DNA from: a virus
Length of the DNA: 52,407 bases
UHGV virus genome: UHGV-0113213
Direction: 5' to 3' (one strand)
Shown here: piece by piece, positions 1-52,407 of the stretch
How the letters are laid out: each line of letters starts with the position of its first letter
How positions within the stretch are numbered: the first letter of the stretch is position 1
Notes under the pieces: model-generated
What the model saw: the letters and a program-made list of their open reading frames with translations, nothing else
Databases searched by the model: none
What the model was told of the DNA's origin: nothing
Made by a program: the position numbers and the translations under genes

Positions 1-544
1 TATCCAGCGAATCATTAAAGGGTATCCACACATCCGGCAGCGGCTGTAAAACATACGCGTAAGGCTGCGCCGTCTGATTGGCGTATTCGTGGGCTTCGTC
101 TCTGTATGTCTTAGCTGAATCGGCTGCGCTTGTCGCTGTTGTTGCAGCGTTGGTTGCAGTGGTAGCTGATTGTGATGCTAATTTTGAGGCTGAAATCACA
201 TCTTTGTTGTCGCTAAAAAATTCAACTGCGTCCGCTATTTCTGATTCTTTGCCCTGATAGTAACGCAGTGTTTCGGCTACATCCTGAGCAAGACCATCCA
301 CAGAGATCGAATCTGAAAGCAGGATACTAAATTTAGTTCCAGCCGGAATAGCAGGACTTGCCGCAGGTGTTACTGATAAACTTGTTGCGCTTTTTACCTC
401 TGTGATTGAGAAAATCTGCACCGGATTGCTAATGGCAATAAGGGTGCAACCAACCCTGATCAGAGATAATGCGGCATTGAATTCAGTCCCCGTTCCGGTA
501 ACTGTTTTTCCGCTAACGGCTATCGTGCCTGTTGTGTAAATCAT
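1..544 (-). CDS. Side tail fibre protein, N-terminal ~180 aa (gene runs off the window start)
   Basis: Minus-strand frame open from ATG at 542-544 (GGAG RBS upstream) to window edge; Ala/Thr/Ser-rich N-terminal region typical of lambdoid side fibres; located immediately downstream of J. Confidence 0.55.
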   Translation of the reverse strand, partial: MIYTTGTIAVSGKTVTGTGTEFNAALSLIRVGCTLIAISNPVQIFSITEVKSATSLSVTPAASPAIPAGTKFSILLSDSISVDGLAQDVAETLRYYQGKESEIADAVEFFSDNKDVISASKLASQSATTATNAATTATSAADSAKTYRDEAHEYANQTAQPYAYVLQPLPDVWIPFNDSLD

Positions 545-589
545 CGCAATGACTCCATTATGTTAATTAACCTGGTAATTTTACCATTT

Positions 590-624
590 TGTGATCTGTG
601 TTACATTTCTGGCTTATACAAAAT
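590..624 (+). promoter_or_regulatory. CRP-like palindrome TGTGATCTGTGTTACA (590-605) followed by TACAAAATG element (612-624); candidate promoter region for lipoprotein moron
   Basis: Match to TGTGA-N6-TCACA consensus read directly; same element pair recurs upstream of other morons; -35/-10 not cleanly assignable here. Confidence 0.35.
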
Positions 625-721
625 GTATTTATTGATTTATATCAATATCCGAAATGTTGTTTTGTCGGATATTTAAGCCACCGGATGAACCTGGCGAGCT
701 AACGAGAATGGGGATTCAAAA

Positions 722-970
722 ATGAAAAACATGCTCAAAGTGGTATTATTCGCTGCGGCTGTTGCTCTTACTGGTTGTGCTGTTGACAAAGATGCTGCAT
801 TGCACAACCTGCCAAATAGCGGAGTAATTCCTCAAGAAATTGTCTATGATGCTAATGGTCATCTTGTCTATGACACTGAAAAACTTCCATATACTGGTCA
901 ATGGTGTCATGAACTAGATCACAATATGCGCCGCATCGGTAGCCCGTCGAATTGTGTAGCTAACTACTAA
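722..970 (+). CDS. Small lipoprotein (82 aa), opposite-strand moron between side fibre and J; candidate superinfection-exclusion lipoprotein
   Basis: N-terminal signal peptide with lipobox LTGC (MKNMLKVVLFAAAVALTGCA); own terminator; position analogous to Cor/Llp-type lipoprotein morons near tail fibre genes. Confidence 0.65.
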   Translation: MKNMLKVVLFAAAVALTGCAVDKDAALHNLPNSGVIPQEIVYDANGHLVYDTEKLPYTGQWCHELDHNMRRIGSPSNCVANY

Positions 971-976
971 AAGAAA

Positions 977-1002
977 ACCCCGCGCAAAGCGGGGTTATTT
1001 TT
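977..1002. terminator. Bidirectional rho-independent terminator between lipoprotein moron and J
   Basis: GC stem CCCCGC...GCGGGG flanked by A-run on one side and T-run on the other. Confidence 0.7.
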
Positions 1003-4000
1003 ATGACCACGATCCAGAGCTTCTTGTGACAAGGACTAGGCCTGGTCTCCTTATTGCCGCTGATGATGTATTTGTGTAGTTTTCTGTAACAGTTACGGAA
1101 ACATGCTGAGATGTAATACCTGAAACACAATGAACGGCAACGTCTGACTTGTGGGGCGTTGATGCCGCCCTTTCTATGTCTATAGTCTTTGAATTTCCGT
1201 TAATGTTTATGGTTACGTTAATGCGTCCCGACTGGTTATATGTATAGTAAGCAAGGTTATAAGGTATCATTACATAAACCGTTTTCGATAAAGCAGATGA
1301 TGATGAATCCCAATAATTTTTGGTTACACTCCTGCTACCTGACCCTGATTGCGCAGGGAATGTTGCCTCTGGAATTACTGACATACTCGCAACGTCACCA
1401 ACAAAGGATGTAGCTTCTACAGTGCCTCTGAATTTACCGTCAGTCGCGTAAACAGTACCGTTAAACACACCAGAATTAGCGTATACCGTGCCGCGTACTG
1501 TAACGTTGTTAAATGTAGCCCAGCCATCTTTAACTATTGCCCAACCTTGATCGCTACCGTTCCAATTGTATGACGTTATGACATTGCCTATTTTTGCATT
1601 GTCGATTGAACCGTCTTTAATAAACGCTTCGCGCACATACATTGCGCCGTTAGTGACATAGAAAGGTGTCTGATATGTGCCGTTTGCGGCAGTCATTAAC
1701 ACGAATCGGTCAACAAGGAAAATGCACTGCGATTGAACATCAGTACCGCTGCCAGTGAGGCCAAGTGACATTCCTGTTGCGTATTTCATACCGTTGTTAT
1801 CAGTGGCAATCTTGATTGAATATGACGCATCAACGTTACCTTTAAAATCGGTTAACGCTTTCGATGTTGTCTCGATCGCTGTTGTGTTTCCGTTAACGGT
1901 CACTTTCAATTGATCAATTTTTGTCGATAATGCCTCATCTGCCGTTGACATGGCCTGCGACCATTCCGTGATGCTTGAGTTTACATCGTCGAAAGATGCC
2001 GATATTTGAACAAATTTTTCAGCACTTGATGCCTCGTGAGTTGCGAGCGCCGTTGATATATCTGTTATTTTTGCTGAAATGTTTTCATTAATATTGGCTT
2101 CAAGTGATGCTATAGCCTCCGCGCGGGCCTGTGTTTCGTCTGCTATTGCTGTGTCAATCCTTGCTATTTCCGCTTTTGTTTTTATCTGGCCTTTCCTGTA
2201 TTTTGCCTCAATAACGGTGCTCATCTTGCTTTGCGCTATTGAGTTGTTGATAAGTGCAATCGAGGCGTTTTGCAGACTTGCTTTCGCCTGTTCTATCTTG
2301 TCACTGTTTTTATCAACATCACTTTCAACAGAACCAAGCTCCGCACTGATGCCTGATATTGCCTGGGCGCGAGCGCTTGATTCGTCGGCGATAGCTTGAT
2401 CAAGGCGGCTAACACTGGCATTTGTGCTATTTTCAAGCGTTGTTAAATCAGCTTTAACATCTGTTATTGCGTCGCTTCTTGCCTGCGTTTCATCTGATAT
2501 TGCTTTATCGAGACGAGAAACGCTCGCGTCAGTTTTGTTTTCCAGGCTGCTGATACTGGCGTTAACGTTGCTTATAGCCTCCGTTCTAGCCTGCGTTTCG
2601 GTTGCGATTGCTTTGTCAACGCGGGCGATTTCCCCTTTGGTGCTGGAGTCCATTGCGTTCATTTCTGCTGTGATGGTTTCCAGTGATTCCGCTGTCGCTT
2701 TTTTCTCATCTGCGATAACGTTGTCGATACGGTCAATCTGTGCCTTTGTTTCGTTGCGACCTTTCTTATATTGAGCGGTAAGAGTAACCCGCGTGTTAGT
2801 TTGAGCAAGCGAGTTGTTGATCAGAGCAAGCGAAGCGTTTTGTAAACTTGCTTTTGTCTGTGCCAGTTCGTTATTAACGTTTTCGTTTGATACCTCTAAT
2901 GAGTCTATTCTTACCTCATGTTTGCCTATTCCATCGGCGTTTTCTTCGACTTTTTTATAAAGGTCTTCGGTGTCTTTTTTAAGTGTATCTGTATCAGCTT
3001 TAAGGCCATCTGTAGCTGTTTTAAGGTCGGCGGTTGCTGTTTTAAGGTCGGCGGTTGCGCTTTCTATAATATCAGTGCGATCACCAAGATCCTTAATATC
3101 ACTTACCAATTCCTTAAATTGCTCTGAGTTCATCACGTCTTTGGTGACATAGTCGCTGATTTCATCGAAGTTTTCAGTTGGCTTACCTGACGCCTCAACG
3201 AAGTCTGACACGCCAAAGGCATTGCGCGTGCGCACATAAACGTAATAAGTATGGCCCGTGTTCATTCCACCGAACGTCCACTGATACCCGCGCCCGGTAA
3301 ACTGCGCAGACGTGGTTATTTTTGCAGGATCTGTAATCTGGTTTTTCCCTGCATAGTAGAACTCATACGCTGTATCAGTTGTTAGCGTTGTTTTGCTTAT
3401 CGGGTACACTGTAGCCTGAAATACACCTGGAACCCAGTTAACGCCTATTGGCGAGGCTGGTGCACCAATAACAAGATCAACAATACTTTCAGCGCCCTTC
3501 ATGCCAGTATCATTTCTTCCGCGAACGCCTAACGAATACGCGCCAGCGTCGATGCCATAAAAATCATAACTGTATTTCGTTGTTTCGTAGCTTTTAACAA
3601 CCGCACCATCTGTGTTATATATGCGGATCTCAAAGGTCATGCGATGTGTTGTTGTCTGTGTCTCCCATGTTGCGCGGCATTGAACCGTTTCAGATCCAAT
3701 GTTTACCACCTTCAGATTTTCAATGCTCGGCACGCGGAAGTGATTAAGCGTGTCGTTGTTGATTTCAAATATAGCGCCTTCATCGACTACTGCTTGTTTG
3801 TTCGGGTCATGTTGCGCTGCTTCGATGGTGTACACGCTGTTGTTTTCAGTTTCTGCTACGCTGATGATTCGACATAAAACGGGTTTTGCAGATTCGGTTG
3901 ATACAGCAAAAACAGTACCGTTCCGAATCCATGCCGGGGCTGCTGCCAGTGTGATTTTGTTCCCGTTAACACCAGTGATCTGATGTTTTTTAAATTTGCC

Positions 4001-5578
4001 ATCGCCATCAAGTAAACTGATGGTGTCGCCTGCTGCAATGTATTCTGAATCGACTTTATCGACCGTTATCACTTTCCCATTGTTCGCCACGATACGACCG
4101 CCTAAACGCGCGCCTGCGCGGTTATTGTCGAGGATCTCGATTATATCCCCTGGCGTAAAGTGAATCGCATCACGGGCCATTTTAAACGTGAATTTTGACG
4201 GCTCGCGTTTTGCTGTTTCTATCAGCCATTTACCAGCGCGGTGCGCTTGCCCGCGTGAAGTGCACCCGAACGCCTCCAACGTGGTTTCGTTATAACCATC
4301 ACGGGCGATTAGCTCATCATCTGCCACATACTCTTTTGATTGCTCCCAGCCGTTTTCCGGGTCAGTCCATGATACAATCACGGCGTTGTAGCATTCTGCT
4401 CGGGCGATACTTGAACGAGTGAACGCACCATCAACGACGTTTGCGTTTGTGATGGTGGCGATCGGGTCTTGTGGCGCATCAATCATCACGGTAAGGCGTT
4501 GTCCGTCCCATAACGCGATGCCTCGGAACATCCCGGCGATATTGTCCAGTAAATCGCGGGCGCTCATTTGCTCTGTAATGTAAGCATTAAGCGTCATGCG
4601 AGGCTCAAGGCCACCGTAACCATCATCAACCAACTGGTCGCAGTATCGGGAGAGCGTATATAATGCGCCGTCGTCAACGTCAATATAGCCAGCATGGCGG
4701 GCAAGACCGAAACGCTCGTTTTTAACCAGGTAACGGAAGATCCACGCGGGGTTATTGGTGTACGCCTTCTTGAAGCCGCCAAGCCACAAACCGGAATAAG
4801 TGCGCGTTTCCGGGCTATAGTTATCAGGAACGTCAACAATCAGCCCGCGCAGGTGATAAGTGCGGGTAGGTGTATCAGTGTACTGATCATGATCAATAAC
4901 CGCGCCAGCTACAGCTGTGTGGGGATATGACAAATTATCGTCGATTATTTCGCTGTAACTACTCCATCTCGTATCATTCTGCAATAGATCGCTTGTGCTA
5001 TCGGCCGTTACACGGCGAACGCGAATATCAAACGGCTTTTCATCTGGTGCATTGATAATATGCGCTTCAAGATATTCTCCTCTGATCTTGCCGGGGCCTA
5101 TAGTGACATCTTTAACAAGCGTCCACGTAGAAGAAGATGAAGGCTTGACATCAATCATCATCATAACCGATGTGTTATGTTGATTGCTTTGCTCGTCAGA
5201 TTGTACAAGTGAATCGACGCCGATATTCAGGCGAACGCGCGTAACGTTAGGATCTGATACAGTCCTGATTATTGGGGTATCGTGTTTCACCTGAGCGTTA
5301 ACAATAACGGTTGATTCAATGGCGTTAAAACCGTTAATAGGTGATTGATCTAACGTGCCGTTACGCCACGCCACGCTAACACCAGGGACACTTGTATTGC
5401 CGTTCGCGTCTGTAACAGGTGTATCATTAAGCATCACGCTATTTAATGGCGCTTTTGTATTTACAGGTCCATAAATCGGACCTTCAGAAATAATATCAAG
5501 TACACGATAAAATTGTTTATGGTATAGATTATCGTTAATTAAAGTCGGTGTTTTTGCTTTACCGCCGCCGCTACTCAT
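1001..5578 (-). CDS. J: Tail tip / host specificity protein J (central tail fibre), 1525 aa
   Basis: N-terminal ~830 aa and C-terminal ~300 aa resemble lambda J as recalled (e.g. LSVIDAISEGPI-like start, NGWE, AFGCTSRGQAHRAG motifs); follows I-K-L in lambda order. Confidence 0.9.
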   Translation of the reverse strand: MSSGGGKAKTPTLINDNLYHKQFYRVLDIISEGPIYGPVNTKAPLNSVMLNDTPVTDANGNTSVPGVSVAWRNGTLDQSPINGFNAIESTVIVNAQVKHDTPIIRTVSDPNVTRVRLNIGVDSLVQSDEQSNQHNTSVMMMIDVKPSSSSTWTLVKDVTIGPGKIRGEYLEAHIINAPDEKPFDIRVRRVTADSTSDLLQNDTRWSSYSEIIDDNLSYPHTAVAGAVIDHDQYTDTPTRTYHLRGLIVDVPDNYSPETRTYSGLWLGGFKKAYTNNPAWIFRYLVKNERFGLARHAGYIDVDDGALYTLSRYCDQLVDDGYGGLEPRMTLNAYITEQMSARDLLDNIAGMFRGIALWDGQRLTVMIDAPQDPIATITNANVVDGAFTRSSIARAECYNAVIVSWTDPENGWEQSKEYVADDELIARDGYNETTLEAFGCTSRGQAHRAGKWLIETAKREPSKFTFKMARDAIHFTPGDIIEILDNNRAGARLGGRIVANNGKVITVDKVDSEYIAAGDTISLLDGDGKFKKHQITGVNGNKITLAAAPAWIRNGTVFAVSTESAKPVLCRIISVAETENNSVYTIEAAQHDPNKQAVVDEGAIFEINNDTLNHFRVPSIENLKVVNIGSETVQCRATWETQTTTHRMTFEIRIYNTDGAVVKSYETTKYSYDFYGIDAGAYSLGVRGRNDTGMKGAESIVDLVIGAPASPIGVNWVPGVFQATVYPISKTTLTTDTAYEFYYAGKNQITDPAKITTSAQFTGRGYQWTFGGMNTGHTYYVYVRTRNAFGVSDFVEASGKPTENFDEISDYVTKDVMNSEQFKELVSDIKDLGDRTDIIESATADLKTATADLKTATDGLKADTDTLKKDTEDLYKKVEENADGIGKHEVRIDSLEVSNENVNNELAQTKASLQNASLALINNSLAQTNTRVTLTAQYKKGRNETKAQIDRIDNVIADEKKATAESLETITAEMNAMDSSTKGEIARVDKAIATETQARTEAISNVNASISSLENKTDASVSRLDKAISDETQARSDAITDVKADLTTLENSTNASVSRLDQAIADESSARAQAISGISAELGSVESDVDKNSDKIEQAKASLQNASIALINNSIAQSKMSTVIEAKYRKGQIKTKAEIARIDTAIADETQARAEAIASLEANINENISAKITDISTALATHEASSAEKFVQISASFDDVNSSITEWSQAMSTADEALSTKIDQLKVTVNGNTTAIETTSKALTDFKGNVDASYSIKIATDNNGMKYATGMSLGLTGSGTDVQSQCIFLVDRFVLMTAANGTYQTPFYVTNGAMYVREAFIKDGSIDNAKIGNVITSYNWNGSDQGWAIVKDGWATFNNVTVRGTVYANSGVFNGTVYATDGKFRGTVEATSFVGDVASMSVIPEATFPAQSGSGSRSVTKNYWDSSSSALSKTVYVMIPYNLAYYTYNQSGRINVTININGNSKTIDIERAASTPHKSDVAVHCVSGITSQHVSVTVTENYTNTSSAAIRRPGLVLVTRSSGSWS
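2080..3080. repeat. In-frame tandem repeat region inside J (approx 100-bp units plus short 21-bp direct repeats) encoding coiled-coil heptad-like repeats
   Basis: Repeated DNA units e.g. GCCTGCGTTTC.TC.G.TATTGCTTT at ~2130, 2480, 2590; protein repeats ETQAR..AI and TATADLKTATADLK; internal duplication ASLQNAS(L/I)ALINNS(L/I)AQ. Confidence 0.5.
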
Positions 5579-5592
5579 GGTTAATTCTCCTG

Positions 5593-6123
5593 TTAACTTA
5601 CAACGTCTAAGGCGTCTTTATTGTTTGTTGTGTCTATGCCTAACGATCCGACGTTTGAACCTACTTTCATTTCTCCTAATAGGATTGGCACTGGTCTACC
5701 CTGTCCTACCCTGTTTTCTATGCTGGTGTAAGTGTTATTAGTTATGGTGTTATCCTGCGCGCTTTCTGATGATGTTTTTACCTTCATGTTGCGAGACATA
5801 AAAATAGAAAAAGCGACGCTGACAACTGATATACCAATCATAATCCAGCCAATCACACCAATACCTGCAATACCACCTTCAACTATTGGCGCAATAATTA
5901 CCGTAGTTCCATCTGGATATTTGCTATTAACAGCCGCTGGCGCGGTCTTTTCGTTGTAATCTTTCCCGGCAATTCGTAAGCGCAAAGGTGTATTTAAAAA
6001 CGCCTTTTTAAATTCCTGATTCTGCGCGGTCAATAAGCGAAGCCCTTGCGCTGGCGTTTCAACGTTTAAACACACTTTGCTGTAATATCTTCGAAGATTG
6101 CCCGTAAATCTAAATTTGAGCAT
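5593..6123 (-). CDS. I: Tail assembly protein I
   Basis: 176 aa with C-terminal hydrophobic Gly-rich segment and conserved end (ILLGEMKVGSNV) like lambda I; between K and J. Confidence 0.75.
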   Translation of the reverse strand: MLKFRFTGNLRRYYSKVCLNVETPAQGLRLLTAQNQEFKKAFLNTPLRLRIAGKDYNEKTAPAAVNSKYPDGTTVIIAPIVEGGIAGIGVIGWIMIGISVVSVAFSIFMSRNMKVKTSSESAQDNTITNNTYTSIENRVGQGRPVPILLGEMKVGSNVGSLGIDTTNNKDALDVVS

Positions 6124-6797
6124 TTATCAGATCTCCATATTGAATGCGTTTGTCGAACATAAGCAGGCCGCATTTGCTCGCGGCGGCTTAATAATCCGGC
6201 ATGGTCATGATGCAAAACCGTGTTATCACCCAGGTAAATCATTGCGTGACACGGGTCAGCGCCTTTGAATGGCTGGCGAATGATCACATCACCAGGCTGT
6301 ATGCTTTGCGCATCAACCTGATAAAACCCGTTCAATGGCAGGTTTTTTAAATACAGGTTTTCACCGCGAAGCCACCAGCCATCAAGGCGCTCGAAGTCAG
6401 GCAGATCTACACCGCAAAGGTGATATGCGTCGCGGAAAAGCGCGTAACAGTCTGTCGTTCCGTGTACGAATTTACGGCCTAGCAGGTGCGCAACCGGACG
6501 GAATTTCCTGATCTTGCCGCCGGAATATAAAAACCAGGGTAGCCCGGAAATAACCTGTTGCTGTCGATCCCGCGCTGACAATACAGGAATATCACCAACG
6601 TGGGAGTGGAAAACGGCGGTTATAACGCCCAATTCGTCCGCCTTGATGTAATCGTCCGGCGAAATCTTGAAGCTGTTGTAAGGCGTTTCAGACACGTTAG
6701 CGCACGGGTAAAAATACTCGTTATCTATTACAAGTCCGCAAACTTCCTCAAACGGATGCGCGGCGGCATAACGCGACATTTTGTCTTCCATCCCCAT
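6066..6797 (-). CDS. K: Tail assembly protein K (MPN/JAMM plus NlpC/P60-like domains)
   Basis: Motifs HSHVGD (JAMM-like) and Cys-containing NlpC/P60-like C-terminus; start moved to ATG at 6795-6797, 2 nt after L stop; overlaps I start as in lambda. Confidence 0.8.
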   Translation of the reverse strand: MGMEDKMSRYAAAHPFEEVCGLVIDNEYFYPCANVSETPYNSFKISPDDYIKADELGVITAVFHSHVGDIPVLSARDRQQQVISGLPWFLYSGGKIRKFRPVAHLLGRKFVHGTTDCYALFRDAYHLCGVDLPDFERLDGWWLRGENLYLKNLPLNGFYQVDAQSIQPGDVIIRQPFKGADPCHAMIYLGDNTVLHHDHAGLLSRREQMRPAYVRQTHSIWRSDKCSNLDLRAIFEDITAKCV

Positions 6798-6799
6798 GA

Positions 6800-7504
6800 T
6801 TAACCTACCTTGCTGGAACCAGGGAAACAGGAGATCGGCAGTGCTGCCGGACGCGGGAAACGCAAACGGCAACCGCTAAGGCGGTGGCTGCATTTGTCTA
6901 ACGTTGGGTCACTTGTTGGTGTATCTTTATCAGTTGCGACCGGGCCGCCAGAATACATGCACCCGTCGCCTCTGTATTGCCACTGACAAACGTCAGCAAG
7001 GATGGTGCGCCCTGGGATAACGGCTTTATCTGCATCAATTGGCGTTGACAATTCATATTGCACCTGATCCGCTGTTTCTTCGCTCATTGCTTCAACGACG
7101 TAAAAAGATACAGCCTCAATAGATGGATCTGCGTCTGGATTGCCGTTAGGGAAGTTAACGGCGTCCAGGTATTTAACCTCCACCTGGCGGCGCGTAACCT
7201 TCATGCCTCTTAGGTCGTTGAAATCGTTATTCATCCCCGTAATGAGTCCGCCGATGTTGGCTACAACCATTTGAGGGCGCGAATAAACGCCTTCGTTTTT
7301 CATTTCGAAGCCAGTAGCCTCGATCGGGTAGCTGTTGTAAGCCACACCCTTCCAGATAACCGGGCCGTAATAGCCATTCGCGCCGGAATGGAAGCGGATA
7401 ACCTCGCCACCCAGGGGCGTGAGGTCTAATTCAAACAAGTCAATTACCGCGCCGACTCCGGCATCGACGGAATCAATAATCATTTCTCTCGGAATATTGC
7501 GCAT
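6800..7504 (-). CDS. L: Minor tail protein L
   Basis: 234 aa; similarity to lambda L as recalled (VTGM, VRRKV, RFLDAVNF-like, FPGR, C-x-W-x-YRGD-C, CSKxLSGC motifs). Confidence 0.85.
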   Translation of the reverse strand: MRNIPREMIIDSVDAGVGAVIDLFELDLTPLGGEVIRFHSGANGYYGPVIWKGVAYNSYPIEATGFEMKNEGVYSRPQMVVANIGGLITGMNNDFNDLRGMKVTRRQVEVKYLDAVNFPNGNPDADPSIEAVSFYVVEAMSEETADQVQYELSTPIDADKAVIPGRTILADVCQWQYRGDGCMYSGGPVATDKDTPTSDPTLDKCSHRLSGCRLRFPRPAALPISCFPGSSKVG

Positions 7505-7522
7505 TTTCTCACCTTGTCATTC

Positions 7523-7587
7523 TGTGATCTGCGTCACGCTAAATCATACCAAAATGGATTGATCGCGGTTTTTACAATATGTATATT
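7523..7587 (+). promoter_or_regulatory. Moron promoter: CRP-like site TGTGATCTGCGTCACG (7523-7538), TACCAAAATGGA element, -35 TTGATC (7559-7564), 17-bp spacer, -10 TATATT (7582-7587)
   Basis: Hexamers and spacing read directly; CRP-like centre ~63 bp upstream of predicted start site (class I-like position). Confidence 0.5.
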
Positions 7588-7633
7588 TTACTCAAACGGA
7601 AGCATAGTTAACAAAATGGCGCGGAGGTGCGTT

Positions 7634-7822
7634 ATGACTGAAAAGCTATGGAAGTTGACGGTATTCATGACAGACGGTAGGGAAAAGGTTATCGCCCTGT
7701 ATGACGACGAGGGTGAAGCATTGGTTGACGCGCTTTTACTTGCTGAGGATGACCGCCTTTTGGGATACCAGATCGAACCTGTCAAATATGAGGCTAACAA
7801 AAATGAAAAAATACAGTCTTGA
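7634..7822 (+). CDS. Small acidic protein (62 aa), moron gene 1 between L and M
   Basis: ATG with GGAGGTG RBS; strongly acidic composition (DDEGEALVDALLLAEDD); opposite strand to tail operon. Confidence 0.6.
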   Translation: MTEKLWKLTVFMTDGREKVIALYDDEGEALVDALLLAEDDRLLGYQIEPVKYEANKNEKIQS

Positions 7823-8150
7823 TGTGTGGTTAAGTGGTAGCAAGGAGTGTTTCGGATTATTTGATAGCGAAGAAGTAGCCCTGGAAGAAGGCAGGATTCT
7901 TGAATGTAGTTTAGGCCATCCAGTGAAATATGCTGCTAATCCGGTACAGATAGTTGATGAGGTGGAAGATATGAACCCGAAAGATATTAATGGTAGCTTC
8001 ACTGCTTATTATGCAGATTCTATGGACCAGTCTTGCCCTGGTGAAATACACGCAAAAGGTTTCCCGGCTGACGATCCAGAAGCAAAACGCGAATACGAAA
8101 AAGCGGCGAAAGATTTCTGTATCGATAACCTTTCAGCATTCGATAAATAA
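7803..8150 (+). CDS. Acidic protein (115 aa), moron gene 2
   Basis: Start MKKYSL overlaps end of previous gene in another frame; acidic; no recognisable family. Confidence 0.6.
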   Translation: MKKYSLDVWLSGSKECFGLFDSEEVALEEGRILECSLGHPVKYAANPVQIVDEVEDMNPKDINGSFTAYYADSMDQSCPGEIHAKGFPADDPEAKREYEKAAKDFCIDNLSAFDK

Positions 8151-8159
8151 GGCGGCAAC

Positions 8160-8408
8160 ATGGGGCGGCGCAATCACGGTGATTATGTGTACACGTTGAA
8201 ACAGGCCGCCCGCCTCATCGGTTATCATGAACACGAATTTATTGATTTGCTGATTGAGCGCGGGATACTGTACCAGGTCTGTTTAACGCTGTACCCGAAA
8301 GCGAAATACCTACATGAAAAGTTATTCATCATCATGACGGATGAAAACCAGGTTAACCATTCATTCGTCACTGATAAGGGCGTTAATTATCTGCGTGATA
8401 ACTTATAG
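8160..8408 (+). CDS. Small protein (82 aa) with possible HTH (YTLKQAARLIGYHEHEFIDLLIERGIL), moron gene 3
   Basis: ORF 10 nt after previous stop; helix-turn-helix-like segment by eye. Confidence 0.5.
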   Translation: MGRRNHGDYVYTLKQAARLIGYHEHEFIDLLIERGILYQVCLTLYPKAKYLHEKLFIIMTDENQVNHSFVTDKGVNYLRDNL

Positions 8409-8530
8409 GTGACTGATTATAAAAATAAAAGTTTTGGCGCTAATAATAATGGGGTTGATAGTATTTGGCGTTCATGCTGTAGATCTGGACTGGAAAACGA
8501 TAGCAGAAAATATAGCATTAATGGAAATAG

Positions 8531-8568
8531 AATAAAAATAACCCCGCTTCGCGCGGGGTCGTGTTTAT
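8531..8568. terminator. Bidirectional terminator after moron cassette (stem CCCCGC/GCGGGG; stronger U-run on minus strand)
   Basis: Hairpin with A-run upstream and T-rich run downstream on plus strand. Confidence 0.55.
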
Positions 8569-8762
8569 ACGCCATCAACCAAAAATAAAACCTCCTTCCC
8601 TTCCCGGGATCTACACCCAACGTACCCATCACCAACGTCGTGAAGATACCATATATCGCCGTTGTCAGCTTTTACAGTAAGGTCGTTGATCTCATAGTCG
8701 TCAAACAATGTAAAAGCGTAAGTTTTGTCAACTACACAAGTCCCGTACATAACAACCCCCAT
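8565..8762 (-). CDS. Small protein (65 aa) inserted between M and L; member of the small paralog family seen at 28676-29581
   Basis: Start overlaps M stop (TAATG); shares C...F...Y and D-x-G-D-x-W-Y motif pattern with the tandem paralogs. Confidence 0.5.
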   Translation of the reverse strand: MGVVMYGTCVVDKTYAFTLFDDYEINDLTVKADNGDIWYLHDVGDGYVGCRSREGKEVLFLVDGV

Positions 8763-9115
8763 TAGCCAACAACTTGCTCAAACGTTGCGTTTAGCGTGTA
8801 CAAAGGCCCGTCTTTAGTCATACTCCATTGCCGACAGACAAAAAGCCTTTGCACGTTATCCATTGACGGCGACCAGTAAAAAGCCTCGACCGCGCCGCGC
8901 GCCCTCAAGAATGCTTCCGCCTGGATTGCTACGTTTCCACCATCACCACATCCGGCGCTACTGCCTTTAAACACCAGGGTGTAGCTATCAAGCAATGGAT
9001 TGATACCTTTTACCTGTCTTTGCTCATAACCATCGCCCAGCTTAACAACAGATACGTCTGGCTTCCTGGTCACGCTGTAGCTTCTTTGCGGCGTCCATCT
9101 GAACACTTCCGGCAT
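8762..9115 (-). CDS. M: Minor tail protein M
   Basis: 117 aa; FRW, GDGY.QR, ATFEQVV motifs as in lambda M; GGGGG RBS. Confidence 0.8.
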   Translation of the reverse strand: MPEVFRWTPQRSYSVTRKPDVSVVKLGDGYEQRQVKGINPLLDSYTLVFKGSSAGCGDGGNVAIQAEAFLRARGAVEAFYWSPSMDNVQRLFVCRQWSMTKDGPLYTLNATFEQVVG

Positions 9116-9150
9116 AAAACCCCCACAAGTTACATTTTGTATATATCTTT

Positions 9151-9178
9151 ACGCGCTTCTACGCGAAAAATAAGATCA
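9151..9178. repeat. TACGCG direct-repeat element TTTACGCGCTTCTACGCGAAAAATA (copy 1)
   Basis: Near-identical 25-27-bp copy at 21418-21445; both lie just upstream of minus-strand structural genes (M, portal). Confidence 0.6.
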
Positions 9179-9200
9179 TTGTCACAATGATTATAGCTAG

Positions 9201-9242
9201 TTTACAAAATGGCTTCACATAGCACGCAACAAGATGTATATA
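9201..9242 (+). promoter_or_regulatory. Moron promoter: TTTACAAAATGGC element, -35 TTCACA (9214-9219), 17-bp spacer, -10 TATATA (9237-9242)
   Basis: Read directly; about 40 bp upstream of the 9283 start codon. Confidence 0.5.
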
Positions 9243-9282
9243 GAAAGCAAGAAGAAAGTAGTACCAACGAAGGAGGCCCAAA

Positions 9283-9438
9283 ATGAAACGCTATGTAGTA
9301 GTAATGCTAAATAACGCATTCGAACAAGTGGAAATAGCAATCGTTAAGGGTTTCGACGACGCATTCAAATACGGTCAATTCATGATGAATGCGAAAGAAG
9401 ATGAATACCGGGACTTCTTCCTGAAGGCACTTAACTAA
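9283..9438 (+). CDS. Small protein (51 aa), moron gene between M and H (not in ORF track, below 60 aa)
   Basis: ATG preceded by AAGGAGG RBS; MKRYVVVMLNNAFEQVEIAIVKGFDDAFKYGQFMMNAKEDEYRDFFLKALN. Confidence 0.5.
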   Translation: MKRYVVVMLNNAFEQVEIAIVKGFDDAFKYGQFMMNAKEDEYRDFFLKALN

Positions 9439-9455
9439 GGATGATGGGGTGAGTT

Positions 9456-9710
9456 ATGAAACTGGTAGCGATTGACAGAAATCTGAAAGCACAGAAAAAC
9501 GCACAGGACCGGATCATCAAGAAAGGTAAGGAATTACTTAAAGCCTTTCTGAGAAAAGAAGTTTACCCCAAAAAGTTACGCGACGGTTACGGATACAAAA
9601 TGGATATCAATCTTGATTGGAGGCTGTTTAGCGAAGATTTGAAGGTTTGGTTAATTGTTGAGCACCGTGCCTATAACAAGTTATGTGGCGTGAAAGGCAC
9701 TCATAAGTGA
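9456..9710 (+). CDS. Small basic protein (84 aa), second gene of M-H moron
   Basis: RBS GGGGTGAG; Lys/Arg-rich; followed by terminator. Confidence 0.55.
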   Translation: MKLVAIDRNLKAQKNAQDRIIKKGKELLKAFLRKEVYPKKLRDGYGYKMDINLDWRLFSEDLKVWLIVEHRAYNKLCGVKGTHK

Positions 9711-9761
9711 GTCGAGATATTCGAAAGGGGATATATCGCGCGGAATGGTCGTTTATAAATA

Positions 9762-9801
9762 CGAAAAATAACCCCGGCATTGCACCGGGGTTTAGTTTAT
9801 T
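9762..9801. terminator. Bidirectional rho-independent terminator (stem CCCCGG/CCGGGG) after moron and after H
   Basis: Hairpin flanked by A-run and T-run; H stop codon lies in the T-run. Confidence 0.65.
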
Positions 9802-12139
9802 TGCGGCGAGGTTGCAACATTCCGCCTGGTCTTTGAGATTCCCTTGTTATCATTTTCATGGCTACACGTTCCATTGTTAATTCAAGTCTGCGGCTGTCTT
9901 CGTCGCTGAATCCGTTCGTGGTCTGAATGCTGATACTGACAGGCATACTAATACCGCCACCGCCGCCAATATCACGGCCCGGAATAACTCTGCCGTTCTC
10001 GCCAGGGATCATATATTGATTGCCGTTAGATGTCTGGAATAGCTCCGGCCTGTTGTGTTCCCCTACGCGGTACATATTACCACCAATGACGCTACCACCA
10101 TTAAAGCGACCGCCGCCGAAAATTGACGTAGCCAGCGACATGATCGCAGTGAGCGCCGCCGAACCAGCCGCCGCCCAGCTACCGCCAGTTGACGCCGCAG
10201 TTGCCGCCGCTGCTGGGGCCGCCGCCGCAGCAATGCTTCCCTGAGCTGCTACCGCGCTTGCTGTTGTACTTGTTTGCGTGGCCTTGCTTTGTGTCTCCAT
10301 CATGATCTGATCTGCTATCCAGTTTGCAGCTATGTCTGAGAGTCTGTTACCGATATTGCCGAGTATATTGCTTCCTAAGTTAGCAAAAACATCACTCAAT
10401 GATTGAGTGCCGTTTAACAGGCCAACAAGCGCATTACTCATTCCGCCTTTAAGGCCATTAACACAATCACCGATAAGGCCGTTTGTGTCGCTTTGCGCCT
10501 GCCATTGTTCCCATTTCAGATCGCGGATCTGTTGCTCATAGGCTAACAATTCCTGTTTCTGTTGCGCTTCAGTAGCGCCCAGGTCTATAAGCATTTGCTT
10601 ACGGATGGCCCATTCATTTTGCGCCTGCTGGATGGGGTCAACTTCGCCTTTTAGCTGATCCATCGGGCTTACTATTTGTGACCATTTATCACGCAATTCA
10701 TCTACCGGAATTTGTGCTAATTCTTCTTTCAGTTCCTTGCCGATCCCTTTTTGCGCGGCGCGGTACTCAAGGAGCGTGATTTTACCCTGGGCAAATGCAG
10801 CATCAATGGCCTTGCCGTTCTCCAACGCTTTGCGCATGGCGGCGGCGTCTTTGTTGTACTGATCAGAAACGCTTATACCTTTGTCACCAAGCCGATCAGC
10901 TTCCGATTTCTTCTCTTTTTTCTGTTTTTTCGGCTTGTCTACTGGCTTGTCGAATCCGGTAATCGCTCCGTCATTGGCAGCATTCTGTTCATTTTTCCTT
11001 GCTTCTTCTGTAGCCTGGATTGCTGCGGTCAGATCATCCTGTAGTTGCATGACCTTGCCAACGGTCTTCCCGTATTTCTTCTCGTAGTTGCTGTTATATT
11101 CGTCGGTTTGCTCTCCTACTACCTCCTTCATCCATTTATAGCCATCCATTAGCGCCTTGATTGGCGTCACCATTGCGATGATCTTCTCTGCCACCTCTCC
11201 AGCCTTAACAGCCACATCATCAAACATGTCGATAAATTCGCTACCAGCCGTTTTGAGTGTGTCGAAGCAGGTTTTAGCGAATTTAGCGCCATCGCCAAGC
11301 CCTTTAACGCCTTTCGTGATCAAGTCGATAGCTGAAACAACGCCATCTGACACGCCAAAAAGATCATCCAACTGCTCAACAAGGCCCATAATTTCTACTT
11401 TAAGCTCATTGATAGCCATGCCGGATGTGCGCGGCAACTGAGCAAACTTATCGTTTGTTTCCTGCGTAGCCGCCTGTATTGCGTTAACCATCCTTTCAGC
11501 CGTGATCTTGCCGTCCAGCATTTCGGCGCGGAACTGGCCCATTGATAATCCCATATGGCGGGCCATTGTTTGTACGATGGTCGGCGTATTTTCAAGCAGG
11601 CTGTTAAATTCTTCGGCACGAAGAACACCGCCGTCGATAGACTGACGGAATTGACGCATTGAGTTAGACATCTGTTCCGCTGACGCGCCGCCTAATGCAC
11701 CCATTTTCTGAATAGTGCCAACCAGGTTAAGCAATTGCCCTTCCGTAGCGGAGGTGTTTTTTAGTGAGATAGCCAGGCCTTGCCATAATTCGCCAGTATC
11801 TTTCAGGCTCTGCCCCGTCTCCCTGGATATTGCTTTCAGGCCGTCGAAAACCCGTCCGGCGGACTCCGCATCGCCCGTAAGCATTTTGATTTTTACGCGA
11901 AGCATTTTTGCTTGCTCCGCCATATCCATAAATTGGCGCACAGCCTCCGCAGCAATTAGCAGATGGATAACCCTGGTCAGTGCCTTGATGGATGTTTTCA
12001 GGGTGTTTACCTGGCGGTCAGCCTGTTTTGCGCCGCGCTCTATACGATCAAAGGCCTGGTCTGCCTGTCGTTGTGCAACGAGAAGTTGACCAGTTTTCGC
12101 ATCAACTTCGTAATAAATTGTACCTACACTGGTAGCCAT
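9797..12139 (-). CDS. H: Tail tape measure protein H (780 aa)
   Basis: Long alpha-helical/Ala-Gln-rich protein with Gly-rich C-terminal region; position upstream of M-L-K-I-J. Confidence 0.85.
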   Translation of the reverse strand: MATSVGTIYYEVDAKTGQLLVAQRQADQAFDRIERGAKQADRQVNTLKTSIKALTRVIHLLIAAEAVRQFMDMAEQAKMLRVKIKMLTGDAESAGRVFDGLKAISRETGQSLKDTGELWQGLAISLKNTSATEGQLLNLVGTIQKMGALGGASAEQMSNSMRQFRQSIDGGVLRAEEFNSLLENTPTIVQTMARHMGLSMGQFRAEMLDGKITAERMVNAIQAATQETNDKFAQLPRTSGMAINELKVEIMGLVEQLDDLFGVSDGVVSAIDLITKGVKGLGDGAKFAKTCFDTLKTAGSEFIDMFDDVAVKAGEVAEKIIAMVTPIKALMDGYKWMKEVVGEQTDEYNSNYEKKYGKTVGKVMQLQDDLTAAIQATEEARKNEQNAANDGAITGFDKPVDKPKKQKKEKKSEADRLGDKGISVSDQYNKDAAAMRKALENGKAIDAAFAQGKITLLEYRAAQKGIGKELKEELAQIPVDELRDKWSQIVSPMDQLKGEVDPIQQAQNEWAIRKQMLIDLGATEAQQKQELLAYEQQIRDLKWEQWQAQSDTNGLIGDCVNGLKGGMSNALVGLLNGTQSLSDVFANLGSNILGNIGNRLSDIAANWIADQIMMETQSKATQTSTTASAVAAQGSIAAAAAPAAAATAASTGGSWAAAGSAALTAIMSLATSIFGGGRFNGGSVIGGNMYRVGEHNRPELFQTSNGNQYMIPGENGRVIPGRDIGGGGGISMPVSISIQTTNGFSDEDSRRLELTMERVAMKMITRESQRPGGMLQPRRK

Positions 12140-12159
12140 GATTTAACCTCATGCAAAAA

Positions 12160-12221
12160 TGTGATCTGTGTATCTATTTTATACAAAATGGCTTTACTTC
12201 AACGACTCCATTTTGTATAAG
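12160..12221 (+). promoter_or_regulatory. Lipoprotein moron promoter: CRP-like TGTGATCTGTGTATCT (12160-12175), TACAAAATGGC, -35 TTTACT (12193-12198), 17-bp spacer, -10 TATAAG (12216-12221)
   Basis: Read directly; CRP-like centre ~61 bp upstream of predicted start site. Confidence 0.45.
12179..12220. repeat. Perfect 13-bp inverted repeat TTATACAAAATGG / CCATTTTGTATAA with 16-bp spacer in the H / lipoprotein divergent region
   Basis: Arms at 12179-12191 and 12208-12220 are exact reverse complements. Confidence 0.75.
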
Positions 12222-12266
12222 GAAGCTAAAGGGAATGGTCAGTAAATCAAGTTAGCGTGGTGGGTT

Positions 12267-12926
12267 ATGAAACGGTTAGCAAAAGTGGCAATGATTGCGG
12301 CGGTATTGGGTCTGGTTGGTTGCAATGAGGATAATGAAAAAGCGCCTATAGTGACCAATCAAGAGCAACAAGCATTAGTAGAGAAAAATGCTAAATGGCT
12401 TGCAGAACAACAAGCAAAACAAGCCGCATACGATGCACAGTTAGAAAAAGAAAATGCTGGTAAACAGTGGCTTGTAGTTGAAAGAAAAGATGATATGCAG
12501 GACGCAAAAAACGTATTCCTTTTTGTGAAAGCAGAACAATTCAGCGGAAGTCTTGATGCTTTCCCGACACTGAAGGCACAGGATAAGAATAAACCGGTAT
12601 TAACAATCGCTTGCCAGGGTAATAAAACAAAAATGTTCGTAGCATGGTCACACCATGTAACTGACGCCGGGGACACTACTTATATTAACTACCGGATCGG
12701 CGTTCACAAAGCTGTAGCTACTGAGTGGTGGCGGTCAACTAATTATAAAGCTCTTGGATTATGGGACGGCAAAAAAGCCATCCCAATGATTAAAAAACTG
12801 GTTAACGAAAAACAATTCATCATTGAAGTAGTGCCGGAAGCTGGCGACATTGAGAAAGCAGTGTTTAACATTGATGGTCTTTATAACCACATCGACAAAG
12901 TGAAAAACGCTTGCAACTGGAATTAA
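12267..12926 (+). CDS. Lipoprotein (219 aa), moron between H and tail chaperone
   Basis: Signal peptide with lipobox LVGC (MKRLAKVAMIAAVLGLVGCNE); opposite strand to structural operon. Confidence 0.7.
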   Translation: MKRLAKVAMIAAVLGLVGCNEDNEKAPIVTNQEQQALVEKNAKWLAEQQAKQAAYDAQLEKENAGKQWLVVERKDDMQDAKNVFLFVKAEQFSGSLDAFPTLKAQDKNKPVLTIACQGNKTKMFVAWSHHVTDAGDTTYINYRIGVHKAVATEWWRSTNYKALGLWDGKKAIPMIKKLVNEKQFIIEVVPEAGDIEKAVFNIDGLYNHIDKVKNACNWN

Positions 12927-12936
12927 GGGGTAAATC

Positions 12937-13311
12937 ATGAAAAAAATAATCAAAGCGGTTCTCATTGGTGTTATGGCTTTAGCTCTTACAGGGTGCGCAA
13001 GATCAACTGATTTCGTTAAGTTAGCTGATAAAAATTTGCAAGTTGGAATGACTTGTGAGCAAGTGAATAAAATAATGGGGGAACCACAAAGAATCGAGCA
13101 TGACGGTAATTATAGTTATCACGTATGGTATTCAGTAACCAGCACGATAGGATTTACTTACATGGATGTTGAAGAATTATCCCCTTCAAGGGTTATCGCA
13201 AAGTTTGATAACTGCATCCTAAAAGAATGGAAAGATCGCAGTAAGGCAAAGTCTGTATACAATACAATCACACACAGTTCACCAGGTACAGCAATTAAAG
13301 ATTTCAATTAG
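12937..13311 (+). CDS. Lipoprotein (124 aa), second moron gene
   Basis: Signal peptide with lipobox LTGC (MKKIIKAVLIGVMALALTGCA). Confidence 0.7.
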   Translation: MKKIIKAVLIGVMALALTGCARSTDFVKLADKNLQVGMTCEQVNKIMGEPQRIEHDGNYSYHVWYSVTSTIGFTYMDVEELSPSRVIAKFDNCILKEWKDRSKAKSVYNTITHSSPGTAIKDFN

Positions 13312-14002
13312 CAAAACGCCCGGATCTACCGGGCTTTTCTTGCTCACGATTTTTCATTCTTTCTAGTGCCTTTTTAGCGGCCTCCATTTGCTCGTCATAA
13401 GCACGTTTATTTATGTGAATGTTTGGCTTGCTTTTCTCGTTTCTTTCGTCTGGCGGCGTTTTAGCGCGTACAGCGGCCCTATATCCGGTCATTGTCATAT
13501 TCCATGCTTCCGATTCTGACAAGCCCAGGTGAGCAACGGCAGAATAGACGAATTCAAGGACGTTAAAAGTCGGCTTATATTCCCCTTCCGGGATTTCCCC
13601 GGACTCTTCTTCCGGGCCATCACCAATAAGACCGTGGTACATGCAGTGCTGCGCAAGCGTGATGATATCCTCGATCGGCATTAATCCGGGCTTTAACTTT
13701 AACTTACCCGAAGGAGTAAACCAGCATTCGCCCAATAACGGGCCTATTTCGTCGTCTGAGCAACATTTCAGGATGTGCATTGATGTCTGAACTATTTCAC
13801 CATAACACCGCGCCAGAATGCGATTGCGTAGGTCTGGATCTGCTGGCAATCGTGATGGATATTTGCCGCCGTGGATAAGTGCGAAATATTCGACAAGCTC
13901 ACTATCGTTGCCGATTTTAGCCATCGCAGCAAAGCAAGGATTAAACTCATAGCGCTTACCGTTCACCACGGCAGCAAATTGTCCTGTACGAACATGGATC
14001 AT
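13304..14002 (-). CDS. Putative tail assembly chaperone (G/GT analogue)
   Basis: Position between major tail protein and tape measure; acidic middle region; start moved to ATG at 14000-14002 with AAGGTG RBS; no frameshift site verified. Confidence 0.45.
   Translation of the reverse strand: MIHVRTGQFAAVVNGKRYEFNPCFAAMAKIGNDSELVEYFALIHGGKYPSRLPADPDLRNRILARCYGEIVQTSMHILKCCSDDEIGPLLGECWFTPSGKLKLKPGLMPIEDIITLAQHCMYHGLIGDGPEEESGEIPEGEYKPTFNVLEFVYSAVAHLGLSESEAWNMTMTGYRAAVRAKTPPDERNEKSKPNIHINKRAYDEQMEAAKKALERMKNREQEKPGRSGRFAN
13318..13342 (+). terminator. Rho-independent terminator after lipoprotein morons (stem GCCCGG/CCGGGC + TTTTCT)
   Basis: Hairpin followed by T-run on plus strand. Confidence 0.6.
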
Positions 14003-14011
14003 AGTATTCAC

Positions 14012-14039
14012 CTTAAAAGAAAAGGGGCCAAATGGCCCC
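14012..14039 (-). terminator. Hairpin plus U-run after major tail protein gene (attenuator/terminator)
   Basis: Stem GGGGCC/GGCCCC followed by T-run on minus strand. Confidence 0.55.
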
Positions 14040-14057
14040 GATTGTTAATATTGGCTG

Positions 14058-14534
14058 TTATGCTGGCGGAACGTCGCCTACCGTTACCTTGCCAGCGCTT
14101 TCGCACTCAATAGACCAGGTGGAAACATCATCATGCGGATCTTCTTCTTTAAAGGAAGTGCAAAGGAATGGGCCTTCAGTTACGTCTACAGGAGAAACGA
14201 TCTTCAGCCATACATAAGGTTGTGATCCGGTGGTTTCACCTGGCGTAATTACGTGGCGTTTCAGCGCTTTCTGATTATGGATTTCTTCAGTGCGGGACAC
14301 ACCGTCGCCGGAGAAAGAAACGGATTTGTAAGTAACCATTGATTCTTTCGTGTAATCGGCTGATTTATCGGCGGTGGCGTCAGCGGTTTCCCATTCAACG
14401 GAAAGTGTTTTACCACGCATCATGCCTAACGCTTTGTACGCTTCAGCTTCCGGCTTCGCATTTGGACAAGCGATAGCGAAGAATACAGCAACGTCACGGC
14501 CTGTAAACGTGCCTTTTTCGCAAGTCTGAGACAT
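14058..14534 (-). CDS. Major tail (tube) protein
   Basis: 158 aa, position upstream of chaperone/tape measure, followed by strong hairpin; composition typical of siphovirus tube proteins. Confidence 0.65.
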   Translation of the reverse strand: MSQTCEKGTFTGRDVAVFFAIACPNAKPEAEAYKALGMMRGKTLSVEWETADATADKSADYTKESMVTYKSVSFSGDGVSRTEEIHNQKALKRHVITPGETTGSQPYVWLKIVSPVDVTEGPFLCTSFKEEDPHDDVSTWSIECESAGKVTVGDVPPA

Positions 14535-14547
14535 GTTTAGTTACCTC

Positions 14548-14934
14548 TTATCTGGATATTATGGTTTGAAAAGCTACGGTAAAAATAAAGCGCCCTTCTC
14601 TCGTCTGCATTGCGGGAATAGCGCCAACTGGCTTCATGTGTGTAATTTTATCAGTTTTATACTCGGTTATCATACTTTGACGTATTGCGTCGGCGAGGTC
14701 TTCCACTTCACTAATATTTGCATCGTTACGCGCTGAAATAACCAGGATGCGAAAATAGTCACGGGTTATCGCCTCTTCTCCCGCCGCGCCGCCGTTTTGC
14801 TGTATGACAATATATCTGCTGTTATTCGAATTGGATCGCTCATTCCAGAAACGGGCCTGCAAAATATAACCTTCGTCGTACCCGTGGGATTTAATCCAAT
14901 CCCTTATTTCGTCGTAAACCTCGCTGCGTTTCAT
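14548..14934 (-). CDS. Tail terminator / tail completion protein candidate
   Basis: 128 aa, immediately upstream of major tail protein, ATGA-type coupling. Confidence 0.4.
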   Translation of the reverse strand: MKRSEVYDEIRDWIKSHGYDEGYILQARFWNERSNSNNSRYIVIQQNGGAAGEEAITRDYFRILVISARNDANISEVEDLADAIRQSMITEYKTDKITHMKPVGAIPAMQTREGRFIFTVAFQTIISR

Positions 14935-15371
14935 GTCTTGTAACCTTCTATAATCGTTTTATAAATATCGTCTGCGTTATCTGGTTCCTCGAATGCTTTG
15001 CGCAAAAATTCAGGCTCCGCGTTCGGATCCCAGTAATTACCCTTACCAGTACCGCCGCCAAATTCGACGCCTTCTCTGGTTTTACCGAAATGTTCGCGCG
15101 GCTGGCCTTTTAATGTGCCCGGCATGTCATGCACCCATTCAGCGTAGCGGGCGGTATAACCCAGACGTAATTGCATACCCTCAGGAGTGTCACCTATATA
15201 CTGGAATTGACTGTTAATTAAAAAACCAGTATCGATCGGCGTCATATTTGCAGCAAATCCACCAGCAACAAGCCCCACTCGCCATAATACATCGTGCGTT
15301 TTTCTGTCTGTAATTTCCTTTAGCTCCTGCTTCAATCGCTCCCTGACGCGTTTAACGCCCTTAATAGGCAT
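14931..15371 (-). CDS. Head-tail joining protein candidate (HK97 gp10-like)
   Basis: 146 aa in neck gene block; assignment by position and size. Confidence 0.4.
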   Translation of the reverse strand: MPIKGVKRVRERLKQELKEITDRKTHDVLWRVGLVAGGFAANMTPIDTGFLINSQFQYIGDTPEGMQLRLGYTARYAEWVHDMPGTLKGQPREHFGKTREGVEFGGGTGKGNYWDPNAEPEFLRKAFEEPDNADDIYKTIIEGYKT

Positions 15372-15373
15372 AA

Positions 15374-15763
15374 TTAACCCCCTGTTACGATCTTATAATC
15401 CGGCGTGTCGTTAAACATGCTCATGTCCCATTCAACGATTCCGGTTATAAAGTTGGCCCCAGCCGCCAGCGGGTCGGAAATAGCAGTAGTGTCACCAGTG
15501 GCAAGCATCCATCCTTTTTCAGGGAGCTGCACTGGCTGCATCTTGTGAAGCAGTTCGGTATATACGGTTATCGTGTTGCTAACCTCATTCCCGTTTGCGT
15601 CTGTTGCGGTTCCGTCAGTACGCTCCCATGCACAATCTACCAGGTATGGCGCACCGTATACGTCGGAGTTTGTCCAGTCGTCACGCGTTACGGGGTAAAT
15701 GGTGGCTAATGCCTTGTAACTGAATCTCGCGATCTTACTCATAGCCATAGCTCCATTTAACAA
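15374..15763 (-). CDS. Head-tail adaptor / head closure candidate
   Basis: 129 aa in neck block. Confidence 0.4.
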   Translation of the reverse strand: MLNGAMAMSKIARFSYKALATIYPVTRDDWTNSDVYGAPYLVDCAWERTDGTATDANGNEVSNTITVYTELLHKMQPVQLPEKGWMLATGDTTAISDPLAAGANFITGIVEWDMSMFNDTPDYKIVTGG

Positions 15764-15920
15764 TTTTCGGATGGGTTTTCGCCACGCGCGGGCAAAGAAT
15801 TACCCATTCGCCAGCATCATTGAGGTAGGCGGCTACCTGTCGCCCGGTGTCTGTCTTCACCCATACGCGGGTAAACAGTTTCGGCAATAACGGATCCGGT
15901 AATGTCAGGTCGTTCCACAT
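15735..15920 (-). CDS. Small structural-module protein (61 aa)
   Basis: ORF coupled to neighbours in neck block. Confidence 0.35.
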   Translation of the reverse strand: MWNDLTLPDPLLPKLFTRVWVKTDTGRQVAAYLNDAGEWVILCPRVAKTHPKIVKWSYGYE

Positions 15921-15922
15921 TG

Positions 15923-16309
15923 TTACATCCTCCCACTTTTACCTATCCAAAGCCCTGCGTGCGCGGTGTTTTCTGGATCTGCTGGAATCAGTTCGGCTGT
16001 ACAGTGATGTTTATCAATGGAGTAAAGCAACGAATAGGCCGCCTTCCATCGTTTGTTGAAATCGACATAGCGGTATGACTGACTCGCACCGTTCGGCCCA
16101 GTCTGCGAGGAAACGTATTTATCAGCCTGGCTTAGTCCTAACAGGCCAATCAGATAAAGCTGAATCAATGTTGCAGTGGAGGCCGGATAGTTGGCATCAA
16201 GGCATTCATTAACGCTATTTGCCTGCTCCACCAGCAAAGATAAGATAATGTCTGGCAGGTCAATACCCTGGCTTTCAAGATATTCCCGCGCCTGTTCTGT
16301 AGTGACCAT
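15923..16309 (-). CDS. Head completion / connector protein candidate
   Basis: Start moved to ATG at 16307-16309 (GGAG RBS) downstream of the post-capsid hairpin. Confidence 0.4.
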   Translation of the reverse strand: MVTTEQAREYLESQGIDLPDIILSLLVEQANSVNECLDANYPASTATLIQLYLIGLLGLSQADKYVSSQTGPNGASQSYRYVDFNKRWKAAYSLLYSIDKHHCTAELIPADPENTAHAGLWIGKSGRM

Positions 16310-16330
16310 TTTGTTTGCTCCACATACAAA

Positions 16331-16358
16331 AAAAATCCCCGGCATCGCGCCGGGGAGT
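16331..16358 (-). terminator. Hairpin plus U-run immediately after major capsid gene (partial terminator/attenuator)
   Basis: Stem CCCCGGCGCGATGCCGGGG followed by T-run on minus strand. Confidence 0.5.
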
Positions 16359-16374
16359 TACAGGAAATACGAAA

Positions 16375-17427
16375 TTATTTGTGACCGTAAACAACACCGG
16401 AACGGCCCAGCATGTCGCAGGTGATTTGTAAGCCTTCGGCAGACATGATTTTGAAGTTGTAGTTATCGGTAGGCATGGTGCGCGGCAGAGGCACTACGCC
16501 AGTAGTCATACCAACCAGCGGGGTAATGACGTTGCGGCGGCGTTGATAGGCAATGAACTCGTTGCCTTTCAGTGCATAGGTCTGACGGATTTCTTTAACC
16601 GGAATGAACGGTTTAACGATATTCAGAACACTGCCTACGACAGTCCCGTTTGCAATGTGCGGCGCTGCCAGGTTAGCCATAATTTCAGGTGACACCCACA
16701 TGAGATCATACTGGTCAACGCGGTTGTTGCGGGCCATAACACCGAATGCACCAGTGGTGAAGAATTTGATGAGAGCATCGAATCCGTCAGTGGTGAGATC
16801 TTCGGAGGTCATGACTAGTTGCTGGGTATTGCGGTGATTTTTAATACCCTGGCCAGGTTTACCGTTGACGTTGATTTTTGCGTTACCGTTAAGGTAATAA
16901 TCAACGCGGGCCTTGTTGAATTTTTGCAGTTTCAGGCGCTGGCTATCCAGTGCAAGGTCAATACCAACAGTTTTCAGACCTTCGGAATGACGCCAGCTGA
17001 CACCGTAACCCGCTGCGAACATCGGGATCGGGTCGCCATCGCTGCCATATTCAGTGTGATCGAAGCCATGCGGGGCTTGACCATCGATACTAACGACAAC
17101 TTCATCGTTAATATCACCGGATACGCTGTACATTTTCTCGGTTTTACCGATTGGCAATACGGTTTGCACAGCCATCAAATCGTTTACGATTTCAATACCA
17201 GTCTCTTCGGTGCTCATTTCGATAATCTGGTTATCGACAGCTTTCCAGAACTCCTGATCGAAGCCGCCAACGGCATTACATGCCAGGATGTCAGCGGTCA
17301 TGTTTGCCATATTTGCGGCAATAAGAGCGCCGTCCTGATCATTGAACATGTTGCGCTGCGCCCAAAGGTGATCCCACTGGGCACGAATGCGGCTGTTGGT
17401 AGCAAGGTTGTGTTTATTAAACAACAT
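16375..17427 (-). CDS. Major capsid protein (350 aa)
   Basis: Size and position after decoration and scaffold genes; followed by attenuator hairpin typical of highly expressed capsid genes. Confidence 0.75.
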   Translation of the reverse strand: MLFNKHNLATNSRIRAQWDHLWAQRNMFNDQDGALIAANMANMTADILACNAVGGFDQEFWKAVDNQIIEMSTEETGIEIVNDLMAVQTVLPIGKTEKMYSVSGDINDEVVVSIDGQAPHGFDHTEYGSDGDPIPMFAAGYGVSWRHSEGLKTVGIDLALDSQRLKLQKFNKARVDYYLNGNAKINVNGKPGQGIKNHRNTQQLVMTSEDLTTDGFDALIKFFTTGAFGVMARNNRVDQYDLMWVSPEIMANLAAPHIANGTVVGSVLNIVKPFIPVKEIRQTYALKGNEFIAYQRRRNVITPLVGMTTGVVPLPRTMPTDNYNFKIMSAEGLQITCDMLGRSGVVYGHK

Positions 17428-17446
17428 AGTTTTTCACCTCTTATTA

Positions 17447-17848
17447 TTATGCAACGCGGACACGTACAAAATCAGCCGCTTCAAGGGTTACAGTTTCCTG
17501 GCAGAAAGCGAAAACAGGTTCATCAGATGTAACCAATTTAAAGCCACCTTCACCAATGGTGATGGCAGCGTCTTTGGTGTAAGCACCTTCAGGAAGCAGA
17601 ATCGCAAATTCACGTCCTTCTTCTGCGTAGTCAGCAACCACGGAATGACCAACCGGGATCGCATCTTCAATGCCTAAACCTTCATGGTATGCCGGGTTAA
17701 CAACATAAATACGTCCTGTGGTATCAGTTGCGGCAGCGAATTTACCAGACGCCATTTTTACCGGAGTACCCGGCTTAAGTGCTGCGGCAGATACTGCTGT
17801 TTCAGTAACGGATTTGCCGTCAATATTTACACGACGAAAACGGGCCAT
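17447..17848 (-). CDS. Head decoration protein candidate (DUF2190-like)
   Basis: 133 aa Gly/Ala-rich protein directly upstream of capsid gene. Confidence 0.5.
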   Translation of the reverse strand: MARFRRVNIDGKSVTETAVSAAALKPGTPVKMASGKFAAATDTTGRIYVVNPAYHEGLGIEDAIPVGHSVVADYAEEGREFAILLPEGAYTKDAAITIGEGGFKLVTSDEPVFAFCQETVTLEAADFVRVRVA

Positions 17849-17858
17849 AATTCACCTC

Positions 17859-19145
17859 TTATGCGAAATAGTTGTTAATGTCAGGGGTGGCAGGTTTATT
17901 TCCACCAGCGGCTGAGTTTGCTGCCATTGGTGCTGCTTTACCCAGGGATTTAAACATTGCGTCTAACGCTTCACCACTTAATGCGTTAGCAACAATTTCG
18001 CCGTGTACTTTTGCTACTGCGGCGCGTTTTTCTGCTTCTTCTTTATTTGCGTTTGCTGCGATCTCTTCTTTAATCGCTTTCTGATTGGTCTGTAATTCTT
18101 CAACGCTTGCCTGTACTGGTTTTAATGCCTCTGCTACTGCATTAGCGATATTGGCGGATAAGCCTTCGTTAATTTCTTTTACCAGTTCGGCGCGTTCTTC
18201 TTTGGTCAAAGGCATGGGATCGTCCTCCGATTTATTGGCCTTAATTTTTTCATTCAGGGAGAAAAGATTAGAAAGGTGTTCAGCGAACTGCGTAAACCAG
18301 GATTTACTTTCCTCGTTGGTTGCAAGCTCGCCATTATTGAGAATAATTTTATCAGCCTGTTTTTCATATGCGCAAACTTGAGCACTTTCTGTATTAGTGG
18401 CGATCGTCACTTCTTTATCAGTGAAGTCCACCACATACACGTAATCGGCATCAGGAAATAATTCACGCGCCGCGTCGGTTAATTGTTTCTCAAGCGTACG
18501 GTAACTGTTTTCTTTCATTGCCACCGCCATTAACGGTTTCGCCTGGTCAGTATTAACCATCAACCCTACACCCTGTTCAGGTGATGCGGCTGGCGGCTCA
18601 TGCAGCAAAATAGCGTCATGGTCGATCGACATAATTTTTACTACATGGTCAGCGCCCTGGGCTTTCATCTCTTCAGTAGCTGGCATACGCTGACGATATA
18701 CAGCGACGGACGACCAGATAGGATCTTTGCTTTCTCCTTTCTCCAGTGCTTCCAGTCGGGTTAATAATTCACGCCCCTGTTCTGAATGGCTGGCTGTTTC
18801 AATATCCACCCATTTTTCCACATAAACACGATTGCCGCGTAATTCAACGTTTCTGTTCCACGCTCCACAAAACCCGGTGTTCAATCCTTCCGGGCTAAAT
18901 GCGGAAACAAATTTACCGTCAACGGTAGGATGACCCAGCGGGGCGAGTGTCCCCTCCAGTGACTGGTAATTAGCGATAATTTCAGCTTCCGGGTAATATT
19001 CACGATTCATAACGATATTGAATGGCAGCGTATATGATGGCACAACAATGTGCTCGCGTCCGTTATAAGTTTCCCGGCGTATGGTATTAGCGGTTAATTT
19101 GGTATTAACCTGAATCAGTTCTTTACTCACGGTTTTTACTCCCAA
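17859..19145 (-). CDS. Head scaffold / maturation protease candidate (DUF2213-like), 428 aa
   Basis: Position between head morphogenesis and decoration genes; C-terminal coiled-coil, Ala/Glu/Lys-rich. Confidence 0.5.
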   Translation of the reverse strand: MGVKTVSKELIQVNTKLTANTIRRETYNGREHIVVPSYTLPFNIVMNREYYPEAEIIANYQSLEGTLAPLGHPTVDGKFVSAFSPEGLNTGFCGAWNRNVELRGNRVYVEKWVDIETASHSEQGRELLTRLEALEKGESKDPIWSSVAVYRQRMPATEEMKAQGADHVVKIMSIDHDAILLHEPPAASPEQGVGLMVNTDQAKPLMAVAMKENSYRTLEKQLTDAARELFPDADYVYVVDFTDKEVTIATNTESAQVCAYEKQADKIILNNGELATNEESKSWFTQFAEHLSNLFSLNEKIKANKSEDDPMPLTKEERAELVKEINEGLSANIANAVAEALKPVQASVEELQTNQKAIKEEIAANANKEEAEKRAAVAKVHGEIVANALSGEALDAMFKSLGKAAPMAANSAAGGNKPATPDINNYFA

Positions 19146-20077
19146 TCTTCGCCATATTTAGCGTGCGCAACTTTATAGTTTTCTTGCGCCCGATCTAATA
19201 TTCGTTCGTTTAATATGTTACCGTCTTCGTCAACTAATACGGTAATCGTGCTACATTTGCAGTTAATTGAATTAGGGGATCTACTCCACCATTCGCGCTG
19301 CTCATCTATGGTGTATGTTTTACCGTGCCGCTGCGCGTGCGATAGCCTGGTAGTCGGTGATAATGCCGAAATGTGCATTTGCATAGTGCGCAGATTAAAT
19401 TCTTCTGTCGCCGCTTCTGCCTCATCCATACGCGCTGTGCGTAACGCTGTGCATATTTCAGTTCGAGCAATACGTTTACACCTGTATAGCGGTAATTGCG
19501 TCTCCTGATTCAATGTGCGCGCTATTTCCAGTGGGTTTAAACCACGGGCCATGCCTTCAGTTAATCGCCGGGCCATATCCTTTTTGATCTGTGCGGTCAG
19601 CCCGCGCATTTCCTCAAATACACGGGTACGGACCAGAGCAAGGCGTGTTCGGTAAGTTGTACTGGATAACACGGCAGATACATCGGGATAAACGCTTGAG
19701 TACGTGACAGACTGGTTAGCAAGGTTGGCGTATTCCTGTGCCGTGCCTCGCAGATACGCGACCTTCACGTATTCCTGCCAGAACCAAAAACTTTCCGGGT
19801 CGGTTAGCTCGAATATCTCATCAATCATGTCGCTGGCGTCCTCCAGCATGTCGTGCAATTCATCCATGTAAATCTGGAAGGTATATTTCTTATTAACAGC
19901 CAGGCTATATTGTATTTTGTCCAGTATGGCGATATATGGATCGGCTACTTTTTTCAGGCAGGATTTGAAACGCTTAATAGCGCCAGACCTCAACCTCCCT
20001 GTCATGGTCGGGTCTTCGGTGTTAGATGGCATTATCGCGGCTGGAGGTATTCGCCTGATTATTTTCTTCACCTTCAT
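19136..20077 (-). CDS. Head morphogenesis protein (SPP1 gp7 / Mu F-like minor head protein)
   Basis: 313 aa directly downstream of portal; start codon uncertain (alternatives at 20032, 20005). Confidence 0.6.
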   Translation of the reverse strand: MKVKKIIRRIPPAAIMPSNTEDPTMTGRLRSGAIKRFKSCLKKVADPYIAILDKIQYSLAVNKKYTFQIYMDELHDMLEDASDMIDEIFELTDPESFWFWQEYVKVAYLRGTAQEYANLANQSVTYSSVYPDVSAVLSSTTYRTRLALVRTRVFEEMRGLTAQIKKDMARRLTEGMARGLNPLEIARTLNQETQLPLYRCKRIARTEICTALRTARMDEAEAATEEFNLRTMQMHISALSPTTRLSHAQRHGKTYTIDEQREWWSRSPNSINCKCSTITVLVDEDGNILNERILDRAQENYKVAHAKYGEDWE

Positions 20078-21395
20078 TGTCGTTTTCCTCGTCGTCCAGT
20101 TCTACTTCCTGCGTTGGCCCTTCATACCCGGCAGCCTCGCGGATCTCGTCACCGTCGAATACTTGTTCACCTGTGGCGAGACATGCCTGATTGATTTGCG
20201 CCATTTTGTATGCCGCGTCGAGTAGCTCGGCTTTCGTCATGGCGTTAAGGTCGTCCCACAGTACCGACACGTCGACTGGCATACTGATAAGGCGGAGATC
20301 TGCCATCTTGCGGAATAGTTCCTCAAGCTCGCCTCCTATTTCCTCCCGGCGGGTCATACAGCGGTTATTGAAGTAGCGGAGGTCTTCGGTTGATGCACGC
20401 TCACCCTGCTGATTCCCAACCAGGATACGCGTTGGAATGTCGATACCAGCGGCGGCGGTTTGCAGGTTGACGTCATAGGTAGCTGATGGATCCGCCACGG
20501 CAGTAACCAGCGGGCTAACGGTAGCTCCCTGTAATGCCATCATCACATCATTCCCTTTGTTTATATCCTCTGCCGCTTCATTGAATTTTTCGCGCAGCTC
20601 TGTAACGTCGCAACCGTATGTCGCAGCCAGGGAACGGAAATCAATCTCTTTGTCGAATGAGATAGCTAGTTGACGCGCTGCGTTTTTCAGAAAGGATTCA
20701 CCGCTACCGCCTTCCACTTTCTCCAGCGATACAAAAGCGTTATAGGACGGCTCAAGGAAAGCGATGGCATCATCAGAATAATCACCGAAGATAAATATGC
20801 GATCTGGATGTATCTTTCTTGCTATGGTCTTACTGTTAATGCGCTCCTTGTATTCCCACCATGTCGGCAGGCCATAGCTTTCACTTTCCGGATCTTCTTC
20901 GAAGTCCTTCGGTGTAAGAGCACCAGCCCATACAGGGGTAAATTTGGCAATGCCTACACCTTTCGTCACTGGCTGATCCCACGGCTGGTTATCCCTGACG
21001 TGAATTAACAGGCCAGCATAACGACCAATGAGGCGGCGGCGATCGCATTCAGCTATGACGCGCCAGAAACGATTATCAAATCGTTTTTTGATTTCTCTTT
21101 CCCACGGCGTTTCCTTTTTTGCTTTCTCGTCTTCCGTACCTTCGATCAGCGTTGGCCTGGTGCGCCAGCACGTAGTGATGATCTTCTCAATAGCACCGTG
21201 AGCGATACCACCGCGACGATACAGTTTGTATAAATCGGCATAGGTGATTTCTTCTTTGAATCCGTATTCACTCCACGCAGCATCACGCTTTGCATCAATA
21301 CCCATTGAGAAAGGATGCGCGGCGGCATAGCGTGCAAAGGCCGCCTGACGTTGTGACAAGGCAGCATTAACCGCCAATTCTAAATTGGATGGCAT
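20022..21395 (-). CDS. Portal protein
   Basis: ~457 aa downstream of TerL; start moved to ATG at 21393-21395 (AGGAG RBS 7 nt upstream). Confidence 0.75.
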   Translation of the reverse strand: MPSNLELAVNAALSQRQAAFARYAAAHPFSMGIDAKRDAAWSEYGFKEEITYADLYKLYRRGGIAHGAIEKIITTCWRTRPTLIEGTEDEKAKKETPWEREIKKRFDNRFWRVIAECDRRRLIGRYAGLLIHVRDNQPWDQPVTKGVGIAKFTPVWAGALTPKDFEEDPESESYGLPTWWEYKERINSKTIARKIHPDRIFIFGDYSDDAIAFLEPSYNAFVSLEKVEGGSGESFLKNAARQLAISFDKEIDFRSLAATYGCDVTELREKFNEAAEDINKGNDVMMALQGATVSPLVTAVADPSATYDVNLQTAAAGIDIPTRILVGNQQGERASTEDLRYFNNRCMTRREEIGGELEELFRKMADLRLISMPVDVSVLWDDLNAMTKAELLDAAYKMAQINQACLATGEQVFDGDEIREAAGYEGPTQEVELDDEENDNEGEENNQANTSSRDNAI

Positions 21396-21417
21396 AATGT
21401 TTACTCCTGAATGCATG

Positions 21418-21445
21418 TTTACGCGTTGCTACGCGAAAAATAGAA
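21418..21445. repeat. TACGCG direct-repeat element TTTACGCGTTGCTACGCGAAAAATA (copy 2)
   Basis: Near-identical to 9151-9178; between TerL stop and portal start. Confidence 0.6.
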
Positions 21446-21473
21446 AAATTCGTGATGGATTGTGAGATGTTTT

Positions 21474-22988
21474 TTAAAATCCGCGCAGGCGCTTAGGTAA
21501 CATAAGGCCCATTGCCTGTGGCTGGCTTAATTCAGTGATACCCCACACCATAGCGTCGAGGCGGTCAGGTGATTTTTTAGCGGTAGCTGGCACGTATTCC
21601 ATCATTTGATTTTCCAGCGTGTACAGGCTGCCTGTGTGGGCCACCCTTCCTTGTGCATACAGTGCCGATATTGGCTCGGCGCGGGCGAATTTACCCTTGC
21701 TTGCGTGCACCTTAACAATGCGGCCTTTGAATCCGGCGTTACGTAGCGTGGCCTCTGCCATATCACCACCCTGGTTGGTTTCGATAACCATCGCGTCAGC
21801 TTCATGGATGTTGTAGGCGTTCATTGCTGCTTGCGCCCAGTCATTAGGTGACATGCGTCCTGAGTAGTCACCGTCTACTGAATACTGAGCATTCTTGCCA
21901 CCACCATAAGCGGAACAGGCTACAATCCCTGTTTCGTCTGACTCATCAGATGATGTTGTCGCCGGGTCGATGGCTATCACCGTGCGAATTTTCTCCTGCG
22001 TTATCTGCATCCTGTGCGCGGCGGTTATCATCGCTTCAGTCCACAATGCGCCCTCTTGATCGAACTTGCGCGGACACTGCATATATTGAGCTTCGAATGT
22101 TCGGCGATGTGATTTAAGAGTTGATTCATCTTTATCACTATGCTTATGCAACCATAGCCAGCCATCCGGCAGGTTGTGAGGAACAGGAATAGCAAATTTG
22201 TTTTCCGGGTACAGATCCCAATAGTCAAGACTGTTGTCGATCTTCACTGGCAGGCAAAGGTGATGCCATTTCTCACCACTACCGCCACGTAACAGGTAGC
22301 CGGATAAATCATCGTAGTGGATACGCTGCATGATGACGATCACTGGCGTTGTTTGCACAGCCAGGCGCGAAGAAAGCGTGTCGTTGTAATTGGTATTAAC
22401 CTGCTTTCGCACCACATCAGAATAAGCGTCAGCTGGTTTCAGGGGGTCATCAATAATCATTGCGCCGTTAAACCCAGGTTCCATGTACCCGGCGCGGAAC
22501 CCTGTCACCTGTCCAAGCGATGACGTCGCATACACGCCGCCACCCTGAGTGGTCCACCACAGGTTTTTCGCGTTCGAATCGTTGCGCATTTGCATAGGCC
22601 ACAATTCCTGATATTGCGGCATCGTGATTATGTTTCTTGTCTCTGAGGAATTAAGCAAGGCGAGTCCGTGTGAATACGATACATGCAGGAATCTGGTGCG
22701 GGGTTCTATTGCGAGGCAGCGGGCCATCATGTGAATTGTGGCAATCATTGTTTTGCCATAGCCCGGTGGGATGTTGATTATCAACCTGGTGATTTCACCA
22801 TTAATAACTCGTTGTAGCGTATCGGCAATTATTCTGTGATGACGCCCAACCAAAAAGTCCTTGCCAACCTGTTGCTTATAAAAGTAGGAACTAAAAAACA
22901 AAGGTGCTGATATGTCTTTGGGGGCACAACCTTTAACACACAACCCCCTTAGAACCTCTCTGTCAATCTTTGTCGTCGCAGTCTCCAT
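21474..22988 (-). CDS. terL: Terminase large subunit
   Basis: 504 aa; Walker A-like PPGYGKT; C-terminal nuclease-type acidic motifs; position before portal. Confidence 0.9.
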   Translation of the reverse strand: METATTKIDREVLRGLCVKGCAPKDISAPLFFSSYFYKQQVGKDFLVGRHHRIIADTLQRVINGEITRLIINIPPGYGKTMIATIHMMARCLAIEPRTRFLHVSYSHGLALLNSSETRNIITMPQYQELWPMQMRNDSNAKNLWWTTQGGGVYATSSLGQVTGFRAGYMEPGFNGAMIIDDPLKPADAYSDVVRKQVNTNYNDTLSSRLAVQTTPVIVIMQRIHYDDLSGYLLRGGSGEKWHHLCLPVKIDNSLDYWDLYPENKFAIPVPHNLPDGWLWLHKHSDKDESTLKSHRRTFEAQYMQCPRKFDQEGALWTEAMITAAHRMQITQEKIRTVIAIDPATTSSDESDETGIVACSAYGGGKNAQYSVDGDYSGRMSPNDWAQAAMNAYNIHEADAMVIETNQGGDMAEATLRNAGFKGRIVKVHASKGKFARAEPISALYAQGRVAHTGSLYTLENQMMEYVPATAKKSPDRLDAMVWGITELSQPQAMGLMLPKRLRGF

Positions 22989-23478
22989 GAGTATTGTACT
23001 CCTTATTCAGGTTATCGATTATCTCAAGGACAGTAGTCTGATTTACTTCTACCTGGACGGGCGCTTCTTCCCTGTTACCTACGATCTCCTGCGTGACGCG
23101 CTCACCATATTTACGCGGTTGCAGTTTTGCCAGTAACCATTTACGAGTTTCAATCATCAGTTGATGGCGGCGGCATTGGTCTTTATCGGTGTTCTCCGCT
23201 GCGTCTGCTATGTCGATAATCTCATCAGCCAATATCTCAAAACCGATCTCCTTCGCGCGCATGTACATGTCCGAGAACTCCGGCACGTCTCTGAACCATT
23301 TAAGGATTGTTGAACGCGCAGGCATATCAGGCATCTTCGAAATTTTGTTAATACTCTGACCGTCCGCCACCAGCTCACAGATTTCTAATGCCTTTTCTTC
23401 GGTATAACCATGCGGACGGCCCGTCTTTTTGGCTGCTGGCTTTTTATCGTCAGCATTTGCCTTTTTAGTGCGGGCCAT
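22963..23478 (-). CDS. terS: Terminase small subunit
   Basis: 171 aa, N-terminal basic region and HTH-like segment, overlaps TerL start. Confidence 0.7.
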   Translation of the reverse strand: MARTKKANADDKKPAAKKTGRPHGYTEEKALEICELVADGQSINKISKMPDMPARSTILKWFRDVPEFSDMYMRAKEIGFEILADEIIDIADAAENTDKDQCRRHQLMIETRKWLLAKLQPRKYGERVTQEIVGNREEAPVQVEVNQTTVLEIIDNLNKEYNTHGDCDDKD

Positions 23479-23488
23479 AATTCACCTC

Positions 23489-23632
23489 TTAATCATCTTT
23501 ACCAAATCTTAATTTAAATTCATTCATCATCTTTTCTACTTCCTGTTCGGAAAGATAGATGGTTTCATTATTTTCTGCTGAATCAAGTGCCTTTCTTATT
23601 TCATCTGCTATTTTTAGTTCTTCATCGTTCAT
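23489..23632 (-). CDS. Small acidic protein (47 aa) MNDEELKIADEIRKALDSAENNETIYLSEQEVEKMMNEFKLRFGKDD
   Basis: ATG with GAGGTG RBS; last gene before terS; soluble acidic. Confidence 0.5.
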   Translation of the reverse strand: MNDEELKIADEIRKALDSAENNETIYLSEQEVEKMMNEFKLRFGKDD

Positions 23633-23643
23633 ATCGTCACCTC

Positions 23644-23727
23644 TTAATATTTGTTGATGATATATACGCAAGCCACAAAACTTGCGCAATATGTTAATAC
23701 TTCCAACCAGTCGAATAGCTCTTTCAT
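23644..23727 (-). CDS. Mini-gene, 27-aa hydrophobic peptide MKELFDWLEVLTYCASFVACVYIINKY
   Basis: ATG overlaps upstream stop (ATGA); hydrophobic helix. Confidence 0.45.
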   Translation of the reverse strand: MKELFDWLEVLTYCASFVACVYIINKY

Positions 23728-23867
23728 TGTTGCCCCTTGAATATATGCTTCGCTTCTCTGTAAATTAGCGCACCAGTCATTACAATCGCGTATACGCATA
23801 ACATTAACGCGACGATAAGCACGCCAGAACAAAGCAAAAACATCAGTAGATCGATAAATTCAAACAT
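23724..23867 (-). CDS. Mini-gene, 47-aa membrane peptide MFEFIDLLMFLLCSGVLIVALMLCVYAIVMTGALIYREAKHIFKGQQ
   Basis: ATG 8 nt after upstream stop (GGTGAG RBS); two hydrophobic stretches. Confidence 0.45.
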   Translation of the reverse strand: MFEFIDLLMFLLCSGVLIVALMLCVYAIVMTGALIYREAKHIFKGQQ

Positions 23868-23875
23868 AATATTTC

Positions 23876-23944
23876 TCACCAGGAGAAAACAATAACAACC
23901 AACAGTGCGCTTATAGCTATAATTAAGAAATCACTATCAGACAT
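23876..23944 (-). CDS. Mini-gene, 22-aa single-TM peptide MSDSDFLIIAISALLVVIVFSW
   Basis: Start overlaps upstream gene by ATGTCTGA. Confidence 0.45.
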   Translation of the reverse strand: MSDSDFLIIAISALLVVIVFSW

Positions 23945-24011
23945 TGATAATTACCAAGATAATAAATAACGCAACTGTACACACGATCAACATAATATCA
24001 ATAGCGTTCAT
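23937..24011 (-). CDS. Mini-gene, 24-aa single-TM peptide MNAIDIMLIVCTVALFIILVIINV
   Basis: GTGAG RBS then ATG 8 nt after upstream stop. Confidence 0.45.
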   Translation of the reverse strand: MNAIDIMLIVCTVALFIILVIINV

Positions 24012-24019
24012 TCGCTCAC

Positions 24020-24088
24020 CTACTGAGTCAGTGCTGTCATGGTAAGAACAATCGCGACAATCAGGAAAAAGAAATCAAGCCATTTCAT
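24020..24088 (-). CDS. Mini-gene, 22-aa single-TM peptide MKWLDFFFLIVAIVLTMTALTQ
   Basis: AGGAG RBS in 15-nt spacer. Confidence 0.45.
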   Translation of the reverse strand: MKWLDFFFLIVAIVLTMTALTQ

Positions 24089-24103
24089 TTTAACTCCTGA
24101 GAT

Positions 24104-24175
24104 TCAGTTAACACTTAAAAGCACCGCAACGATGACAATCACTATAATCATGCAAAAGAAGTCTGCTTCTCTCAT
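24104..24175 (-). CDS. Mini-gene, 23-aa single-TM peptide MREADFFCMIIVIVIVAVLLSVN
   Basis: ATGA overlap with upstream stop. Confidence 0.45.
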   Translation of the reverse strand: MREADFFCMIIVIVIVAVLLSVN

Positions 24176-24252
24176 CTTTTTAGCCCTCGATAAAAATCAA
24201 CAGCAATGACTACAACTACAGCCACCAGCAATAGCATTTCGTATGCGTTCAT
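24172..24252 (-). CDS. Mini-gene, 26-aa single-TM peptide MNAYEMLLLVAVVVVIAVDFYRGLKR
   Basis: ATGA overlap with upstream stop. Confidence 0.45.
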   Translation of the reverse strand: MNAYEMLLLVAVVVVIAVDFYRGLKR

Positions 24253-24347
24253 TTGATGCTACCCATAACAAGGCCGATGATAATAATTATGGCGACAATG
24301 CCTAACATCATTCCGAACATAATCGCCATCAGTTCGAATATATCCAT
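24249..24347 (-). CDS. Mini-gene, 32-aa single-TM peptide MDIFELMAIMFGMMLGIVAIIIIIGLVMGSIK
   Basis: ATG 3 nt after upstream stop. Confidence 0.45.
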   Translation of the reverse strand: MDIFELMAIMFGMMLGIVAIIIIIGLVMGSIK

Positions 24348-24350
24348 GCT

Positions 24351-24425
24351 TCAGCTTTCAATGAATATCATGATCGCCAGCCATACGGCGACGCATAAGG
24401 AAAGGATGATTAGCGGGTCAATCAT
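24351..24425 (-). CDS. Mini-gene, 24-aa single-TM peptide MIDPLIILSLCVAVWLAIMIFIES
   Basis: GGTGGGG RBS, ATG 4 nt after upstream stop. Confidence 0.45.
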   Translation of the reverse strand: MIDPLIILSLCVAVWLAIMIFIES

Positions 24426-24429
24426 ATTT

Positions 24430-24540
24430 TCACCCCACCAAATACTTGATATATACGTTTATCAGCGCAACTATAATAGAACCAGCAAGAAACACAGAAA
24501 CGCCGATTAATACGGCAATGATGTAAGCGGCCATAATCAT
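24430..24540 (-). CDS. Mini-gene, 36-aa membrane peptide MIMAAYIIAVLIGVSVFLAGSIIVALINVYIKYLVG
   Basis: TAATG overlap with upstream stop. Confidence 0.45.
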   Translation of the reverse strand: MIMAAYIIAVLIGVSVFLAGSIIVALINVYIKYLVG

Positions 24541-24602
24541 TACTTCCACAACAAAAACAATATTACAGCCGCCGCCATTCCGATAAATAAATAAGCGTCC
24601 AT
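24540..24602 (-). CDS. Mini-gene, 20-aa single-TM peptide MDAYLFIGMAAAVILFLLWK (first of array)
   Basis: ATG 2 nt after stop of HExxH gene, GAGG RBS inside that gene. Confidence 0.45.
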   Translation of the reverse strand: MDAYLFIGMAAAVILFLLWK

Positions 24603-24604
24603 AA

Positions 24605-25189
24605 TCAGCCTCGTTTAAAGCTCATTACACGCGGTACAAGCGCCTCTTTTGCTTTAGGCTTACGTTTGCCTTTCTTGGCTGGTTTTTTCTCTTCTTTCGG
24701 CTCCTCTGCCTGCTCTACTGCCTGTTCTGCTGCATCAGTCGCCTTTTCCGCCTGCTCCAATGCCTGCTCAACGACTTCAGCGGCCTGCATAGCTGCCAAC
24801 TGTGCTTCGTTAGATTCAGCCAGGATCGGGAAGAATGCATCAAAGATGCGGCCCACCATGTAAGCATATGTCTCGTTTGCCGGATGGCTTGGTTCTGTAG
24901 TCGCTACGACACCGACATCACTTAAAACGTGGAATGTAGTGTGAGCCGCTTCATGTACCAGCGTACCAAGCTCATTATCGAATACTGCGATCACGTAGAA
25001 GTTACCGCCTTTCTCGCCAGTGCAAGTAAGTGTTAAACCTCCTGCCAGTTCAAAATCAGGTTCGATTGGGATCCCTGCCTTTTCGCAAAATTCATAGAAC
25101 ATGTCACGAGTCGGGCAGAAGAAAACTGTTGTATGCTCGAAGAGCGGGACTTTGAATTGAGGCAACTTAATGCCTTTACCCTTAGCCAT
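24605..25189 (-). CDS. HExxH-motif protein (194 aa) with Lys/Ala/Glu-rich C-terminal tail; putative minimal zinc metallopeptidase-like protein
   Basis: Motif TLVHEAAHTTFHV; low-complexity repeat AEQAVEQAEEPKEEKKPAKKGKRKPKAK; directly precedes mini-gene array. Confidence 0.55.
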   Translation of the reverse strand: MAKGKGIKLPQFKVPLFEHTTVFFCPTRDMFYEFCEKAGIPIEPDFELAGGLTLTCTGEKGGNFYVIAVFDNELGTLVHEAAHTTFHVLSDVGVVATTEPSHPANETYAYMVGRIFDAFFPILAESNEAQLAAMQAAEVVEQALEQAEKATDAAEQAVEQAEEPKEEKKPAKKGKRKPKAKEALVPRVMSFKRG

Positions 25190-25526
25190 CAGAATATTCC
25201 TCTATCCTGAAAAATATAACCCCCGCAAAACTGGACACCGCAGGGAGTGAAAACAGATATAAAACACTGAAAACGGCGCTTAGTGAGTACCGTTTGCAGA
25301 ATTTTATAAAACTGGACCTGCTTAACATCTCTGATAAACAGATCCGGGCGCTCGTCCTACGCGTGGCAGGTGAGTAAATGGCGCTTTCTTCTACCCAGGT
25401 AGCGCCGTACCTGTTAATGAGGTTGTTTACCCGGTATTACGTGTTTTTGAATTTCCGCCGTCGCTCGCGGGAAGGATTGACCCGGTTATGGCTGGCTGGC
25501 AGAAACGGCGACACGTCCACGAGCTG

Positions 25527-26015
25527 TTATTCTTTACGCAAGCACTGCGTTTTGATGTAGTCCTGTAGGCCAGTGATCTGTGCGTCTTTTATTTTTAGTT
25601 GTTCTCTGAGGGATAGATAAGCCGATTTAGCGTCGGCAGTAGGTTCGCAGGTGGCTCCATCAATGCGGCTGGAGGTTCCGGTATTACTGTCTGTTCGCAT
25701 TGGCACGGCGTTGACGCGCAACCGGATAGTACCGTTATCAATGCCAGTGCGCAGATCGGCAATGTCAGATCTGATAGCTTTAATCTCATCGTGATACCTC
25801 TTATCAAGTTTTGACAGTTCGGCGTTTCGCTCCTTCATCTGCTGAATAGTGTTACTTGCTGTCTTCAGTGCGCCTTTCGTCACCGTGACTTCTTCCTGTA
25901 ACCTTGTCGCCTCACCCTGGTAATAACACGTTACGGCGGTTAGTCCGGCAATAATGCAAACAACAGCGGCGATAATTAACGCCTTCACCTTGTCCACGTT
26001 TCCCCCCATTCGCAA
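25527..26015 (-). CDS. Rz: Rz-like i-spanin
   Basis: N-terminal TM helix, coiled-coil periplasmic domain, C-terminal Cys; contains embedded Rz1 in +1 frame; overlaps endolysin end. Confidence 0.8.
25595..25789 (-). CDS. Rz1: Rz1-like o-spanin lipoprotein embedded within Rz
   Basis: [24 protein letters not shown] lipobox followed by Pro-rich short mature peptide; embedded in Rz reading frame +1. Confidence 0.8.
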   Translation of the reverse strand: MRLKLSDLTLPICALALITVLSGCASTPCQCEQTVIPEPPAALMEPPANLLPTLNRLIYPSENN

Positions 26016-26476
26016 ACGGCATATTCAACATCTCGGCGGTTTACCAGGCCTTGCCACTTCTTACCACCAGCGTATACCCAGCGTTTAAGCTGTGCGCACG
26101 CCTCTGATTTCTTACCGTCATTGAGTAGCTTTAATAAGGTTGATGTTTTGAAGTTGGTTGCGCCTACGTTATAGGCGAATGAATAAAGCGCAGCGCGGGT
26201 AAAATCTGATATTTCGACTTTGATATATGGGTTAATCGCTTTTGCGGTTTTGTGGAGATCTTTGTTTAACAAAGTATCGCATTCTGATTGCGTGTAAGTC
26301 TTACCAAGCATGATGTCTTTTCCGGTGTGACCATAGCAAACAGTCCATACACCGATAACATCACGATAAGGATCGTACTCCACGCCCTCTAATGGTTTAA
26401 CCATCACAGCCGCAATAGCGATCGCCCCACCAGCCGCCGCAGCAATAATTTTATTCTTCAGCGATTGGCTAATCAT
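25985..26476 (-). CDS. SAR endolysin (T4-type lysozyme fold, GH24-like)
   Basis: N-terminal signal-arrest-release segment [17 protein letters not shown] then E...D...T catalytic pattern ([23 protein letters not shown]); start at ATG 26474-26476 one nt after holin stop. Confidence 0.85.
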
Positions 26477-26477
26477 G

Positions 26478-26678
26478 TTACTTATTCCCCATTCGCGCGT
26501 CGTGTTCCTCTTGCGCTCGCTTGTTCTCCTGTGATTTGAAGTAATAGTTAACGGCAAATGTGCCTATGGTTGATAAGATACCCACAAAGACAGCAATATC
26601 ATTAATGGTTATCGCGCCGAAAAAAGCAGTTACGGCCCCGGTCACATACGCGCACGCCTCCCGTATTCTGTCGAACAT
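26478..26678 (-). CDS. Holin (pinholin-like, class II)
   Basis: 66 aa, two hydrophobic helices, charged C-terminus; GGAGG RBS; directly upstream of SAR endolysin. Confidence 0.7.
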
Positions 26679-26689
26679 AGATTTTCCTC

Positions 26690-26722
26690 CAACAAAGCAA
26701 AAACCCGGCTCGTGGCCGGGTA
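26690..26722 (-). terminator. Rho-independent terminator immediately upstream of holin (tR-prime-like)
   Basis: Stem CCCGGC/GCCGGG followed by long U-run on minus strand, ~15 nt before holin RBS. Confidence 0.65.
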
Positions 26723-26783
26723 ATTACAATTTCGCATTGTTAGGAAATATTTTAATCTATTTGTTTTTTATGCGCGATTATGG

Positions 26784-26966
26784 CTACAAATCACTAACTT
26801 TCACCAAATCGCCATTATCAAGCCAGATTTTAATTGTTTCTCGCGTCGTCTTGATGATTGGCGCTACCCACTCACCATCGCTAACGCAAACGCGAATATC
26901 ACCACCCTCTATGCGATAAAACATCTTGTCGATTAGTGTTACGGCGTATATACCATCTTCAATCAT
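26784..26966 (-). CDS. Small protein (60 aa); possible distant member of small paralog family
   Basis: ORF coupled to neighbour; GIYAVTL and SDGEW motifs. Confidence 0.4.
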   Translation of the reverse strand: MIEDGIYAVTLIDKMFYRIEGGDIRVCVSDGEWVAPIIKTTRETIKIWLDNGDLVKVSDL

Positions 26967-27157
26967 TTCTTGCGCTCCTTAATAACCCTTTTGATCTGCG
27001 CGCGCGCGGCATCTACGAGAGCAATAAACACCGCTACAGGCCAGAAAGGAATCTCAAGACCACCACGATCGAGATCATTAGATTTGATAAAACAAGACAT
27101 CAGGATAGCGCCAGCAATATAAAGGAGAAACACAGCAATGATAAGACATTCAATCAT
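26963..27157 (-). CDS. Small membrane protein (64 aa, two hydrophobic segments, basic C-terminus)
   Basis: MIECLIIAVFLLYIAGAILMSCFI...; start overlaps upstream gene by 8 nt. Confidence 0.45.
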   Translation of the reverse strand: MIECLIIAVFLLYIAGAILMSCFIKSNDLDRGGLEIPFWPVAVFIALVDAARAQIKRVIKERKK

Positions 27158-27290
27158 CCTCTTTCTCCCCGCCTAAATATTGATATATTTCTTCAGCATT
27201 TTCCCCGCGCTCAAAACAATAATGTTCAAACATGCGCCAATTTTCACTAAGAAACATAACAATAAAATTGTTAACGTATTCGTCATCCAT
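27150..27290 (-). CDS. Small acidic protein (46 aa), not in ORF track
   Basis: ATG 2 nt after upstream stop; MDDEYVNNFIVMFLSENWRMFEHYCFERGENAEEIYQYLGGEKEDD. Confidence 0.4.
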   Translation of the reverse strand: MDDEYVNNFIVMFLSENWRMFEHYCFERGENAEEIYQYLGGEKEDD

Positions 27291-27292
27291 AG

Positions 27293-27604
27293 TTAATCAT
27301 CCTCTTCATCATCTTCTTGTTCAGCCAGGAAATCATCTACGGCACGGTAAGTAACTGGAGGGATATATTCGAAGTCATCCGTATCAAGATCGAGCGTCCG
27401 GCTGTCGCCGTCGTCGTCCAGCGTATTCATCCCTAATTCACCGAAAGGGCCGTACCCAATGTGGCCCAGGTATTCGCAACCAATCGTAAACCCAGGGTAT
27501 TCGCCTTTACACCGGATTTTGTAAGGTTTATTTGATGCGCTCAATTTCCGACCCTCCACTTTCTGCTTTAGTGATTTTGTATTCTGCCGCCAGTTCAGCG
27601 CCAA
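27293..27604 (-). CDS. Hypothetical protein, acidic C-terminus; start uncertain (possibly TTG/GTG near 27541)
   Basis: ORF from track; overlaps upstream gene; GGAGGG RBS located internally. Confidence 0.35.
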   Translation of the reverse strand: MALNWRQNTKSLKQKVEGRKLSASNKPYKIRCKGEYPGFTIGCEYLGHIGYGPFGELGMNTLDDDGDSRTLDLDTDDFEYIPPVTYRAVDDFLAEQEDDEEDD

Positions 27605-27851
27605 GCAATTCCACTTCCATATTAGCGATACCCTGGAACATCAGATAGGCAAAAACTAGGCTTTTAATTCTATCCGGGTCTTCAAGATGGTCTGCATTAA
27701 AAGGCGGTTCCGATACGTGGAAGCATTTAACATGCGCATCGTCTTCAGTGGCTACACAGAAACATGCGCCAGGTTGCCCGGCGAATTCCCCCAATCTTTC
27801 TTCGTTCGGTAAAGTACCACGGAAAACTTTAACGCTGATAAATTTAGTCAT
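27528..27851 (-). CDS. Hypothetical protein (107 aa)
   Basis: ORF in co-oriented operon. Confidence 0.45.
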   Translation of the reverse strand: MTKFISVKVFRGTLPNEERLGEFAGQPGACFCVATEDDAHVKCFHVSEPPFNADHLEDPDRIKSLVFAYLMFQGIANMEVELLGAELAAEYKITKAESGGSEIERIK

Positions 27852-27854
27852 TGT

Positions 27855-28109
27855 TTATTCTCCTTCGTAAAGAGTTGCCACCAGTTCGGCATCTGTTAGC
27901 GTGTTATAATCTGTATAAAACCCGCAACGCATAAGTGAAGAAAGGCCAGCCACTTTGCACCACATAGGGGTCGATTCGCTCAAATATTCATTCTCCCTTT
28001 TTTCGCTGTATTCCAGTTCATAAAACCGACTATTGTTAACAACCTCAATTACACGGCTGTATGTGCCATCAAGCCTACTAACTCCGCGCCATAGTCTGAT
28101 CACAACCAT
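27855..28109 (-). CDS. Hypothetical protein (start moved to second ATG with GGAG RBS)
   Basis: ORF from track 27855-28136. Confidence 0.4.
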   Translation of the reverse strand: MVVIRLWRGVSRLDGTYSRVIEVVNNSRFYELEYSEKRENEYLSESTPMWCKVAGLSSLMRCGFYTDYNTLTDAELVATLYEGE

Positions 28110-28148
28110 AATTTCTACTCCGTTTGATGGGGCCATTCTGCCCCGTGT

Positions 28149-28289
28149 TTATTCTTCTTCTCCTCCTCTAAATCCTAAGCACTCCGCGTATTCGTCAATG
28201 CTTAATGCTTCTTCACCTGGTGCCAATACTTCAAAGTAGCGGGCGTATAGTTCGAAAACCCAGGCCGGATATTTAGCGTTAGCGTTCAT
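28149..28289 (-). CDS. Small acidic protein (46 aa), not in ORF track
   Basis: ATG with AAGGGGG RBS right after upstream stop; MNANAKYPAWVFELYARYFEVLAPGEEALSIDEYAECLGFRGGEEE. Confidence 0.4.
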   Translation of the reverse strand: MNANAKYPAWVFELYARYFEVLAPGEEALSIDEYAECLGFRGGEEE

Positions 28290-28298
28290 GGTTCCCCC

Positions 28299-28577
28299 TT
28301 ATGCCATGCGTGCAAATTCAAGTGATTTGCATTCGTAGTCTTCCTCTGCCTGTTCGATGACTGCCATCATCATTTCGTTTGCGTTGTTGAATGCGTTGCT
28401 TTGTGCGAACTTGTCGGCTCCACCTTCTTCTTCGAACTCCGCGTTGTTTGCTGCAATGTAGTGATATTCGATGTTGTTCAGGTAAGGGCTTGCAGCGTGT
28501 GCTGGGTCTTCTTTCTCCACCATCTCCCAAAATGCGTTTAAGCGAGATTCGACTTCTTTGTTAATCCAGCGTTTCAT
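28299..28577 (-). CDS. Hypothetical protein (92 aa)
   Basis: First gene downstream of the 28613-28674 promoter; GGAGGG RBS. Confidence 0.5.
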   Translation of the reverse strand: MKRWINKEVESRLNAFWEMVEKEDPAHAASPYLNNIEYHYIAANNAEFEEEGGADKFAQSNAFNNANEMMMAVIEQAEEDYECKSLEFARMA

Positions 28578-28612
28578 TTTTCTACCCTCCGCATCGTTCT
28601 CTCTTCAGCTTC

Positions 28613-28674
28613 TTTATAACAAAATGGCACTGCCGAAACAATGCCATTTCGTAAACCTTGTGATACAGATCACA
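28613..28674 (-). promoter_or_regulatory. Promoter with near-consensus CRP-like palindrome TGTGATCTGTATCACA (28659-28674), TTTACGAAATGGCA element, -35 TTGTTT (28636-28641), 17 bp, -10 TATAAA (28613-28618)
   Basis: Read on minus strand; CRP-like centre ~61 bp upstream of predicted start. Confidence 0.5.
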
Positions 28675-28675
28675 T

Positions 28676-28903
28676 TTACGTTTCTTCCGTAAAAGTAACC
28701 TTCATCGCCCCATCCGAACTACGGACAACATAACGACCAATACCGCCTAGCGGCCCTGCATACCATAAGTGACCGTAAGTGTCAGTCACGACGATAAACG
28801 GAAATTTAGGAGACAATCCCATCGGTTTTTCAGCCGTGTACTGTGCTCCTTCCTCAAAACAACCTAATCCCGATTCGTTACACGTTAAAATCATTTTATG
28901 CAC
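28676..28903 (-). CDS. Small protein paralog A (75 aa)
   Basis: Shares C-x2-S-x4-F-x2-G...Y-x-V and D-x-G-x-x-W-x-Y motifs with neighbours. Confidence 0.5.
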   Translation of the reverse strand: MHKMILTCNESGLGCFEEGAQYTAEKPMGLSPKFPFIVVTDTYGHLWYAGPLGGIGRYVVRSSDGAMKVTFTEET

Positions 28904-29135
28904 CTACATACGAAAACGCAGCAAAAGCACCACCACAAGCCCGCGCATAAACAAGCGCAGTTCCACATCCCATCTTATAAAATCGCCATAACTGGCCCTG
29001 GTCGTCAGTAATGGCGTGAATATATTCCTGATCCTTTGCGTCAAACAATGCCGCTCCGACTTCGTAGATCTTGCCATTCTTAAAAAACGCGCTGCATCGT
29101 GAGTATGTGCACTGGTATCTCTGATTCTGTCTCAT
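28896..29135 (-). CDS. Small protein paralog B (79 aa)
   Basis: Motifs CSAFFKNGKIYEV and TDDQGQLWRFY. Confidence 0.5.
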   Translation of the reverse strand: MRQNQRYQCTYSRCSAFFKNGKIYEVGAALFDAKDQEYIHAITDDQGQLWRFYKMGCGTALVYARACGGAFAAFSYVGA

Positions 29136-29144
29136 AACACTACC

Positions 29145-29360
29145 TCACCACTTAACAAAACGCGCGATCGGTTCCGTACTGAACTGGCTGGCAACGTGTC
29201 CACGCGCGTAACAATCCCAATAGCGCCACGCGTCTCCGTGGTCGTCTTTAATGTATTGGGTGTTAAGTTCATCACCAGTCAGGTGAGCTACGGTATATAT
29301 TCCGCCAACCTCAAAGCATGATGATTTTGATTCAGTGCATCTAACATACATGATATTCAT
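29145..29360 (-). CDS. Small protein paralog C (71 aa)
   Basis: Motifs CFEVGGIYTV and KDDHGDAWRYW. Confidence 0.5.
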   Translation of the reverse strand: MNIMYVRCTESKSSCFEVGGIYTVAHLTGDELNTQYIKDDHGDAWRYWDCYARGHVASQFSTEPIARFVKW

Positions 29361-29581
29361 TCCTTATTTGCATTTATAAATAGCGCAACTGGCACACCAT
29401 TACCGCCAACGCCATCAACGAATCCGCTACCATTGAGATCGTTATAAAAAAACCACGGATCGCCATCTTCATCATAAATGTACTGAATATCGTTAGTTCT
29501 GCTTATTAGCGTTTCTATGTCGTAAATCTCATCAACCACAAAAAGATTAGGGAAACGAGACTTTATACATTTTACAAACAT
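29357..29581 (-). CDS. Small protein paralog D (74 aa)
   Basis: Motifs FVVDEIYDI and YDEDGDPWFFY. Confidence 0.5.
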   Translation of the reverse strand: MFVKCIKSRFPNLFVVDEIYDIETLISRTNDIQYIYDEDGDPWFFYNDLNGSGFVDGVGGNGVPVALFINANKE

Positions 29582-29832
29582 CAGAAAACCCCTTTATAAT
29601 CGACCGTGTATTTTACCACCAATTTCCACTCGCTATAGTTTTCCATGTCGCGCGGCTGCCAGCCTTTCATGCCTACAGCACTACGCGCAGCGTGGCGGCG
29701 ATAATCGTCATTAAGATCGGCAATGCACCACGGTTGAAGGAAGAACATATAATTCGCTTCGTTAACCAGAATAGCCATCATCCGTCCAGTGGCCTTATCT
29801 TTCGCCCTGAAATAACTTACCTTGATTTTCAT
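29581..29832 (-). CDS. Hypothetical protein (83 aa)
   Basis: ORF with ATGA-type coupling. Confidence 0.45.
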   Translation of the reverse strand: MKIKVSYFRAKDKATGRMMAILVNEANYMFFLQPWCIADLNDDYRRHAARSAVGMKGWQPRDMENYSEWKLVVKYTVDYKGVF

Positions 29833-30044
29833 TTTAATACCTCGTCGATCAGCATTTCTTCTTCCAGGTTAGCCGGACGTTTACGGAATATCCCGGCAAA
29901 AACCAGGTCATCAAGTAGGTCTTTGCGTTTAAATAGCCACTCTTTCATTATTACCCCGTCATCGCTGCGATATACGACGCCGTTTTTCAAAAAATAAAAA
30001 GTGCTGGTATTTGTTTGAAGGTATAAATCTTCGTAAACGTCCAT
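29829..30044 (-). CDS. Hypothetical protein (71 aa), possible divergent paralog (NGVVYRSDDG)
   Basis: ORF in operon. Confidence 0.4.
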   Translation of the reverse strand: MDVYEDLYLQTNTSTFYFLKNGVVYRSDDGVIMKEWLFKRKDLLDDLVFAGIFRKRPANLEEEMLIDEVLK

Positions 30045-30048
30045 GATA

Positions 30049-30276
30049 TTAACCCTCGACTACTTGCAAGCCGCGCCCCTTATCGCCTACGAAGTCGCCC
30101 AGGCTAAACGTATATGACCACGCCGGGTTAATGTAGTAATCATCAGCACCGTGAGCGATAAGGTCTTTACCCAAAATGACGCAGGTCACATCATCAGAAT
30201 GAACAACGTCTACCGTTTCCCCTACCACGCGTTTTAATGATGGGTAGCCGTGATCGTGCAAGAATTTAACTTTCAT
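30049..30276 (-). CDS. Hypothetical protein (75 aa)
   Basis: ORF in operon. Confidence 0.45.
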   Translation of the reverse strand: MKVKFLHDHGYPSLKRVVGETVDVVHSDDVTCVILGKDLIAHGADDYYINPAWSYTFSLGDFVGDKGRGLQVVEG

Positions 30277-30560
30277 ATTTCTTTCCCTTTATAAGTAACA
30301 GCATCAGCGATCAACAATACCGCCAGCAATTCACCGTCATGTAACGGGTCTGGAATAGCAAAAAATATGTCGCTGTTTTTGTCCGGCACTACTACGCGCA
30401 TATTTCCCTGTTTGTCTTCATGCACGAACCACGGCTTTTCGTGTGGCTCAAACATGCCGAAAAGTAATTTAAGATCTATTTCTTCACCCTTCGTGAATAA
30501 CGACACATCAGTTGTAGTGATAACTAACGCTTTCTGATCTGCTGTTTTCTTCGCTCTCAT
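30273..30560 (-). CDS. Hypothetical protein (95 aa)
   Basis: ORF in operon. Confidence 0.45.
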   Translation of the reverse strand: MRAKKTADQKALVITTTDVSLFTKGEEIDLKLLFGMFEPHEKPWFVHEDKQGNMRVVVPDKNSDIFFAIPDPLHDGELLAVLLIADAVTYKGKEI

Positions 30561-30835
30561 TCCTCTGTCTCCCAGCGGTCTATGCTGATTAAAAAGTCCC
30601 GGATAGCGTGTCGCTCGTCGCGCGTCGGTTTACGCTTCCGGTAAATTTTGAAATCGAACCATTCTTTTTCTTGTTCGAAGTCCAGATCGTAAGCAAGCGC
30701 CTCGATATATCCGCAGTCGTGATACTGGTAAGCCACGCCAGCACGAACAAAAAAGCGGGTTTTATCCCGCTTGTGTTCATAGATACACATATTTGCCCCA
30801 CTATGCAGTTGTGTAACTATCAACCAGCTTTTCAT
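30557..30835 (-). CDS. Hypothetical protein (92 aa)
   Basis: ORF in operon. Confidence 0.45.
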   Translation of the reverse strand: MKSWLIVTQLHSGANMCIYEHKRDKTRFFVRAGVAYQYHDCGYIEALAYDLDFEQEKEWFDFKIYRKRKPTRDERHAIRDFLISIDRWETEE

Positions 30836-31031
30836 CCTTCATTCTGGAAAGCTGCATGATATTCATCGTGTAGCCGTTGTCAGAGAAAAGCCACTCCGCA
30901 GCCTTGCGACGAAAAACAATATCATCATGGTTACGTGTCCATGTAGCTATCACAACGCGTTTCCCGTTAGTGGCGAACATAGATAACGCGTTATCAACTA
31001 CGTCGATAGCCTGCCAGATTTTTAGTTCCAT
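30801..31031 (-). CDS. Hypothetical protein (76 aa)
   Basis: ORF in operon. Confidence 0.4.
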   Translation of the reverse strand: MELKIWQAIDVVDNALSMFATNGKRVVIATWTRNHDDIVFRRKAAEWLFSDNGYTMNIMQLSRMKDEKLVDSYTTA

Positions 31032-31387
31032 GATTTATCTCCGTAGATTTTGAATAGTTCACACGCTTCCTGATTTTCAAGTATATTCATATGCAGGTCA
31101 CGCAGGCGGCGCATTGTGCGGAATCGCGGTCTGAACTCCTGGCTACGTTTAATGTATTTGCCGCCAATTGAATAAATATGCCCGTATGCGTACCATCTGT
31201 TGCCTACCCATATATCATATTCTTTTCCTTCGTAATTAAATTTTATAGTTAGCTCGCCTACTTCAACTATTAACCCTTTATCAATGATGTCATTAAGCAT
31301 TTCGTCCCATTCTTTGAGGAATGGTTGCTGATAAAAACCAAAAAGCGTATTTGCAGCATGGCAAAGATAATCAATGATTATTTGCAT
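31022..31387 (-). CDS. Hypothetical protein (121 aa)
   Basis: ORF in operon. Confidence 0.45.
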   Translation of the reverse strand: MQIIIDYLCHAANTLFGFYQQPFLKEWDEMLNDIIDKGLIVEVGELTIKFNYEGKEYDIWVGNRWYAYGHIYSIGGKYIKRSQEFRPRFRTMRRLRDLHMNILENQEACELFKIYGDKSWN

Positions 31388-31391
31388 ATTA

Positions 31392-31628
31392 TCACCACAT
31401 CATGTAATAAACGTTCTCGTCAGCTAATGCGTCCGCTACATCCTGCGTCATGTGCCTGACTTCAAGGAAAAAATCCTCATCATGCCATTCACTAACAAGC
31501 ATACGCGCCCATTTACGGCGGCGGCGCTTATTGTGTCGTAGATCATCAAAAGTCATTAATGCTTTGTCATATGCCCTTACAAGGCGTTTACGGTTACTTT
31601 TCATTGCTCGACCCACCTTAACATCCAA
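31392..31628 (-). CDS. Hypothetical basic protein (78 aa)
   Basis: ORF in operon. Confidence 0.4.
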   Translation of the reverse strand: MDVKVGRAMKSNRKRLVRAYDKALMTFDDLRHNKRRRRKWARMLVSEWHDEDFFLEVRHMTQDVADALADENVYYMMW

Positions 31629-31909
31629 TTCACATCACATTTAATTGCGAATACTCTCACCGGATCAGTGCCGAATAATGGATGTGTGATAGTTTTCACT
31701 TCGTACCCAAAATAAGGAAGGTTAATAATCCTGTGTTTTTCGTGGTTGGCAGGGTATCCCCATTTAATAATCAGGCGCTCATATTCCCGCCCTTCCAGAC
31801 GTTTACGCCAATAGTCATTATAAAGCCGGTATTCCTCCACCTTCTTTCCCGCCCGGATAGCGTGGAAATATTCCCCTTTCAGATTCAAATGCAGGTCTTT
31901 ACTTGCCAT
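31601..31909 (-). CDS. ASCH-domain-like protein (start uncertain)
   Basis: Motif EYFHAIRAGKKVEEYR resembles ASCH/PUA-like G-K-K-x-x-E-x-R signature. Confidence 0.45.
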   Translation of the reverse strand: MASKDLHLNLKGEYFHAIRAGKKVEEYRLYNDYWRKRLEGREYERLIIKWGYPANHEKHRIINLPYFGYEVKTITHPLFGTDPVRVFAIKCDVNWMLRWVEQ

Positions 31910-32081
31910 CGCTATGATCCTGTAAACAGTCGTTATAGCCTTCAATATATCCGGTTAATCCGGTATTACTCACTGACCATTCAGCCGAACGGCGTTTGAT
32001 GGCCTTGTCCATCGTCATTTCATCGCCTGGTCCGCCTGGCTCAATGTATTTTCTTAAATCCCTTACTATCCACGCCATCAA
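31899..32081 (-). CDS. Hypothetical protein (60 aa)
   Basis: ORF in operon. Confidence 0.35.
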   Translation of the reverse strand: MMAWIVRDLRKYIEPGGPGDEMTMDKAIKRRSAEWSVSNTGLTGYIEGYNDCLQDHSDGK

Positions 32082-32156
32082 TGATGCGTATCACTGCACA
32101 CACGCGCCGTTAATGTCAGGTCATTGACCAGCTTTGCAAATAGATGTTCTTTTAAT

Positions 32157-32504
32157 TTAGGCTTCATTGTCGTCACCTTCGAAATACTGCTCAATCGCAC
32201 GTTTGACGTTCATTTCTCGCTGATAATTGTTACCGCTATAGATTGCGGCTGCCGATACGTGATCGATAATTTGCTGTAATAAATAAGGATGAATTTTTAT
32301 TTTTTCATCAAGGACAATGCGAGATGGCTTAGGTGCTGTAGCAATATCATCAACGATTTCTATCTCACCACCTCCGCCGCAGCGAGGACAAACGAATTTA
32401 TCACCTTGATACAGCATGATGCCGCAACCTTTTTCGGTTTTTACGACCATGCCATCGTCGTCGCAGTTTTCGCAATACAGCCACCGAATATTAATTATTT
32501 TCAT
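32157..32504 (-). CDS. Zinc-ribbon protein (CENCDDDG...CPRCGGGG); start uncertain
   Basis: Two CxxC pairs. Confidence 0.4.
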   Translation of the reverse strand: MKIINIRWLYCENCDDDGMVVKTEKGCGIMLYQGDKFVCPRCGGGGEIEIVDDIATAPKPSRIVLDEKIKIHPYLLQQIIDHVSAAAIYSGNNYQREMNVKRAIEQYFEGDDNEA

Positions 32505-32694
32505 TGTCGTTACTCCGTCCGTAAATATGGACAGGCTCAACTGGTACTGCTGGCAATTCGCCATCATTTAACTCGCTCGCCATGCCTAATATTAAACGCG
32601 CTTCAGCACCAGTGACTTTCTTGCACCATGCGTCGCCTGTTTTATCTTCAAATAAGATAACGGCAAACTGATCGTTTATTTCCAGCTTATCCAT
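32491..32694 (-). CDS. Hypothetical acidic protein (67 aa)
   Basis: ATGA overlap with Q stop. Confidence 0.4.
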   Translation of the reverse strand: MDKLEINDQFAVILFEDKTGDAWCKKVTGAEARLILGMASELNDGELPAVPVEPVHIYGRSNDNENN

Positions 32695-33422
32695 TATTCA
32701 CCCCGTGTCACTCGTTTGATTTCGCTTTCCGCGCGAGATTCTTCTTTGAATAGCTCCGCTATGGCGTCTTCATAGAAAACCCTGTATTTCTTCCACCATG
32801 TTGATCTGCTTACCGGGAAAACAAGCTGGTTAACAGCCTGCCGGACGAGATCTACAGGGAAACGCGAGTACCCGCGCCCGCCGCAGTGCTGGCACGTTTT
32901 GAATACTGGCATTTCCGCCGCTTCGCTGGCTGCTTTATCCGGTACTTCGCCACGCCCCTTGCACCTCTGGCAATGGTTTTTAACGTAGCCTTTGCCGTTG
33001 CACCGCGAGCAAACTGTCGATGTGTATTCACAATATGGATTCGGTAAAAGCCCGTTACCTCCGCACTTAGGGCAAACCTTTTCGGTAGCCGCACTTTGGC
33101 AGTAATCCCGAAACGCGAAAACGGCAACAAGAATAATAAGATCATTGCGTTGTTCTTCATTTAATTCCATCACGTATTCGTAATCTTTCGCCATAACCCT
33201 TAAACGCTCTGTAAGCAAAATTACGGCCCTGTGTTTTTCAGCTTGCGATAGCTCCATTTTCCCTAAAAAAGCACTATAGCCAAGCTCTACGCGCGATTGC
33301 GCCATACCAGCGGCGGTAAGCGCATCCGTCGTATTAAGTGCATCCGGGGATGTTCCCCGGCTTTCGTCTGATAATCGCGGTGATTTGGGAAAGTGGAATT
33401 TCAGAATGGATTCTAAATTCAT
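32694..33422 (-). CDS. Q: Late-gene antiterminator Q-like protein (242 aa)
   Basis: N-terminus MNLESILKFHFPKSPRLSD...AAGMAQS...AFLGK and multiple CxxC zinc motifs match my recollection of the Q antitermination family; located after NinG-RusA. Confidence 0.65.
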   Translation of the reverse strand: MNLESILKFHFPKSPRLSDESRGTSPDALNTTDALTAAGMAQSRVELGYSAFLGKMELSQAEKHRAVILLTERLRVMAKDYEYVMELNEEQRNDLIILVAVFAFRDYCQSAATEKVCPKCGGNGLLPNPYCEYTSTVCSRCNGKGYVKNHCQRCKGRGEVPDKAASEAAEMPVFKTCQHCGGRGYSRFPVDLVRQAVNQLVFPVSRSTWWKKYRVFYEDAIAELFKEESRAESEIKRVTRGE

Positions 33423-33604
33423 TATTTACCCCCATAGCGAGCAATAAGGCGTTTGCGATCAGAAATGGTTTGCACCAGTTTTCTTTCAAGCTCTTTCAGC
33501 GCAAGTAATTCCTGCATGTGAAAAGCCTGGATTCGTCTGACTGTCGCTAAATCATGCTCGTCACGTTGAACATCTATTTGCAGATCTTTAATTTCGTTTT
33601 TCAT
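33422..33604 (-). CDS. Hypothetical protein (60 aa)
   Basis: ORF between RusA and Q. Confidence 0.4.
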   Translation of the reverse strand: MKNEIKDLQIDVQRDEHDLATVRRIQAFHMQELLALKELERKLVQTISDRKRLIARYGGK

Positions 33605-34008
33605 TGCTCACCCCACATATTAGTCGCATATTCGTTAATATCCGGTAGCAGGTCGCCGCGTTCGCATACCTTAATAAACAATCGCCCGCCTTTTACCTTC
33701 CGGCAGCGGACAATTTTTATTGAGTCGATTTGCCCATCATCATTCCAGAATCCGGCACAAGTAAGGCTGTCAAAAAGGCATTTTGGGATATTATCAAGAT
33801 CTCTGACCCGGTTATCCGGCGGCGCGGCATAAATGGCGATTGCCAGTCGGCAAGATAGGTTAATGTCTAAATTTAATAATTCGATGATGTCTTTTACTTG
33901 TTCCCGGTATTCCTTCCCCACTTCGCTGATATAGTGAAAACCTCGTGAATGTCGGTAATATCGGTTATTAGATGGCGGGTAAGGTAGGCTAAATGTATAC
34001 TCGTTCAT
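33601..34008 (-). CDS. rusA: Holliday junction resolvase RusA
   Basis: Motifs LPYPPSNNRYYRH, RDLDN, GFWNDD, VKGGRL match RusA family. Confidence 0.85.
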   Translation of the reverse strand: MNEYTFSLPYPPSNNRYYRHSRGFHYISEVGKEYREQVKDIIELLNLDINLSCRLAIAIYAAPPDNRVRDLDNIPKCLFDSLTCAGFWNDDGQIDSIKIVRCRKVKGGRLFIKVCERGDLLPDINEYATNMWGEQ

Positions 34009-34610
34009 GCTGCCTTTCTCCTTAAGGCGTCCAATTTTGCCTGATAGATGTTTATTAGCTCCTTACATTCTGCGATCGTCCATTTATGCGTATCATTGTT
34101 GTTCTCCAGCGCTTCCACCCTGGCGAGGCCAATTTTTCGAATCAGTGCTGGGCGATAGGCTTGTATGTTTCCGTCTAATGTCTGATTGCAGTGCCTACAT
34201 TGTTTATGGACGTTATCTTCATTGAAGCGAAGGTGTCCGGCGGCGGCGACCGTCCTGTAATGCCCCGCATCGTATCCGCATTGCTCACCGTAGTAAGTCC
34301 CGCAGGATATGCACGGCAACCGCGCGTCACGTTCGCGGATATAGGCATTAAATACCGCTTGTGCCTGCTTTAACCAATAGCTACGCGGATTTAACTGCTT
34401 CCGCTTCCGGTTGCGTTCTTCCCGCTGGCTATCACGGCGTTTCTTCCGTTCCATAGCCTTCATAGCCTTCTCACGGTCGCGGCATAACTGGTCAAATTTC
34501 AGTTCTTCCAGGCATTCGTCGCTGCACCACGTTTGATTGTGATATTTAGGCTCAAAAAAAACGCCGCAGCATTTGCAACGGCGTCTTATTGGTTTCTTAG
34601 GGTTTTGCAT
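34005..34610 (-). CDS. ninG: NinG / Rap recombination protein
   Basis: Start moved to MQNPKKPIRRRCK; motifs RSYWLKQAQ, LPCISCGT, DAGHYRT, LRFNE.N.HKQC as in lambda NinG. Confidence 0.85.
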   Translation of the reverse strand: MQNPKKPIRRRCKCCGVFFEPKYHNQTWCSDECLEELKFDQLCRDREKAMKAMERKKRRDSQREERNRKRKQLNPRSYWLKQAQAVFNAYIRERDARLPCISCGTYYGEQCGYDAGHYRTVAAAGHLRFNEDNVHKQCRHCNQTLDGNIQAYRPALIRKIGLARVEALENNNDTHKWTIAECKELINIYQAKLDALRRKAA

Positions 34611-34624
34611 AAAAACCACCCCAA

Positions 34625-34801
34625 TTATTTTTGATTCTCTGTTTCGTTCAGCCTTTCGGCGTGTCCGGCCCTTAGCGAGTGATCTACACATTCGTTGTAC
34701 TCGTTACATTCTCCTTTTTTCGTGCTGCATACATTGCACATTGCACGCATGACGCTTTCTCGTTCATAGTCGTCATGCCATTGGTAATCATCAAAAGACA
34801 T
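34625..34801 (-). CDS. Small Cys-rich protein (58 aa; CNVCSTKKGECNEYNEC), not in ORF track
   Basis: ATG with AAGGAG RBS; overlaps spurious N-terminal extension of NinG track ORF in another frame. Confidence 0.4.
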   Translation of the reverse strand: MSFDDYQWHDDYERESVMRAMCNVCSTKKGECNEYNECVDHSLRAGHAERLNETENQK

Positions 34802-34825
34802 AATGCTCTCTCCTTTTCAGGTGAT

Positions 34826-34864
34826 TTCTACGCATTTCAGCGCTGCCGGATTTTTAAAGAGCAT
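34826..34864 (-). promoter_or_regulatory. Internal nut-like site: boxA ATGCTCTTTAAAAATCCGG plus hairpin CGCUGAAAUGCG
   Basis: 18-mer identical to the rightward-leader boxA at 43321-43339; same 3-nt spacing to a short GAA-containing hairpin. Confidence 0.45.
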
Positions 34865-34960
34865 TTTGTTTGCTTGAAGTATACAAAATGGATACCCCCA
34901 AACAAGGCAAAAAGCGCCATTATGTGATCCGCATCACGCAATGATGCCATTTTGTAAACT

Positions 34961-35725
34961 TTAGTCCGGTAAAATGCGGTTAAGCGTAGTACGAGTGATG
35001 GCCCGGTCGTTAGCCAGGAATACAGCACGGGCAAAGCCGCGCGGCGTTAGTGAGCGGATCATCTTAGTGCGTTTCGACTCTCCTCCTAACTTCGCGTGCT
35101 GTTTGCTGTCTTCCCATTCATCCGGCATAGGTACAGGCCGGAATAGCGGCTGCTTAAATCCATTCCCGCACCAGATACAAGTTTTCTTCGTGTATGCGTC
35201 GCGGGCAGCTATGTATTCAGGGAAAGCAGGGTGTTTGTCGTCTTCAGGCAGGTAGCCACCGTAAGCGCACGGGTTGAAGATAAAATCAGGTTTGCGCCAT
35301 AACGTTGACAGCGCACCTACCGGATTTTCCACCATCCACGGGACGTGGTACATATCAGCAAGCGTTTCTACCAGTTTTGCGTTGTATACCGCCTTCTGCT
35401 GGAAGTAAGGTTCTTTTTTCCGCTTATCAGCAAACCAGCGAGCGCCGGACACCGCAAGATCGTCGCACGGAGGAAAGCCCAGGATAATGTCAGGATCTGG
35501 ATAAACAGACAATTCAGGGGAGAACATTACCAGGAAATGGCTGTCAATCCATACGTTGATATACTCAATGTTCGGATGAATGATTTTGACGCCTTCATAA
35601 TCGCCGTGATTAGCGCCATCATAGTTGAAGCAATAGCATTTATAACCAGCGTCGGCCCAATCTTTAACGGCGTATCCGCTGCCGTCGTACAGCGACCACA
35701 CCACCCAATTTCTAAGCCCACTCAT
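34961..35725 (-). CDS. C5-cytosine DNA methyltransferase-like protein (divergent, 254 aa)
   Basis: Motif I-like LYDGSGYA, catalytic PC-like GFPPCDDLAVSG, ENV-like ENPVGA. Confidence 0.5.
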   Translation of the reverse strand: MSGLRNWVVWSLYDGSGYAVKDWADAGYKCYCFNYDGANHGDYEGVKIIHPNIEYINVWIDSHFLVMFSPELSVYPDPDIILGFPPCDDLAVSGARWFADKRKKEPYFQQKAVYNAKLVETLADMYHVPWMVENPVGALSTLWRKPDFIFNPCAYGGYLPEDDKHPAFPEYIAARDAYTKKTCIWCGNGFKQPLFRPVPMPDEWEDSKQHAKLGGESKRTKMIRSLTPRGFARAVFLANDRAITRTTLNRILPD

Positions 35726-36225
35726 TTCCTACCCTCGAACGTAAAGTAGCGGCGCATGATGATAGTGATCACCGTTACCGCCGCCATTTTTGAGATGAAT
35801 TGCATAGCTGATATTTCCGGCATGAATGCCATAAACGATAGCGTTGGGAAAATTAACGCATCGCCAATGGCGGACGCTATATTTGCAGGCCAGCGTTTAG
35901 AATCGAAATCACCAGGTAAAACCCGGTAAACGCCGCCAGAAATAAGCGCACCGGAAACAACCGCGACGAATGACGCGATCGCCACCATTCCGGCGTCGTA
36001 ATTTATCAGCACCGTGATTGCGCCAGCGGCGGCGCATGTTGTAGCCGACCATTTAAGGCCGCCGTCATATAACAGAAAATCACGAATCATCATATTGACA
36101 CACACGGCGGCTACCGTGGTGATCGGAATTACCCACGGGCCACAGTGGTTAACAATAAGATTGATGATAACGAAAACGGCGACATAAACGCAGGCTAATA
36201 ACCTGTCAATTGCCACCATCTTCAT
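35722..36225 (-). CDS. Integral membrane protein (167 aa, 4-5 TM helices); weak resemblance to YhhQ/VUT transporter family
   Basis: Hydrophobic profile by eye; family assignment tentative. Confidence 0.45.
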   Translation of the reverse strand: MKMVAIDRLLACVYVAVFVIINLIVNHCGPWVIPITTVAAVCVNMMIRDFLLYDGGLKWSATTCAAAGAITVLINYDAGMVAIASFVAVVSGALISGGVYRVLPGDFDSKRWPANIASAIGDALIFPTLSFMAFMPEISAMQFISKMAAVTVITIIMRRYFTFEGRK

Positions 36226-36400
36226 TTAGCTCTTCCTCCCGATACGCTAATATCTGTTCGGCCTTAAGCGCGTTATAAGCAATAAGGTCTATAAGAGTGT
36301 CGAGCGGATCAGTTCCATTAGCGAGAATAGCCCCTAAACGCGCTTCCTTGAGGCAAATCATTAGATCCCATACATCAAGTGGGGTTAAATTCGCATTCAT
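36206..36400 (-). CDS. Hypothetical protein (64 aa)
   Basis: ORF in operon. Confidence 0.35.
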   Translation of the reverse strand: MNANLTPLDVWDLMICLKEARLGAILANGTDPLDTLIDLIAYNALKAEQILAYREEELNEDGGN

Positions 36401-36517
36401 CTTAGCGTTGAAAATAGCCGCTATTTTTGGCGCTGATTTTTCTTCTTTTCGATCGTATCCGTTTTGCTCCCTCTTGCCTCGATAGTTTCAGCCGCAAGTC
36501 TCAGCAATTCAGCCGCT

Positions 36518-37057
36518 TTATTCATTTTCTGCACCTCTTGCATATAGCTCTTTACGTGTTATCTGCGTGAAAATACATTCATGTCTGCATCGTGGATGCC
36601 AGATCAGGAACAAGCTCCCCTTATTGTTCCCGCTTACTGGTTTCCCTGTTGCAGCATTGATAAACGCCAGCCGCCCGCGCGTGATTAATCGGCATTCGTT
36701 TGCCGTCTCCACGCCGTTCATAAACCAGCTAACAGAAATGTCAGCGGGCAATAACATTACGCATCCGATATGATTTCGGCTGTGTTCAAGCGCCGCTTTA
36801 TCAACGAATGGCCCCGGATTAGAATATGGCGGATTCATCCAGACATACTCACCAGGCATCGCCACCGCTCCCCACGGATAATGGAGCGTGTCCATTTCTT
36901 CGGTTATATATCGCGGTATTAATGCGTTTGCCTTGTTTGCCGCCACATCCGCGACGAACTCGAATTCTCGATCCATTCCTCTAAAAACGGGTTTTGGCGT
37001 TTGCCATAAGTCCTTTATTTCTTTCGGCGTATGGCTGCCGCCGTAATCATTTTTCAT
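36518..37057 (-). CDS. Phage-type DNA N6-adenine methyltransferase
   Basis: Motif WMNPPYS (NPPY catalytic motif), size ~180 aa typical of phage Dam family. Confidence 0.75.
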   Translation of the reverse strand: MKNDYGGSHTPKEIKDLWQTPKPVFRGMDREFEFVADVAANKANALIPRYITEEMDTLHYPWGAVAMPGEYVWMNPPYSNPGPFVDKAALEHSRNHIGCVMLLPADISVSWFMNGVETANECRLITRGRLAFINAATGKPVSGNNKGSLFLIWHPRCRHECIFTQITRKELYARGAENE

Positions 37058-37066
37058 TACGCCCCC

Positions 37067-37555
37067 TTAGAAATAATCCTGATCTGTTCCCCAGCGGTTA
37101 TTCAGATACCCCACCAACCACACAAAACGCTCAATACTGATTAGCGGGGCGACCTTGCGATAATGCTTATCTAATATCAGCCGCGTGGCTTTATCGCTGT
37201 AGCCGTTCTTCTCTACCTCCGCTTTGCAGGCCGAAAGCGCGGCGCGGGCGGCAGTCTTTACGGCGTTAAATTGCGGCTCTGACATATTGAATAAGGCCAT
37301 AGGATCACCATGTGTCAGTCCAATCCGGCGCGGCAGTCCAGCAAAAACCAATGAATGCGCTAACAGCCAATAAAGCGCGGGCTGCAAAAAGAATATTCCC
37401 AATGTCGTTAAATTCAGGAAGCGACCACGTAATAAACATAGCCCCAGCATAATAACACCGATAACAGTCATGGCCGCCAGGAAAACAAAAAGCGTAGCCA
37501 AAAGCCACGCCCCCAACCAGTTAAAAAAGCTCTTAAGCATTTTAAACGTCCTCAA
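37067..37555 (-). CDS. Membrane protein (162 aa, N-terminal TM helices)
   Basis: ORF in operon; hydrophobic N-terminal half. Confidence 0.45.
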   Translation of the reverse strand: MRTFKMLKSFFNWLGAWLLATLFVFLAAMTVIGVIMLGLCLLRGRFLNLTTLGIFFLQPALYWLLAHSLVFAGLPRRIGLTHGDPMALFNMSEPQFNAVKTAARAALSACKAEVEKNGYSDKATRLILDKHYRKVAPLISIERFVWLVGYLNNRWGTDQDYF

Positions 37556-37745
37556 TTACCCCGCCTTTCACACGCTCTTTAATATCCCATACGTGAGGCT
37601 TGCATATTTCCTGATAATAGTGATCCGGCCTGCTGCCGAAATACCATTTGCCATCCATATAAAAATAAACGCCAGAATAATTTCCTGGCGCTGCCTTTGT
37701 TGCTGCTTCTGGAATTTTCCATTCCATGTAATGTTTAAATTTCAT
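37542..37745 (-). CDS. Hypothetical protein (67 aa)
   Basis: ORF in operon. Confidence 0.4.
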   Translation of the reverse strand: MKFKHYMEWKIPEAATKAAPGNYSGVYFYMDGKWYFGSRPDHYYQEICKPHVWDIKERVKGGVIEDV

Positions 37746-37929
37746 GAGTTTTTAAATAACCCCTTCTGAATGCTTTGATGTAAAGTCCTAGCCTTCTTAT
37801 ATGCTGAACGCCATCAATGATGCGCACTAAATAAATTGCACCGTTTGTGTCAGATACAAAATGACAGCCAAAACCAATACCAACCAACTTCAGGTTGTCA
37901 GGTATTCTATAATCAGTTTTCTGTTCCAT
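37735..37929 (-). CDS. Hypothetical protein (64 aa)
   Basis: ORF in operon. Confidence 0.4.
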   Translation of the reverse strand: MEQKTDYRIPDNLKLVGIGFGCHFVSDTNGAIYLVRIIDGVQHIRRLGLYIKAFRRGYLKTHEI

Positions 37930-37932
37930 GCC

Positions 37933-38025
37933 TCACCTCATATGGTATTCAATAAACCACCTGATAAACAGACATAAGGCAATAAAACCCCAGCAACAGC
38001 ACATATAAAACAATGTGTCGTCCAT
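37933..38025 (-). CDS. Mini-gene, 30-aa hydrophobic peptide MDDTLFYMCCCWGFIALCLFIRWFIEYHMR
   Basis: ATG 2 nt after upstream stop, GAGG RBS; next gene starts 3 nt after its stop. Confidence 0.4.
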   Translation of the reverse strand: MDDTLFYMCCCWGFIALCLFIRWFIEYHMR

Positions 38026-38027
38026 AA

Positions 38028-38246
38028 TTAAGCCTCAATAACACCGTAATCGAACGTGCCTAAATACCGTTCGATACTTACAACCTCAATACCATCAATG
38101 CACCGTTTCCACACAGACACCTGGCTTTCATTTTCTCTGAAGTGCATATTAGAAAGCACTTCATCGGCTGGGTAGCCTTTCCCGGCGACGTAGGCATCGT
38201 GACCTACGCCACCTTCTACGCAATAAAGCATCAATTCGCGTTCCAT
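38028..38246 (-). CDS. Hypothetical protein (72 aa; start at MERELML)
   Basis: GGAGGAAACAAG RBS before internal ATG. Confidence 0.4.
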   Translation of the reverse strand: MERELMLYCVEGGVGHDAYVAGKGYPADEVLSNMHFRENESQVSVWKRCIDGIEVVSIERYLGTFDYGVIEA

Positions 38247-38344
38247 CTTGTTTCCTCCGTGCCGTAAACCTCTTAATTTCAGTTTACAAAACGGATATGC
38301 GATCGCAATACAAAATGTATATTTATGTGATCGCAATCACGCTG

Positions 38345-38965
38345 TTAATGCAGTACACGTTTTTCCTGTTCATGAATAGGCTGTGCACTTTTCATTGCTT
38401 CGTTAAGCGTAGCTATAGCCGCCTGTACGCCGAATTCATTAGCGCGCATATCATCGCCAACAAATTTTCCGTAAAGCACCGGAATAAACGCCTTAACGTT
38501 CACTTCTTCGTGTCCTTCCTCAATAAATTTCTGCAACATCTTAACCTCAAAGACCTTTTTCATCAGGCCGCGCATAGAATGCAGTGAAACACTGCCAAGC
38601 AGATCCTTGTTCAACGGGAAAATAACAGCACTTCCGAACGCGAGCGGATCAACATCTTCCGGCACTGGTGCGCGTCCGAATTCCTCCTCCATGCGTCTTA
38701 CGAAAGTGAGGCAGAACACATAACGCGCTACCGATGTTTTTTCTTCCATGCTTAAAGACACGTAATCGCGGATTGATGCATTCATCATAATATCGACAAT
38801 CTGTAGCGCCAGATTTAAGTCACTGTCATACACTCCTGCTTCCATATCTTTTAAAACTTCGTGATAATCCTTAGTTACCACTTCGTGAAAGCTCGCGTCC
38901 TCTGTGTAGCGAGTAATTAACATGCCTTCGCTGCCGAGTGAATAAGCCGTTTTGATATTGTTCAT
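38345..38965 (-). CDS. Hypothetical protein (~206 aa)
   Basis: Start moved to MNNIKTAYS with AAGGG RBS. Confidence 0.45.
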   Translation of the reverse strand: MNNIKTAYSLGSEGMLITRYTEDASFHEVVTKDYHEVLKDMEAGVYDSDLNLALQIVDIMMNASIRDYVSLSMEEKTSVARYVFCLTFVRRMEEEFGRAPVPEDVDPLAFGSAVIFPLNKDLLGSVSLHSMRGLMKKVFEVKMLQKFIEEGHEEVNVKAFIPVLYGKFVGDDMRANEFGVQAAIATLNEAMKSAQPIHEQEKRVLH

Positions 38966-38976
38966 AATATTTACCC

Positions 38977-39309
38977 TTATAGTGGATGATGCCATTTCAT
39001 TTCAGTTTCTGAATTAAACGGGTTTCCTTCGCTTGAAAGGAATAAATCACGCTCCCGTTTCAGTTCTTCCGGGCTTATTTCTATTTCATCAATCTGACCG
39101 AACGATCCAGGCATCATCCGTTTTAAATCGGATAGCGGACGCATAAGGCCGCAGCCACGTAACAGCATGTCTATAGCGAATTGTCTACGCCCTGCTGCAT
39201 CATTAAAGCGACGCGCCCACGGGACACACACAATCCGGCGTTCGAACTCAATAAATAGTGATAGCTTGTTAGTCTGACTATCATAGGCCTTATGTAATTT
39301 AATTTTCAT
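38977..39309 (-). CDS. Hypothetical protein (110 aa)
   Basis: ORF in operon. Confidence 0.45.
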   Translation of the reverse strand: MKIKLHKAYDSQTNKLSLFIEFERRIVCVPWARRFNDAAGRRQFAIDMLLRGCGLMRPLSDLKRMMPGSFGQIDEIEISPEELKRERDLFLSSEGNPFNSETEMKWHHPL

Positions 39310-39490
39310 TTAACACCTCAACATATTGTTCAAGATGCCATCTCCCCACCTCATCATCTTCCTCATCAAATAATATTACTTGACCACCAGGCAAAAAAGA
39401 AAAGGCAGCTATAATAAACTCATAGCCATACCAAGTGCGGATCTTCTCACCGCCTTTCAGGTGTTTTACTTTCACTAATTTTATAGCCAT
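39299..39490 (-). CDS. Hypothetical protein (63 aa)
   Basis: ORF in operon. Confidence 0.4.
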   Translation of the reverse strand: MAIKLVKVKHLKGGEKIRTWYGYEFIIAAFSFLPGGQVILFDEEDDEVGRWHLEQYVEVLNEN

Positions 39491-39753
39491 ACGCCGTACA
39501 TCCCATTCAGCCCGGCAAACAATTTCCGCCAGTGGTCTTCAACATAATCCCGGAACGGCTTAACGCGAACATTGCGGGCCTTCAGTTCAATCTTGTCAAA
39601 GAAACGAGGCTCAATAATCGTTCCATCCAGATATTTAACCAGGATCGGGCGCTCAAGATCGTTATATGTCTTGTTCAGCACAACCAGACCAGGGTCGCTA
39701 CGATATTCTGGCAAAACAACAAGATCGCCATCTTTTGCATTCCAAGTAACCAT
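39481..39753 (-). CDS. Hypothetical protein (~90 aa)
   Basis: ATG overlaps upstream mini-gene stop (TGATG). Confidence 0.45.
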   Translation of the reverse strand: MVTWNAKDGDLVVLPEYRSDPGLVVLNKTYNDLERPILVKYLDGTIIEPRFFDKIELKARNVRVKPFRDYVEDHWRKLFAGLNGMYGVWL

Positions 39754-39872
39754 CACATCGCCCCTTTACAAATAAAGCTAATCACCGCAGCAAGTGCGCC
39801 GCAAAACACAATCGTAAACAGGAAACAAATAACGCAAAAAGCGACCCTTACAATATTCTTGCAAACCTTCAT
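39753..39872 (-). CDS. Mini-gene, 39-aa Cys-rich membrane peptide MKVCKNIVRVAFCVICFLFTIVFCGALAAVISFICKGAM
   Basis: ATG 3 nt after upstream mini-gene stop. Confidence 0.4.
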   Translation of the reverse strand: MKVCKNIVRVAFCVICFLFTIVFCGALAAVISFICKGAM

Positions 39873-39875
39873 AAC

Positions 39876-39995
39876 TCACCCCAACAATGCAACAATTAAT
39901 TCAGCAATAAAAACGGCGACATAAAAAGAAGCTGTGATATAAATCACCCCAATAACGAAGGCGGCGGCTAATGCCGCAATTTTTACCATGCTCAT
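39876..39995 (-). CDS. Mini-gene, 39-aa membrane peptide MSMVKIAALAAAFVIGVIYITASFYVAVFIAELIVALLG
   Basis: ATGA overlap with upstream gene stop. Confidence 0.4.
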   Translation of the reverse strand: MSMVKIAALAAAFVIGVIYITASFYVAVFIAELIVALLG

Positions 39996-40231
39996 TTATC
40001 AGCCTCCGCAATGAACTTATCAAGCCATTTGTTATTGGCCAGGCGTTCGGCATCTTCGCCAAATGTTTTACGTTCGCTTAATTCCTTGCGCGTTGGTATA
40101 GGCCATTTATCGTGCCACCCGGCAGACGTTTCGAACTCATACAGGCCGCCGTTAAAAGTGACATAGTCATCAGATGAGTCAGGCAGCTCTTTATCAACAT
40201 CTTTTTCTTCGATCATGATTTGATACCTCAT
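39992..40231 (-). CDS. Hypothetical acidic protein (79 aa)
   Basis: ORF in operon. Confidence 0.45.
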   Translation of the reverse strand: MRYQIMIEEKDVDKELPDSSDDYVTFNGGLYEFETSAGWHDKWPIPTRKELSERKTFGEDAERLANNKWLDKFIAEADK

Positions 40232-40509
40232 TAATCGTTAATAACCTGGCCCATACGCCCGCGATATTTGCGCATACGTGGATCGACATATTCAGGCCAG
40301 TGCATATCCGGTTTTCTTTGCAGCGGATAAAAACTTGCCTGCCAGTTGTCGAACCATATTTGTTTTGCGTACAGGTCACTAAATCTTTTCGCCATCCGTT
40401 CCGCTGCCGTGCCGCATAAAAAAAGCCCGCGATCGATTTGATCACGGGCTTCTTTTAATACTTGCTCTTTTGTTCGTGGCGGTGGTGGCGGTTTTAGATA
40501 ATCAACCAT
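40231..40509 (-). CDS. Hypothetical protein (92 aa, poly-Pro near N-terminus)
   Basis: ORF in operon. Confidence 0.45.
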   Translation of the reverse strand: MVDYLKPPPPPRTKEQVLKEARDQIDRGLFLCGTAAERMAKRFSDLYAKQIWFDNWQASFYPLQRKPDMHWPEYVDPRMRKYRGRMGQVIND

Positions 40510-40524
40510 CGCTAACCTATTGGA

Positions 40525-40929
40525 TCAAAACGGGATATCGTCATCAAAGTCCATCGGCGGATTATTCCCGTTATTATTCTGCTGCTGCGGAGGCGCTTTC
40601 TGCTGCTGGCCTTGTTGGTTAACGTTCATGAATTCAAATTCGTTAACCGCCACTTCTACCGCCGTTCCCTTCGTGCCGTCGTTCCGGTCATATTGCCGAA
40701 CATCCAGGCGACCGCTTACCACTATTTTTCCACCCTTGCGGATATGTGGCGCTAATTTTTCCGCACGCTCACCAAATACCAGGCAAGTGACCCACATTGT
40801 CCGCTTATTATCGCCGTAGCCATTCGTTACAGCTAACGGAAAACTACCAATCGCTTTCCCGTTTTGTGTGTAGCGAACCTCCATATCATTACCGATATTC
40901 CCGCCCAGCGTGATTGAATTTAAACTCAT
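40525..40929 (-). CDS. ssb: Single-stranded DNA-binding protein
   Basis: OB-fold-like N-terminal region, Gln/Asn/Pro-rich linker, acidic C-terminal tail DFDDDIPF. Confidence 0.85.
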   Translation of the reverse strand: MSLNSITLGGNIGNDMEVRYTQNGKAIGSFPLAVTNGYGDNKRTMWVTCLVFGERAEKLAPHIRKGGKIVVSGRLDVRQYDRNDGTKGTAVEVAVNEFEFMNVNQQGQQQKAPPQQQNNNGNNPPMDFDDDIPF

Positions 40930-41573
40930 TAACCCATCTCCCCGTTAAGCTCTGCTACCCGGATGTCATAAACATCTTTTGCCTTGATTCGATGTTCCGA
41001 TCCTTCCGGTAGTAATTTCCAGCATTTGCCAAATATTTCACGCAGCTTGTTAGCGTCCTGCGCTTTCGCTGCTGCATCACAGAAACGTGCTAATACTTCA
41101 TCAGGATTTGGCGGCGCTTTCTGCTGCTGTGGTTGTTGTTTTGGTGGGTTTTTCTGCTGGCGAGGCTGCTGGCCTGTCTGCTTAGCGTATGCGTCAGTAT
41201 CAGGATCTCGCGCATCATCAATGCAGAATAAACCGTTCAAAGCGTATTTTCGCGCGTAACTTGATGTCGCACCTGTTAGCTGGCTTGCGTCCATTCCCTT
41301 CTTGCTTTCTTCTTCCCTGGCGTAAGCCGTTACCGCTATTTCGTCTTCACCGTCGCTTAGCGTCGCCGTAGCTTTCACATAATAGCGATTGCCGATCAGG
41401 ACAATTTCATCGCTTACAGTCAGCGTAATACTTTGAAGCAGTGGTTTAACCGCCTCTAAAATATCCTCCGCCGACCTGTAATTATATCCACCAAAATTAT
41501 TACGCTGATTTTTCGGCGCGTTCAGCGTTTGCTGAATCGTCCATAGCTTTTTATGTAACTCTGTTTTCACCAT
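40929..41573 (-). CDS. erf: ERF-family single-strand annealing protein
   Basis: N-terminal motifs NFGGYNYRSAEDILEAVKPLL typical of Erf; Gln/Pro-rich C-terminus; adjacent to SSB. Confidence 0.7.
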   Translation of the reverse strand: MVKTELHKKLWTIQQTLNAPKNQRNNFGGYNYRSAEDILEAVKPLLQSITLTVSDEIVLIGNRYYVKATATLSDGEDEIAVTAYAREEESKKGMDASQLTGATSSYARKYALNGLFCIDDARDPDTDAYAKQTGQQPRQQKNPPKQQPQQQKAPPNPDEVLARFCDAAAKAQDANKLREIFGKCWKLLPEGSEHRIKAKDVYDIRVAELNGEMG

Positions 41574-41689
41574 TTAATCTCCCGTGCTGTTAACACTATG
41601 TATAAGGCTTTATTCGCGGCGCTCCACATTTCGGCATCGTGAAGCATTTCCGCTACTGCCAGTTTGAATTGAAGCGCCTGAATAACCAT
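41567..41689 (-). CDS. Small protein (40 aa), not in ORF track
   Basis: GGAG RBS; stop overlaps Erf start (ATGGTGA). Confidence 0.4.
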   Translation of the reverse strand: MVIQALQFKLAVAEMLHDAEMWSAANKALYIVLTAREIKW

Positions 41690-41719
41690 AATGTCATCTC
41701 CGGATGTTTACATTTTGTA

Positions 41720-42010
41720 TTAATGGTAGCGGACTTTATCCAGGGGTTTTTCCCCTAAATGGCGTGGTTGCGTTGCGTGGTAGTAGCTGCCGCTTTCATT
41801 TTCCGTATACCATTTTACTGATCCTTTGCGACGTTCTTTAATGCTATTTGGTTTGCATCTTTCCTCGTTTGCAAATCGAATAGCTTTATCCACATTGTCT
41901 GTTTTATTGATTGCAGGTGATGATTTTCTTTCGTTTTCTCTTTTTATCCTTCTGCGTTCCCTGGCATTCATTTTGCTATCACATTTACCATATATAATTG
42001 TAACGCTCAT
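41720..42010 (-). CDS. N: N-like antitermination protein (arginine-rich motif MNARERRRIKRENERK)
   Basis: First gene of leftward operon downstream of pL/nutL; ARM resembles lambda/P22 N; true start may be internal ATG at 41971. Confidence 0.55.
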   Translation of the reverse strand: MSVTIIYGKCDSKMNARERRRIKRENERKSSPAINKTDNVDKAIRFANEERCKPNSIKERRKGSVKWYTENESGSYYHATQPRHLGEKPLDKVRYH

Positions 42011-42066
42011 AATCTGATCTCCGTATATCCTTGATGATACTTAATAAAAAATCATCTTCGTTAATT

Positions 42067-42104
42067 GCCGCACTTCCAGCGGCTGACCAGATTGTTAATG
42101 AGCG
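42067..42104 (-). promoter_or_regulatory. nutL-like site: boxA CGCTCATTAACAATCTGG plus boxB-like hairpin GCCGC-UGGAAGU-GCGGC
   Basis: boxA resembles CGCTCTTA/TGCTCTTTAACAA consensus; 5-bp stem with GAA-containing loop; located between pL and N. Confidence 0.45.
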
Positions 42105-42358
42105 GCTTAACATCTTTCAACTAATCCCGCAATCATCGCCGTTCCCGGCGTGACCTTGCTCACTCCAAGCAAGCTGACTCGTCGCCTTGCGTGCGGTTTC
42201 GTGGGGGATGTAACGCTTTAAACACCCCATGCGCCTTGTTATCAGTGCCGCTTTCGGTCCCCCATCGGGGAGTTACTCCACGGTTGACAAGGTGTTAAGC
42301 CTGATTTTTAAAGTGCCAGGAAGTTGCTTTTGTTACCTGCGCCCTTCCTTTGACTCGC

Positions 42359-42387
42359 AATATACGCCCCGTAAAACATCGAGTCAA
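42359..42387 (-). promoter_or_regulatory. Candidate pL: -35 TTGACT (42382-42387), 17-bp spacer, -10 TATATT (42359-42364), with TACAAAATGGA element immediately upstream
   Basis: Read on minus strand. Confidence 0.45.
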
Positions 42388-42481
42388 TCCATTTTGTATA
42401 CTTTTTTAAAATATTTTATATGCCATTGATATTTAAATAATAAATAACGTTTTCTGTTTACGTTTTGGTGTTTTCCAGGCA

Positions 42482-42510
42482 AAGAAAAGCCGCCATTCGG
42501 CGGCTAATGT
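42482..42510. terminator. Hairpin GCCGCC-ATTC-GGCGGC after cI (U-run on minus strand; weaker on plus)
   Basis: Stem flanked by A-run/T-rich run directly after cI stop. Confidence 0.55.
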
Positions 42511-43158
42511 TTATGGCAGGTTTACGATCTTCGCATCAACCACCACGCCTATAATTTTTGATTCTGGATTCATAGGGATTGGCGGATACAGCGGATTGAG
42601 CGAACGTAAAAGCCTTTGACCTCCATCAATAATCAACTGTTTAAACGTCGGTATCTGCCCTTCCTCAAGCTGGGCTATAACCAGTTTGCCGTCAATAGCT
42701 GGCGCGTGCGGGTCCACAAGTATCATCGTCCCCGCCGGGATGCTCAACCCCTGCGGCGCGTTCATTGATTCACCTTTGGCAACCAGCCAGTAACTGTCAT
42801 CTGAACAAATAACGCTAGTCGTAACGTGTCGTAATGCTGAACGCCTTGCGTCATCCATATTGTTTACTGTGTCCTTCCAGTCAATAACCGGGTAACTACC
42901 TAAATCACGCGGCGGCACGGCCTGAAGTGTATTAGAAACAGAATCATCAATGACCATGCCATCATGTGTAACAGTAAACTGCCGACGACCAAGCTCGCGC
43001 ATAATCCGCGCAATATCTTCAAGATTTGGCTCTCGGCGACCGTTCAGCCAGTGTGACAGGCCGCCTTTAGTTATCCCCATACGATCCGCGAGTGAATCCT
43101 GGCTCATGCCCTGCGCCCGCATGAGCTGCTTTGCTAAGTCATACCATTTTGTTTTCAT
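42511..43158 (-). CDS. cI: CI-like repressor (HTH_XRE plus S24 LexA-type peptidase domain)
   Basis: N-terminal HTH (MSQDSLADRMGITKGGLSHWLNGRR), C-terminal autocleavage-type domain with Ser (GESM) and Lys (KQL) region. Confidence 0.85.
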   Translation of the reverse strand: MKTKWYDLAKQLMRAQGMSQDSLADRMGITKGGLSHWLNGRREPNLEDIARIMRELGRRQFTVTHDGMVIDDSVSNTLQAVPPRDLGSYPVIDWKDTVNNMDDARRSALRHVTTSVICSDDSYWLVAKGESMNAPQGLSIPAGTMILVDPHAPAIDGKLVIAQLEEGQIPTFKQLIIDGGQRLLRSLNPLYPPIPMNPESKIIGVVVDAKIVNLP

Positions 43159-43185
43159 GTCGCTACCCTATAACCTCAAAAAGTT

Positions 43186-43285
43186 TGATGCAAGTCACAA
43201 AACGTGTATTTTAAGCCTTGATCTTAAAATTCCATTTTGTAAACTTGCAGACAAGGTAAGGCCATACTTGCAAAGACGCAAGGAA
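43186..43285. promoter_or_regulatory. Immunity-region operator/promoter segment: inverted repeats CTTGCAGACAAG (43244-43255) and CTTGCAAAGACGCAAG (43267-43282) plus TACAAAATGG element (43232-43244)
   Basis: Palindromes read directly; exact operator boundaries not resolved. Confidence 0.4.
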
Positions 43286-43320
43286 AAAGATAACGGAAGG
43301 CACAAAAAGGCACTTACCTT

Positions 43321-43356
43321 ATGCTCTTTAAAAATCCGGTGTCGCTGCGAAGCGAA
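43321..43356 (+). promoter_or_regulatory. nutR-like site: boxA ATGCTCTTTAAAAATCCGG plus short hairpin CGCUGCGAAGCG
   Basis: boxA close to rrn-type TGCTCTTTAACAA; in leader of rightward operon. Confidence 0.45.
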
Positions 43357-43463
43357 AAACAAATATCACGCAACGGCGGGATCTGTTGAGCGGTCAGTCA
43401 CTGCTATCTAATGCTAATGGGATGCCCGCCCGCGCGTTCACTCTAACCATAGGAGAAAATGCG

Positions 43464-43730
43464 ATGAGTATAAACATGATTAGTAAAGCATGGAACGTAA
43501 AACTTAATAGCCCGATTCAAAAACTTGTCTTAATGGCTCTGGCTGAAAAGGCAGATAACAAAGGACGGGTACATGATGCATCACGCAAAGAAGTAGCCGC
43601 AATGTGTGAACTTCCTGTTCATACGGTACATGATGCCTTCGCCGCGTTAATGGATAAAGGATTTGTTTGTCGTCTTGATGCATTCAGTGATGTCTATGTA
43701 GTGATGTTGCCGGGGGGGGATGATCTATGA
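43464..43730 (+). CDS. Winged-HTH protein (HTH_36-like), first gene of rightward operon; replication-initiator N-terminal module or Cro analogue
   Basis: AGGAG RBS; segment SPIQKLVLMALAEKADNKGRVHDASRKEVAAMCELPVHTVHDAFAALMDKGFV. Confidence 0.55.
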   Translation: MSINMISKAWNVKLNSPIQKLVLMALAEKADNKGRVHDASRKEVAAMCELPVHTVHDAFAALMDKGFVCRLDAFSDVYVVMLPGGDDL

Positions 43731-44773
43731 AGTGGTTTAAGCATGACAGCGATGCGAACCGCGATGAAAAACTTCAAAACGTTTTGTTAGATTATGGCCT
43801 GGAAGGGTACGGGCTTTATTGGTATTGCCTCGAACTAATAACTTATGACGTAGATCAGCACAATCTGAATTTTGACCTACGACATGACGCGAGAATCATT
43901 GCGCGAAACGTCGGATCGACTGAAAAACGTATAGAAGAAATGATGAAATACTTCATCGAAATTGGTTTGTTTGAATGTTCTCAAGGCCACATAACTTGTT
44001 TAAAGTTATTGAAAAGGCTTGATCAATCAATGACTTCTAAAAGCGCGTACAGGGCCGCCATAAACACAGCTAAGGAGCAATTAAAATTAGAAAAGTTAAT
44101 CAATCCAACACAAAAAGGTCATGATAGGGTCATGACCGGGTCAGGAAAGGGTCATGAATTAGAAGTAGAAGAAGAAAGAGAAAAAGATATATACACTTCG
44201 TGTATTGTCGAAAATGAACAAAAAATGTTCAATCGGGATGGCGTAAACGAAGCGGCATTGCGTTGTCTTTCCTTCTACAACGACAAGGCAGGATGCAAAT
44301 GTCGTGATGCGAAGCCATTCATAGAACTACTGACAGAAACAAAAACACGTAAAGCATATACTGAGGAAGAAATCACATTAGTAATCGAGTGGGCTTTAAC
44401 GCAATGGCGTAGCCGTGGTGGAACACCTAAGCCTATCAACATTTGCCGGGTAACTAAATTTGATGGGTATCTGGCTGATGCTGAACAATGGCGCAAACTG
44501 TCAGCCACTGCAAACGCTGCCGATGTGGTGGAAGCATTTAACAGCACGTTTGACGGTCTGTTACCACATGCCGAACTGGATCGGGATCTTGAACGTAAGA
44601 TCTATGCGTTCACTGACTACCTGAAAGACAAAAGCATCACTGGCTTTATTGCTTACTTTGAGGCGTTCAAAAACACGGCTTCAGATTTTTACTTCGGCAA
44701 TGGCTTTACTGCGACACTGGATTTTCTACTTAAACCAAAAACGCTACGTGATACACGATGTGGCGCTCTTTGA
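43727..44773 (+). CDS. Replication initiation protein candidate (DUF4373-like N-terminus)
   Basis: N-terminus MKWFKHDSDANRDEKLQNVLLDYGLEGYGLYWYCLELI; ATGA overlap with upstream HTH gene. Confidence 0.55.
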   Translation: MKWFKHDSDANRDEKLQNVLLDYGLEGYGLYWYCLELITYDVDQHNLNFDLRHDARIIARNVGSTEKRIEEMMKYFIEIGLFECSQGHITCLKLLKRLDQSMTSKSAYRAAINTAKEQLKLEKLINPTQKGHDRVMTGSGKGHELEVEEEREKDIYTSCIVENEQKMFNRDGVNEAALRCLSFYNDKAGCKCRDAKPFIELLTETKTRKAYTEEEITLVIEWALTQWRSRGGTPKPINICRVTKFDGYLADAEQWRKLSATANAADVVEAFNSTFDGLLPHAELDRDLERKIYAFTDYLKDKSITGFIAYFEAFKNTASDFYFGNGFTATLDFLLKPKTLRDTRCGAL

Positions 44774-44905
44774 CCAATCACGATCCGCAAAAATCCAAAA
44801 TTACCCACAAACAACCTCACCAGCTAGCTAAATCGCATGTGGTGCTACACTTGCTTACCTTTTTGCGATTAGCTCGTTATAGAGCGTTACAGAGAGGATT
44901 TTAAA

Positions 44906-45007
44906 ATGGACGGTAAACACGTTTTCGCCCTGGCTTTTGCCATCGCTGCGGCAATCGCTGTTAACGTCGCCTTGTTCGGCGGATTGTATCTGCTAGTTAA
45001 TCCATAA
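44906..45007 (+). CDS. Mini-gene, 33-aa single-TM peptide MDGKHVFALAFAIAAAIAVNVALFGGLYLLVNP
   Basis: ATG with GAGG RBS in intergenic gap; not in ORF track. Confidence 0.35.
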   Translation: MDGKHVFALAFAIAAAIAVNVALFGGLYLLVNP

Positions 45008-45147
45008 CTACCCTTCTACCTTAAAAATCGAAAATTAGCCACATGATTGCGCTTCTGGCGCAAAAAAGACACTGCAACCTTACAAGTGGGTTACGCGGTG
45101 GGTTTTTGCGTTGTAGCGCGTCTGAGGCGTTTTAAGGAGTTGGATCG

Positions 45148-46071
45148 ATGCGCAAGTTAACACATGATGAACAGGTTGCGGCTATCGCTAAGGTTAATCA
45201 TGATGTCGAAGTGCTTGGGGAAATTGTCAATAACAGGACAAAAGTATCCTGCCGCTGCAAGGTTTGCAGTCACGAATGGTCGGCTAGACCTTACAATCTT
45301 AAAAGCGGTTACGGCTGCCCGAAATGCGCCGGAAAGATGAAATTATCACACGAAGAACAGGTTGCCGCTATCGAGAAGGTTAATTCTGATGTCGAAGTGA
45401 TTGGCGAAATAATAAACGGCGATACAAAAGCATTATGCCGCTGCAAAGTTTGTAATCACGAATGGTCGGCTAAACCTAACAACCTAAAAAACGGGCGCGG
45501 CTGCCCGAAATGTAAAGGTTTAAAAATCGCACAAAGACGAACATTATCACACGAAGAACATTTATCCGCTATCACTAAGGTAAATCATGATATTGAAGTA
45601 TTGGGAGAAATAATAAACGATAGGACAAAAGTATTATGTCGATGCAAGGTTTGTGATCATAAGTGGTCGCCTAGACCTTATGCTATTAAAAGCGGGCAAG
45701 GCTGCCCGAAATGTGCGAAACACGGTTTTTTGTCACACAATTTCGGCAAACTTTACATCATGGTTGATGATCCTGAAGTGCCTACACAAATGAAAATCGG
45801 CGTAAGCGTTAATGAGAACAAGCGAAGAAATCGGGTATTAAAAAGCGCACATAAATCAGGCGTTAGAATCCCTGATTTATGTGTCGTGAAAACGTTAGAA
45901 GGTCCAACCGAAAATATCCATGAATTAGAAAGCACGATGCATAAATATTTCAGCAATTATAAAATTAACTTTCCTGTAAAATTTGATGGCAGTAATGAGT
46001 TTTTCTATTACAGGCCGGAAGTATTCGACATGGTAGAAGAAGCATATAAAGAGATTGTTTGCTGTCAATGA
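45148..46071 (+). CDS. Protein with three tandem ~58-aa zinc-ribbon repeats and C-terminal T5orf172/GIY-YIG-like domain (307 aa)
   Basis: Repeat HEEQVAAI.KVN.DVEV.GEI.N..TK..CRCKVC.HEWSA.P.NLK.G.GCPKC three times; C-terminal GKLYIMVDD...KIGVSVNENKRRNRV. Confidence 0.55.
   Translation: MRKLTHDEQVAAIAKVNHDVEVLGEIVNNRTKVSCRCKVCSHEWSARPYNLKSGYGCPKCAGKMKLSHEEQVAAIEKVNSDVEVIGEIINGDTKALCRCKVCNHEWSAKPNNLKNGRGCPKCKGLKIAQRRTLSHEEHLSAITKVNHDIEVLGEIINDRTKVLCRCKVCDHKWSPRPYAIKSGQGCPKCAKHGFLSHNFGKLYIMVDDPEVPTQMKIGVSVNENKRRNRVLKSAHKSGVRIPDLCVVKTLEGPTENIHELESTMHKYFSNYKINFPVKFDGSNEFFYYRPEVFDMVEEAYKEIVCCQ
45157..45690. repeat. Three tandem ~175-bp DNA repeats (about 80 percent identical) encoding the zinc-ribbon modules
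   Basis: Direct comparison of the three units beginning CACGAAGAACAGGTTGC. Confidence 0.7.
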
Positions 46072-46104
46072 ATATACAAAATGTAAACATGAGGAAATAA
46101 CAAC

Positions 46105-47223
46105 ATGTCACAAAGAAAGATAAGCGATGAGCAATTGATCGCTGAATATAACAACGGTTTAACGTACAAGCAGATCGCTGAAAAATATGGCATGTCAAAA
46201 CGCAACGTCGAGCGCCTGGGCGCAAAGCTGGCGAAACGCGGTTTAATATCCACGCGTCGCGCGCCGGGTTTTGGCGTCAATGGCGAGTCATTGCTAGTTG
46301 ATAAGGATGGCAATGTGATTATGCGCTGGATTAAAACAGCCCGTGATCGCGATGAAATGGAAAGGCTAATGCAAGCGGCTTGCGATGCTTTCACGGAAGA
46401 CATGCCACGCGCTGAGGCTGTGCCAGTGCCGGAAATTGATTTCCAAAAAAGCCTGGCTCTTTATCCGGTATTCGATCTGCATATCGGTGCGCTTGCGCAT
46501 AAAGCTGAATGCGGTGAGAGCTACGACACCGGGATCGCCGAACGTGTGTTAAATGACTTCTTCGACTACGCGGTGGGCGCTGCGCCAATGTCTGAAAAGG
46601 CTGTTTTGTTGTTAGGAGGTGATATTCTTCACACTGACGGCCTGTTACCAGTGACGCCATCAAGCAATCACGTCCTGGATTGCGATTCACGCTACGCAAA
46701 ACTGGTTTACGTGGCGATCCGGTCGGTCCGGCGTGCGGTCGGGAAGATGTTACTAAATCATAAGTATGTCGAGATCCAGACATTATCCGGTAATCACGAC
46801 CAATCAGGGATGATCTGGCTACGTGCGGCGCTGGCGGCTTTTTACGAAGATGAACCGCGCGTAACTGTTGATGTGTCCCCTGCTATCGTTCACCACACAC
46901 AGTACGGCAAAACATTCCTTGCTTACCACCACGGACACACCATCAAAAAACCAGAAAATTTGTTGTCTGCCTGCGTCTCTGACTGGCGGGAGGATTTCGG
47001 CAAGTCGTCGGCGGTTTACGCTCATTGCGGACACTGGCATCACCAACGGCTGATTGAATCATCGTTAGGCGTTGTTGAGTATCACGGCACGTTAGCTGGC
47101 AAAGACGCTTATTCAACAAATGGCGGCTGGCGGTCGCGTCGGCTGGCTGCGGTAATAATTTACAGTCCTGATCATGGGGAAATCGGGCGCTTTGTTTATT
47201 ACCCTGAATATTCCATTTTGTAA
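46105..47223 (+). CDS. HTH-fused calcineurin-like metallophosphoesterase (372 aa)
   Basis: N-terminal HTH (LTYKQIAEKYGMSKRNVERL); phosphoesterase motifs DLHIG, GGDILHTDG, GNHD, GHWHH. Confidence 0.55.
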   Translation: MSQRKISDEQLIAEYNNGLTYKQIAEKYGMSKRNVERLGAKLAKRGLISTRRAPGFGVNGESLLVDKDGNVIMRWIKTARDRDEMERLMQAACDAFTEDMPRAEAVPVPEIDFQKSLALYPVFDLHIGALAHKAECGESYDTGIAERVLNDFFDYAVGAAPMSEKAVLLLGGDILHTDGLLPVTPSSNHVLDCDSRYAKLVYVAIRSVRRAVGKMLLNHKYVEIQTLSGNHDQSGMIWLRAALAAFYEDEPRVTVDVSPAIVHHTQYGKTFLAYHHGHTIKKPENLLSACVSDWREDFGKSSAVYAHCGHWHHQRLIESSLGVVEYHGTLAGKDAYSTNGGWRSRRLAAVIIYSPDHGEIGRFVYYPEYSIL

Positions 47224-47241
47224 ACCGGAGGCGATACCATA

Positions 47242-48663
47242 ATGATAACCGAACAAGTAAACTCATTGCGGCAAGAAAGAGAATCTGCGGTTATCGGTGG
47301 CCTGCTGTTAGGTGGGCTTACTCCTAACGCGCAAGACGTTCTCGCTACTCTAGATCCTGAAGTATTCACTATTCCGCTATATAAGCGGGCTTTTGAAATT
47401 ATCCGTGCGCAAGCCAGAAACAGAAATCTCATCGACGCGTTACTGGTTGGTGATGAGATTGGTAATGAAAACTTTGTGCCGCTAATGCAAACGGCGCGAT
47501 CGTGCCCTTCTGCTGCCAACCTGAAGGGGTACGCACAGTTACTACGTGAAGAGCACCAACGTCGGCAGATGTTGGAACTCATCGACGATATGCGCTACAA
47601 ACTGGAAACTGGGACACTTGAGGTCGTCAAAGAGACGATGAAAGATTTTGATTCCCGGTATTCAAAATTAAAGGTAACAAAAGATCAGATTATCCCGGTG
47701 CTGTTGCGAGATGCTGTCCAGGAATACACGGAAGTGCTAAGTAAACGCATGGAGTGTGGCGTGAACTCTGACAACATCAAAACAGGGATTGACCCACTCG
47801 ACGAAATGTTAGGCGGCATTAACGCTACTGATATGGTGCTTATCGCCGGACGCCCAGGGTCTGGTAAATCGGCGTTGGCGTTGGCAATTGCCCGCGCGGC
47901 GGCTGAACGCCAATACCCTGGCGGAGAAGGTCAGCGGGTAGGCGTTTTGCTGTTCACGCTTGAAATGTCGCTCGATCAGATGACTGAACGCGCTATCGCT
48001 GGCGCAGGGAACTTGTCAACGGATTGCCTACGTAATCCGGTAAAACTGGATGACGAAGGGTGGGCGCACGTTGCCCAGGGGATGAGCGCACTTGCCGATC
48101 TCGACGTGTGGATTGTTGACGCATCACAGTTAACGGTCGAGGAAATACGCGCCACCACGGAACGGATGAAACAGGACCATCCTAACCTGGGAATGGTAAT
48201 GATTGACTACATCGGGTTAATGAAGCTGGCTAAGGCCGAACGTCATGATCTCGCCGTAGGGCAATTGTCGTGGTCATTGAAAATGATGGCGAAAGAGTTG
48301 CGCGTGCCAGTGGCGGCGCTGGCGCAATTATCCCGCCGCGTTGAAGAACGACCGAACAAGCGCCCTAACAATTCTGATCTGCGTGATTCCGGCAATCTGG
48401 AACAAGACGCAGACAGGATCATCATGGTCTACCGCGACGGCTACTACAACGAACAATCAGTTGCACGCGAGTACATGGAGATCATCGTTTCAAAAAACCG
48501 TCACGGGAAAACGGGTACTGTTTACCAGCGGTTTGATGATAACGGCAACATTTTACCATGCGACCAGGCCCGCGCGGCGTCCGCGTGTATCCAGTCAATG
48601 CAACAACGTCAGGCGACAAGCCGATTCTCCCAGCGAAATAACCAGACAAACTCATCTTTTTAA
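47242..48663 (+). CDS. DnaB-like replicative DNA helicase
   Basis: Walker A GRPGSGKS, DnaB-type motifs (MIDYIGLM, LAQLSR, DLRDSG), 473 aa. Confidence 0.85.
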   Translation: MITEQVNSLRQERESAVIGGLLLGGLTPNAQDVLATLDPEVFTIPLYKRAFEIIRAQARNRNLIDALLVGDEIGNENFVPLMQTARSCPSAANLKGYAQLLREEHQRRQMLELIDDMRYKLETGTLEVVKETMKDFDSRYSKLKVTKDQIIPVLLRDAVQEYTEVLSKRMECGVNSDNIKTGIDPLDEMLGGINATDMVLIAGRPGSGKSALALAIARAAAERQYPGGEGQRVGVLLFTLEMSLDQMTERAIAGAGNLSTDCLRNPVKLDDEGWAHVAQGMSALADLDVWIVDASQLTVEEIRATTERMKQDHPNLGMVMIDYIGLMKLAKAERHDLAVGQLSWSLKMMAKELRVPVAALAQLSRRVEERPNKRPNNSDLRDSGNLEQDADRIIMVYRDGYYNEQSVAREYMEIIVSKNRHGKTGTVYQRFDDNGNILPCDQARAASACIQSMQQRQATSRFSQRNNQTNSSF

Positions 48664-48739
48664 TTAACTTGAGAAACGGCTTACCGGAAAGTTTACCGCT
48701 TTCTGGTGGCTGTTTTCGCGCTTAAATCGAGGCTAAAAA

Positions 48740-49297
48740 ATGAGCGTTGAACTTGAAACAAAAATTATCAATATCCTTGAACTTGATGGCATCGACACAA
48801 TGCACCAGCTACGCCAGAAAACAGGATTATCAGCGGAATATGACGAAGCTGGATGTTTGCCTGAGACAATTAAACACCTGATAGACGCTGGTATTGTTGA
48901 GCGTGTGTATACATATTTTGGACCGCGCCGCCGCTTGCTGGGGTATCGAATTAAATATTTGTATGCTCAACGGCGCGATCGTGTGGCGGCGTTATTTAGT
49001 GACTACAGCGTTAAAAAGCGTATGCGTGACATTAGCGCGGAAACTGGTATTCCGTGGAATTACCTGTCGCGCACGCTGCGTTTAATGGTACTTGATGAAA
49101 CGCTTTGCATAGACACCAATAAACACGGCCTTAACTTTTACTCACTGTTTAAACCTGGGCGCTTTGGTCACGCTAATGATCTCGCGTTTAATTTTGACAG
49201 CCGCCTGAATGAATACCGGAAAAATAACGGCCTGTTACCGGATAAACCAGTATTTGAGATCGAAAAACTTAACGGTGAAACGGGGTTAGAATTATGA
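48740..49297 (+). CDS. Hypothetical protein (185 aa)
   Basis: ORF in rightward operon. Confidence 0.45.
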   Translation: MSVELETKIINILELDGIDTMHQLRQKTGLSAEYDEAGCLPETIKHLIDAGIVERVYTYFGPRRRLLGYRIKYLYAQRRDRVAALFSDYSVKKRMRDISAETGIPWNYLSRTLRLMVLDETLCIDTNKHGLNFYSLFKPGRFGHANDLAFNFDSRLNEYRKNNGLLPDKPVFEIEKLNGETGLEL

Positions 49298-49500
49298 GAC
49301 GGGTAATCTTTTATTCAGTTGAAACGTTTATCGACGATACGCGCGTTTATTATCCGTGGGAAGTATACGACGCAAAGGTGTATACACCGCCACTGATGCG
49401 GAAATATAAACACGTAAAATTTAACCGGGTTTTTGTGCCAATGCACGATGCATTGCGGGCGCTGCGTGGGGAATTGCGAAACACAATGCGGATTGTGTAA
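49294..49500 (+). CDS. Hypothetical protein (68 aa)
   Basis: ATGA overlap. Confidence 0.4.
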   Translation: MRRVIFYSVETFIDDTRVYYPWEVYDAKVYTPPLMRKYKHVKFNRVFVPMHDALRALRGELRNTMRIV

Positions 49501-49508
49501 GGGGAGTT

Positions 49509-49706
49509 ATGGACAAGGAACTGGATTTAACTGTTGAAGACCTGAGCACGATTGCGGAATACATGCGCGGCGATGATCCTGATCGCCCTGTTGTCGTTGA
49601 TATGAAAAAACTTAAAAACGATTTTATGGCTAGTTCAAGGCTCATTTCTTTATGGGCGATCATGTATGCGCGTGCACCGCGTGAAAATAGTAACGGTGTA
49701 TCATGA
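49509..49706 (+). CDS. Hypothetical protein (65 aa)
   Basis: ORF in operon. Confidence 0.4.
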   Translation: MDKELDLTVEDLSTIAEYMRGDDPDRPVVVDMKKLKNDFMASSRLISLWAIMYARAPRENSNGVS

Positions 49707-50134
49707 AACAAATTAGATTTGAAATAGTTAATGACGCTGTGAAAGAAAATGCTATCAGGCAGATAAGGGAAATACAGCCTGATAGCAAAAGCCCGCTGAT
49801 AATTACCATCCAGGAGAAAACCCGCTCGCTAAGCCAAAATGCGTTGCTTTGGGCGCTGTTGACCGACATTAGCGATCAGGTTAATTGGTACGGTAAGAAG
49901 CTGTCGCCGGAAGACTGGAAAGCGGTATTCACTGCCGGACTTAAGAAATATGGCGTAGTCCCTAACCTGGATAAATCAGGCTTCGTTGTATTGGGAACGT
50001 CTACAAGTCGAATGAGTAAATCAGAATTCAGCGAACTAATCGAATTGATTTACTCGTTCGGTGCGGAGCATGATGTTCAATGGTCGGGTGATACGAAATT
50101 AAATGAGGAATTCATAAAACGCTGGGGGCAATAA
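49703..50134 (+). CDS. ninB: NinB (Orf-family recombination mediator)
   Basis: Motifs VTIQEK.RSL.QN, VPNL, GFVVLG.STSRM, EFSELIELI as in lambda NinB. Confidence 0.8.
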   Translation: MKQIRFEIVNDAVKENAIRQIREIQPDSKSPLIITIQEKTRSLSQNALLWALLTDISDQVNWYGKKLSPEDWKAVFTAGLKKYGVVPNLDKSGFVVLGTSTSRMSKSEFSELIELIYSFGAEHDVQWSGDTKLNEEFIKRWGQ

Positions 50135-50310
50135 TGGCGCGTTATTATATGGCTAAACCTACCGGAATTTTGTATAAGATTGATGGCGAATACGTTTTTT
50201 ATTTTCACAACCAGGCGCGAGAGTGGCGATTGTGTCACGCGCACTTTCAGCACGAAATAGAAAACCACCCTGAATATTTTATTAAGGTTGACAATGTAAC
50301 GGTGGCGTAA
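50134..50310 (+). CDS. Small protein (58 aa), not in ORF track
   Basis: ATG overlapping NinB stop (TAATG); coordinates approximate. Confidence 0.35.
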   Translation: MARYYMAKPTGILYKIDGEYVFYFHNQAREWRLCHAHFQHEIENHPEYFIKVDNVTVA

Positions 50311-50325
50311 CTGAGGATAGGCAAA

Positions 50326-50973
50326 ATGAATAAACTTAAAGCAATTGGCGTAATTCGCCATCGTGTAGACCCGGACTACCCTTCTTTTGAGGTTGCCACA
50401 TACCGCAACGAATACCAATATGGATCATCTTTCCTTGTGGGTGTTCGCGCTGATACTGGCGGCACTTATTCAGTTATGGCGGCTTCATGTGTTTTTGAAG
50501 AATATAAAAATATAGATGATGACGGCATGAATAAAGAAAGTGAAATCATTGATGAATTAATCGAAGATGAGCGGCATGATTGCGATAAACCGGAAGTTAC
50601 AGAATGGAAGGCAGGAGAAAAGCCGCCGTGCGGAGTGTGGCTTGATTGCATTGGATCAAGAAGCGATATAGTGATTGATGTCGTTAAGTTTTTCTACCTG
50701 GGCGATAAGTGGTCTATTGCTCACAGTAAATTAGATACAGGTATTGAAACACCAATTGCATGGAAACAATACTCGTACCGCATTCACATTGACCCGAAAG
50801 AAAAAGCACTGGCGGAAATTGCGTTTGCGCTGGCTACTAAGGTGATTGGTGAAGATGCGGCAAAAGAAATTAATTTTAACCGCGACAACGAATTTTCATG
50901 CGATTATCGCAACATGGCGCAAGCTATTATCGACGGATGTATCGGACACGTTGAATACACGGGAGGTAAATAA
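50326..50973 (+). CDS. Hypothetical protein (215 aa)
   Basis: ORF in operon. Confidence 0.45.
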   Translation: MNKLKAIGVIRHRVDPDYPSFEVATYRNEYQYGSSFLVGVRADTGGTYSVMAASCVFEEYKNIDDDGMNKESEIIDELIEDERHDCDKPEVTEWKAGEKPPCGVWLDCIGSRSDIVIDVVKFFYLGDKWSIAHSKLDTGIETPIAWKQYSYRIHIDPKEKALAEIAFALATKVIGEDAAKEINFNRDNEFSCDYRNMAQAIIDGCIGHVEYTGGK

Positions 50974-51203
50974 TGGATAAAACAGGGACAATCCTTCTTA
51001 GTCGCCCTGCCATCTGCCGGATGCTTGGTGGAATTAGCAGGGGAACATTTTATTTATGGCGTAAAAAATGGGAACGGAACGGAACTCCGTTCCCCGACCC
51101 GGTTGATGTACTTGGTAACGGTCGTGGCGTTATGTACCGCTATCAGGACGTAATGCAGTTCTTTGATCAGATTGGTTTAACGTCAGCCAAAGATAATACA
51201 TAA
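50973..51203 (+). CDS. xis: Excisionase / AlpA-like HTH regulator
   Basis: 76 aa with HTH-like segment (ICRMLGGISRGTFYLWRKK), adjacent to and convergent with integrase. Confidence 0.55.
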   Translation: MDKTGTILLSRPAICRMLGGISRGTFYLWRKKWERNGTPFPDPVDVLGNGRGVMYRYQDVMQFFDQIGLTSAKDNT

Positions 51204-52357
51204 TCAGCAAACTTATTTAGCGCCTCCTTTTGTTCGTCAAGATAATCGTATTTATCGTACACCGCCAGTATTCCCCTTAATGAATGGCCTAAGATCTTTT
51301 CCGCAATATGTACCGGAACACCTATAGCTGAAAGGTGTGTCCGGCACGTCCTGCGGAGGTCGTGACAGGACCATGATTTACCGCCCATCCTTTTACGCAC
51401 GAAGATTGCGGCTACTTTTATCACCGATGCGTTTACTGGCCTGTTACCGCCGTTAATCACTGGCGGGAACACGTAATCATACTCATGGGAGGATAACACC
51501 TCCCTGAGCATTTTTATCGACAAATCTGATAATCCCCGCCTGATTTCACTTCTTGTCTTCGCCACCGCTGCCGGGACGGTCCACACCCCGTTATCCAGGT
51601 CGAGGTGCTCCCTTCTCATTTTCTGCAACTCCCCCACCCTGCACCCGGTGAGCAATAATAGCTTTAATGCTATCTTGTTCTGACGGTAGATCTGCGAATC
51701 ATCCACCGTTCGCCAGAAATGGCCTATTTCATCGCATGATAAATAACGCTCGCCAACCGCATAATTTTCGCCAACGTCAATAACCCTGATATTGTTTATC
51801 GCTGTACTGGTCATTAGCCCGCGCCTGATAGCGCTGTTCACAACAATCTTCATTCGCTTAAGTATCAGTCCCGCCGTAACCGCGTGGCCCGCCGCAGTGA
51901 TCTCGCCGAATATGTCCATCCATTGTTTCGTACTGACATCATCGGCAATATACTCACCGAATTTATCGACAACATGGCGCTTAAGCGCGCTCCTGACGTC
52001 ATTATATGCAACCAGCTTAATAACGTTCGGCAGGGATAAATAGTCACTCACAATGGCGCTTATTGTTAATTTGCCACGCTCAATACTTATCGCTTGCTTT
52101 ACTGAAACGGTTGGATTCTTCCCCTTCGCTAATAGTTCTTTGTATTCTGCCACCGCGTGGCGTGCATCTTTCAACGTCATGCTGCCGTAATCGCCGATCT
52201 TCATCCTTACAGGCTTACCGTTGAACCTGTACCGGAACTGGAAAATAATTTTCCCTTTCGGGCTTATCCTGGCAGACAAGCCATCGCGATCTGCTATCTC
52301 GTTCGGGCCGTCATATGGCTTGTTTGCTATTGCGCGTAATTTCGTATCCGTCAGCAT
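51167..52357 (-). CDS. int: Tyrosine integrase (P4-like family)
   Basis: N-terminal arm-binding-type region; C-terminal catalytic residues in HDLRRT and LGHS...Y context; 396 aa at prophage end. Confidence 0.9.
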   Translation of the reverse strand: MLTDTKLRAIANKPYDGPNEIADRDGLSARISPKGKIIFQFRYRFNGKPVRMKIGDYGSMTLKDARHAVAEYKELLAKGKNPTVSVKQAISIERGKLTISAIVSDYLSLPNVIKLVAYNDVRSALKRHVVDKFGEYIADDVSTKQWMDIFGEITAAGHAVTAGLILKRMKIVVNSAIRRGLMTSTAINNIRVIDVGENYAVGERYLSCDEIGHFWRTVDDSQIYRQNKIALKLLLLTGCRVGELQKMRREHLDLDNGVWTVPAAVAKTRSEIRRGLSDLSIKMLREVLSSHEYDYVFPPVINGGNRPVNASVIKVAAIFVRKRMGGKSWSCHDLRRTCRTHLSAIGVPVHIAEKILGHSLRGILAVYDKYDYLDEQKEALNKFADYVLSLADVKPI

Positions 52358-52407
52358 TCTGATACCTCTTTTTGGTCACGATTTGGTACACAGTTTTATC
52401 TGAACGG

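Follow-up and report, generated by a model that had tools for sequence, protein, structure and literature searches.

The 52,407-nt stretch analysed here (the window) belongs to a temperate gut phage of the mEp021 group, an E. coli prophage of the mEpimmI (mEp021-like) type, and it raises the question of what reads the CRP-like palindromes that precede many of its promoters. The initial annotation had listed six such 16-mers with a common TGTGATCT core, had placed some of them about 60-63 bp upstream of predicted starts, and had proposed CRP-linked expression of accessory genes. All six quoted 16-mers are present in the window; the site at 28659-28674 is real, although the letters quoted for it are those of the minus strand (plus strand, TGTGATACAGATCACA), and the site assigned to 34922-34937 exists but occupies 34923-34938. 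Two sites of the same kind, 9171-9186 and 43184-43199, extend the list (Table 1). We consider it probable (roughly 60%) that the palindromes are host cAMP-CRP dimer sites within a repeated, mEpimmI-specific promoter cassette and serve class I activation.

Table 1. Candidate CRP-type sites and promoter elements in the window; promoters, centres (relative to the start) and driven units are predicted, and bits are CRP-matrix scores of the window's own copies
Element	Span	Strand	Palindrome	Box	-35	-10	Bits	Centre	Downstream unit
Module A, palindrome	590-605	+	TGTGATCTGTGTTACA				12.7	~-82.5	Lipoprotein (superinfection-exclusion type) moron, 722-970
Module A, perfect FNR-type consensus TTGATTTATATCAA (only exact TTGAT-N4-ATCAA in window)	632-645	+				GATATT 668-673		-41.5	As above
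Module B	7523-7587	+	TGTGATCTGCGTCACG 7523-7538	TACCAAAATGG 7547-7557	TTGATC 7559-7564	TATATT 7582-7587	14.5	-63.5	Moron 7634-8408: small ORFs, KilAC-like protein
Module C	9171-9242	+	TAAGATCATTGTCACA 9171-9186	TACAAAATGG 9203-9212	TTCACA 9214-9219	TATATA 9237-9242	5.2	-70.5	51-aa ORF and ParE-like toxin moron (ParE_like Pfam match), 9283-9710
Module D	12160-12221	+	TGTGATCTGTGTATCT 12160-12175	TACAAAATGG 12182-12191	TTTACT 12193-12198	TATAAG 12216-12221, overlapped by inverted box CCATTTTGTA 12208-12217	8.8	-60.5	VasI/TagO-like moron (VasI Pfam match), 12267-13311
Module E	28613-28674	-	TGTGATCTGTATCACA (perfect) 28659-28674	TACGAAATGG 28644-28653	TTGTTT 28636-28641	TATAAA 28613-28618, with inverted box	17.3	-60.5	Small genes leftwards from 28577
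Module G	34878-34956	-	CGTGATGCGGATCACA 34923-34938	TACAAAATGG 34947-34956	TTGTTT 34900-34905	TATACT 34878-34883, with inverted box CCATTTTGTA	16.9	-59.5	Directly downstream: nutR2 (boxA TGCTCTTTAAAAA, about 34825-34866) and ninG-rusA-Q
Module F	38281-38341	-	CGTGATTGCGATCACA 38326-38341	TACATTTTGTA (box-like) 38309-38319	TTGCGA 38303-38308	TAAACT 38281-38286, with inverted box CCGTTTTGTA	16.0	-59.5	Two small genes (38246-37735), then terminator 37692-37668
nutL read-through early promoter	43184-43245	+	TTTGATGCAAGTCACA 43184-43199	Inverted, CCATTTTGTA 43232-43241	TTGATC 43217-43222	TAAACT 43240-43245	14.0	-60.5	Via nutL into replication genes
nutR1-gp17 (N-like) early promoter, comparator	42359-42398	-		TACAAAATGG 42389-42398, abutting -35	TTGACT 42382-42387	TATATT 42359-42364			gp17

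The palindromes are enriched beyond chance. Allowing one mismatch or none, the window contains 9 copies of TGTGA-N6-TCACA where 1.40 are expected, a number reached in 0 of 100 shuffles; scored with a matrix of 22 documented E. coli CRP sites, 9 positions attain at least 12.5 bits, compared with 1.16 in shuffles (maximum 4 in 200 shuffles); and the exact TGTGATCTG is present in 4 copies against 0.31 expected. The sites are also as CRP-like as genuine ones, scoring 12.7-17.3 bits where the known sites have a leave-one-out median of 14.0, with the best match of the window in module E and T in place of G5 in the left half-site at 43184. The window's own copies in modules C and D are weak. At 12160-12175, listed in the initial annotation as a full site, only the left half-site is good in the window, but the relatives carry TGTGA-N6-TCTCT with a median of 15.2 bits; in module C the relatives carry TGAGA-N6-TCACA with a variable spacer (median 12.4, maximum 17.1 bits). 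For modules A, C, D, E, and F, roughly half of the variants from relatives score below 12.5 bits. One further match, 39933-39948 (16.5 bits), was rejected as a chance occurrence, being located inside a small membrane-peptide ORF and decaying in relatives.

Examination of about 100 related phage loci revealed nearly invariant GTGA/TCAC half-sites, with a spacer that varies more than any other part of its intergenic region. Entropy amounts to 0.22 bits for the half-sites and 0.70 for the spacer, compared with 0.39 for the remainder of the same intergenic segments (Mann-Whitney p = 2e-7). In particular, all 24 unique relatives of module B score at least 14.1 bits, with zero entropy in the half-sites and 0.66 bits in the spacer; all 36 of module G score at least 13.9 bits, with GTGAT and TCACA invariant and five central bases free; TGTGAT is invariant in 27 unique relatives of module D, where the spacer varies; and the module F palindrome is conserved among 33. 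The matrix derived from 103 unique phage variants agrees with the E. coli CRP matrix both in information profile (r = 0.93) and in column correlation (0.87, where the null gives 0.11 +/- 0.12). Its most conserved positions, G5, G7, C16, and C18, are the bases named as critical for the CRP site (PMC5772556); purifying selection acts on exactly the CRP-critical bases. Retained half-sites around a free spacer are, as read from these alignments, the conservation pattern of a CRP site. The region around 43184 is almost invariant in relatives, and conservation there is therefore uninformative. In module E, homology in relatives begins right at the palindrome, which makes the upstream flank mosaic and moron-like.

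The class I geometry suggested earlier was borne out with independently predicted promoters, and at more of them than had been listed. At five promoters (D, E, F, G, and nutL) the -10 hexamer follows the centre of the palindrome by 47.5-48.5 bp, which places the centre at about -60, and this distance to the conserved -10 elements is constant even though the intervening 31-32 nt are mostly unrelated in sequence; D, E, and nutL share the 48.5-bp register. For comparison, the distance from the CRP centre to the -10 hexamer in lac is 49.5. Together with those of modules A, B, and C, the predicted centres (about -60, -63.5, -70.5, and -82.5) are at class I-like positions; those at -59.5 to -60.5 and -63.5 (-62.5 in module B relatives with a 1-bp deletion) are 1-2 bp away from the canonical -61.5. 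The orientation of the cassette is that of the downstream gene in 8 of 8 cases, and the predicted starts imply 5' UTRs of 28-42 nt. The core promoters have weak -35 hexamers, the usual T at -7 is missing from the predicted -10 hexamers TATAAG, TATAAA, and TATATA, and the sigma-70 scan of the tool accepted only module B and the nutR1 promoter.

Each cassette also contains a far stronger companion motif, overlooked in the earlier description. This A-rich box, TACAAAATGG, has 16 exact copies, mostly intergenic and mostly co-oriented with transcription, and occurs at both early promoters; it is a strictly conserved 10-mer at -46 to -37 that recurs in inverted form over the -10 region. Class I promoters often have an UP-like sequence just 3' of the CRP site, with AAAAAARNR as the consensus for the proximal UP subsite (PMC4132738); in that register the box ACAAAATGG matches 7 of 9 positions. 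The nutR1-gp17 early promoter has the box, and the CRP-type site is absent there. The box thus occurs independently of the palindrome, and the palindrome is not an immunity operator common to both early promoters.

The 590 site, previously grouped with the others, is indeed a CRP-type palindrome but its architecture differs: a perfect FNR box follows on its downstream side, 41 bp away centre to centre. All 14 unique relatives share its TGTGA half; they have TT(A/G)CA as the right half and differ in the spacer. The relatives also preserve TTGAT and TCAA of the FNR box around a variable N4, and the GGATATTTAAG -10 region does not change among them. The predicted -10 hexamer sets the FNR box at -41.5, which would put the palindrome at about -82.5. 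A conserved perfect FNR box at class II distance indicates that this phage does use sites of host global regulators.

Taken together, conserved look-alikes of sites for CRP, the regulator of the host's response to sugar starvation, at a set distance upstream of at least seven phage promoters suggest a link between the carbon status of the host and the expression of accessory genes and some early ones, with host cAMP-CRP as the best candidate reader; from the sequence we infer where transcription starts, that CRP occupies the sites, and in which direction and by which mechanism it regulates. In the mechanism we propose, a cAMP-CRP dimer would bind the palindrome inside a repeated cassette of about 90 bp, some 60 bp before the start of a promoter whose -35 hexamer is weak, or one to two helical turns farther away, and would recruit RNA polymerase via the alpha C-terminal domain, for which the TACAAAATGG box may be the docking place beside sigma region 4. 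At the lipoprotein moron, CRP at about -82.5 would act together with FNR at -41.5. Predicted targets of the cassettes are four morons on the opposite strand of the tail region, two in-line accessory units, the nutL read-through early promoter, which points away from the repressor gene, and the promoter before nutR2-ninG-Q (the nutR2 position is consistent with PMC11893012), and these units would all be turned up under high cAMP. The proposed CRP link is thus supported by a match as good as that of documented sites, CRP-type conservation, and a class I-type distance, but its restriction to accessory genes does not hold, as the cassette is also found at 43184 and before nutR2-ninG-rusA-Q (34923). 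CRP is not mentioned in the mEpimmI paper.

A rather unlikely alternative is that a dimeric regulator encoded by the phage reads the palindromes, and the cassettes form an internal middle or delayed-early regulon whose operator resembles that of CRP. The candidate would be a MarR-like 185-aa protein (48740-49297), an early-operon product, or a protein that escaped recognition; a winged-helix regulator is conserved in the family. Palindrome and box are enriched in the mEpimmI family only (1.7 vs 0.13 per 10 kb in distant relatives) and are absent from distant relatives sharing tail or NinG genes, which a family-specific phage regulator would equally produce; the phage's own early promoter is among the cassettes, and, compared with E. 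coli sites, T9 is more conserved and the first base, T4, is variable. Against this, the information profile is that of CRP position by position, the free spacer seen here is at odds with MarR-family sites, in which the sequence is usually constrained throughout the dyad, and neither a Crp/Fnr-family protein nor a Crp-type HTH was found among the proteins of the phage. Moreover, judging by documented sites, abundant cAMP-CRP would occupy sites of 14-17 bits anyway. Such occupancy could also repress or insulate, by blocking the divergent repressor-gene promoter at 43184, where the site is 26-41 bp in front of the start codon of the repressor, by acting as a roadblock to late-operon or antisense transcription at the moron junctions, or by bending DNA for a factor at the TACAAAATGG boxes. 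Such a role is in line with the repression of T1-like prophage promoters by cAMP-CRP (PMC6737242), with the location of the B, C, and D sites within minus-strand tail-gene leaders, and with the box-type elements on either side of the palindromes in G and F. We nevertheless regard it as improbable, since the constant 47.5-48.5 bp to a co-oriented -10 hexamer across unrelated sequence in five cassettes is the spacing that activation from one face of the helix demands, and weak -35 hexamers are those of activator-dependent promoters.

Two further explanations are very doubtful. The first is that the palindromes form RNA hairpins within the long early or late transcripts and serve there as terminators or sites of processing. 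A conserved stem and a variable loop would likewise be expected of a hairpin, and the predicted terminator TERM_4 (20087-20120) in the mEp021 GenBank record coincides with the G palindrome, t4 being given in the mEp021 paper as predicted only. The stems are, however, A/U-rich and only 5-6 bp long, with no 3' U-tract at B, C, D, E, and F; at G, the terminator scan gave no call for the palindrome on the minus strand, which is the transcribed one; compensatory changes are not seen, because the half-sites do not vary; and genuine bidirectional terminators with G+C-rich stems are located elsewhere at moron ends. Nor is it at all plausible that functionless palindromes with an accidental resemblance to CRP sites were carried along in a duplicated cassette. 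Paralogy is clear for D and E, so that the shared core may partly reflect cassette duplication, it is weak for F-G and G-nutL, and four sites have the exact TGTGATCTG in common; but neutral inheritance explains neither zero-entropy half-sites beside the most variable bases of the region (24-36 unique variants) nor spacing retained where the intervening sequence has diverged past recognition.

Like the E. coli class I promoters lac P1 and the synthetic CC(-61.5), CC(-71.5), and CC(-82.5), the predicted phage promoters have a 22-bp TGTGA-N6-TCACA site with A/T flanks, a centre about 60, 70, or 82 bp upstream of the start, a weak -35 hexamer, and an A-rich stretch between the CRP site and -35 at the place of alpha-CTD (PMC4132738). 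They differ in that the cassette is repeated at at least eight promoters with predicted centres 1-2 bp nearer than -61.5, and in that the stretch is a conserved 10-mer, recurring inverted over -10, rather than a generic UP element. Module A is reminiscent of E. coli ansB, which is co-activated by FNR at -41.5 and CRP upstream at -91.5: both have an FNR consensus at class II distance from the -10 region, invariant in module A, and a CRP-type site upstream on the same helical face, but the upstream site of module A would be at about -82.5, has a weak right half (TTACA/TTGCA), and would drive a phage lipoprotein moron.

Morons under host regulators include Fur-controlled stx1, the PhoP-controlled Gifsy genes, and OxyR/Dam-controlled Mu mom. 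The units described here are likewise independent promoter-gene-terminator units between conserved phage genes (for the moron concept, see PMC3594210), with a candidate host-factor site in the promoter. They differ in that a single cassette type serves many morons and core early promoters. Dispersed operators are known from other temperate phages, namely the C1 operators of P1 and the stoperators of mycobacteriophage L5; they resemble the short asymmetric TACAAAATGG, repeated at least 16 times genome-wide and present at both early promoters, and the likeness concerns the box rather than the palindrome, which the nutR1 early promoter lacks. Finally, in a T1-like prophage the promoters pir, dam, and recE are directly regulated by cAMP-CRP (Laganenka et al. 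2019, PMC6737242). CRP represses there, no site architecture being described in the passages on this control, whereas an activation geometry is observed here in an unrelated phage family; host CRP couples coliphage expression to sugar influx at several promoters in T1, and would do so here at predicted ones.

All six 16-mer palindromes quoted in the initial annotation were found in the window, where the word TGTGATCTG occurs in four copies (0.31 expected) and the CRP-type site TGTGA-N6-TCACA, with at most one mismatch, nine times (1.40 expected; none of 100 shuffles reaches nine). A symmetric recognition matrix for CRP, the cAMP-dependent regulator of the host, was built from 22 experimentally supported E. 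coli sites (Table S1 of PMC5772556), which score 5.3-20.6 bits with a median of 14.0 in a leave-one-out procedure; nine window positions reach at least 12.5 bits, where dinucleotide shuffling (200 replicates) gives 1.16 and never more than 4. Among the promoter units carrying palindromes, designated modules A-G, the four critical bases G5, G7, C16, and C18 are all present in B, E, F, and G (14.5-17.3 bits). C16 is missing from module A and, in the window, from D, as is G5 from C; most relatives of C and D keep these bases. The match at 39933, located within a small ORF for a hydrophobic peptide, has not been retained in relatives and has the appearance of a chance match. The ORF, unannotated and encoding the peptide MSMVKIAALAAAFVIGVIYITASFYVAVFIAELIVALLG, is itself kept as a coding sequence in relatives.

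By megablast the window belongs with the temperate E. coli siphophages of the mEp021/mEpimmI group, sharing about 85% identity with mEp021, mEp044, and MagusPhagus, and related prophages at 85-97% identity are present in 35 complete E. coli genomes. We collected about 100 related loci from IMG/VR, anchored on the tail M gene, NinG, ERF (7 relatives only), and the lipoprotein gene, and aligned the unique intergenic variants. In every module GTGA and TCAC are almost fixed, and variability in the region peaks between them; for instance, the 18 variants of the 34923 site include GTGAT-GCGG-ATCACA, GTGAT-GAAT-GTCACA, and GTGAT-TTAT-GTCACA. When all modules are pooled, the half-sites have an entropy of 0.22 bits, compared with 0.70 for the spacer and 0.39 for the remaining positions (p = 2e-7). 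Of the 22 positions in the matrix derived from 103 unique phage 22-mers, 21 share the E. coli CRP consensus; the information profiles correlate at 0.93, and the column correlation is 0.87 versus 0.11 +/- 0.12 for permuted columns. Conservation limited to the half-sites, a free central spacer, and a CRP-like information profile together form the pattern of CRP-type sites. GATC occurs in all seven window sites and is missing from 7 of the 18 module G variants and many of module C, position 10 carrying near-zero information; since so many variants lack it, Dam methylation is not what is conserved.

The gene map of the window was transferred from two sources, strain M1/5 as annotated by PGAP and the mEp021 record. 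The minus strand carries the tail, head, lysis, Q, Nin, and recombination genes, and the plus strand the replication genes, with the integrase at the right end; one repressor is common to all known mEpimmI members. Four plus-strand units, belonging to modules A-D, break up the tail operon from the opposite strand and end in G+C-rich bidirectional terminators. Module E is missing from mEp021, and its left boundary, which coincides with the palindrome, is mosaic. Modules A-F qualify as morons, defined as self-contained units with their own promoter and terminator that are inserted between conserved genes and vary among relatives. Module G and the nutL promoter, an early promoter reading into the replication genes, drive core genes and do not qualify as morons. 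The proposal that CRP may regulate morons had to be corrected in scope because the sites also serve promoters of core genes. In the unit of module C, a 51-aa protein precedes a protein with a ParE-like toxin domain (Pfam PF24732, E = 2e-11), likely forming a toxin-antitoxin pair inside the tail operon. The unit of module D encodes a VasI/TagO-like protein associated with type VI secretion (Pfam PF11319, E = 1e-15) and a small BamE-like one. The annotations of a further minus-strand gene at 20022-21416 are in conflict (see table).

Positions of regulatory elements, transcription units, and genes (strand in parentheses where assigned)
Feature	Position	Description
CRP-type site, module A	590	12.7 bits; predicted centre -82.5
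CRP-type site, module B	7523	14.5 bits; predicted centre -63.5
CRP-type site, module C	9171	5.2 bits, weak; predicted centre -70.5
CRP-type site, module D	12160	8.8 bits; half-site only in window
CRP-type site, module E	28659	17.3 bits
CRP-type site, module F	38326	16.0 bits
CRP-type site, module G	34923	16.9 bits
CRP-type site, nutL promoter	43184	14.0 bits
CRP-type match in ORF	39933	16.5 bits
FNR consensus, module A	632-645	TTGATTTATATCAA
Box-abutted -35/-10	7559	TTGATC / TATATT
Box-abutted -35/-10	9214	TTCACA / TATATA
Box-abutted -35/-10	12193	TTTACT / TATAAG
Box-abutted -35/-10	28641	TTGTTT / TATAAA
Box-abutted -35/-10	42387	TTGACT / TATATT
-10 after inverted box	12216	TATAAG
-10 after inverted box	28618	TATAAA
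-10 after inverted box	34883	TATACT
-10 after inverted box	38286	TAAACT
-10 after inverted box	43240	TAAACT
Box copies	617, 9133(-), 9203, 9594, 12182, 12209(-), 20202(-), 34882, 34948(-), 37855, 38309, 41711(-), 42390(-), 43233(-), 46075, 47214(-)	TACAAAATG(G/T)
Palindromic box variant	9133-9145(-), 41711-41724(-), 46075-46088(+)	TACAAAATGTAA(A)C
Unit of module A	722-970(+)	lipoprotein; terminator 976-996
Unit of module B	7634-8408(+)	KilAC-like; terminator 8541-8559
Unit of module C	9283-9710(+)	ParE-like toxin and 51-aa partner; terminator 9770-9792
Unit of module D	12267-13311(+)	VasI/TagO-like and BamE-like; terminator 13318-13334
Terminator, module F	37692-37668	end of unit
nut sites	34825-34866(-), 43322-43365(+), ~42290-42320(-)	boxA TGCTCTTTAAAAATCC or GCACTTTAAAAATC
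Inverted repeat and TGCRAGT copies	43189-43249 and 42351-42388	27-nt-arm repeat centred on -35 of nutL promoter; TGCRAGT around both early promoters
CI/LexA-like repressor	42511-43158	HTH_3 + Peptidase_S24
First nutL-operon gene	43386-43730(+)	annotated MarR-family regulator
Small ORF	39901-40020(-)	hydrophobic peptide
Conflicting annotation	20022-21416(-)	anti-CBASS Acb1 family protein (PGAP, M1/5 orthologue); portal protein (mEp021, MagusPhagus records)

No word in the window, the palindrome included, is more over-represented than TACAAAATG, with 16 exact copies versus 0.75 expected. This companion motif, the box, is specific to the mEpimmI family, and in IMG/VR the box pair TACAAAATGG-N10-30-CCATTTTGTA was found in mEpimmI contigs only, apart from two unrelated single palindromes. 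Per 10 kb, the palindrome occurs 1.7 times in the family versus 0.13 in distant relatives, and the box 3.7 times versus 0. At five promoters the TACAAAATGG box stops one base short of a -35-like hexamer, which is followed 17 bp on by a -10-like hexamer, and at five promoters an inverted copy, CCATTTTG, leads directly into the -10. In all five inverted-box promoters the best CRP-type site lies 47.5-48.5 bp upstream of the -10; the intervening 31-32 nt are similar only between modules D and E and, weakly, among F, G, and the nutL promoter. The box was also considered as a -35 element (TTTACA/TATACA), which was rejected as most TACAAAATGG copies have no -10 located 16-18 bp downstream, and as the start of a small ORF or a leaderless message, which was rejected as the copies lack an SD and open frames that end after 5-10 codons and differ from the frame of the genes downstream. 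The likeness of the box to OmpR, TyrR, LexA, or IHF sites is unconvincing. Candidate readers of the box are the repressor (Rep021 in mEp021), the MarR-like protein encoded at 48740-49297, and the alpha-CTD, for which the box would be a UP-like element. A palindromic variant of the box, containing ATG-TAA, lies 10-15 nt upstream of the SD of tail M, of a small ORF before ERF, and of the gene at 46105; among mEp021-like relatives, the variant at 9133 has a degenerate sequence.

At class I promoters CRP is centred near -61.5, -71.5, -82.5, or -92.5, on the same face as RNA polymerase. With the start predicted 7 bp after the predicted -10, the inverted-box promoters have their CRP-type sites centred at -59.5 (two) or -60.5 (three), and the predicted centres for modules B, C, and A are -63.5, -70.5, and -82.5. 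Each cassette, comprising a palindrome, box, and core promoter, is oriented toward its downstream gene with an implied leader of 28-42 nt, and most -35/-10 pairs fall below the threshold of a sigma-70 scan. Class I CRP promoters are well established, as are the rules for their spacing, and the consensus of the proximal UP subsite is AAAAAARNR (PMC4132738). A class I mechanism would fit the predicted position of the sites, the weakness of the -35 hexamers, and the A-rich box, whose register is that of a proximal UP subsite.

Module A has a different design. Its CRP-type site is followed 41 bp downstream by a perfect FNR consensus, the sole exact one in the window, located upstream of the exclusion-type lipoprotein gene. 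The 14 variants of this module keep TTGAT and (A/G)TCAA and leave N4 free. The promoter could be placed only via the FNR box and not from the other cassettes: an invariant GATATT begins 29.5 bp from the centre of the box, which positions FNR at a predicted -41.5; class II FNR-dependent promoters have TTGAT-N4-ATCAA centred at about -41.5. This arrangement suggests that expression of the lipoprotein may be oxygen-dependent. The box and the FNR site required a correction to the promoter architecture initially described as well, and the palindrome observation itself is both confirmed and extended.

A nut site (boxA TGCTCTTTAAAAA) immediately follows both the 34923 and the 43184 cassette, matching the published positions of nutR2 and nutL (PMC11893012). 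All three nut sites lie directly downstream of predicted promoters, and therefore nutR2 appears to own a promoter, beyond read-through. The motif TGCRAGT occurs five times around the two early promoters, among them as TTGACTCG-N22-CGAGTCAA, which flanks the nutR1 promoter. The position expected for Cro is taken by the first nutL-operon gene, whose product matches O-like replication initiators in their N-terminal part (PHROGs, E = 5e-22); no obvious Cro was seen.

We consider host cAMP-CRP the best-supported candidate reader of the palindromes, with a probability of roughly 0.6, and it would be expected to occupy, in vivo, sites that score as well as the median genuine one. A family-specific phage regulator is a possible reader instead, and the enrichment of both palindrome and box in the mEpimmI family only speaks for it. 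Relatives have no Crp/Fnr-type protein in their PGAP or GenBank annotations, and none was detected by Pfam or PHROG scans of candidate regulators or by tblastn with the CRP sequence. The literature yielded no CRP ChIP or EMSA data for strains carrying an mEpimmI-type prophage, and to our knowledge none of the 35 complete genomes is that of a strain with CRP ChIP data. The palindrome was rejected as an immunity operator of the CI-like repressor since the nutR1 early promoter has no TGTGA-N6-TCACA-like site (42330-42450); TTGACTCG...CGAGTCAA, TGCRAGT, and the inverted repeat at the nutL promoter are better candidates for such an operator than either palindrome or box.

Two further explanations were considered. 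TERM_4, a terminator predicted in mEp021, coincides with the 34923 palindrome; a minus-strand scan of 26500-43500 gave no call at the palindrome, whose stem consists of GUGAU/AUCAC only, and the features of an intrinsic terminator, a G+C-rich stem and a U-tract after it, are lacking on the transcribed strand. The late promoters of phage P2 combine a TGT-N12-ACA dyad at about -55 with a gene for the Ogr/Delta zinc-finger activator. The window palindrome is, in contrast, TGT-N10-ACA, and no Ogr_Delta-type protein is present in the annotation or in Pfam scans; a P2-type late promoter was rejected on account of the wrong spacing and the missing activator gene.

If the sites work as predicted for host CRP, carbon source would affect the lysogenic-conversion and exclusion genes, the likely toxin-antitoxin pair, and some of the route leading to the late-gene antiterminator Q, and the lipoprotein would depend on oxygen as well, so that the nutrient status of the gut would be directly linked to prophage behaviour. 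A broader scheme, which we regard as doubtful, would join a host activator and a phage repressor in a dispersed two-key system across the whole non-late transcription of the mEpimmI family. One portable cassette (CRP site, TACAAAATGG box, and box-type -10) would place the nutL/replication promoter, the nutR2-Q promoter, and every moron under cAMP gating, with FNR added at the exclusion lipoprotein. A phage factor, either the repressor or the MarR-like protein, would use the box as its operator and override CRP.

The paper defining mEpimmI covers the repressor, the three nut sites, and the exclusion lipoproteins, gives no promoter or operator sequences, does not mention CRP, and reports a prevalence in human gut E. 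coli equal to that of lambdoid phages (PMC11893012). We found no description of the palindromes, cassette, or box in the mEpimmI literature covered, and despite this prevalence the promoters and operators of the group were hitherto undescribed. The fixed cassette reveals a second conserved motif, the box, and offers eight natural promoters for studies of the class I spacing rules. Host-regulated morons are exemplified by stx1 with Fur and mom with OxyR. Morons with sites for host regulators are already known (PMC3594210), and in a T1-like prophage host CRP has been shown to control phage promoters, acting as a repressor (PMC6737242). Against this background the palindromes belong to a known type of site, and the cassette and box are the less ordinary part; the dispersed two-key promoter system, if true, would be undescribed for any E. 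coli phage.

Follow-up and report, generated by a model that had tools for sequence, protein, structure and literature searches.

The two small genes that lie between tail gene M and the tape measure gene of the phage genome UHGV-0113213 (52,407 nucleotides, analyzed at full length and called the window in what follows) form a cassette of their own on the strand opposite to the tail operon. The second gene encodes T84, a new, uncharacterized member of the RelE/ParE toxin superfamily, to which it belongs through the Pfam family PF24732. The first encodes A51, a small acidic protein. A toxin-antitoxin reading of the pair is plausible, and we tentatively interpret the cassette as a lysogeny-type, toxin-antitoxin-like moron in which T84 would be a RelE/YoeB/YafQ-like toxin neutralized by A51, while recognizing that this assignment may well prove wrong and that other roles of the pair have to be weighed against it.

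By DNA search, the window belongs to the mEp021-like (mEpimmI) group of temperate E. coli siphophages. Its DNA matches that of MagusPhagus at 91% and those of mEp021, mEp554, mEp013, mEp010, mEp044 and mEp515 at 82-85%, and the two-gene cassette itself is 99.9% identical to the matching region of the E. coli M1/5 prophage. The lambda-like tail genes of the window are encoded on the minus strand, and the cassette occupies the interval between the start of M and the stop codon of the tape measure gene in plus orientation (Table 1). The original prediction, made from the letters of the window, had placed two plus-strand genes of 51 and 84 codons, the latter rich in lysine, in this interval and had assigned an AAGGAGG ribosome-binding site to the first of them. 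All of these coordinates proved correct and the AAGGAGG motif is present.

Table 1. Features of the A51-T84 cassette and of the surrounding tail genes in the window
Feature	Position	Strand	Remarks
Tail gene I	5593-6123	minus	
Tail gene K	6066-6872	minus	
Tail gene L	6800-7504	minus	
Tail gene M	8762-9115	minus	PF05939; M start at 9115
Conserved non-coding leader/regulatory region of the cassette	9116-9282	plus	167 bp; on the minus strand also the 5' leader of M
Candidate sigma-70 promoter	9214-9242	plus	TTCACA 9214-9219, 17-nt spacer, TATATA 9237-9242
Shine-Dalgarno AAGGAGG of A51	9270-9276	plus	6 nt upstream of the ATG at 9283
A51, 51 aa, ATG start; acidic orphan, putative neutralizing partner	9283-9438	plus	ORF; phrog_29810
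Ribosome-binding site GGGGTGAG of T84	9446-9453	plus	within the 17-nt A51-T84 spacer; GGGGTG motif kept in the spacers of relatives
T84, 84 aa, ATG start; basic RelE/ParE-superfamily toxin-like protein	9456-9710	plus	PF24732, predicted fold
Bidirectional intrinsic terminator	9770-9792	both	downstream end of the cassette (plus strand); 4 nt past the tape measure stop (minus strand)
Tape measure gene	9797-12139	minus	PF20155; stop codon 9797-9799

Across 11 loci, the median pairwise dN/dS was 0.04 for A51 and 0.06 for T84, values that indicate strong purifying selection, with synonymous sites near saturation between the window and mEp021. Both reading frames (51 and 84 aa) were intact in 44 of 44 distinct related loci from IMG/VR viral contigs, a set defined by the presence of A51, and in all of these contigs the two genes are strictly adjacent with a spacer of 17-18 nt. 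The same two genes, labeled as hypothetical, stand in the same place in all six relatives whose annotation was inspected. Because of the low dN/dS, the intact frames at all 44 loci and the common location in relatives, we conclude from sequence comparison that A51 and T84 are genuine protein genes and not chance ORFs. The cassette was also found in 32 of 5426 complete E. coli genomes, always on the chromosome, and both genes are annotated in 31 of these 32. The slot between M and the tape measure gene varies in length from 685 to 1570 bp across the IMG/VR loci. A51 and T84 form its constant head in every member of the phage group, and the content downstream of them is variable.

The insert differs from its surroundings in base composition, with a GC content of 0.40-0.42 versus about 0.50 in the flanking tail genes and a GC skew that changes sign. 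Low GC is typical of acquired cargo. At its downstream end lies a G+C-rich stem-loop, AACCCCGG-cattgca-CCGGGGTT, which is flanked by T-runs on either side and was detected as a terminator on both strands, just as the strong bidirectional terminator had been predicted. The hairpin has an energy of -16.3 kcal/mol on the minus strand (z = -2.4), the region contains 6 terminator-like sites compared to 2.3 +/- 1.4 in shuffled sequences, and equivalent terminators are annotated in mEp554, mEp010, mEp013 and mEp515. On the minus strand the terminator directly follows the tape measure gene and late tail transcription must therefore read through it. The mEpimmI phage group is described as Nus-dependent, with antitermination of the lambda-N type (PMC11893012). 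With its own terminator, a deviating GC content and a plus-strand orientation within a minus-strand operon, the cassette has the hallmarks of a moron, and the original view of a separate two-gene insert on the opposite strand is borne out by strand, low GC and terminator alike. A search for a known structured RNA in the slot returned nothing but a chance-level snoRNA match in Rfam (E = 0.21), and this candidate was discarded.

Between the window and six sequenced relatives, the leader upstream of A51 shows 83-94% identity; at about 55% of the synonymous sites, the A51 gene of the window differs from that of mEp021. The leader is as highly conserved as coding sequence, and part of this conservation may arise because it doubles as the 5' region of M when read from the minus strand. 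Comparison of 44 distinct sequences revealed blocks that are invariant or nearly so, namely TTTACGCG-N4-TACGCG, ATTATA, TTTACA (9201-9206), TTCAC (9214-9218) and CAAG-TGTATA (9231-9241). The strings named in the original prediction, TTTACAAAATGGC (9201-9213) and the TTCACA and TATATA hexamers, were all confirmed in place, and the hexamers coincide with two of the blocks conserved in the 44 upstream sequences, TTCAC and TGTATA. The proposed promoter matches the consensus at 9 of 12 positions. It was missed by our consensus scan because the final T of the -10 hexamer is absent, and matches of equal quality are expected by chance at 5.2 +/- 2.3 per 2.6 kb. What stands of the predicted promoter is thus a pair of conserved strings at the right positions; being below consensus and not above chance expectation, TTCACA-17-TATATA is a reasonable candidate, and the best one for the cassette, and we infer a transcription start near 9249. 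A perfect 17-bp palindrome at 9175-9191 was considered as an operator but found no support, as it occurs only in the lineage of the window and is not kept in relatives with an identical A51 allele. No conserved palindromic operator emerged from the comparison of the 44 leaders.

T84 contains 18% lysine and has a pI of 9.96. It matches the Pfam family PF24732 ("ParE-like toxin domain", ParE_like) with an E-value of 2.2e-11 and 44 bits (gathering score 24.4). The match spans positions 2-67 of the 67-position profile, and the same domain is present in all T84 homologs. The protein also matches phrog_1525, a family whose function is not annotated, and its RefSeq name is "ParE family toxin-like protein" (WP_000779577.1). 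No match was obtained in NCBIfam, among PDB sequences or in PADLOC, which covers known defense systems. Neither phmmer nor a profile search against PDB sequences returned a toxin, and hhalign comparisons with YoeB, RelE and YafQ gave probabilities of about 1% or less. The family is small, with 10 matches in a profile search of 1.8 billion cluster representatives.

A confident AlphaFold2 model of T84 (pLDDT 87.4, pTM 0.75) was obtained with an input alignment that included members at 26-52% identity; with close homologs only, the pLDDT was 57. In the predicted topology (beta-beta-alpha-beta3 plus helix), two short strands at the N-terminus are followed by a helix, three further strands and a helix at the C-terminus. 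When this model was compared with known structures using Foldseek, YoeB was the top match (probability 0.97), followed by YafQ, HP0894, ParE2 and HigB. Toxins were almost the sole matches among PDB folds, and YoeB, YafQ, RelE and HigB ranked ahead of ParE. In a viral structure library, the best matches were jumbo-phage proteins with a "ParE-like toxin domain" (TM 0.7-0.8). Judged by Pfam model and predicted fold, both with modest scores, and not by similarity to characterized toxins, T84 is a toxin-like protein of the RelE/ParE superfamily.

Within the family, K40, L41, R56 and H70 are invariant down to 26% identity, and G44, N74 and Y/F73 are nearly so. This makes K40, R56 and H70 candidate active-site residues of T84. 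RelE and YafQ employ R61/R81/Y87 and H50/D67/H87, respectively, and an equivalence of the T84 residues to these catalytic residues would be inference only. The three invariant polar residues do not discriminate between gyrase poisoning and mRNA cleavage.

The partner protein A51, with a pI of 5.14, is mildly acidic; aromatic residues are frequent in it, and its sequence is under very strong constraint. It matches phrog_29810, the function of which is not annotated, and its homologs were found only in phages and prophages of the mEpimmI type, at 76-100% identity. Searches of Pfam, NCBIfam, PADLOC and PDB gave no match, and an antitoxin or DNA-binding domain was not detectable. A pattern resembling beta-alpha-alpha raised the possibility of a ribbon-helix-helix antitoxin; this found no support, with no Pfam match and no hhalign signal to ParD, RelB or CopG. 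Nor is A51 a paralog of the small plus-strand ORFs in the insert between L and M (BLASTP E = 8 and 2.6). Many relatives carry an annotated A51 of 68-76 aa. In the window, the upstream ATG used in these gene calls is out of frame, and since lineages differ by indels of 0, 1 or 2 nt in the stretch before A51, we regard the longer calls as artefacts. Judged from its sequence, A51 has the look of a compact protein and not of an antitoxin that evolves fast.

In nature, the two genes can become separated. The commonest A51 allele, present at 25 loci, is paired with 10 T84 alleles that fall into three classes and go down to 65% identity, and DNA matches in several E. coli genomes stop near codon 17 of T84, which marks a recombination breakpoint. 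One prophage (L022, GCA_946056325.1) has lost T84 and keeps a diverged A51 with the terminator directly after it. One E. coli genome (L017) carries a truncated T84 beside an intact A51. On the other hand, four contigs (L023) have a nonsense codon at position 32 of A51 (CAA to TAA, Q32*) together with an intact T84 that is identical to the allele of MagusPhagus, a viable phage. This last case is the observation least compatible with A51 as an indispensable antitoxin, a conflict that could be softened by polarity on T84 expression or by reinitiation at Met34/35. No locus with T84 plus a fully deleted A51 was encountered among the loci surveyed. Frameshifted T84 alleles were set aside as evidence of toxin decay, since all frameshifts lie within codons 32-48, an A-rich run in which errors of homopolymer assembly may be their cause. 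Overall, A51 is more conserved than T84. In type II toxin-antitoxin systems the usual pattern is the reverse, with the antitoxin less conserved than the toxin.

Distant members of PF24732 occur in a different setting. They are encoded singly, among small early genes of virulent phages that are transcribed from the same strand as their neighbors; a T7-type RNA polymerase gene directly follows one of them, and another adjoins a T7 gp0.4-like gene. Further members are found in Rak2/121Q/K64-1-like jumbo phages and in Sortsne-like phages. Some depositors label jumbo-phage members as "YafQ-like ribonuclease toxin". None of the neighbors examined is A51-like and no antitoxin domains were detected in them. 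Among the members examined, A51 accompanies only the temperate-phage clade (mEpimmI) of the family. T84 shares HMM membership with the PF24732/phrog_1525 proteins of RaK2, 121Q, K64-1, fHe-Yen9-04, Sortsne and the T7-like early regions, the predicted structures superpose at TM 0.7-0.8, and the motif K-L...R...(E/T)HxxYN is shared. These relatives differ from T84 in that they come from virulent phages, lie on the same strand as their neighbors and lack A51, whereas the mEpimmI clade is temperate, is accompanied by A51, carries an additional conserved tail at the C-terminus and lies antisense within the tail operon.

How might such a pair work? We propose that the cassette was inserted into the mEp021-like tail operon and is transcribed independently of it, as a moron or "noncontiguous operon". 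T84 would most likely be a ribosome-dependent mRNA endonuclease of the RelE/YoeB/YafQ type, with presumed RNase activity and toxicity, and the acidic upstream A51 would neutralize it by direct binding. Transcription of the pair would begin in the conserved leader, run antisense to the late tail mRNA and stop at the bidirectional terminator. Expression would be expected in the lysogen. The outcome could be prophage addiction and/or abortive infection once transcription of the labile partner is shut off.

The arrangement of the genes agrees with this proposal. As in type II systems, an acidic protein of 51 aa is followed after a 17-nt spacer by a basic one of 84 aa, each gene having a ribosome-binding site, and gene order, sizes, spacing and the acidic/basic contrast are those of relBE, yefM-yoeB or parDE. 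The proposal is also in line with the low dN/dS of both genes, with the intact pair at all 44 IMG/VR loci, with its place as the invariant head of a slot of variable content, with the low GC and own terminator of the cassette, and with the precedent of phi80 taiEcA described below. The decay patterns mostly fit the toxin-antitoxin model, in that A51 is found alone (L022) or intact beside a truncated T84 (L017). The restriction of A51 to the temperate clade fits the need for immunity where the T84 gene resides in a lysogen. Several observations count against it. A recognizable antitoxin domain was not found, and the partner is not conserved across the wider toxin family. A single A51 allele serves 10 T84 alleles, A51 is the more conserved of the two proteins, L023 combines Q32* with an intact T84, and the leader has no conserved operator. 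The original suggestion of a toxin-antitoxin-like module has thus held up for its toxin half, through the PF24732 and fold matches of T84. The antitoxin half is where it falters, given that A51 has no antitoxin domain, that distant T84 relatives do without such a partner and that the genes are separable in nature.

The main rival reading is that T84 is a stand-alone PF24732 phage effector, for example in host takeover, superinfection control or anti-defense, and A51 an unrelated, co-transcribed moron protein. Such an effector would resemble the family members that stand single among virulent-phage early genes without A51-like or antitoxin-like neighbors. Also in favor of this reading, L022 retains A51 by itself with a terminator of its own, T84 persists with a nonsense-truncated A51 in L023, alleles of the two genes reassort freely with a recombination breakpoint near T84 codon 17, and the compact, aromatic-rich and highly constrained appearance of A51 is unlike that of a fast-evolving antitoxin. 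However, the strict adjacency and conserved spacer in 44 of 44 viral contigs are at odds with unrelated functions, as is the failure to find T84 with A51 fully deleted. Moreover, a basic toxin-fold protein made from a prophage would normally need neutralization, and the acidic/basic pairing fits a neutralizing partner. We consider a stand-alone effector somewhat unlikely. The family can also be viewed as a whole: PF24732 could be a phage-specific RelE/ParE-fold branch used as the phages' own effectors, deployed as partnerless early genes in virulent T7-like and jumbo phages; only the temperate mEpimmI clade would have recruited the small folded A51, a protein without DNA-binding domain and unrelated to all known antitoxins. 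In that case A51 would either found a new family of antitoxins or act independently, able to work as an orphan too, as in L022. We regard this scenario as rather unlikely.

Two further readings appear improbable to us. If the cassette were a toxin-antitoxin pair with a ParE-like T84, the toxin would poison DNA gyrase instead of cleaving mRNA on the ribosome. Against this, RNase-type members outrank ParE in both fold searches, the C-terminal tail is missing from distant family members, and the label given by some depositors to the jumbo-phage proteins points to a ribonuclease; we give a gyrase poison little credence. Equally small is the chance that T84 is a degenerate, non-toxic RelE-fold protein and that the role of the pair is positional, e.g., a modulation of M and H expression or assembly through antisense transcription or protein binding. 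A positional role would account for the cassette being the constant head of the tail-operon slot in every member of the phage group, for the way in which the highly conserved leader overlaps the 5' region of M on the minus strand, and for the tolerated A51 nonsense allele. Against it, Pfam and PHROG revealed no similarity of either protein to tail or chaperone families; similarity to known tail assembly factors had been named beforehand as the result that would speak against the original prediction, and none was found. The orientation opposite to the tail genes and the low GC are those of acquired cargo, T84 relatives in other phages are encoded far from tail genes, and the invariant polar residues suggest an active site. 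The text of the mEp021 paper that reports virion-protein mass spectrometry does not mention gp67/gp68.

Part of this picture is already known. T84 bears a toxin-like label in RefSeq, and under either leading reading the cassette is ordinary prophage cargo of a known kind. Our literature search found nothing on PF24732 or "ParE family toxin-like", and these genes are left undiscussed in the mEpimmI genome paper. What would be novel is A51, if it represents a new family of antitoxins, or else PF24732, if phages deploy this branch of the toxin fold without a partner. As things stand, improved annotation is the main practical gain. Should T84 be an active toxin that A51 keeps in check, the pair would establish a new family of antitoxins, and PF24732, an uncharacterized RelE/ParE-like family spread through T7-like, jumbo and temperate coliphages, would gain its first functional handle. 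The pair could then also account for the retention of the gut-prevalent mEpimmI prophages or for abortive-infection immunity in them.

Among known systems, T84 resembles the type II toxins of the RelE/ParE superfamily (YoeB, YafQ, RelE, HigB, ParE) in its size of 84 aa, its basicity and its predicted topology, and like the toxin genes of relBE, yefM-yoeB and parDE its gene lies downstream of a small acidic one. The nearest conceptual precedent for the combination of A51 and T84 is PaaA2-ParE2, and ParE2 is among the fold matches of T84. The PaaR2-PaaA2-ParE2 system of an E. coli O157:H7 prophage (PDB 5cw7, 5czf) pairs a RelE/ParE-fold toxin with a very small antitoxin that has no DNA-binding domain. 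The two systems have no sequence relation; PaaA2 is largely disordered and a third gene, paaR2, regulates, while A51 looks compact and the slot has no regulator gene.

With respect to position, the cassette is reminiscent of lambdoid tail morons and of the antisense gene taiEcA in the late operon of phi80, a "noncontiguous operon"; taiEcA is active in the lysogen, and its expression falls once Q drives late transcription (PMC11364771). Both have the opposite orientation within a late operon, their own terminator, a lower GC content and a variable neighborhood. Neither A51 nor T84 is related to the Tai proteins (about 26 kDa), and the likeness is one of analogy only. By this analogy, one would expect the lysogen to express the A51-T84 cassette and late transcription to dampen it, as with phi80 taiEcA.

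Two kinds of locus depart from the intact pairing of A51, the 51-aa acidic orphan ORF, with T84, the RelE/ParE-fold toxin-like protein. In one contig (L023 2501-2928, ENA ERZ1034943 NODE_16) and three similar contigs, codon 32 of A51 is changed from CAA to the stop codon TAA. The conserved blocks upstream of A51 are unbroken in these contigs and T84 is intact, being the same as the MagusPhagus allele. The second departure is found in GCA_946056325.1 (L022 2830-3215), where the slot between tail gene M and the tape measure gene holds a lone, diverged A51 of 54 aa (75% identity) with a terminator hairpin immediately 3' of it and no T84.

The leader upstream of A51 contains a direct repeat, TTTACGCG-cttc-TACGCG (window 9150-9167), the copies of which lie one helical turn apart. 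This repeat is conserved and was found in all relatives; in the genome with the lone A51, each copy has the sequence TACGCA instead. The leader also contains, at window 9175-9191, a perfect palindrome of 17 bp, ATCATTGTcACAATGAT, which is limited to the window's own lineage.

Frameshifts interrupt T84 in several of its database alleles (relatives P0034-P0040 and P0102). All of the frameshifts fall inside the A-rich run AGAAAAGAAG...CCCCAAAAAG, which spans codons 32-48 (window 9549-9599). They could be due to homopolymer assembly errors or to genuine, slippage-prone inactivation of the gene. Other members of PF24732, the Pfam family of T84, are encoded in T7-like phage contigs (L069 2444-2653; L068 2501-2788; L013; L014), one of them immediately 5' of the gene for the T7-type RNA polymerase. 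They are located in the early regions of the contigs, which suggests an early, host-directed role of PF24732 in virulent phages.

Downstream of T84, the slot holds variable cargo in mEp021 (L002 4102-5436), mEp013 (L010 4382-5692) and mEp515 (L012 4002-4508). One domain found there is HNH_3, and another is T5orf172, which is joined to treble-clef zinc fingers (DUF4379/CapR); tiny ORFs are also present. The cargo of these three phages looks like homing endonucleases. The slot of the window is a minimal version devoid of cargo.

Two further low-GC plus-strand inserts are present among the tail genes of the window. The second insert (7514-8762) is bordered by tail genes L and M, and its ORFs of 62 and 115 aa show weak mutual similarity (E = 5e-4). 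The third (12140-13311) separates the start of the tape measure gene from the next minus-strand tail gene.

Features of the second (L-M) and third inserts
Feature	Coordinates	Strand	Location
ORF, 62 aa	7634-7822	+	L-M insert
ORF, 115 aa	7803-8150	+	L-M insert
ORF, 82 aa, ANT/KilAC antirepressor domain (E = 1e-6)	8160-8408	+	L-M insert
Bidirectional terminator	8541-8559	both	closes L-M insert
Conserved ORF, 65 aa	8565-8762	minus	directly downstream of M, between M and the terminator
Lipobox protein, 219 aa, LVGC, RefSeq 'TagO'	12267-12926	+	third insert
Lipobox protein, 124 aa, LTGC	12937-13311	+	third insert

On the minus strand, at window 9793-9799, the tape measure stop codon is followed after 4 nt by an intrinsic terminator, which precedes M in the late operon. 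This position requires transcription of the late tail genes to be terminator-resistant. Such resistance fits the antitermination that has been described for the mEpimmI phage group (PMC11893012). For the two lipobox proteins of the third insert, a relationship to the Lpp superinfection-exclusion lipoproteins investigated in the mEpimmI paper is probable.

Follow-up and report, generated by a model that had tools for sequence, protein, structure and literature searches.

What function could a 25-nucleotide sequence serve that a phage genome carries twice, nearly letter for letter and 12.3 kb apart, in front of two structural genes? The window analysed here, a stretch of 52,407 nucleotides, belongs to an E. 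coli phage of the mEpimmI (mEp021-like) group, in which the minus strand carries the late genes. A preliminary description of this DNA had pointed to TACGCG repeat elements upstream of the minor tail protein gene M and of the portal gene; both sequences are present, but its first interval lay about 3 bases off and both intervals were 3 bases too long. The two copies and their neighbourhood are as follows.

9148-9172 (+ strand coordinates), sense minus: element copy 1, TTTACGCGCTTCTACGCGAAAAATA, in the 5' leader of M
21418-21442 (+ strand coordinates), sense minus: element copy 2, TTTACGCGTTGCTACGCGAAAAATA, in the 5' leader of portal, in the terL-portal gap
8762-9115, minus strand: minor tail protein M gene (PF05939 Phage_min_tail, E 1e-27; annotations of relatives agree)
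20022-21395, minus strand: portal gene (PF06381, Phage_portal_3), directly 3' of copy 2
21396-21417, minus strand: remainder of the portal leader, CAUGYAUUCAGGAGUAAACAUU, near-invariant (pi 0.008)
9214-9242, plus strand: divergent sigma-70-like promoter TTCACA-17-TATATA, of the plus-strand cassette
9283-9438, plus strand: 51-aa protein of this cassette
9456-9710, plus strand: ParE-like toxin of this cassette (ParE_like, E 2e-11)
9770-9792, both strands: bidirectional terminator-like hairpin in the gap between the tape-measure gene and the plus-strand cassette

As had been described, the two copies are near-identical (23 of 25 positions, with differences at element positions 9, C/T, and 11, T/G), each contains TACGCG twice with a 10-bp period (at 9150 and 9160 in copy 1, at 21420 and 21430 in copy 2), and both stand on the coding strand 5' of structural genes, M and portal. 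Direct repeat is a correct description but leaves something out: CGCG is self-complementary, and the same bases therefore also form an inverted repeat. Both copies are oriented in the late-operon sense inside 5' leaders, 22-32 nt 5' of the start codons (32 nt between copy 1 and that of M). The portal start is at 21395 or, alternatively, at an in-frame ATG at 21416, 2 nt from copy 2, and the terL stop is at 21474. The Shine-Dalgarno distance is about 10 nt for copy 2 (portal AGGAG) and about 22 nt for copy 1. The first 7-8 nt after copy 2, CAUGUAU, also follow copy 1 in mEp021-type genomes, giving a common unit of about 34 nt; beyond it the flanks share no significant similarity, for which reason a duplicated promoter-leader cassette was rejected.

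The genome-wide search for further copies that the preliminary description had called for returned only these two in the window: the 25-mer with up to 3 mismatches gave exactly 2 matches, against 0.00 expected from 100 dinucleotide shuffles, and allowing up to 6 substitutions added a single poor match within a coding region (6424-6448). Fuzzy searches at the same limits (≤3 and ≤6 mismatches) found no additional copy in the 41-kb stretches of relatives. TACGCG alone is not enriched in the window (41 observed vs 33 expected).

Comparison with relatives had been proposed as the test that could reduce the pair to a chance duplication. Using samples anchored on the M and portal proteins and not on the motif, we found the element at both junctions throughout, in 31/31 mEpimmI relatives at M and in 50/50 at portal, and a metagenome scan anchored on the portal leader recovered it in all 23 further loci, with no new stem variant among them. 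Conservation in all relatives excludes a chance duplication. Outside the group, none of 49 M homologues from more distant phages carries the element, and it is likewise missing from more distant phages whose terminase and portal genes are homologous; in Klebsiella phage RAH1 it is absent and the terL-portal gap measures only 15 nt, and a capsid-protein scan of genome contigs for wider relatives found nothing. Nucleotide diversity (pi) is 0.057 for copy 1 and 0.015 for copy 2, compared with 0.22-0.33 at third codon positions, which places the element on par with non-synonymous codon positions and shows strong purifying selection on it. Judged from these sequence comparisons, it is a real, selected and mEpimmI-specific cis-element, apparently a control signal of an ordinary kind. 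The paper on mEpimmI phages makes no mention of it, and a literature search by sequence string gave one unrelated match only.

In which form does this signal act? RNA, with a post-transcriptional mechanism, is the most likely active form as against DNA, and we tentatively propose that the element works as a stem-loop in the sense strand of the late transcripts, as a recognition or processing signal. The predicted structures are:

9152-9165, minus strand: core stem-loop of copy 1, UAUUUUU-CGCGU-AGAA-GCGCG-U-AAA in late-mRNA sense, with flanking U/A pairs between 9166-9168 and 9148-9150
21422-21435, minus strand: core stem-loop of copy 2, UAUUUUU-CGCGU-AGCA-ACGCG-U-AAA in late-mRNA sense

In general form, 5'-AUUUUU-CGCGU-[AGNN]-RCGCG-U-AAA-3', a U-rich tract would precede a stem in which four G-C pairs are joined by a closing U·R pair and, across a bulged U, by three U-A pairs. 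An RNA-binding protein of the phage or the host may recognise the hairpin, or RNase E may cut in the AUUUUU tract and leave a hairpin-capped 5' end; either way the signal would set the stability or translation of the mRNA segments that open the head module and the tail-tip module.

The pattern of natural variation is what argues for RNA. Changes fall mainly in the three bases between the repeats, which in the RNA are loop or closing pair (triplets AAG, CAA, AAU, AGG, CGA, CUA and AAA in relatives). The stems of copy 2 are unchanged in 73 loci, and the variation of copy 1 is mostly in the loop. Of 24 distinct variants, 20 have U·G or U-A at the closing position. All substitutions seen in the stems are C to U (UGCG..CGCG and CGCG..UGCG); they leave G·U pairs in the minus-sense RNA and would put A·C mismatches on the other strand. 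This argument from G·U pairing draws on two or three lineages, and transitions such as these are the commonest class of substitution. In one natural variant, CGCG-UAGAU-CGCG, a loop base is deleted and the repeat spacing falls from 10 to 9 bp, a change predicted to be harmless to the hairpin while it breaks the 10-bp period. The T-run and AAA flanks are mutually complementary, though they lie outside the direct repeat.

The preliminary description had listed an RNA element among the possible roles and asked for structure prediction of the minus-strand transcript. The minus-strand reading does fit the variation pattern best and both copies can fold in that sense, but neither folding energy nor covariation gives proof. 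These are small hairpins: copy 1 folds at -10.6 kcal/mol (z -2.05 vs shuffles), compared with -5.6 kcal/mol for its plus-sense RNA, and the core of copy 2 at -6 kcal/mol (z -0.67), so that the hairpin is thermodynamically weak and its stability against shuffles is not significant at either copy. No pair shows a change in both of its bases, and the share of paired cells, 91%, does not exceed that in shuffles; the stems are near-invariant, and since they hardly vary the covariation test is without power. An Rfam covariance-model search of the whole window gave no match at the gathering threshold, and around the two sites only chance-level matches (E 0.5-4) without meaningful overlap with the element.

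The same bases can be read as DNA. A less likely but serious rival is a double-stranded operator. A pair of protomers of a DNA-binding protein, from the phage or the host, would occupy two YTACGCG subsites arranged in tandem at a distance of one helical turn and so regulate or block transcription at the head and tail-tip module starts, the hairpin potential being a by-product of the self-complementary CGCG. The perfect 6-7 bp direct repeat with its 10-bp period at both sites suggests this, as do the variable bases, which are exactly the spacer between the subsites, and the weak hairpin without covariation. The invariant TA beside each CGCG follows if it belongs to the repeated unit, and membership in a repeated CGCGTA unit is indeed the simpler explanation for the conserved UA(G) on the loop's 5' side. 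There are precedents among phage regulators with tandem-repeat sites: the site of Q21 (the Q-binding element, QBE) consists of two 8-bp subsites in direct repeat, and lambda CII binds TTGC-N6-TTGC, in both cases two identical direct subsites about one helical turn apart, as here. The 9-bp spacing variant speaks against an operator, and single-subsite variants alter the same repeat position in either half while RNA pairing is kept. No conserved sigma-70 promoter lies at a sensible distance on either strand at site 2, and the other two divergent gaps of the tail region (7505-7634 and 12140-12266) are without the element. Nor does the region resembling the main late promoter pR' carry it (promoter and terminator 5' of the holin gene, 26804-26703, minus strand), so the element is not a Q loading site; its likeness to the QBE (Q21/Q82-type) is in form only, with an unrelated sequence, a position away from the Q-dependent late promoter and YATTTT preceding the repeats. 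Unlike Q21 QBE and lambda CII sites, it has no conserved -10 or pause element downstream in the required order, and an activator site of either kind was rejected for want of a properly spaced -10 and for the missing copy at the pR'-like region. A binding site for a late-gene regulator, as had also been suggested, thus survives as a viable rival in DNA form, but the variation fits RNA better. Likenesses noted by eye to CpxR sites (GTAAA-N5-GTAAA) and to ops were dropped because the invariant CGCG is not in those motifs. On the plus strand, a sigma-70 promoter TTTACG-17-TAAGAT was likewise rejected: its -10 is not conserved (TAAGAT, TGAGAA, TGAGAT, TGATAA or TAGAAA in relatives) and a promoter scan did not call it. 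The plus-strand cassette has its own conserved promoter (9214-9242, hexamers kept in relatives, spacer variable) and does not need the element as one.

Two candidate promoter motifs, and the three nut sites of the window, bear on the remaining explanations.

9190-9195, minus strand: perfect TATAAT, candidate -10 of an internal M promoter (pi 0 in 26 distinct relatives)
9213-9218, minus strand: weak -35 GTGAAG of the candidate M promoter
42083-42067, minus strand: nutR1 boxB GCCGC-UGGAAGU-GCGGC
34843-30, minus strand: nutR2 boxB GCGC-UGAAAU-GCGU
near 43300-43345, plus strand: nutL boxB

A small palindrome, ATCATTG..CAATGAT, lies between the TATAAT and copy 1 and is out of register in relatives. 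An unlikely reading takes the element for the leader of an internal late promoter cassette, in which RNA polymerase would start at TATAAT (9190-9195) or at its copy-2 counterpart CACAAT (21459-21464), the YATTTT followed by GC-rich CGCG would be a sigma-dependent pause or modification site, and transcription would be re-armed after terminators and convergent moron transcription. The TATAAT, 17 nt 5' of copy 1, is invariant amid varying neighbours, both copies have a -10-like YATTTT immediately before the stem, and M forms a transcription island between two bidirectional terminator-like hairpins (9770-9792 and 8540-8560) and two opposite-strand cassettes; the phage also encodes a PF03589 Q antiterminator, and Q systems use -10-like pause elements. 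Yet site 2 has only CACAAT/CACAAC, with a variable last base and no conserved -35, its sharing with copy 1 is unconvincing, and the similarity of the two sites 5' of the T-run is not significant (p 0.13-0.35). In known Q systems, moreover, the DNA binding element comes first and the pause element lies downstream, whereas the order here is the opposite, and the pR'-like region again counts against such a cassette. More improbable still is that the N-like antiterminator Gp17 binds the element as an additional nut hairpin of boxB type and so carries N-type antitermination into the late operon. Like lambdoid nut boxB hairpins, including the Gp17 sites, the element as RNA would be a small GC-stemmed sense-strand hairpin with a purine-rich loop and group-wide conservation. 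Its overall size and shape match the three boxB hairpins of the window, the copy-1 loop UAGAAG (variant UGGAAG) resembles the nutR1 loop UGGAAGU, and A-rich boxB loops have been described in published work on mEp021-like phages. All three nut-like sites, however, have a boxA, TGCTCTTTAAAAA or CGCTCATTAACAA, whereas nothing similar to a CGCTCTTTAACAA-like boxA occurs within 60 nt of either copy. The element loops (AGAA, AGCA, AGAG, AGCG or AGCU, or as hexaloop UAGNNN) begin with A and not G, are not GNRA-like and are free to vary at three positions, the copy-2 loop UAGCAA is unlike every nut loop, and the copies lie in late-gene leaders, not downstream of early promoters. A nut site was rejected on the missing boxA and the non-GNRA loop. 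An intrinsic (Rho-independent) terminator, which the GC-rich inverted repeat beside a T-run recalls, was rejected as well: on the late strand the T-run comes before the stem and on the opposite strand an A-run comes after it, so that neither strand has a stem followed by a U-tract, and a terminator scan of 7000-24000 called no site at 9148-9172 or 21418-21442. Least probable of all, in our view, is a recombination linker or gene-conversion tract without regulatory role. Site-typical loops occasionally swap sites (TAGCAA at site 1, TAGAAG at site 2), which hints at occasional gene conversion between the copies, a 70-nt indel lies just 5' of copy 2 in a subset of relatives, and the phage has genes for Erf, SSB and Abc2-like recombination functions. 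Against this, in all relatives both copies are flanked on either side by conserved, syntenic genes, so the junctions are not mosaic and the recombination hotspot once suggested finds little support; selection on 25-34 nt matching that on non-synonymous positions would be unexpected for a passive homology patch, and exchange between the direct copies would delete essential genes.

The favoured RNA stem-loop has kindred among known leader hairpins. Hairpins in phage mRNAs include the MS2 coat-protein operator, the Mu Com target and the T7 intercistronic sites, and 5' stem-loop stabilisers remain after RNase E cleavage. Like phage translational operators and processing hairpins, the element would be a short 5'-leader hairpin near a ribosome binding site, here with a bulged base; as in operator and stabiliser hairpins, an AU-rich single-stranded tract lies on its 5' side and it is repeated before a few selected genes. 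Unlike these, its stem is too short for RNase III and its distance to the Shine-Dalgarno sequence is not fixed but differs between the two copies, which speaks against a mechanism that simply occludes the ribosome site. As a type of feature, a small conserved hairpin or operator in a leader is ordinary in itself and would not surprise specialists.

A bolder reading, to which we give little credence, makes the twin element the RNA or non-template-strand site of a dedicated mEpimmI factor acting only where the head and tail-tip modules are entered. It might be a loader for boxA-independent antitermination or anti-pausing, re-arming late transcription complexes, or else a translational governor coupling the output of portal and tail-tip protein. 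If true, such a factor would be a layer of late-operon control undescribed for lambdoid or other siphoviruses.

The mEpimmI phages are common temperate gut coliphages, a group defined recently, and their late-gene control is uncharacterised except for the predicted Q protein. The element, a non-coding signal present in two copies, is selected as strongly as protein sequence, and it can serve as a simple motif by which to diagnose the group. Because it stands where the head and tail-tip modules begin, it offers a concrete handle on the balance of structural genes, which may help to study how expression is balanced along a late operon that opposite-strand morons and terminators interrupt.

The window belongs to the mEpimmI (mEp021-like) group of temperate coliphages, its nearest records being MagusPhagus (about 90-92% identity), mEp021, 010, 013, 044, 515 and 554, and its minus strand carries the early-right, lysis and structural genes. 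Both sequences given in the preliminary description are real, each with TACGCG twice at a 10-bp period, and each lies upstream of a structural gene as described:

9148-9172, + strand reading TTTACGCGCTTCTACGCGAAAAATA: copy 1, 32 nt upstream of the minus-strand gene M (8762-9115, Pfam Phage_min_tail)
21418-21442, + strand reading TTTACGCGTTGCTACGCGAAAAATA: copy 2, in the 57-nt gap from the terL stop (21474) to the portal gene (Pfam Phage_portal_3), both genes on the minus strand

The copies are identical at 23 of 25 positions and, with up to three mismatches allowed, are the sole matches in the 52.4 kb, with none found in 100 shuffles. The search for further copies across the genome yielded, at up to six substitutions, only one addition, a poor match within a coding region, and the TACGCG hexamer by itself is not enriched in the window. 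In the late-mRNA sense, the shared unit reads AUUUUU-CGCG-UAG-NNN-CGCG-UAAA-S-AU. The common unit reaches about 34 nt in mEp021-type genomes (30/34 identical between sites), and the similarity of the flanks beyond it is not significant.

Conservation was assessed by a motif search of IMG/VR, which returned 90 stretches, nearly all from 50-57 kb contigs of the mEpimmI group and only about four of them unrelated chance matches. Among the matches listed, 29 contigs have two copies and none has three. To avoid circularity, relatives were re-sampled with proteins rather than the motif as anchor. Within the best 80 M-homologue loci, the mEpimmI group accounts for the 31 with an identity of 82% or more, and every one of these has the element; it is absent from the other 49, which come from other phages at about 70% identity. 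It was found in 50/50 portal-anchored loci. Of 24 metagenome loci retrieved with the portal leader as anchor, 23 have it and the last is unrelated sequence. The comparison with related phages proposed earlier thus places the element at the M and portal junctions throughout the sampled mEpimmI relatives. In Klebsiella phage RAH1, the homologues of terL and portal are separated by a 15-nt gap with no element. Across distinct relatives, copy 2 has a nucleotide diversity of 0.015 and copy 1 of 0.057; in terL, portal and M the values are 0.22-0.33 for third codon positions and 0.015-0.065 for the first two. The element is therefore under selection as strong as that on positions that determine amino acids.

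The portal gene likely starts at 21395, preceded by AGGAG, with a second in-frame ATG at 21416. A search with 21380-21500, the region of copy 2, matched 34 of 5,426 complete E. coli genomes, where RefSeq/PGAP labels the following gene 'anti-CBASS protein Acb1 family protein', probably a misleading name for what Pfam assigns to Phage_portal_3. About one third of the relatives carry a 70-nt insertion directly after the terL stop (1053-1122 in the relatives' locus L178, equivalent to about 21473 in the window); inside it is a perfect 9-bp palindrome, CTTCGAAAA-A-TTTTCGAAG, and past the insertion the conserved element module restarts at AAAATCTG.

Together with a 65-codon gene, M makes up a small minus-strand island, bounded by two + strand cassettes and by a pair of bidirectional terminator-like hairpins, at 8540-8560 and 9770-9792. 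The M leader contains a minimal start-stop ORF, AUG-UAA (9127-9132, minus), present in all relatives, with a single variant, AUG-UGA, that is again a start-stop; no obvious Shine-Dalgarno sequence was seen for it. Opposite-strand genes of the late region are:

7634-8588, +: second opposite-strand cassette, between L and M
9283-9710, +: 51-aa ORF and 84-aa ParE-like toxin (Pfam PF24732, E 2e-11)
12267-12926, +: gene upstream of the tape-measure gene, T6SS VasI-like domain (PF11319, E 1e-15)

The 51-aa ORF and ParE-like gene lie between M and the tape-measure gene, are transcribed opposite to the late operon and likely constitute a toxin-antitoxin moron. One small product of the L-M cassette has an ANT/KilAC antirepressor-like domain (8160-8408, +; E 1e-6), a placement reminiscent of P22, whose immI region also lies among late genes. 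The + strand cassette adjoining copy 1, the one with the ParE-like gene, has its own conserved promoter, TTCACA-17-TATATA (9214-9242). A CRP-like candidate site, TGTGA-N6-TCTYA (9171-9186, minus; TGTGA-N6-TCTCA in most relatives), lies between an invariant TATAAT and copy 1, its centre about 70 bp before the point where transcription from the + strand toxin-antitoxin promoter is predicted to begin, a class-I-like position.

Elsewhere in the window, the motif ACAAAATGG is enriched, with 40 matches at up to one mismatch against 20 expected, a number not reached by any shuffle. It often stands directly upstream of -35-like hexamers (TAYACAAAATGG-N-TTNACN-17-TATAWN), and from this arrangement the sites look like a phage promoter family with a common UP-like or factor-binding element. 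An inverted pair of copies occupies 12179-12220. These and other regulatory features are located as follows:

584, 7611, 9204, 12183/12208, 28619, 34883/34947, 42389, 43232 and others: ACAAAATGG matches
26804-26703, minus: pR'-like arrangement upstream of holin, with promoter GTGAAA-16-CATAAT followed by about 60 nt of leader and a strong terminator
42104-42067, minus; 34863-34830, minus; and near 43300-43345, +: nut-like sites with boxA and a GNRA-like loop

A boxB-like hairpin, ACAAU-GCGAA-AUUGU, lies within the pR'-like leader. Conservation there begins at the -10, while the end of the upstream gene varies; mEp021 has a different sequence at this promoter.

The shared unit can fold as CGCGU-[AGNN]-RCGCG, with four G-C pairs, a U·G or U-A pair, and three U-A pairs that lengthen the stem beyond a bulged U. 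Standard pairs fill 91% of pair cells over 24 distinct variants, and 20 of these variants close the loop with U·G or U-A. Stem substitutions are C to U only, giving G·U on the late-mRNA strand and A·C on the opposite strand. Variation falls mainly in NNN (AAG, CAA, AAU, AGG, CGA, CUA, AAA); loop types are now and then swapped between the two sites, and one variant has a loop one base shorter, hence a repeat spacing of 9 bp. Folding energies are modest, at -10.6 kcal/mol for copy 1 and about -6 kcal/mol for copy 2 (z -2.05 and -0.67), with no compensatory double change at any pair and covariation not above shuffles. CGCG pairs with itself, and so a unit containing it will also resemble a hairpin whenever it is repeated in tandem; the hairpin reading therefore fits the data but is unproven.

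Several known identities were rejected. The element is not an intrinsic terminator, since on the late strand the T-run comes before the stem, and on the other strand the stem is followed by an A-run; nor is it a conserved + strand sigma-70 promoter, since the candidate -10 varies freely among relatives. It is not the Q loading site either: the phage has a Q protein (PF03589), and the pR'-like promoter and terminator just upstream of holin are devoid of the element. Q21, a characterised system, has its repeated DNA subsites upstream of the -10-like pause element, the opposite of the order seen here. Having neither boxA nor a GNRA-like loop, the element is not a nut site, and a boxB-like role for Gp17, the N-like antiterminator, is unlikely. 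The 3' half-stem of the nutR2 boxB with its flank (34843-34823, minus) reads GCGUAGAA, an 8-mer of the copy 1 5' stem and loop, probably a coincidence given the differing structural context. No Rfam family matched, one published account of the mEpimmI group leaves the element unmentioned, and a literature search by sequence string returned nothing relevant.

A role as a passive recombination linker is unlikely. We tentatively favor an RNA stem-loop on the sense strand, placed in the leaders of the genes that open the head and tail-tip modules and possibly acting as a recognition or processing signal, in which the AUUUUU tract upstream of the stem could plausibly offer a single-stranded site of RNase E or S1/Hfq type. 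The main rival, a tandem-repeat DNA operator for a putative regulator, is less probable, although it deserves consideration. It is rather improbable that the element is part of the leader of an internal late promoter: 17 nt upstream of copy 1 stands a perfect TATAAT that does not vary in any relative, but site 2 shows only CACAAT/CACAAC and the upstream flanks of the two sites are not significantly similar. Taken together, this two-copy cis-element is real, strongly selected, lineage-specific and not described before, but its general kind is familiar, and an RNA hairpin and a DNA operator are the candidate mechanisms.

Follow-up and report, generated by a model that had tools for sequence, protein, structure and literature searches.

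A candidate envelope-protective moron with exchangeable lipoprotein cargo in the tape measure slot of an mEp021-like E. coli prophage

Why would a phage whose tail genes are read from the minus strand carry two plus-strand lipoprotein genes in their midst, and what could the products do for it? The window analysed here, which is the whole 52,407-nucleotide stretch of virus genome UHGV-0113213, is an mEp021-like ('mEpimmI') E. coli prophage. A sequence-only reading of this DNA had placed a pair of lipoprotein genes between the tape measure and tail chaperone genes, and both open reading frames were found as described. The slot and its flanking genes are arranged as follows.

9797-12139, minus strand: tape measure gene, left edge of the slot (Pfam TMP_3, 169 bits; phrog_1538).
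12267-12926, plus strand: ORF1, 219 aa, predicted VasI/TagO-family outer-membrane lipoprotein precursor (signal peptide MKRLAKVAMIAAVLGLVG followed by C; lipobox LVGC, Cys19).
12937-13311, plus strand: ORF2, 124 aa, predicted outer-membrane lipoprotein precursor with a BamE/OsmE/BLIP-like fold (signal peptide MKKIIKAVLIGVMALALTG followed by C; lipobox LTGC, Cys20).
13304-14011, minus strand: DUF6246 gene, right edge of the slot (Pfam PF19759, 184 bits).
14058-14534, minus strand: tail tube gene, next after the DUF6246 gene.

The DUF6246 gene is called a tail chaperone by position only, as it lies between the tube and tape measure genes. ORF1 and ORF2 are separated by 10 bases and each is preceded by a Shine-Dalgarno-like sequence. 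The dN/dS ratios (0.21-0.38 for ORF1 and 0.07-0.10 for ORF2) revealed purifying selection, indicating that both are real genes. Base composition set the cassette apart from its surroundings, with a GC content of 37-42% (0.375-0.417) against 47-52% in the flanks and with reversed skews. The plus-strand terminator that had been proposed behind the two genes was recovered as a hairpin followed by a T-run.

13318-13344, plus strand: intrinsic terminator; hairpin at 13318-13334, GCCCGGATCTACCGGGC, then TTTTCTTG; 6-bp GC stem and 5-nt loop.

This hairpin has a folding energy of -15.5 kcal/mol (z = -3.3) and lies inside the DUF6246 gene, which is convergent with the cassette, at its 3' end; mEp013 and mEp021 have terminators annotated at the corresponding place. 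The hairpin folds on the minus strand too, where it is followed by GTTTTG.

The slot was then compared across 52 loci of related phages. In all mEpimmI-like phages the DUF6246 and tape measure genes stand 620-1254 bp apart, against 0-66 bp in distant relatives (L064, L070, L074 and L075), so that the slot holds extra DNA between otherwise adjacent genes. Its contents are varied. Twenty of the 52 loci carry the VasI lipoprotein and 16 carry a 138-aa secreted protein; the ORF2 lipoprotein occurs in 13 loci, a small membrane pair in 10 and a 119-aa secreted protein in five, while a secreted protein of 165 aa and a lipoprotein of 245 aa were found once each. Nearly all cargos across these loci are exported proteins. 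ORF1 and ORF2 occurred together in 11 loci, ORF1 with an unrelated 106-aa protein in seven, ORF1 alone in two and ORF2 with others in two. An obligate two-gene system could be discarded, given that the two genes occur separately and with other partners. The 106-aa protein, a frequent partner of ORF1, lacks a signal peptide, indicating that the slot is not strictly reserved for envelope proteins. Extra DNA, a promoter-like region, a factor-independent terminator of its own, deviant base composition and two lipoprotein genes all agree with the previous suggestion of a moron, and the region may well be a moron cassette that runs on the strand opposite to the tail operon in the classic slot between chaperone and tape measure genes.

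Both proteins carry canonical lipoprotein signal peptides, with a positively charged n-region, a hydrophobic h-region and a lipobox of the pattern [LVI][ASTVI][GAS]C, whose Gly-Cys is invariant across all homologues (G18/C19 in ORF1 and G19/C20 in ORF2). The +2 residues are N and A, respectively, and no Asp retention signal is present. Because the signal peptides are canonical and position +2 holds no Asp, the two proteins should be lipidated, Lol-sorted to the outer membrane and periplasm-facing. Each protein also conserves a pair of cysteines (Cys116 and Cys216 in ORF1; Cys40 and Cys93 in ORF2), a pattern expected of periplasmic proteins with disulphide bonds. Searching PDB sequences with profiles gave nothing meaningful and a BFVD structure search returned weak matches only, to phage lipoproteins.

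From the moron anatomy, the cargo survey, the lipoprotein features, the lack of linkage to the receptor-binding gene and three precedents (HK97 gene 15, the SDIC4B protein and VasI genes at lysogenic-conversion positions), we propose that the cassette is an envelope-level protective moron in the position of HK97 gene 15, a reading to which we assign a probability of about 0.5. A highly conserved promoter-like region encoded by the phage backbone (12140-12266) precedes any cargo that occupies the slot, the cargo here being two independently mobile genes closed by the hairpin terminator. According to the proposal, the cassette promoter would drive ORF1 and ORF2 independently of the late operon, and the proteins would protect the lysogen at the level of its envelope. 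Their likeliest action would be a post-adsorption exclusion of other phages, by hindering the passage of the tail tip or tape measure through the periplasm, or the neutralisation of another incoming envelope-acting agent, and the phage's own receptor would be left unblocked. A PADLOC scan of ORF1, ORF2 and DUF6246 gave no match, an observation that speaks against a protective function.

How the cassette would be expressed depends on the region ahead of ORF1, which contains the following elements.

12140-12266, plus strand: conserved regulatory/leader region of the slot, common to every cargo type.
12160-12175, plus strand: CRP-like box TGTGATCTGTGTATCT; left half 5/5 to consensus, right half TATCT 2/5.
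12179-12220, no strand assigned: 13-bp perfect inverted repeat TTATACAAAATGG-N16-CCATTTTGTATAA, both arms invariant in orthologues.
12193-12221, plus strand: predicted sigma-70 promoter; -35 TTTACT at 12193-12198, 17-bp spacer, -10 TATAAG at 12216-12221.

A 107-bp intergenic stretch was nearly invariant among 35 distinct orthologous sequences from 52 loci, and the 12140-12266 region was conserved even where the cargo and the tape measure N-terminus differ. The -35 and -10 strings named by the sequence-only reading are present in this conserved region with a 17-bp spacer, but a generic sigma-70 promoter scan did not list the cassette promoter because its -10 ends in G; in most relatives this hexamer reads TATAAA. 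We retained it as a candidate on account of its orthologous and paralogous conservation and of nothing else. The geometry AAATGG-N1-(-35)-N17-TATA is also found at 7552, 9207 and 42394 (minus strand) and nearly so at 28644 (minus strand), with five exact matches to the pattern in the window against 0.15 expected. One of these paralogous modules (42394-42361, minus strand; TTGACT-17-TATATT) was classed as 'strong'. The left arm of the inverted repeat lies at the place of an UP element (-46 to -37) and the right arm contains the -10. Folding energies were -14.3 kcal/mol on the plus strand and -13.5 kcal/mol on the minus strand, and the repeat corresponds to no known RNA element, since an Rfam scan of the whole window found no family. 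This palindrome was also considered as the site of a minus-strand tape measure promoter, an idea that was rejected because the -35 would be GTCGTT.

The motif TACAAAATGG, which stands next to the -35, is repeated through the window in 10 exact copies, and 26 copies with at most one mismatch were counted against about 5 expected. The motif is not a -35 or -10 element itself, as downstream hexamers at fixed spacing from its TATACA/TTTACA form no consistent promoters. This repetition opens an explanation in terms of regulation only, in which the copies would be operators of the prophage repressor or of another phage regulator and the lipoproteins would be early products of infection or induction, like T5 Llp. 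Beside the repressor gene at 42511-43158, a stretch of 100 bp contains three copies or near-copies, which form a 27-nt imperfect inverted repeat, and TACAAAATGG abuts the -35 of a strong leftward promoter just downstream of that gene. However, by the known consensus the element would also fit an UP element at -46 to -37, several copies are coding-sequence coincidences around start codons and this phage group is not known to have a defined operator, so that we consider an operator function unlikely. The occurrence of the same motif beside the cassette -35 and in the cluster near the repressor gene does speak against expression in the lysogen, in that it could mark an operator and, with it, an early-infection promoter.

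The protective proposal also has to be weighed against what the two proteins resemble. In the structural model, ORF2 is a small domain of the BamE/OsmE/BLIP-like fold (SmpA_OmlA, PF04355 type), a fold shared with these proteins, while all its profile scores fell below the family cut-offs (BamE 18.9 versus 23.2, DUF7738 21.2 versus 24.6 and OsmE 17.8 versus 65). Since ORF2 resembles the stress lipoprotein OsmE and BamE, the cassette might serve a host-fitness or virulence conversion of the kind provided by lambda Bor or Lom (serum resistance, adhesion/invasion or envelope stress) with no anti-phage role; morons are known to confer such traits, and carriers of the cassette include human and STEC isolates. 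We find this quite improbable, given that the ORF2 matches are at the fold level only, that few complete E. coli genomes carry the cassette (14 of 5426) and that the quick turnover of many unrelated exported cargos is a pattern seen more with genes in an arms race than with those for housekeeping or fitness.

ORF1 matched PF11319 (VasI/TagO) with 58.3 bits over residues 55-218, above the gathering score of 26.5, and reached 47.3 bits with the TIGR03360 equivalog, under its cut-off of 124.2. Its predicted structure consists of a helix at residues 31-62 followed by a beta-sandwich with Cys116 and Cys216, so the model describes a VasI/TagO-family beta-sandwich on a helix of about 30 residues. C116 and the C216-N-W218 motif (C-x-W) are kept in phage and non-phage members and in VasI of the E. 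coli T6SS-2 cluster. The family is named after type VI secretion and is listed as 'unknown' in T6SS reviews; VasI-like proteins are widespread outside T6SS loci. Genes of this family were repeatedly found at lysogenic-conversion positions of unrelated temperate phages: in P2-like phages they adjoin attR, and in Brucella phage BiPBO1 the gene comes immediately after that of the repressor.

That ORF1 belongs to PF11319 and is 32% identical over 114 aa to VasI of E. coli T6SS-2 raises the alternative that ORF1 and ORF2 protect the lysogen from periplasm-acting T6SS effectors or modulate the T6SS-2 of the host. Vibrio cholerae exports its VasI and requires it for full T6SS-dependent killing but not for Hcp secretion, and ORF2 shares its fold class with the Bacteroides T6SS immunity protein BtiO and with BLIP inhibitors. 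The BtiO match is, however, no better than those to BamE or OsmE, and ORF1 and ORF2 are genetically unlinked. No T6SS gene was found near the cassette, whose neighbours are tail genes, unlike the true T6SS-2 context in EDL933. Together with an equivalog score far under the cut-off (47 versus 124 bits) and the frequency of VasI-like proteins outside T6SS loci, these points render a T6SS role distinctly improbable. A recent capture of the host T6SS-2 vasI gene was ruled out by the same 32% identity over 114 aa; in addition, the T6SS-2 VasI is not a lipoprotein.

The sequence-only reading had assigned the pair another function, as Cor/Llp-like blockers of the phage's own receptor under cAMP-CRP control. 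Of the CRP-like box, the left half, AAATGTGATCT, stood up: it is perfect, its TGTGAT is invariant in orthologues and the box centre (12167.5) lies about 61 bp upstream of the start that the predicted -10 would place near 12228, class I CRP sites being centred near -61.5. The right half did not, as it varies (TATCT, TCTCT, CCTCT...) and never exceeds 3/5. With 3 mismatches to TGTGA-N6-TCACA, the box falls outside the list of matches with at most two (33 in the window versus 22 expected) and, taken alone, the predicted site is no better than chance. In the window as a whole, CRP palindromes with at most one mismatch are enriched (9 versus 1.4 expected), near-consensus ones precede two other plus-strand moron blocks (590 and 7523) and the 12-mer TGTGATCTGYRT occurs in 4 copies against 0.04 expected. 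Catabolite control of the cassette would be possible but weak.

Receptor blocking itself pointed to a different gene, outside the cassette and adjacent to J.

722-970, plus strand: J-adjacent lipoprotein gene, 82 aa, lipobox LTGC, Lpp010 orthologue.

The product shares 91.5% identity with Lpp010 (gp116 of mEp010), a protein that in published assays excluded mEp010, mEp044, mEp554 and lambda, all of them LamB-dependent phages (PMC11893012). A module of the same kind as that of the cassette, TGTGATCTGTGTTACA plus TTATACAAAATG, lies upstream of it. An identical J tip was seen with different slot cargos, and a prophage with a 99.9%-identical cassette differed in its J tip and had an unrelated gene beside J. 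On sequence comparison, the cassette shows no linkage to the receptor-binding end of J, and it is the J-adjacent gene that changes with the J tip. Likewise, the 138-aa cargo is common to the OmpA-dependent mEp021 and to MagusPhagus, which has a LamB-type Lpp. The role of blocking the phage's own receptor therefore appears to be held by the 722-970 gene, and ORF1 and ORF2, which are independent of each other, are probably not its blockers. Although they are predicted outer-membrane lipoproteins encoded among tail genes behind a partly conserved CRP-like box, the lack of any Cor or Llp similarity in sequence or fold, the dedicated lipoprotein already present by J and the independence of the cassette from the J tip leave a CRP-controlled receptor blocker very improbable.

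If protection at the envelope is what the cassette provides, a broader and more tentative reading, for which we would claim rather little likelihood, is that the slot is an exchangeable envelope-defence hotspot in which ORF1 would represent a new class of periplasmic proteins for exclusion or immunity and ORF2 a BLIP-like periplasmic inhibitor, with the module TGTGATCTGYRT plus TACAAAATGG co-regulating all the morons that run counter to the tail operon. ORF1 might then intercept incoming tape-measure/tail-tip complexes or T6SS-delivered effectors. Should ORF1 exclude or immunise, this would give the large PF11319 family, with its about 1,900 representative clusters, a first molecular function. 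Envelope-remodelling morons of prophages determine which other phages can attack a lysogen, and possibly which competitors can, and the mEpimmI group is reported to be as common as lambdoid phages in human faeces (PMC11893012). The slot, with around ten exported cargos sharing one conserved promoter, constitutes a natural library that lends itself to systematic testing; if no function emerges, the cassette would be one more uncharacterised moron.

Several known systems can be set beside the cassette. ORF2 is like BamE, OsmE and BLIP in fold only, with sequence scores under every family cut-off. ORF1 has in common with the VasI/TagO family (PF11319, TIGR03360) its predicted export, a domain above the Pfam threshold, the cysteine pair and the C-x-W motif, but it differs in lying outside a T6SS locus, in being a lipoprotein with a helical tether and in scoring under the equivalog cut-off. 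The SDIC4B protein of Serratia/Enterobacteria defence islands, which has a VasI-like fold and gives anti-phage protection (bioRxiv 10.1101/2024.01.28.577318), shares with ORF1 a VasI-like fold outside T6SS and has a measured phage-defence phenotype. SDIC4B is, in contrast, chromosomal, BrxR-linked and reportedly devoid of BLAST-level similarity to VasI, so that it is a precedent in fold only, by description. Lpp021, Lpp010, Cor and Llp are, as in the cassette, prophage-encoded outer-membrane lipoproteins of the structural cluster, with an upstream module in the same style (TGTGATCTG... plus TATACAAAATG). Lpp, Cor and Llp are proteins of about 60-80 aa whose genes adjoin that of the receptor-binding protein and which match its receptor. 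ORF1 and ORF2, in contrast, are larger members of other families, encoded beside the tape measure gene and showing no linkage to the J tip. The closest positional counterpart is HK97 gene 15, the founding moron, whose product mediates superinfection exclusion by blocking DNA entry with the receptor untouched (PMC3594210). It occupies the identical position between chaperone and tape measure genes, comes with a promoter and terminator of its own and specifies an envelope protein. While gp15 is a small YebO-like inner-membrane protein encoded on the same strand as the tail genes, the cassette encodes two predicted outer-membrane lipoproteins from unrelated families, runs on the opposite strand and lies in a slot that exchanges many cargos.

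The two plus-strand lipoprotein genes that the sequence-only reading had placed beside the tape measure gene were both found as described, separated by 10 bases, and the plus-strand terminator that it had claimed was also present.

9797-12139, minus strand: tape measure gene (Pfam TMP_3)
12267-12926, plus strand: ORF1, 219 aa, N-terminus MKRLAKVAMIAAVLGLVG followed by C
12937-13311, plus strand: ORF2, 124 aa, N-terminus MKKIIKAVLIGVMALALTG followed by C
13304-14011, minus strand: DUF6246 gene, the other flank of the cassette; the tail tube gene comes next
13318-13334, plus strand: terminator, 6-bp GC hairpin followed by TTTTCTTG

Both signal peptides begin with positive charge, continue with a hydrophobic core and end in a canonical lipobox, whose Gly-Cys was unchanged in all ORF1 and ORF2 homologues. 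According to the Lol sorting rule, the residue after the lipobox Cys decides the outer-membrane destination and, since this residue is N or A here, both proteins are predicted to be outer-membrane lipoproteins. A second cysteine pair was kept in the mature proteins (C116/C216 in ORF1, C40/C93 in ORF2), which would fit disulphide-bonded periplasmic domains. The dN/dS values against diverged copies were 0.21-0.38 for ORF1 and 0.07-0.10 for ORF2, and the GC content was 37-42% in the insert versus 47-52% in the flanks, with reversed skews. The cassette is a real moron, as had been correctly observed; its link to the VasI/TagO family and the exchangeable slot that it occupies are what make it moderately interesting. 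The region matched the mEp021 group of temperate coliphages, named 'mEpimmI' in 2025 in a paper that mentions neither the slot nor VasI/TagO nor DUF6246 (PMC11893012), and phage MagusPhagus. E. coli chromosomal prophages, one of them integrated beside abgT, were 99.9% identical to the region, while the exact cassette was rare (14 out of 5426 complete E. coli genomes).

We measured the gap between the DUF6246 and tape measure genes in GenBank phages and in 76 IMG/VR loci surrounding a DUF6246 homologue. The gap was 0-66 bp in distant relatives versus 620-1254 bp in all mEpimmI-like phages, where the opposite-strand cargo consisted of a handful of freely recombining modules.

Modules found in the slot and number of loci carrying them (52 loci surveyed)
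VasI lipoprotein (ORF1 type): 20
138-aa secreted protein: 16
ORF2 lipoprotein: 13
Membrane pair, 35 aa plus about 100 aa: 10
106-aa protein without signal peptide: 7
119-aa secreted protein: 5
165-aa secreted protein: 1
245-aa lipoprotein: 1

ORF1 was accompanied by ORF2 in 11 loci, by the 106-aa protein in seven and by no partner in two, and ORF2 was also found beside the 138-aa protein and beside a 59-aa membrane protein. The proposed pair therefore dissolves into two independent cargos. One more distant phage carried the VasI gene on the opposite side of DUF6246. Envelope export is the theme common to the slot cargos. Because the signal peptides of different cargos are alike (MKRLAK..., MKNIIKA...), the sequences suggest that cargo is swapped by recombination between the conserved promoter/leader and the conserved 3′ end. 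At that 3′ end, the terminator hairpin is embedded in the final codons of the convergent DUF6246 gene, so that minus-strand late transcription must pass through it; the window has a Q-type antiterminator gene at 32694-33422. Read on the opposite strand (13304-13345), the hairpin gives the last DUF6246 residues (...PGRSGRFAN). In relatives with other cargos the protein ends in ...KARN, ...KARG or ...KAR, indicating that the C-terminus of a tail gene is rewritten by the cassette 3′ end. Most relatives also have a conserved 27-29-aa ORF (MKNYYRPNEHE[H/R]YADFIEEMLKALKNKK) between the promoter and the first cargo gene, around 150-260 bp into the slot (loci L002, L003, L004 and many IMG/VR loci). 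This ORF, perhaps encoding a leader peptide or micro-protein, is absent from the window and is annotated on the wrong strand in some GenBank records.

The 107 bp 5′ of the cargo were nearly invariant among 35 distinct orthologous sequences, and this conservation persisted where the adjoining tape measure N-terminus was only about 40% identical. Three blocks did not vary: TGTGAT, CTATTTTATACAAAATG and CATTTTGTATA. The second and third together form a perfect 13-bp inverted repeat whose arms are 16 nt apart; the -35 predicted earlier falls between these arms and the -10 within the right one. This layout occurs repeatedly in the window as a module ([T/A]AC[A/C/G]AAATGG, one base, -35, 17-bp spacer, -10 starting TATA), with five exact matches versus 0.15 expected.

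7552: promoter module, TTGATC/TATATT
9207: promoter module, TTCACA/TATATA
12186: promoter module of the cassette, TTTACT/TATAAG
42394, minus strand: promoter module, TTGACT/TATATT, just downstream of the repressor gene
28644, minus strand: near-match promoter module

Three modules precede counter-oriented tail-operon blocks (7635/7701-8408, 9283-9710 and the cassette). Orthologue conservation and the recurring architecture thus support the predicted cassette promoter, which may be active in the lysogen or, alternatively, soon after infection. The first block (7635/7701-8150 and 8160-8408, plus strand), between the tail L-like and minor tail genes, encodes a 149-aa protein that matched no family, together with a KilAC/ANT-domain fragment of 82 aa, behind a near-consensus CRP box (7523) and a TTGATC-17-TATATT promoter. 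The second (9283-9438 and 9456-9710, plus strand), between the minor tail protein and tape measure genes, is a possible toxin-antitoxin-like moron: a module of this type precedes a 51-aa ORF and then a gene for an 84-aa protein with a ParE-like toxin domain (Pfam PF24732, 44 bits). A hairpin terminator (42481-42512) comes after the repressor gene (42511-43158; HTH_3 and Peptidase_S24), and past it a strong leftward promoter-like site (42361-42394, minus strand, TTGACT-17-TATATT) probably serves as early-left promoter. The divergent region contains a 27-nt imperfect inverted repeat (43189-43249).

Allowing up to one mismatch, 26 copies of the element TACAAAATGG were present versus about 5 expected; 10 of these were exact, for example those at 9203, 9594, 12182 and 34882 and, on the minus strand, at 12208, 20201, 34947, 42389, 43232 and 47213. 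It often forms inverted pairs around CRP-like boxes and adjoins the -35 at at least five promoter-like sites, while some copies are coding coincidences near start codons. By its position it could be an UP element; it could equally be a phage regulator site, since copies cluster beside the repressor gene.

The box read as a CRP site in the cassette promoter matches the consensus perfectly in its left half and lies at about -61 from the predicted start, but its right half matches at 2/5 positions and only TGTGAT is fixed across orthologues. With three mismatches, it is outside the 33 window sites having up to two (22 expected by chance). Near-consensus palindromes (TGTGA-N6-TCACA, up to one mismatch) were nonetheless enriched, nine versus 1.4 expected (590-605, 7523-7538, 28659-28674, 31685, 34923, 38326, 39933, 43184 and 46618), the one at 28659 being perfect (TGTGATACAGATCACA). 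Most are intergenic and beside TACAAAATGG elements, and those at 590 and 7523 stand before two other moron blocks. Either host CRP or a phage regulator may bind them. The 12-mer TGTGATCTGYRT occurred four times versus 0.04 expected; besides CRP control, shared ancestry of these modules or a different factor could explain this. On these sequence features, CRP control of the cassette is a weak possibility.

ORF1 matched Pfam VasI (PF11319) with 58 bits (threshold 26.5 bits) and is named 'TagO' in RefSeq, and it fell far below the NCBIfam equivalog cut-off (47 versus 124 bits). The profile search retrieved about 1,900 representative VasI clusters, among which the phage clade formed a small separate branch. 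ORF1 keeps the family hallmarks, a Cys pair and a C-terminal C-x-W. TagO/VasI is still given as of unknown function in a 2026 review (PMC13584744). VasI-family genes were also found at lysogenic-conversion positions of unrelated temperate phages, adjoining attR in P2-like phages and, in Brucella phage BiPBO1, immediately following the repressor gene. For ORF2, all profile matches (BamE, DUF7738, OsmE) were sub-threshold. A PADLOC scan of ORF1 and ORF2 gave no defence-system match. A Bor/Lom-like fitness role is unlikely, and so is a T6SS-related role. ORF1 shares 32% identity across 114 aa with VasI of the E. coli T6SS-2 cluster, which is not a lipoprotein. The exported V. cholerae VCA0118 is unnecessary for Hcp/VgrG secretion but is required for full killing (PMC3166118).

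The proposal that ORF1 and ORF2 block the phage's own receptor has to be weighed against a third lipoprotein gene.

722-970, plus strand: lipoprotein gene, 82 aa, lipobox LTGC, MKNMLKVVLFAAAVALTG followed by C; between J and the next fibre gene
1001-5578, minus strand: J, the tail-tip gene

This gene also has both upstream motifs (module at 584-625), and its product is 91.5% identical to mEp010 gp116 (Lpp010), which, expressed alone, excluded mEp010, mEp044, mEp554 and lambda, all LamB-dependent (PMC11893012). Related lipoproteins adjoin J in Seurat/CAjan-like phages. Two IMG/VR contigs carried the window J C-terminus: in the one with 100% identity the slot held the 165-aa secreted protein, in the one with 99% identity it held ORF1 and the 106-aa protein. 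The prophage of strain 2017C-4173W12 had a cassette 99.9% identical to that of the window, a diverged J tip (65% across 238 aa, final 60 aa unalignable) and an unrelated J-adjacent gene. Similarly, the 138-aa cargo was common to OmpA-dependent mEp021 and to MagusPhagus, which carries a LamB-type Lpp. The same tip with different cargo and the same cassette with a different tip indicate that the J-adjacent gene, unlike the slot cargo, varies with the receptor-binding tip. With an Lpp010 orthologue beside J, cargo unlinked from the tip and no resemblance of ORF1 or ORF2 to the receptor-blocking lipoproteins Cor and Llp, receptor blocking is an unlikely reading.

Our confidence in the cassette anatomy is much higher than in its function. 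We give roughly even odds (about 0.5) to ORF1 and ORF2 conferring envelope-level protection on the lysogen, whose likeliest forms would be post-adsorption exclusion of other phages or neutralising another periplasm-acting attack. This reading is drawn by analogy from the VasI-family genes at conversion positions, from a Serratia defence-island protein with a VasI-like fold that gives phage protection (bioRxiv 10.1101/2024.01.28.577318) and from genomic position. The cassette lies where HK97 carries gene 15, the first moron described, whose product blocks DNA entry and leaves the receptor untouched (PMC3594210).
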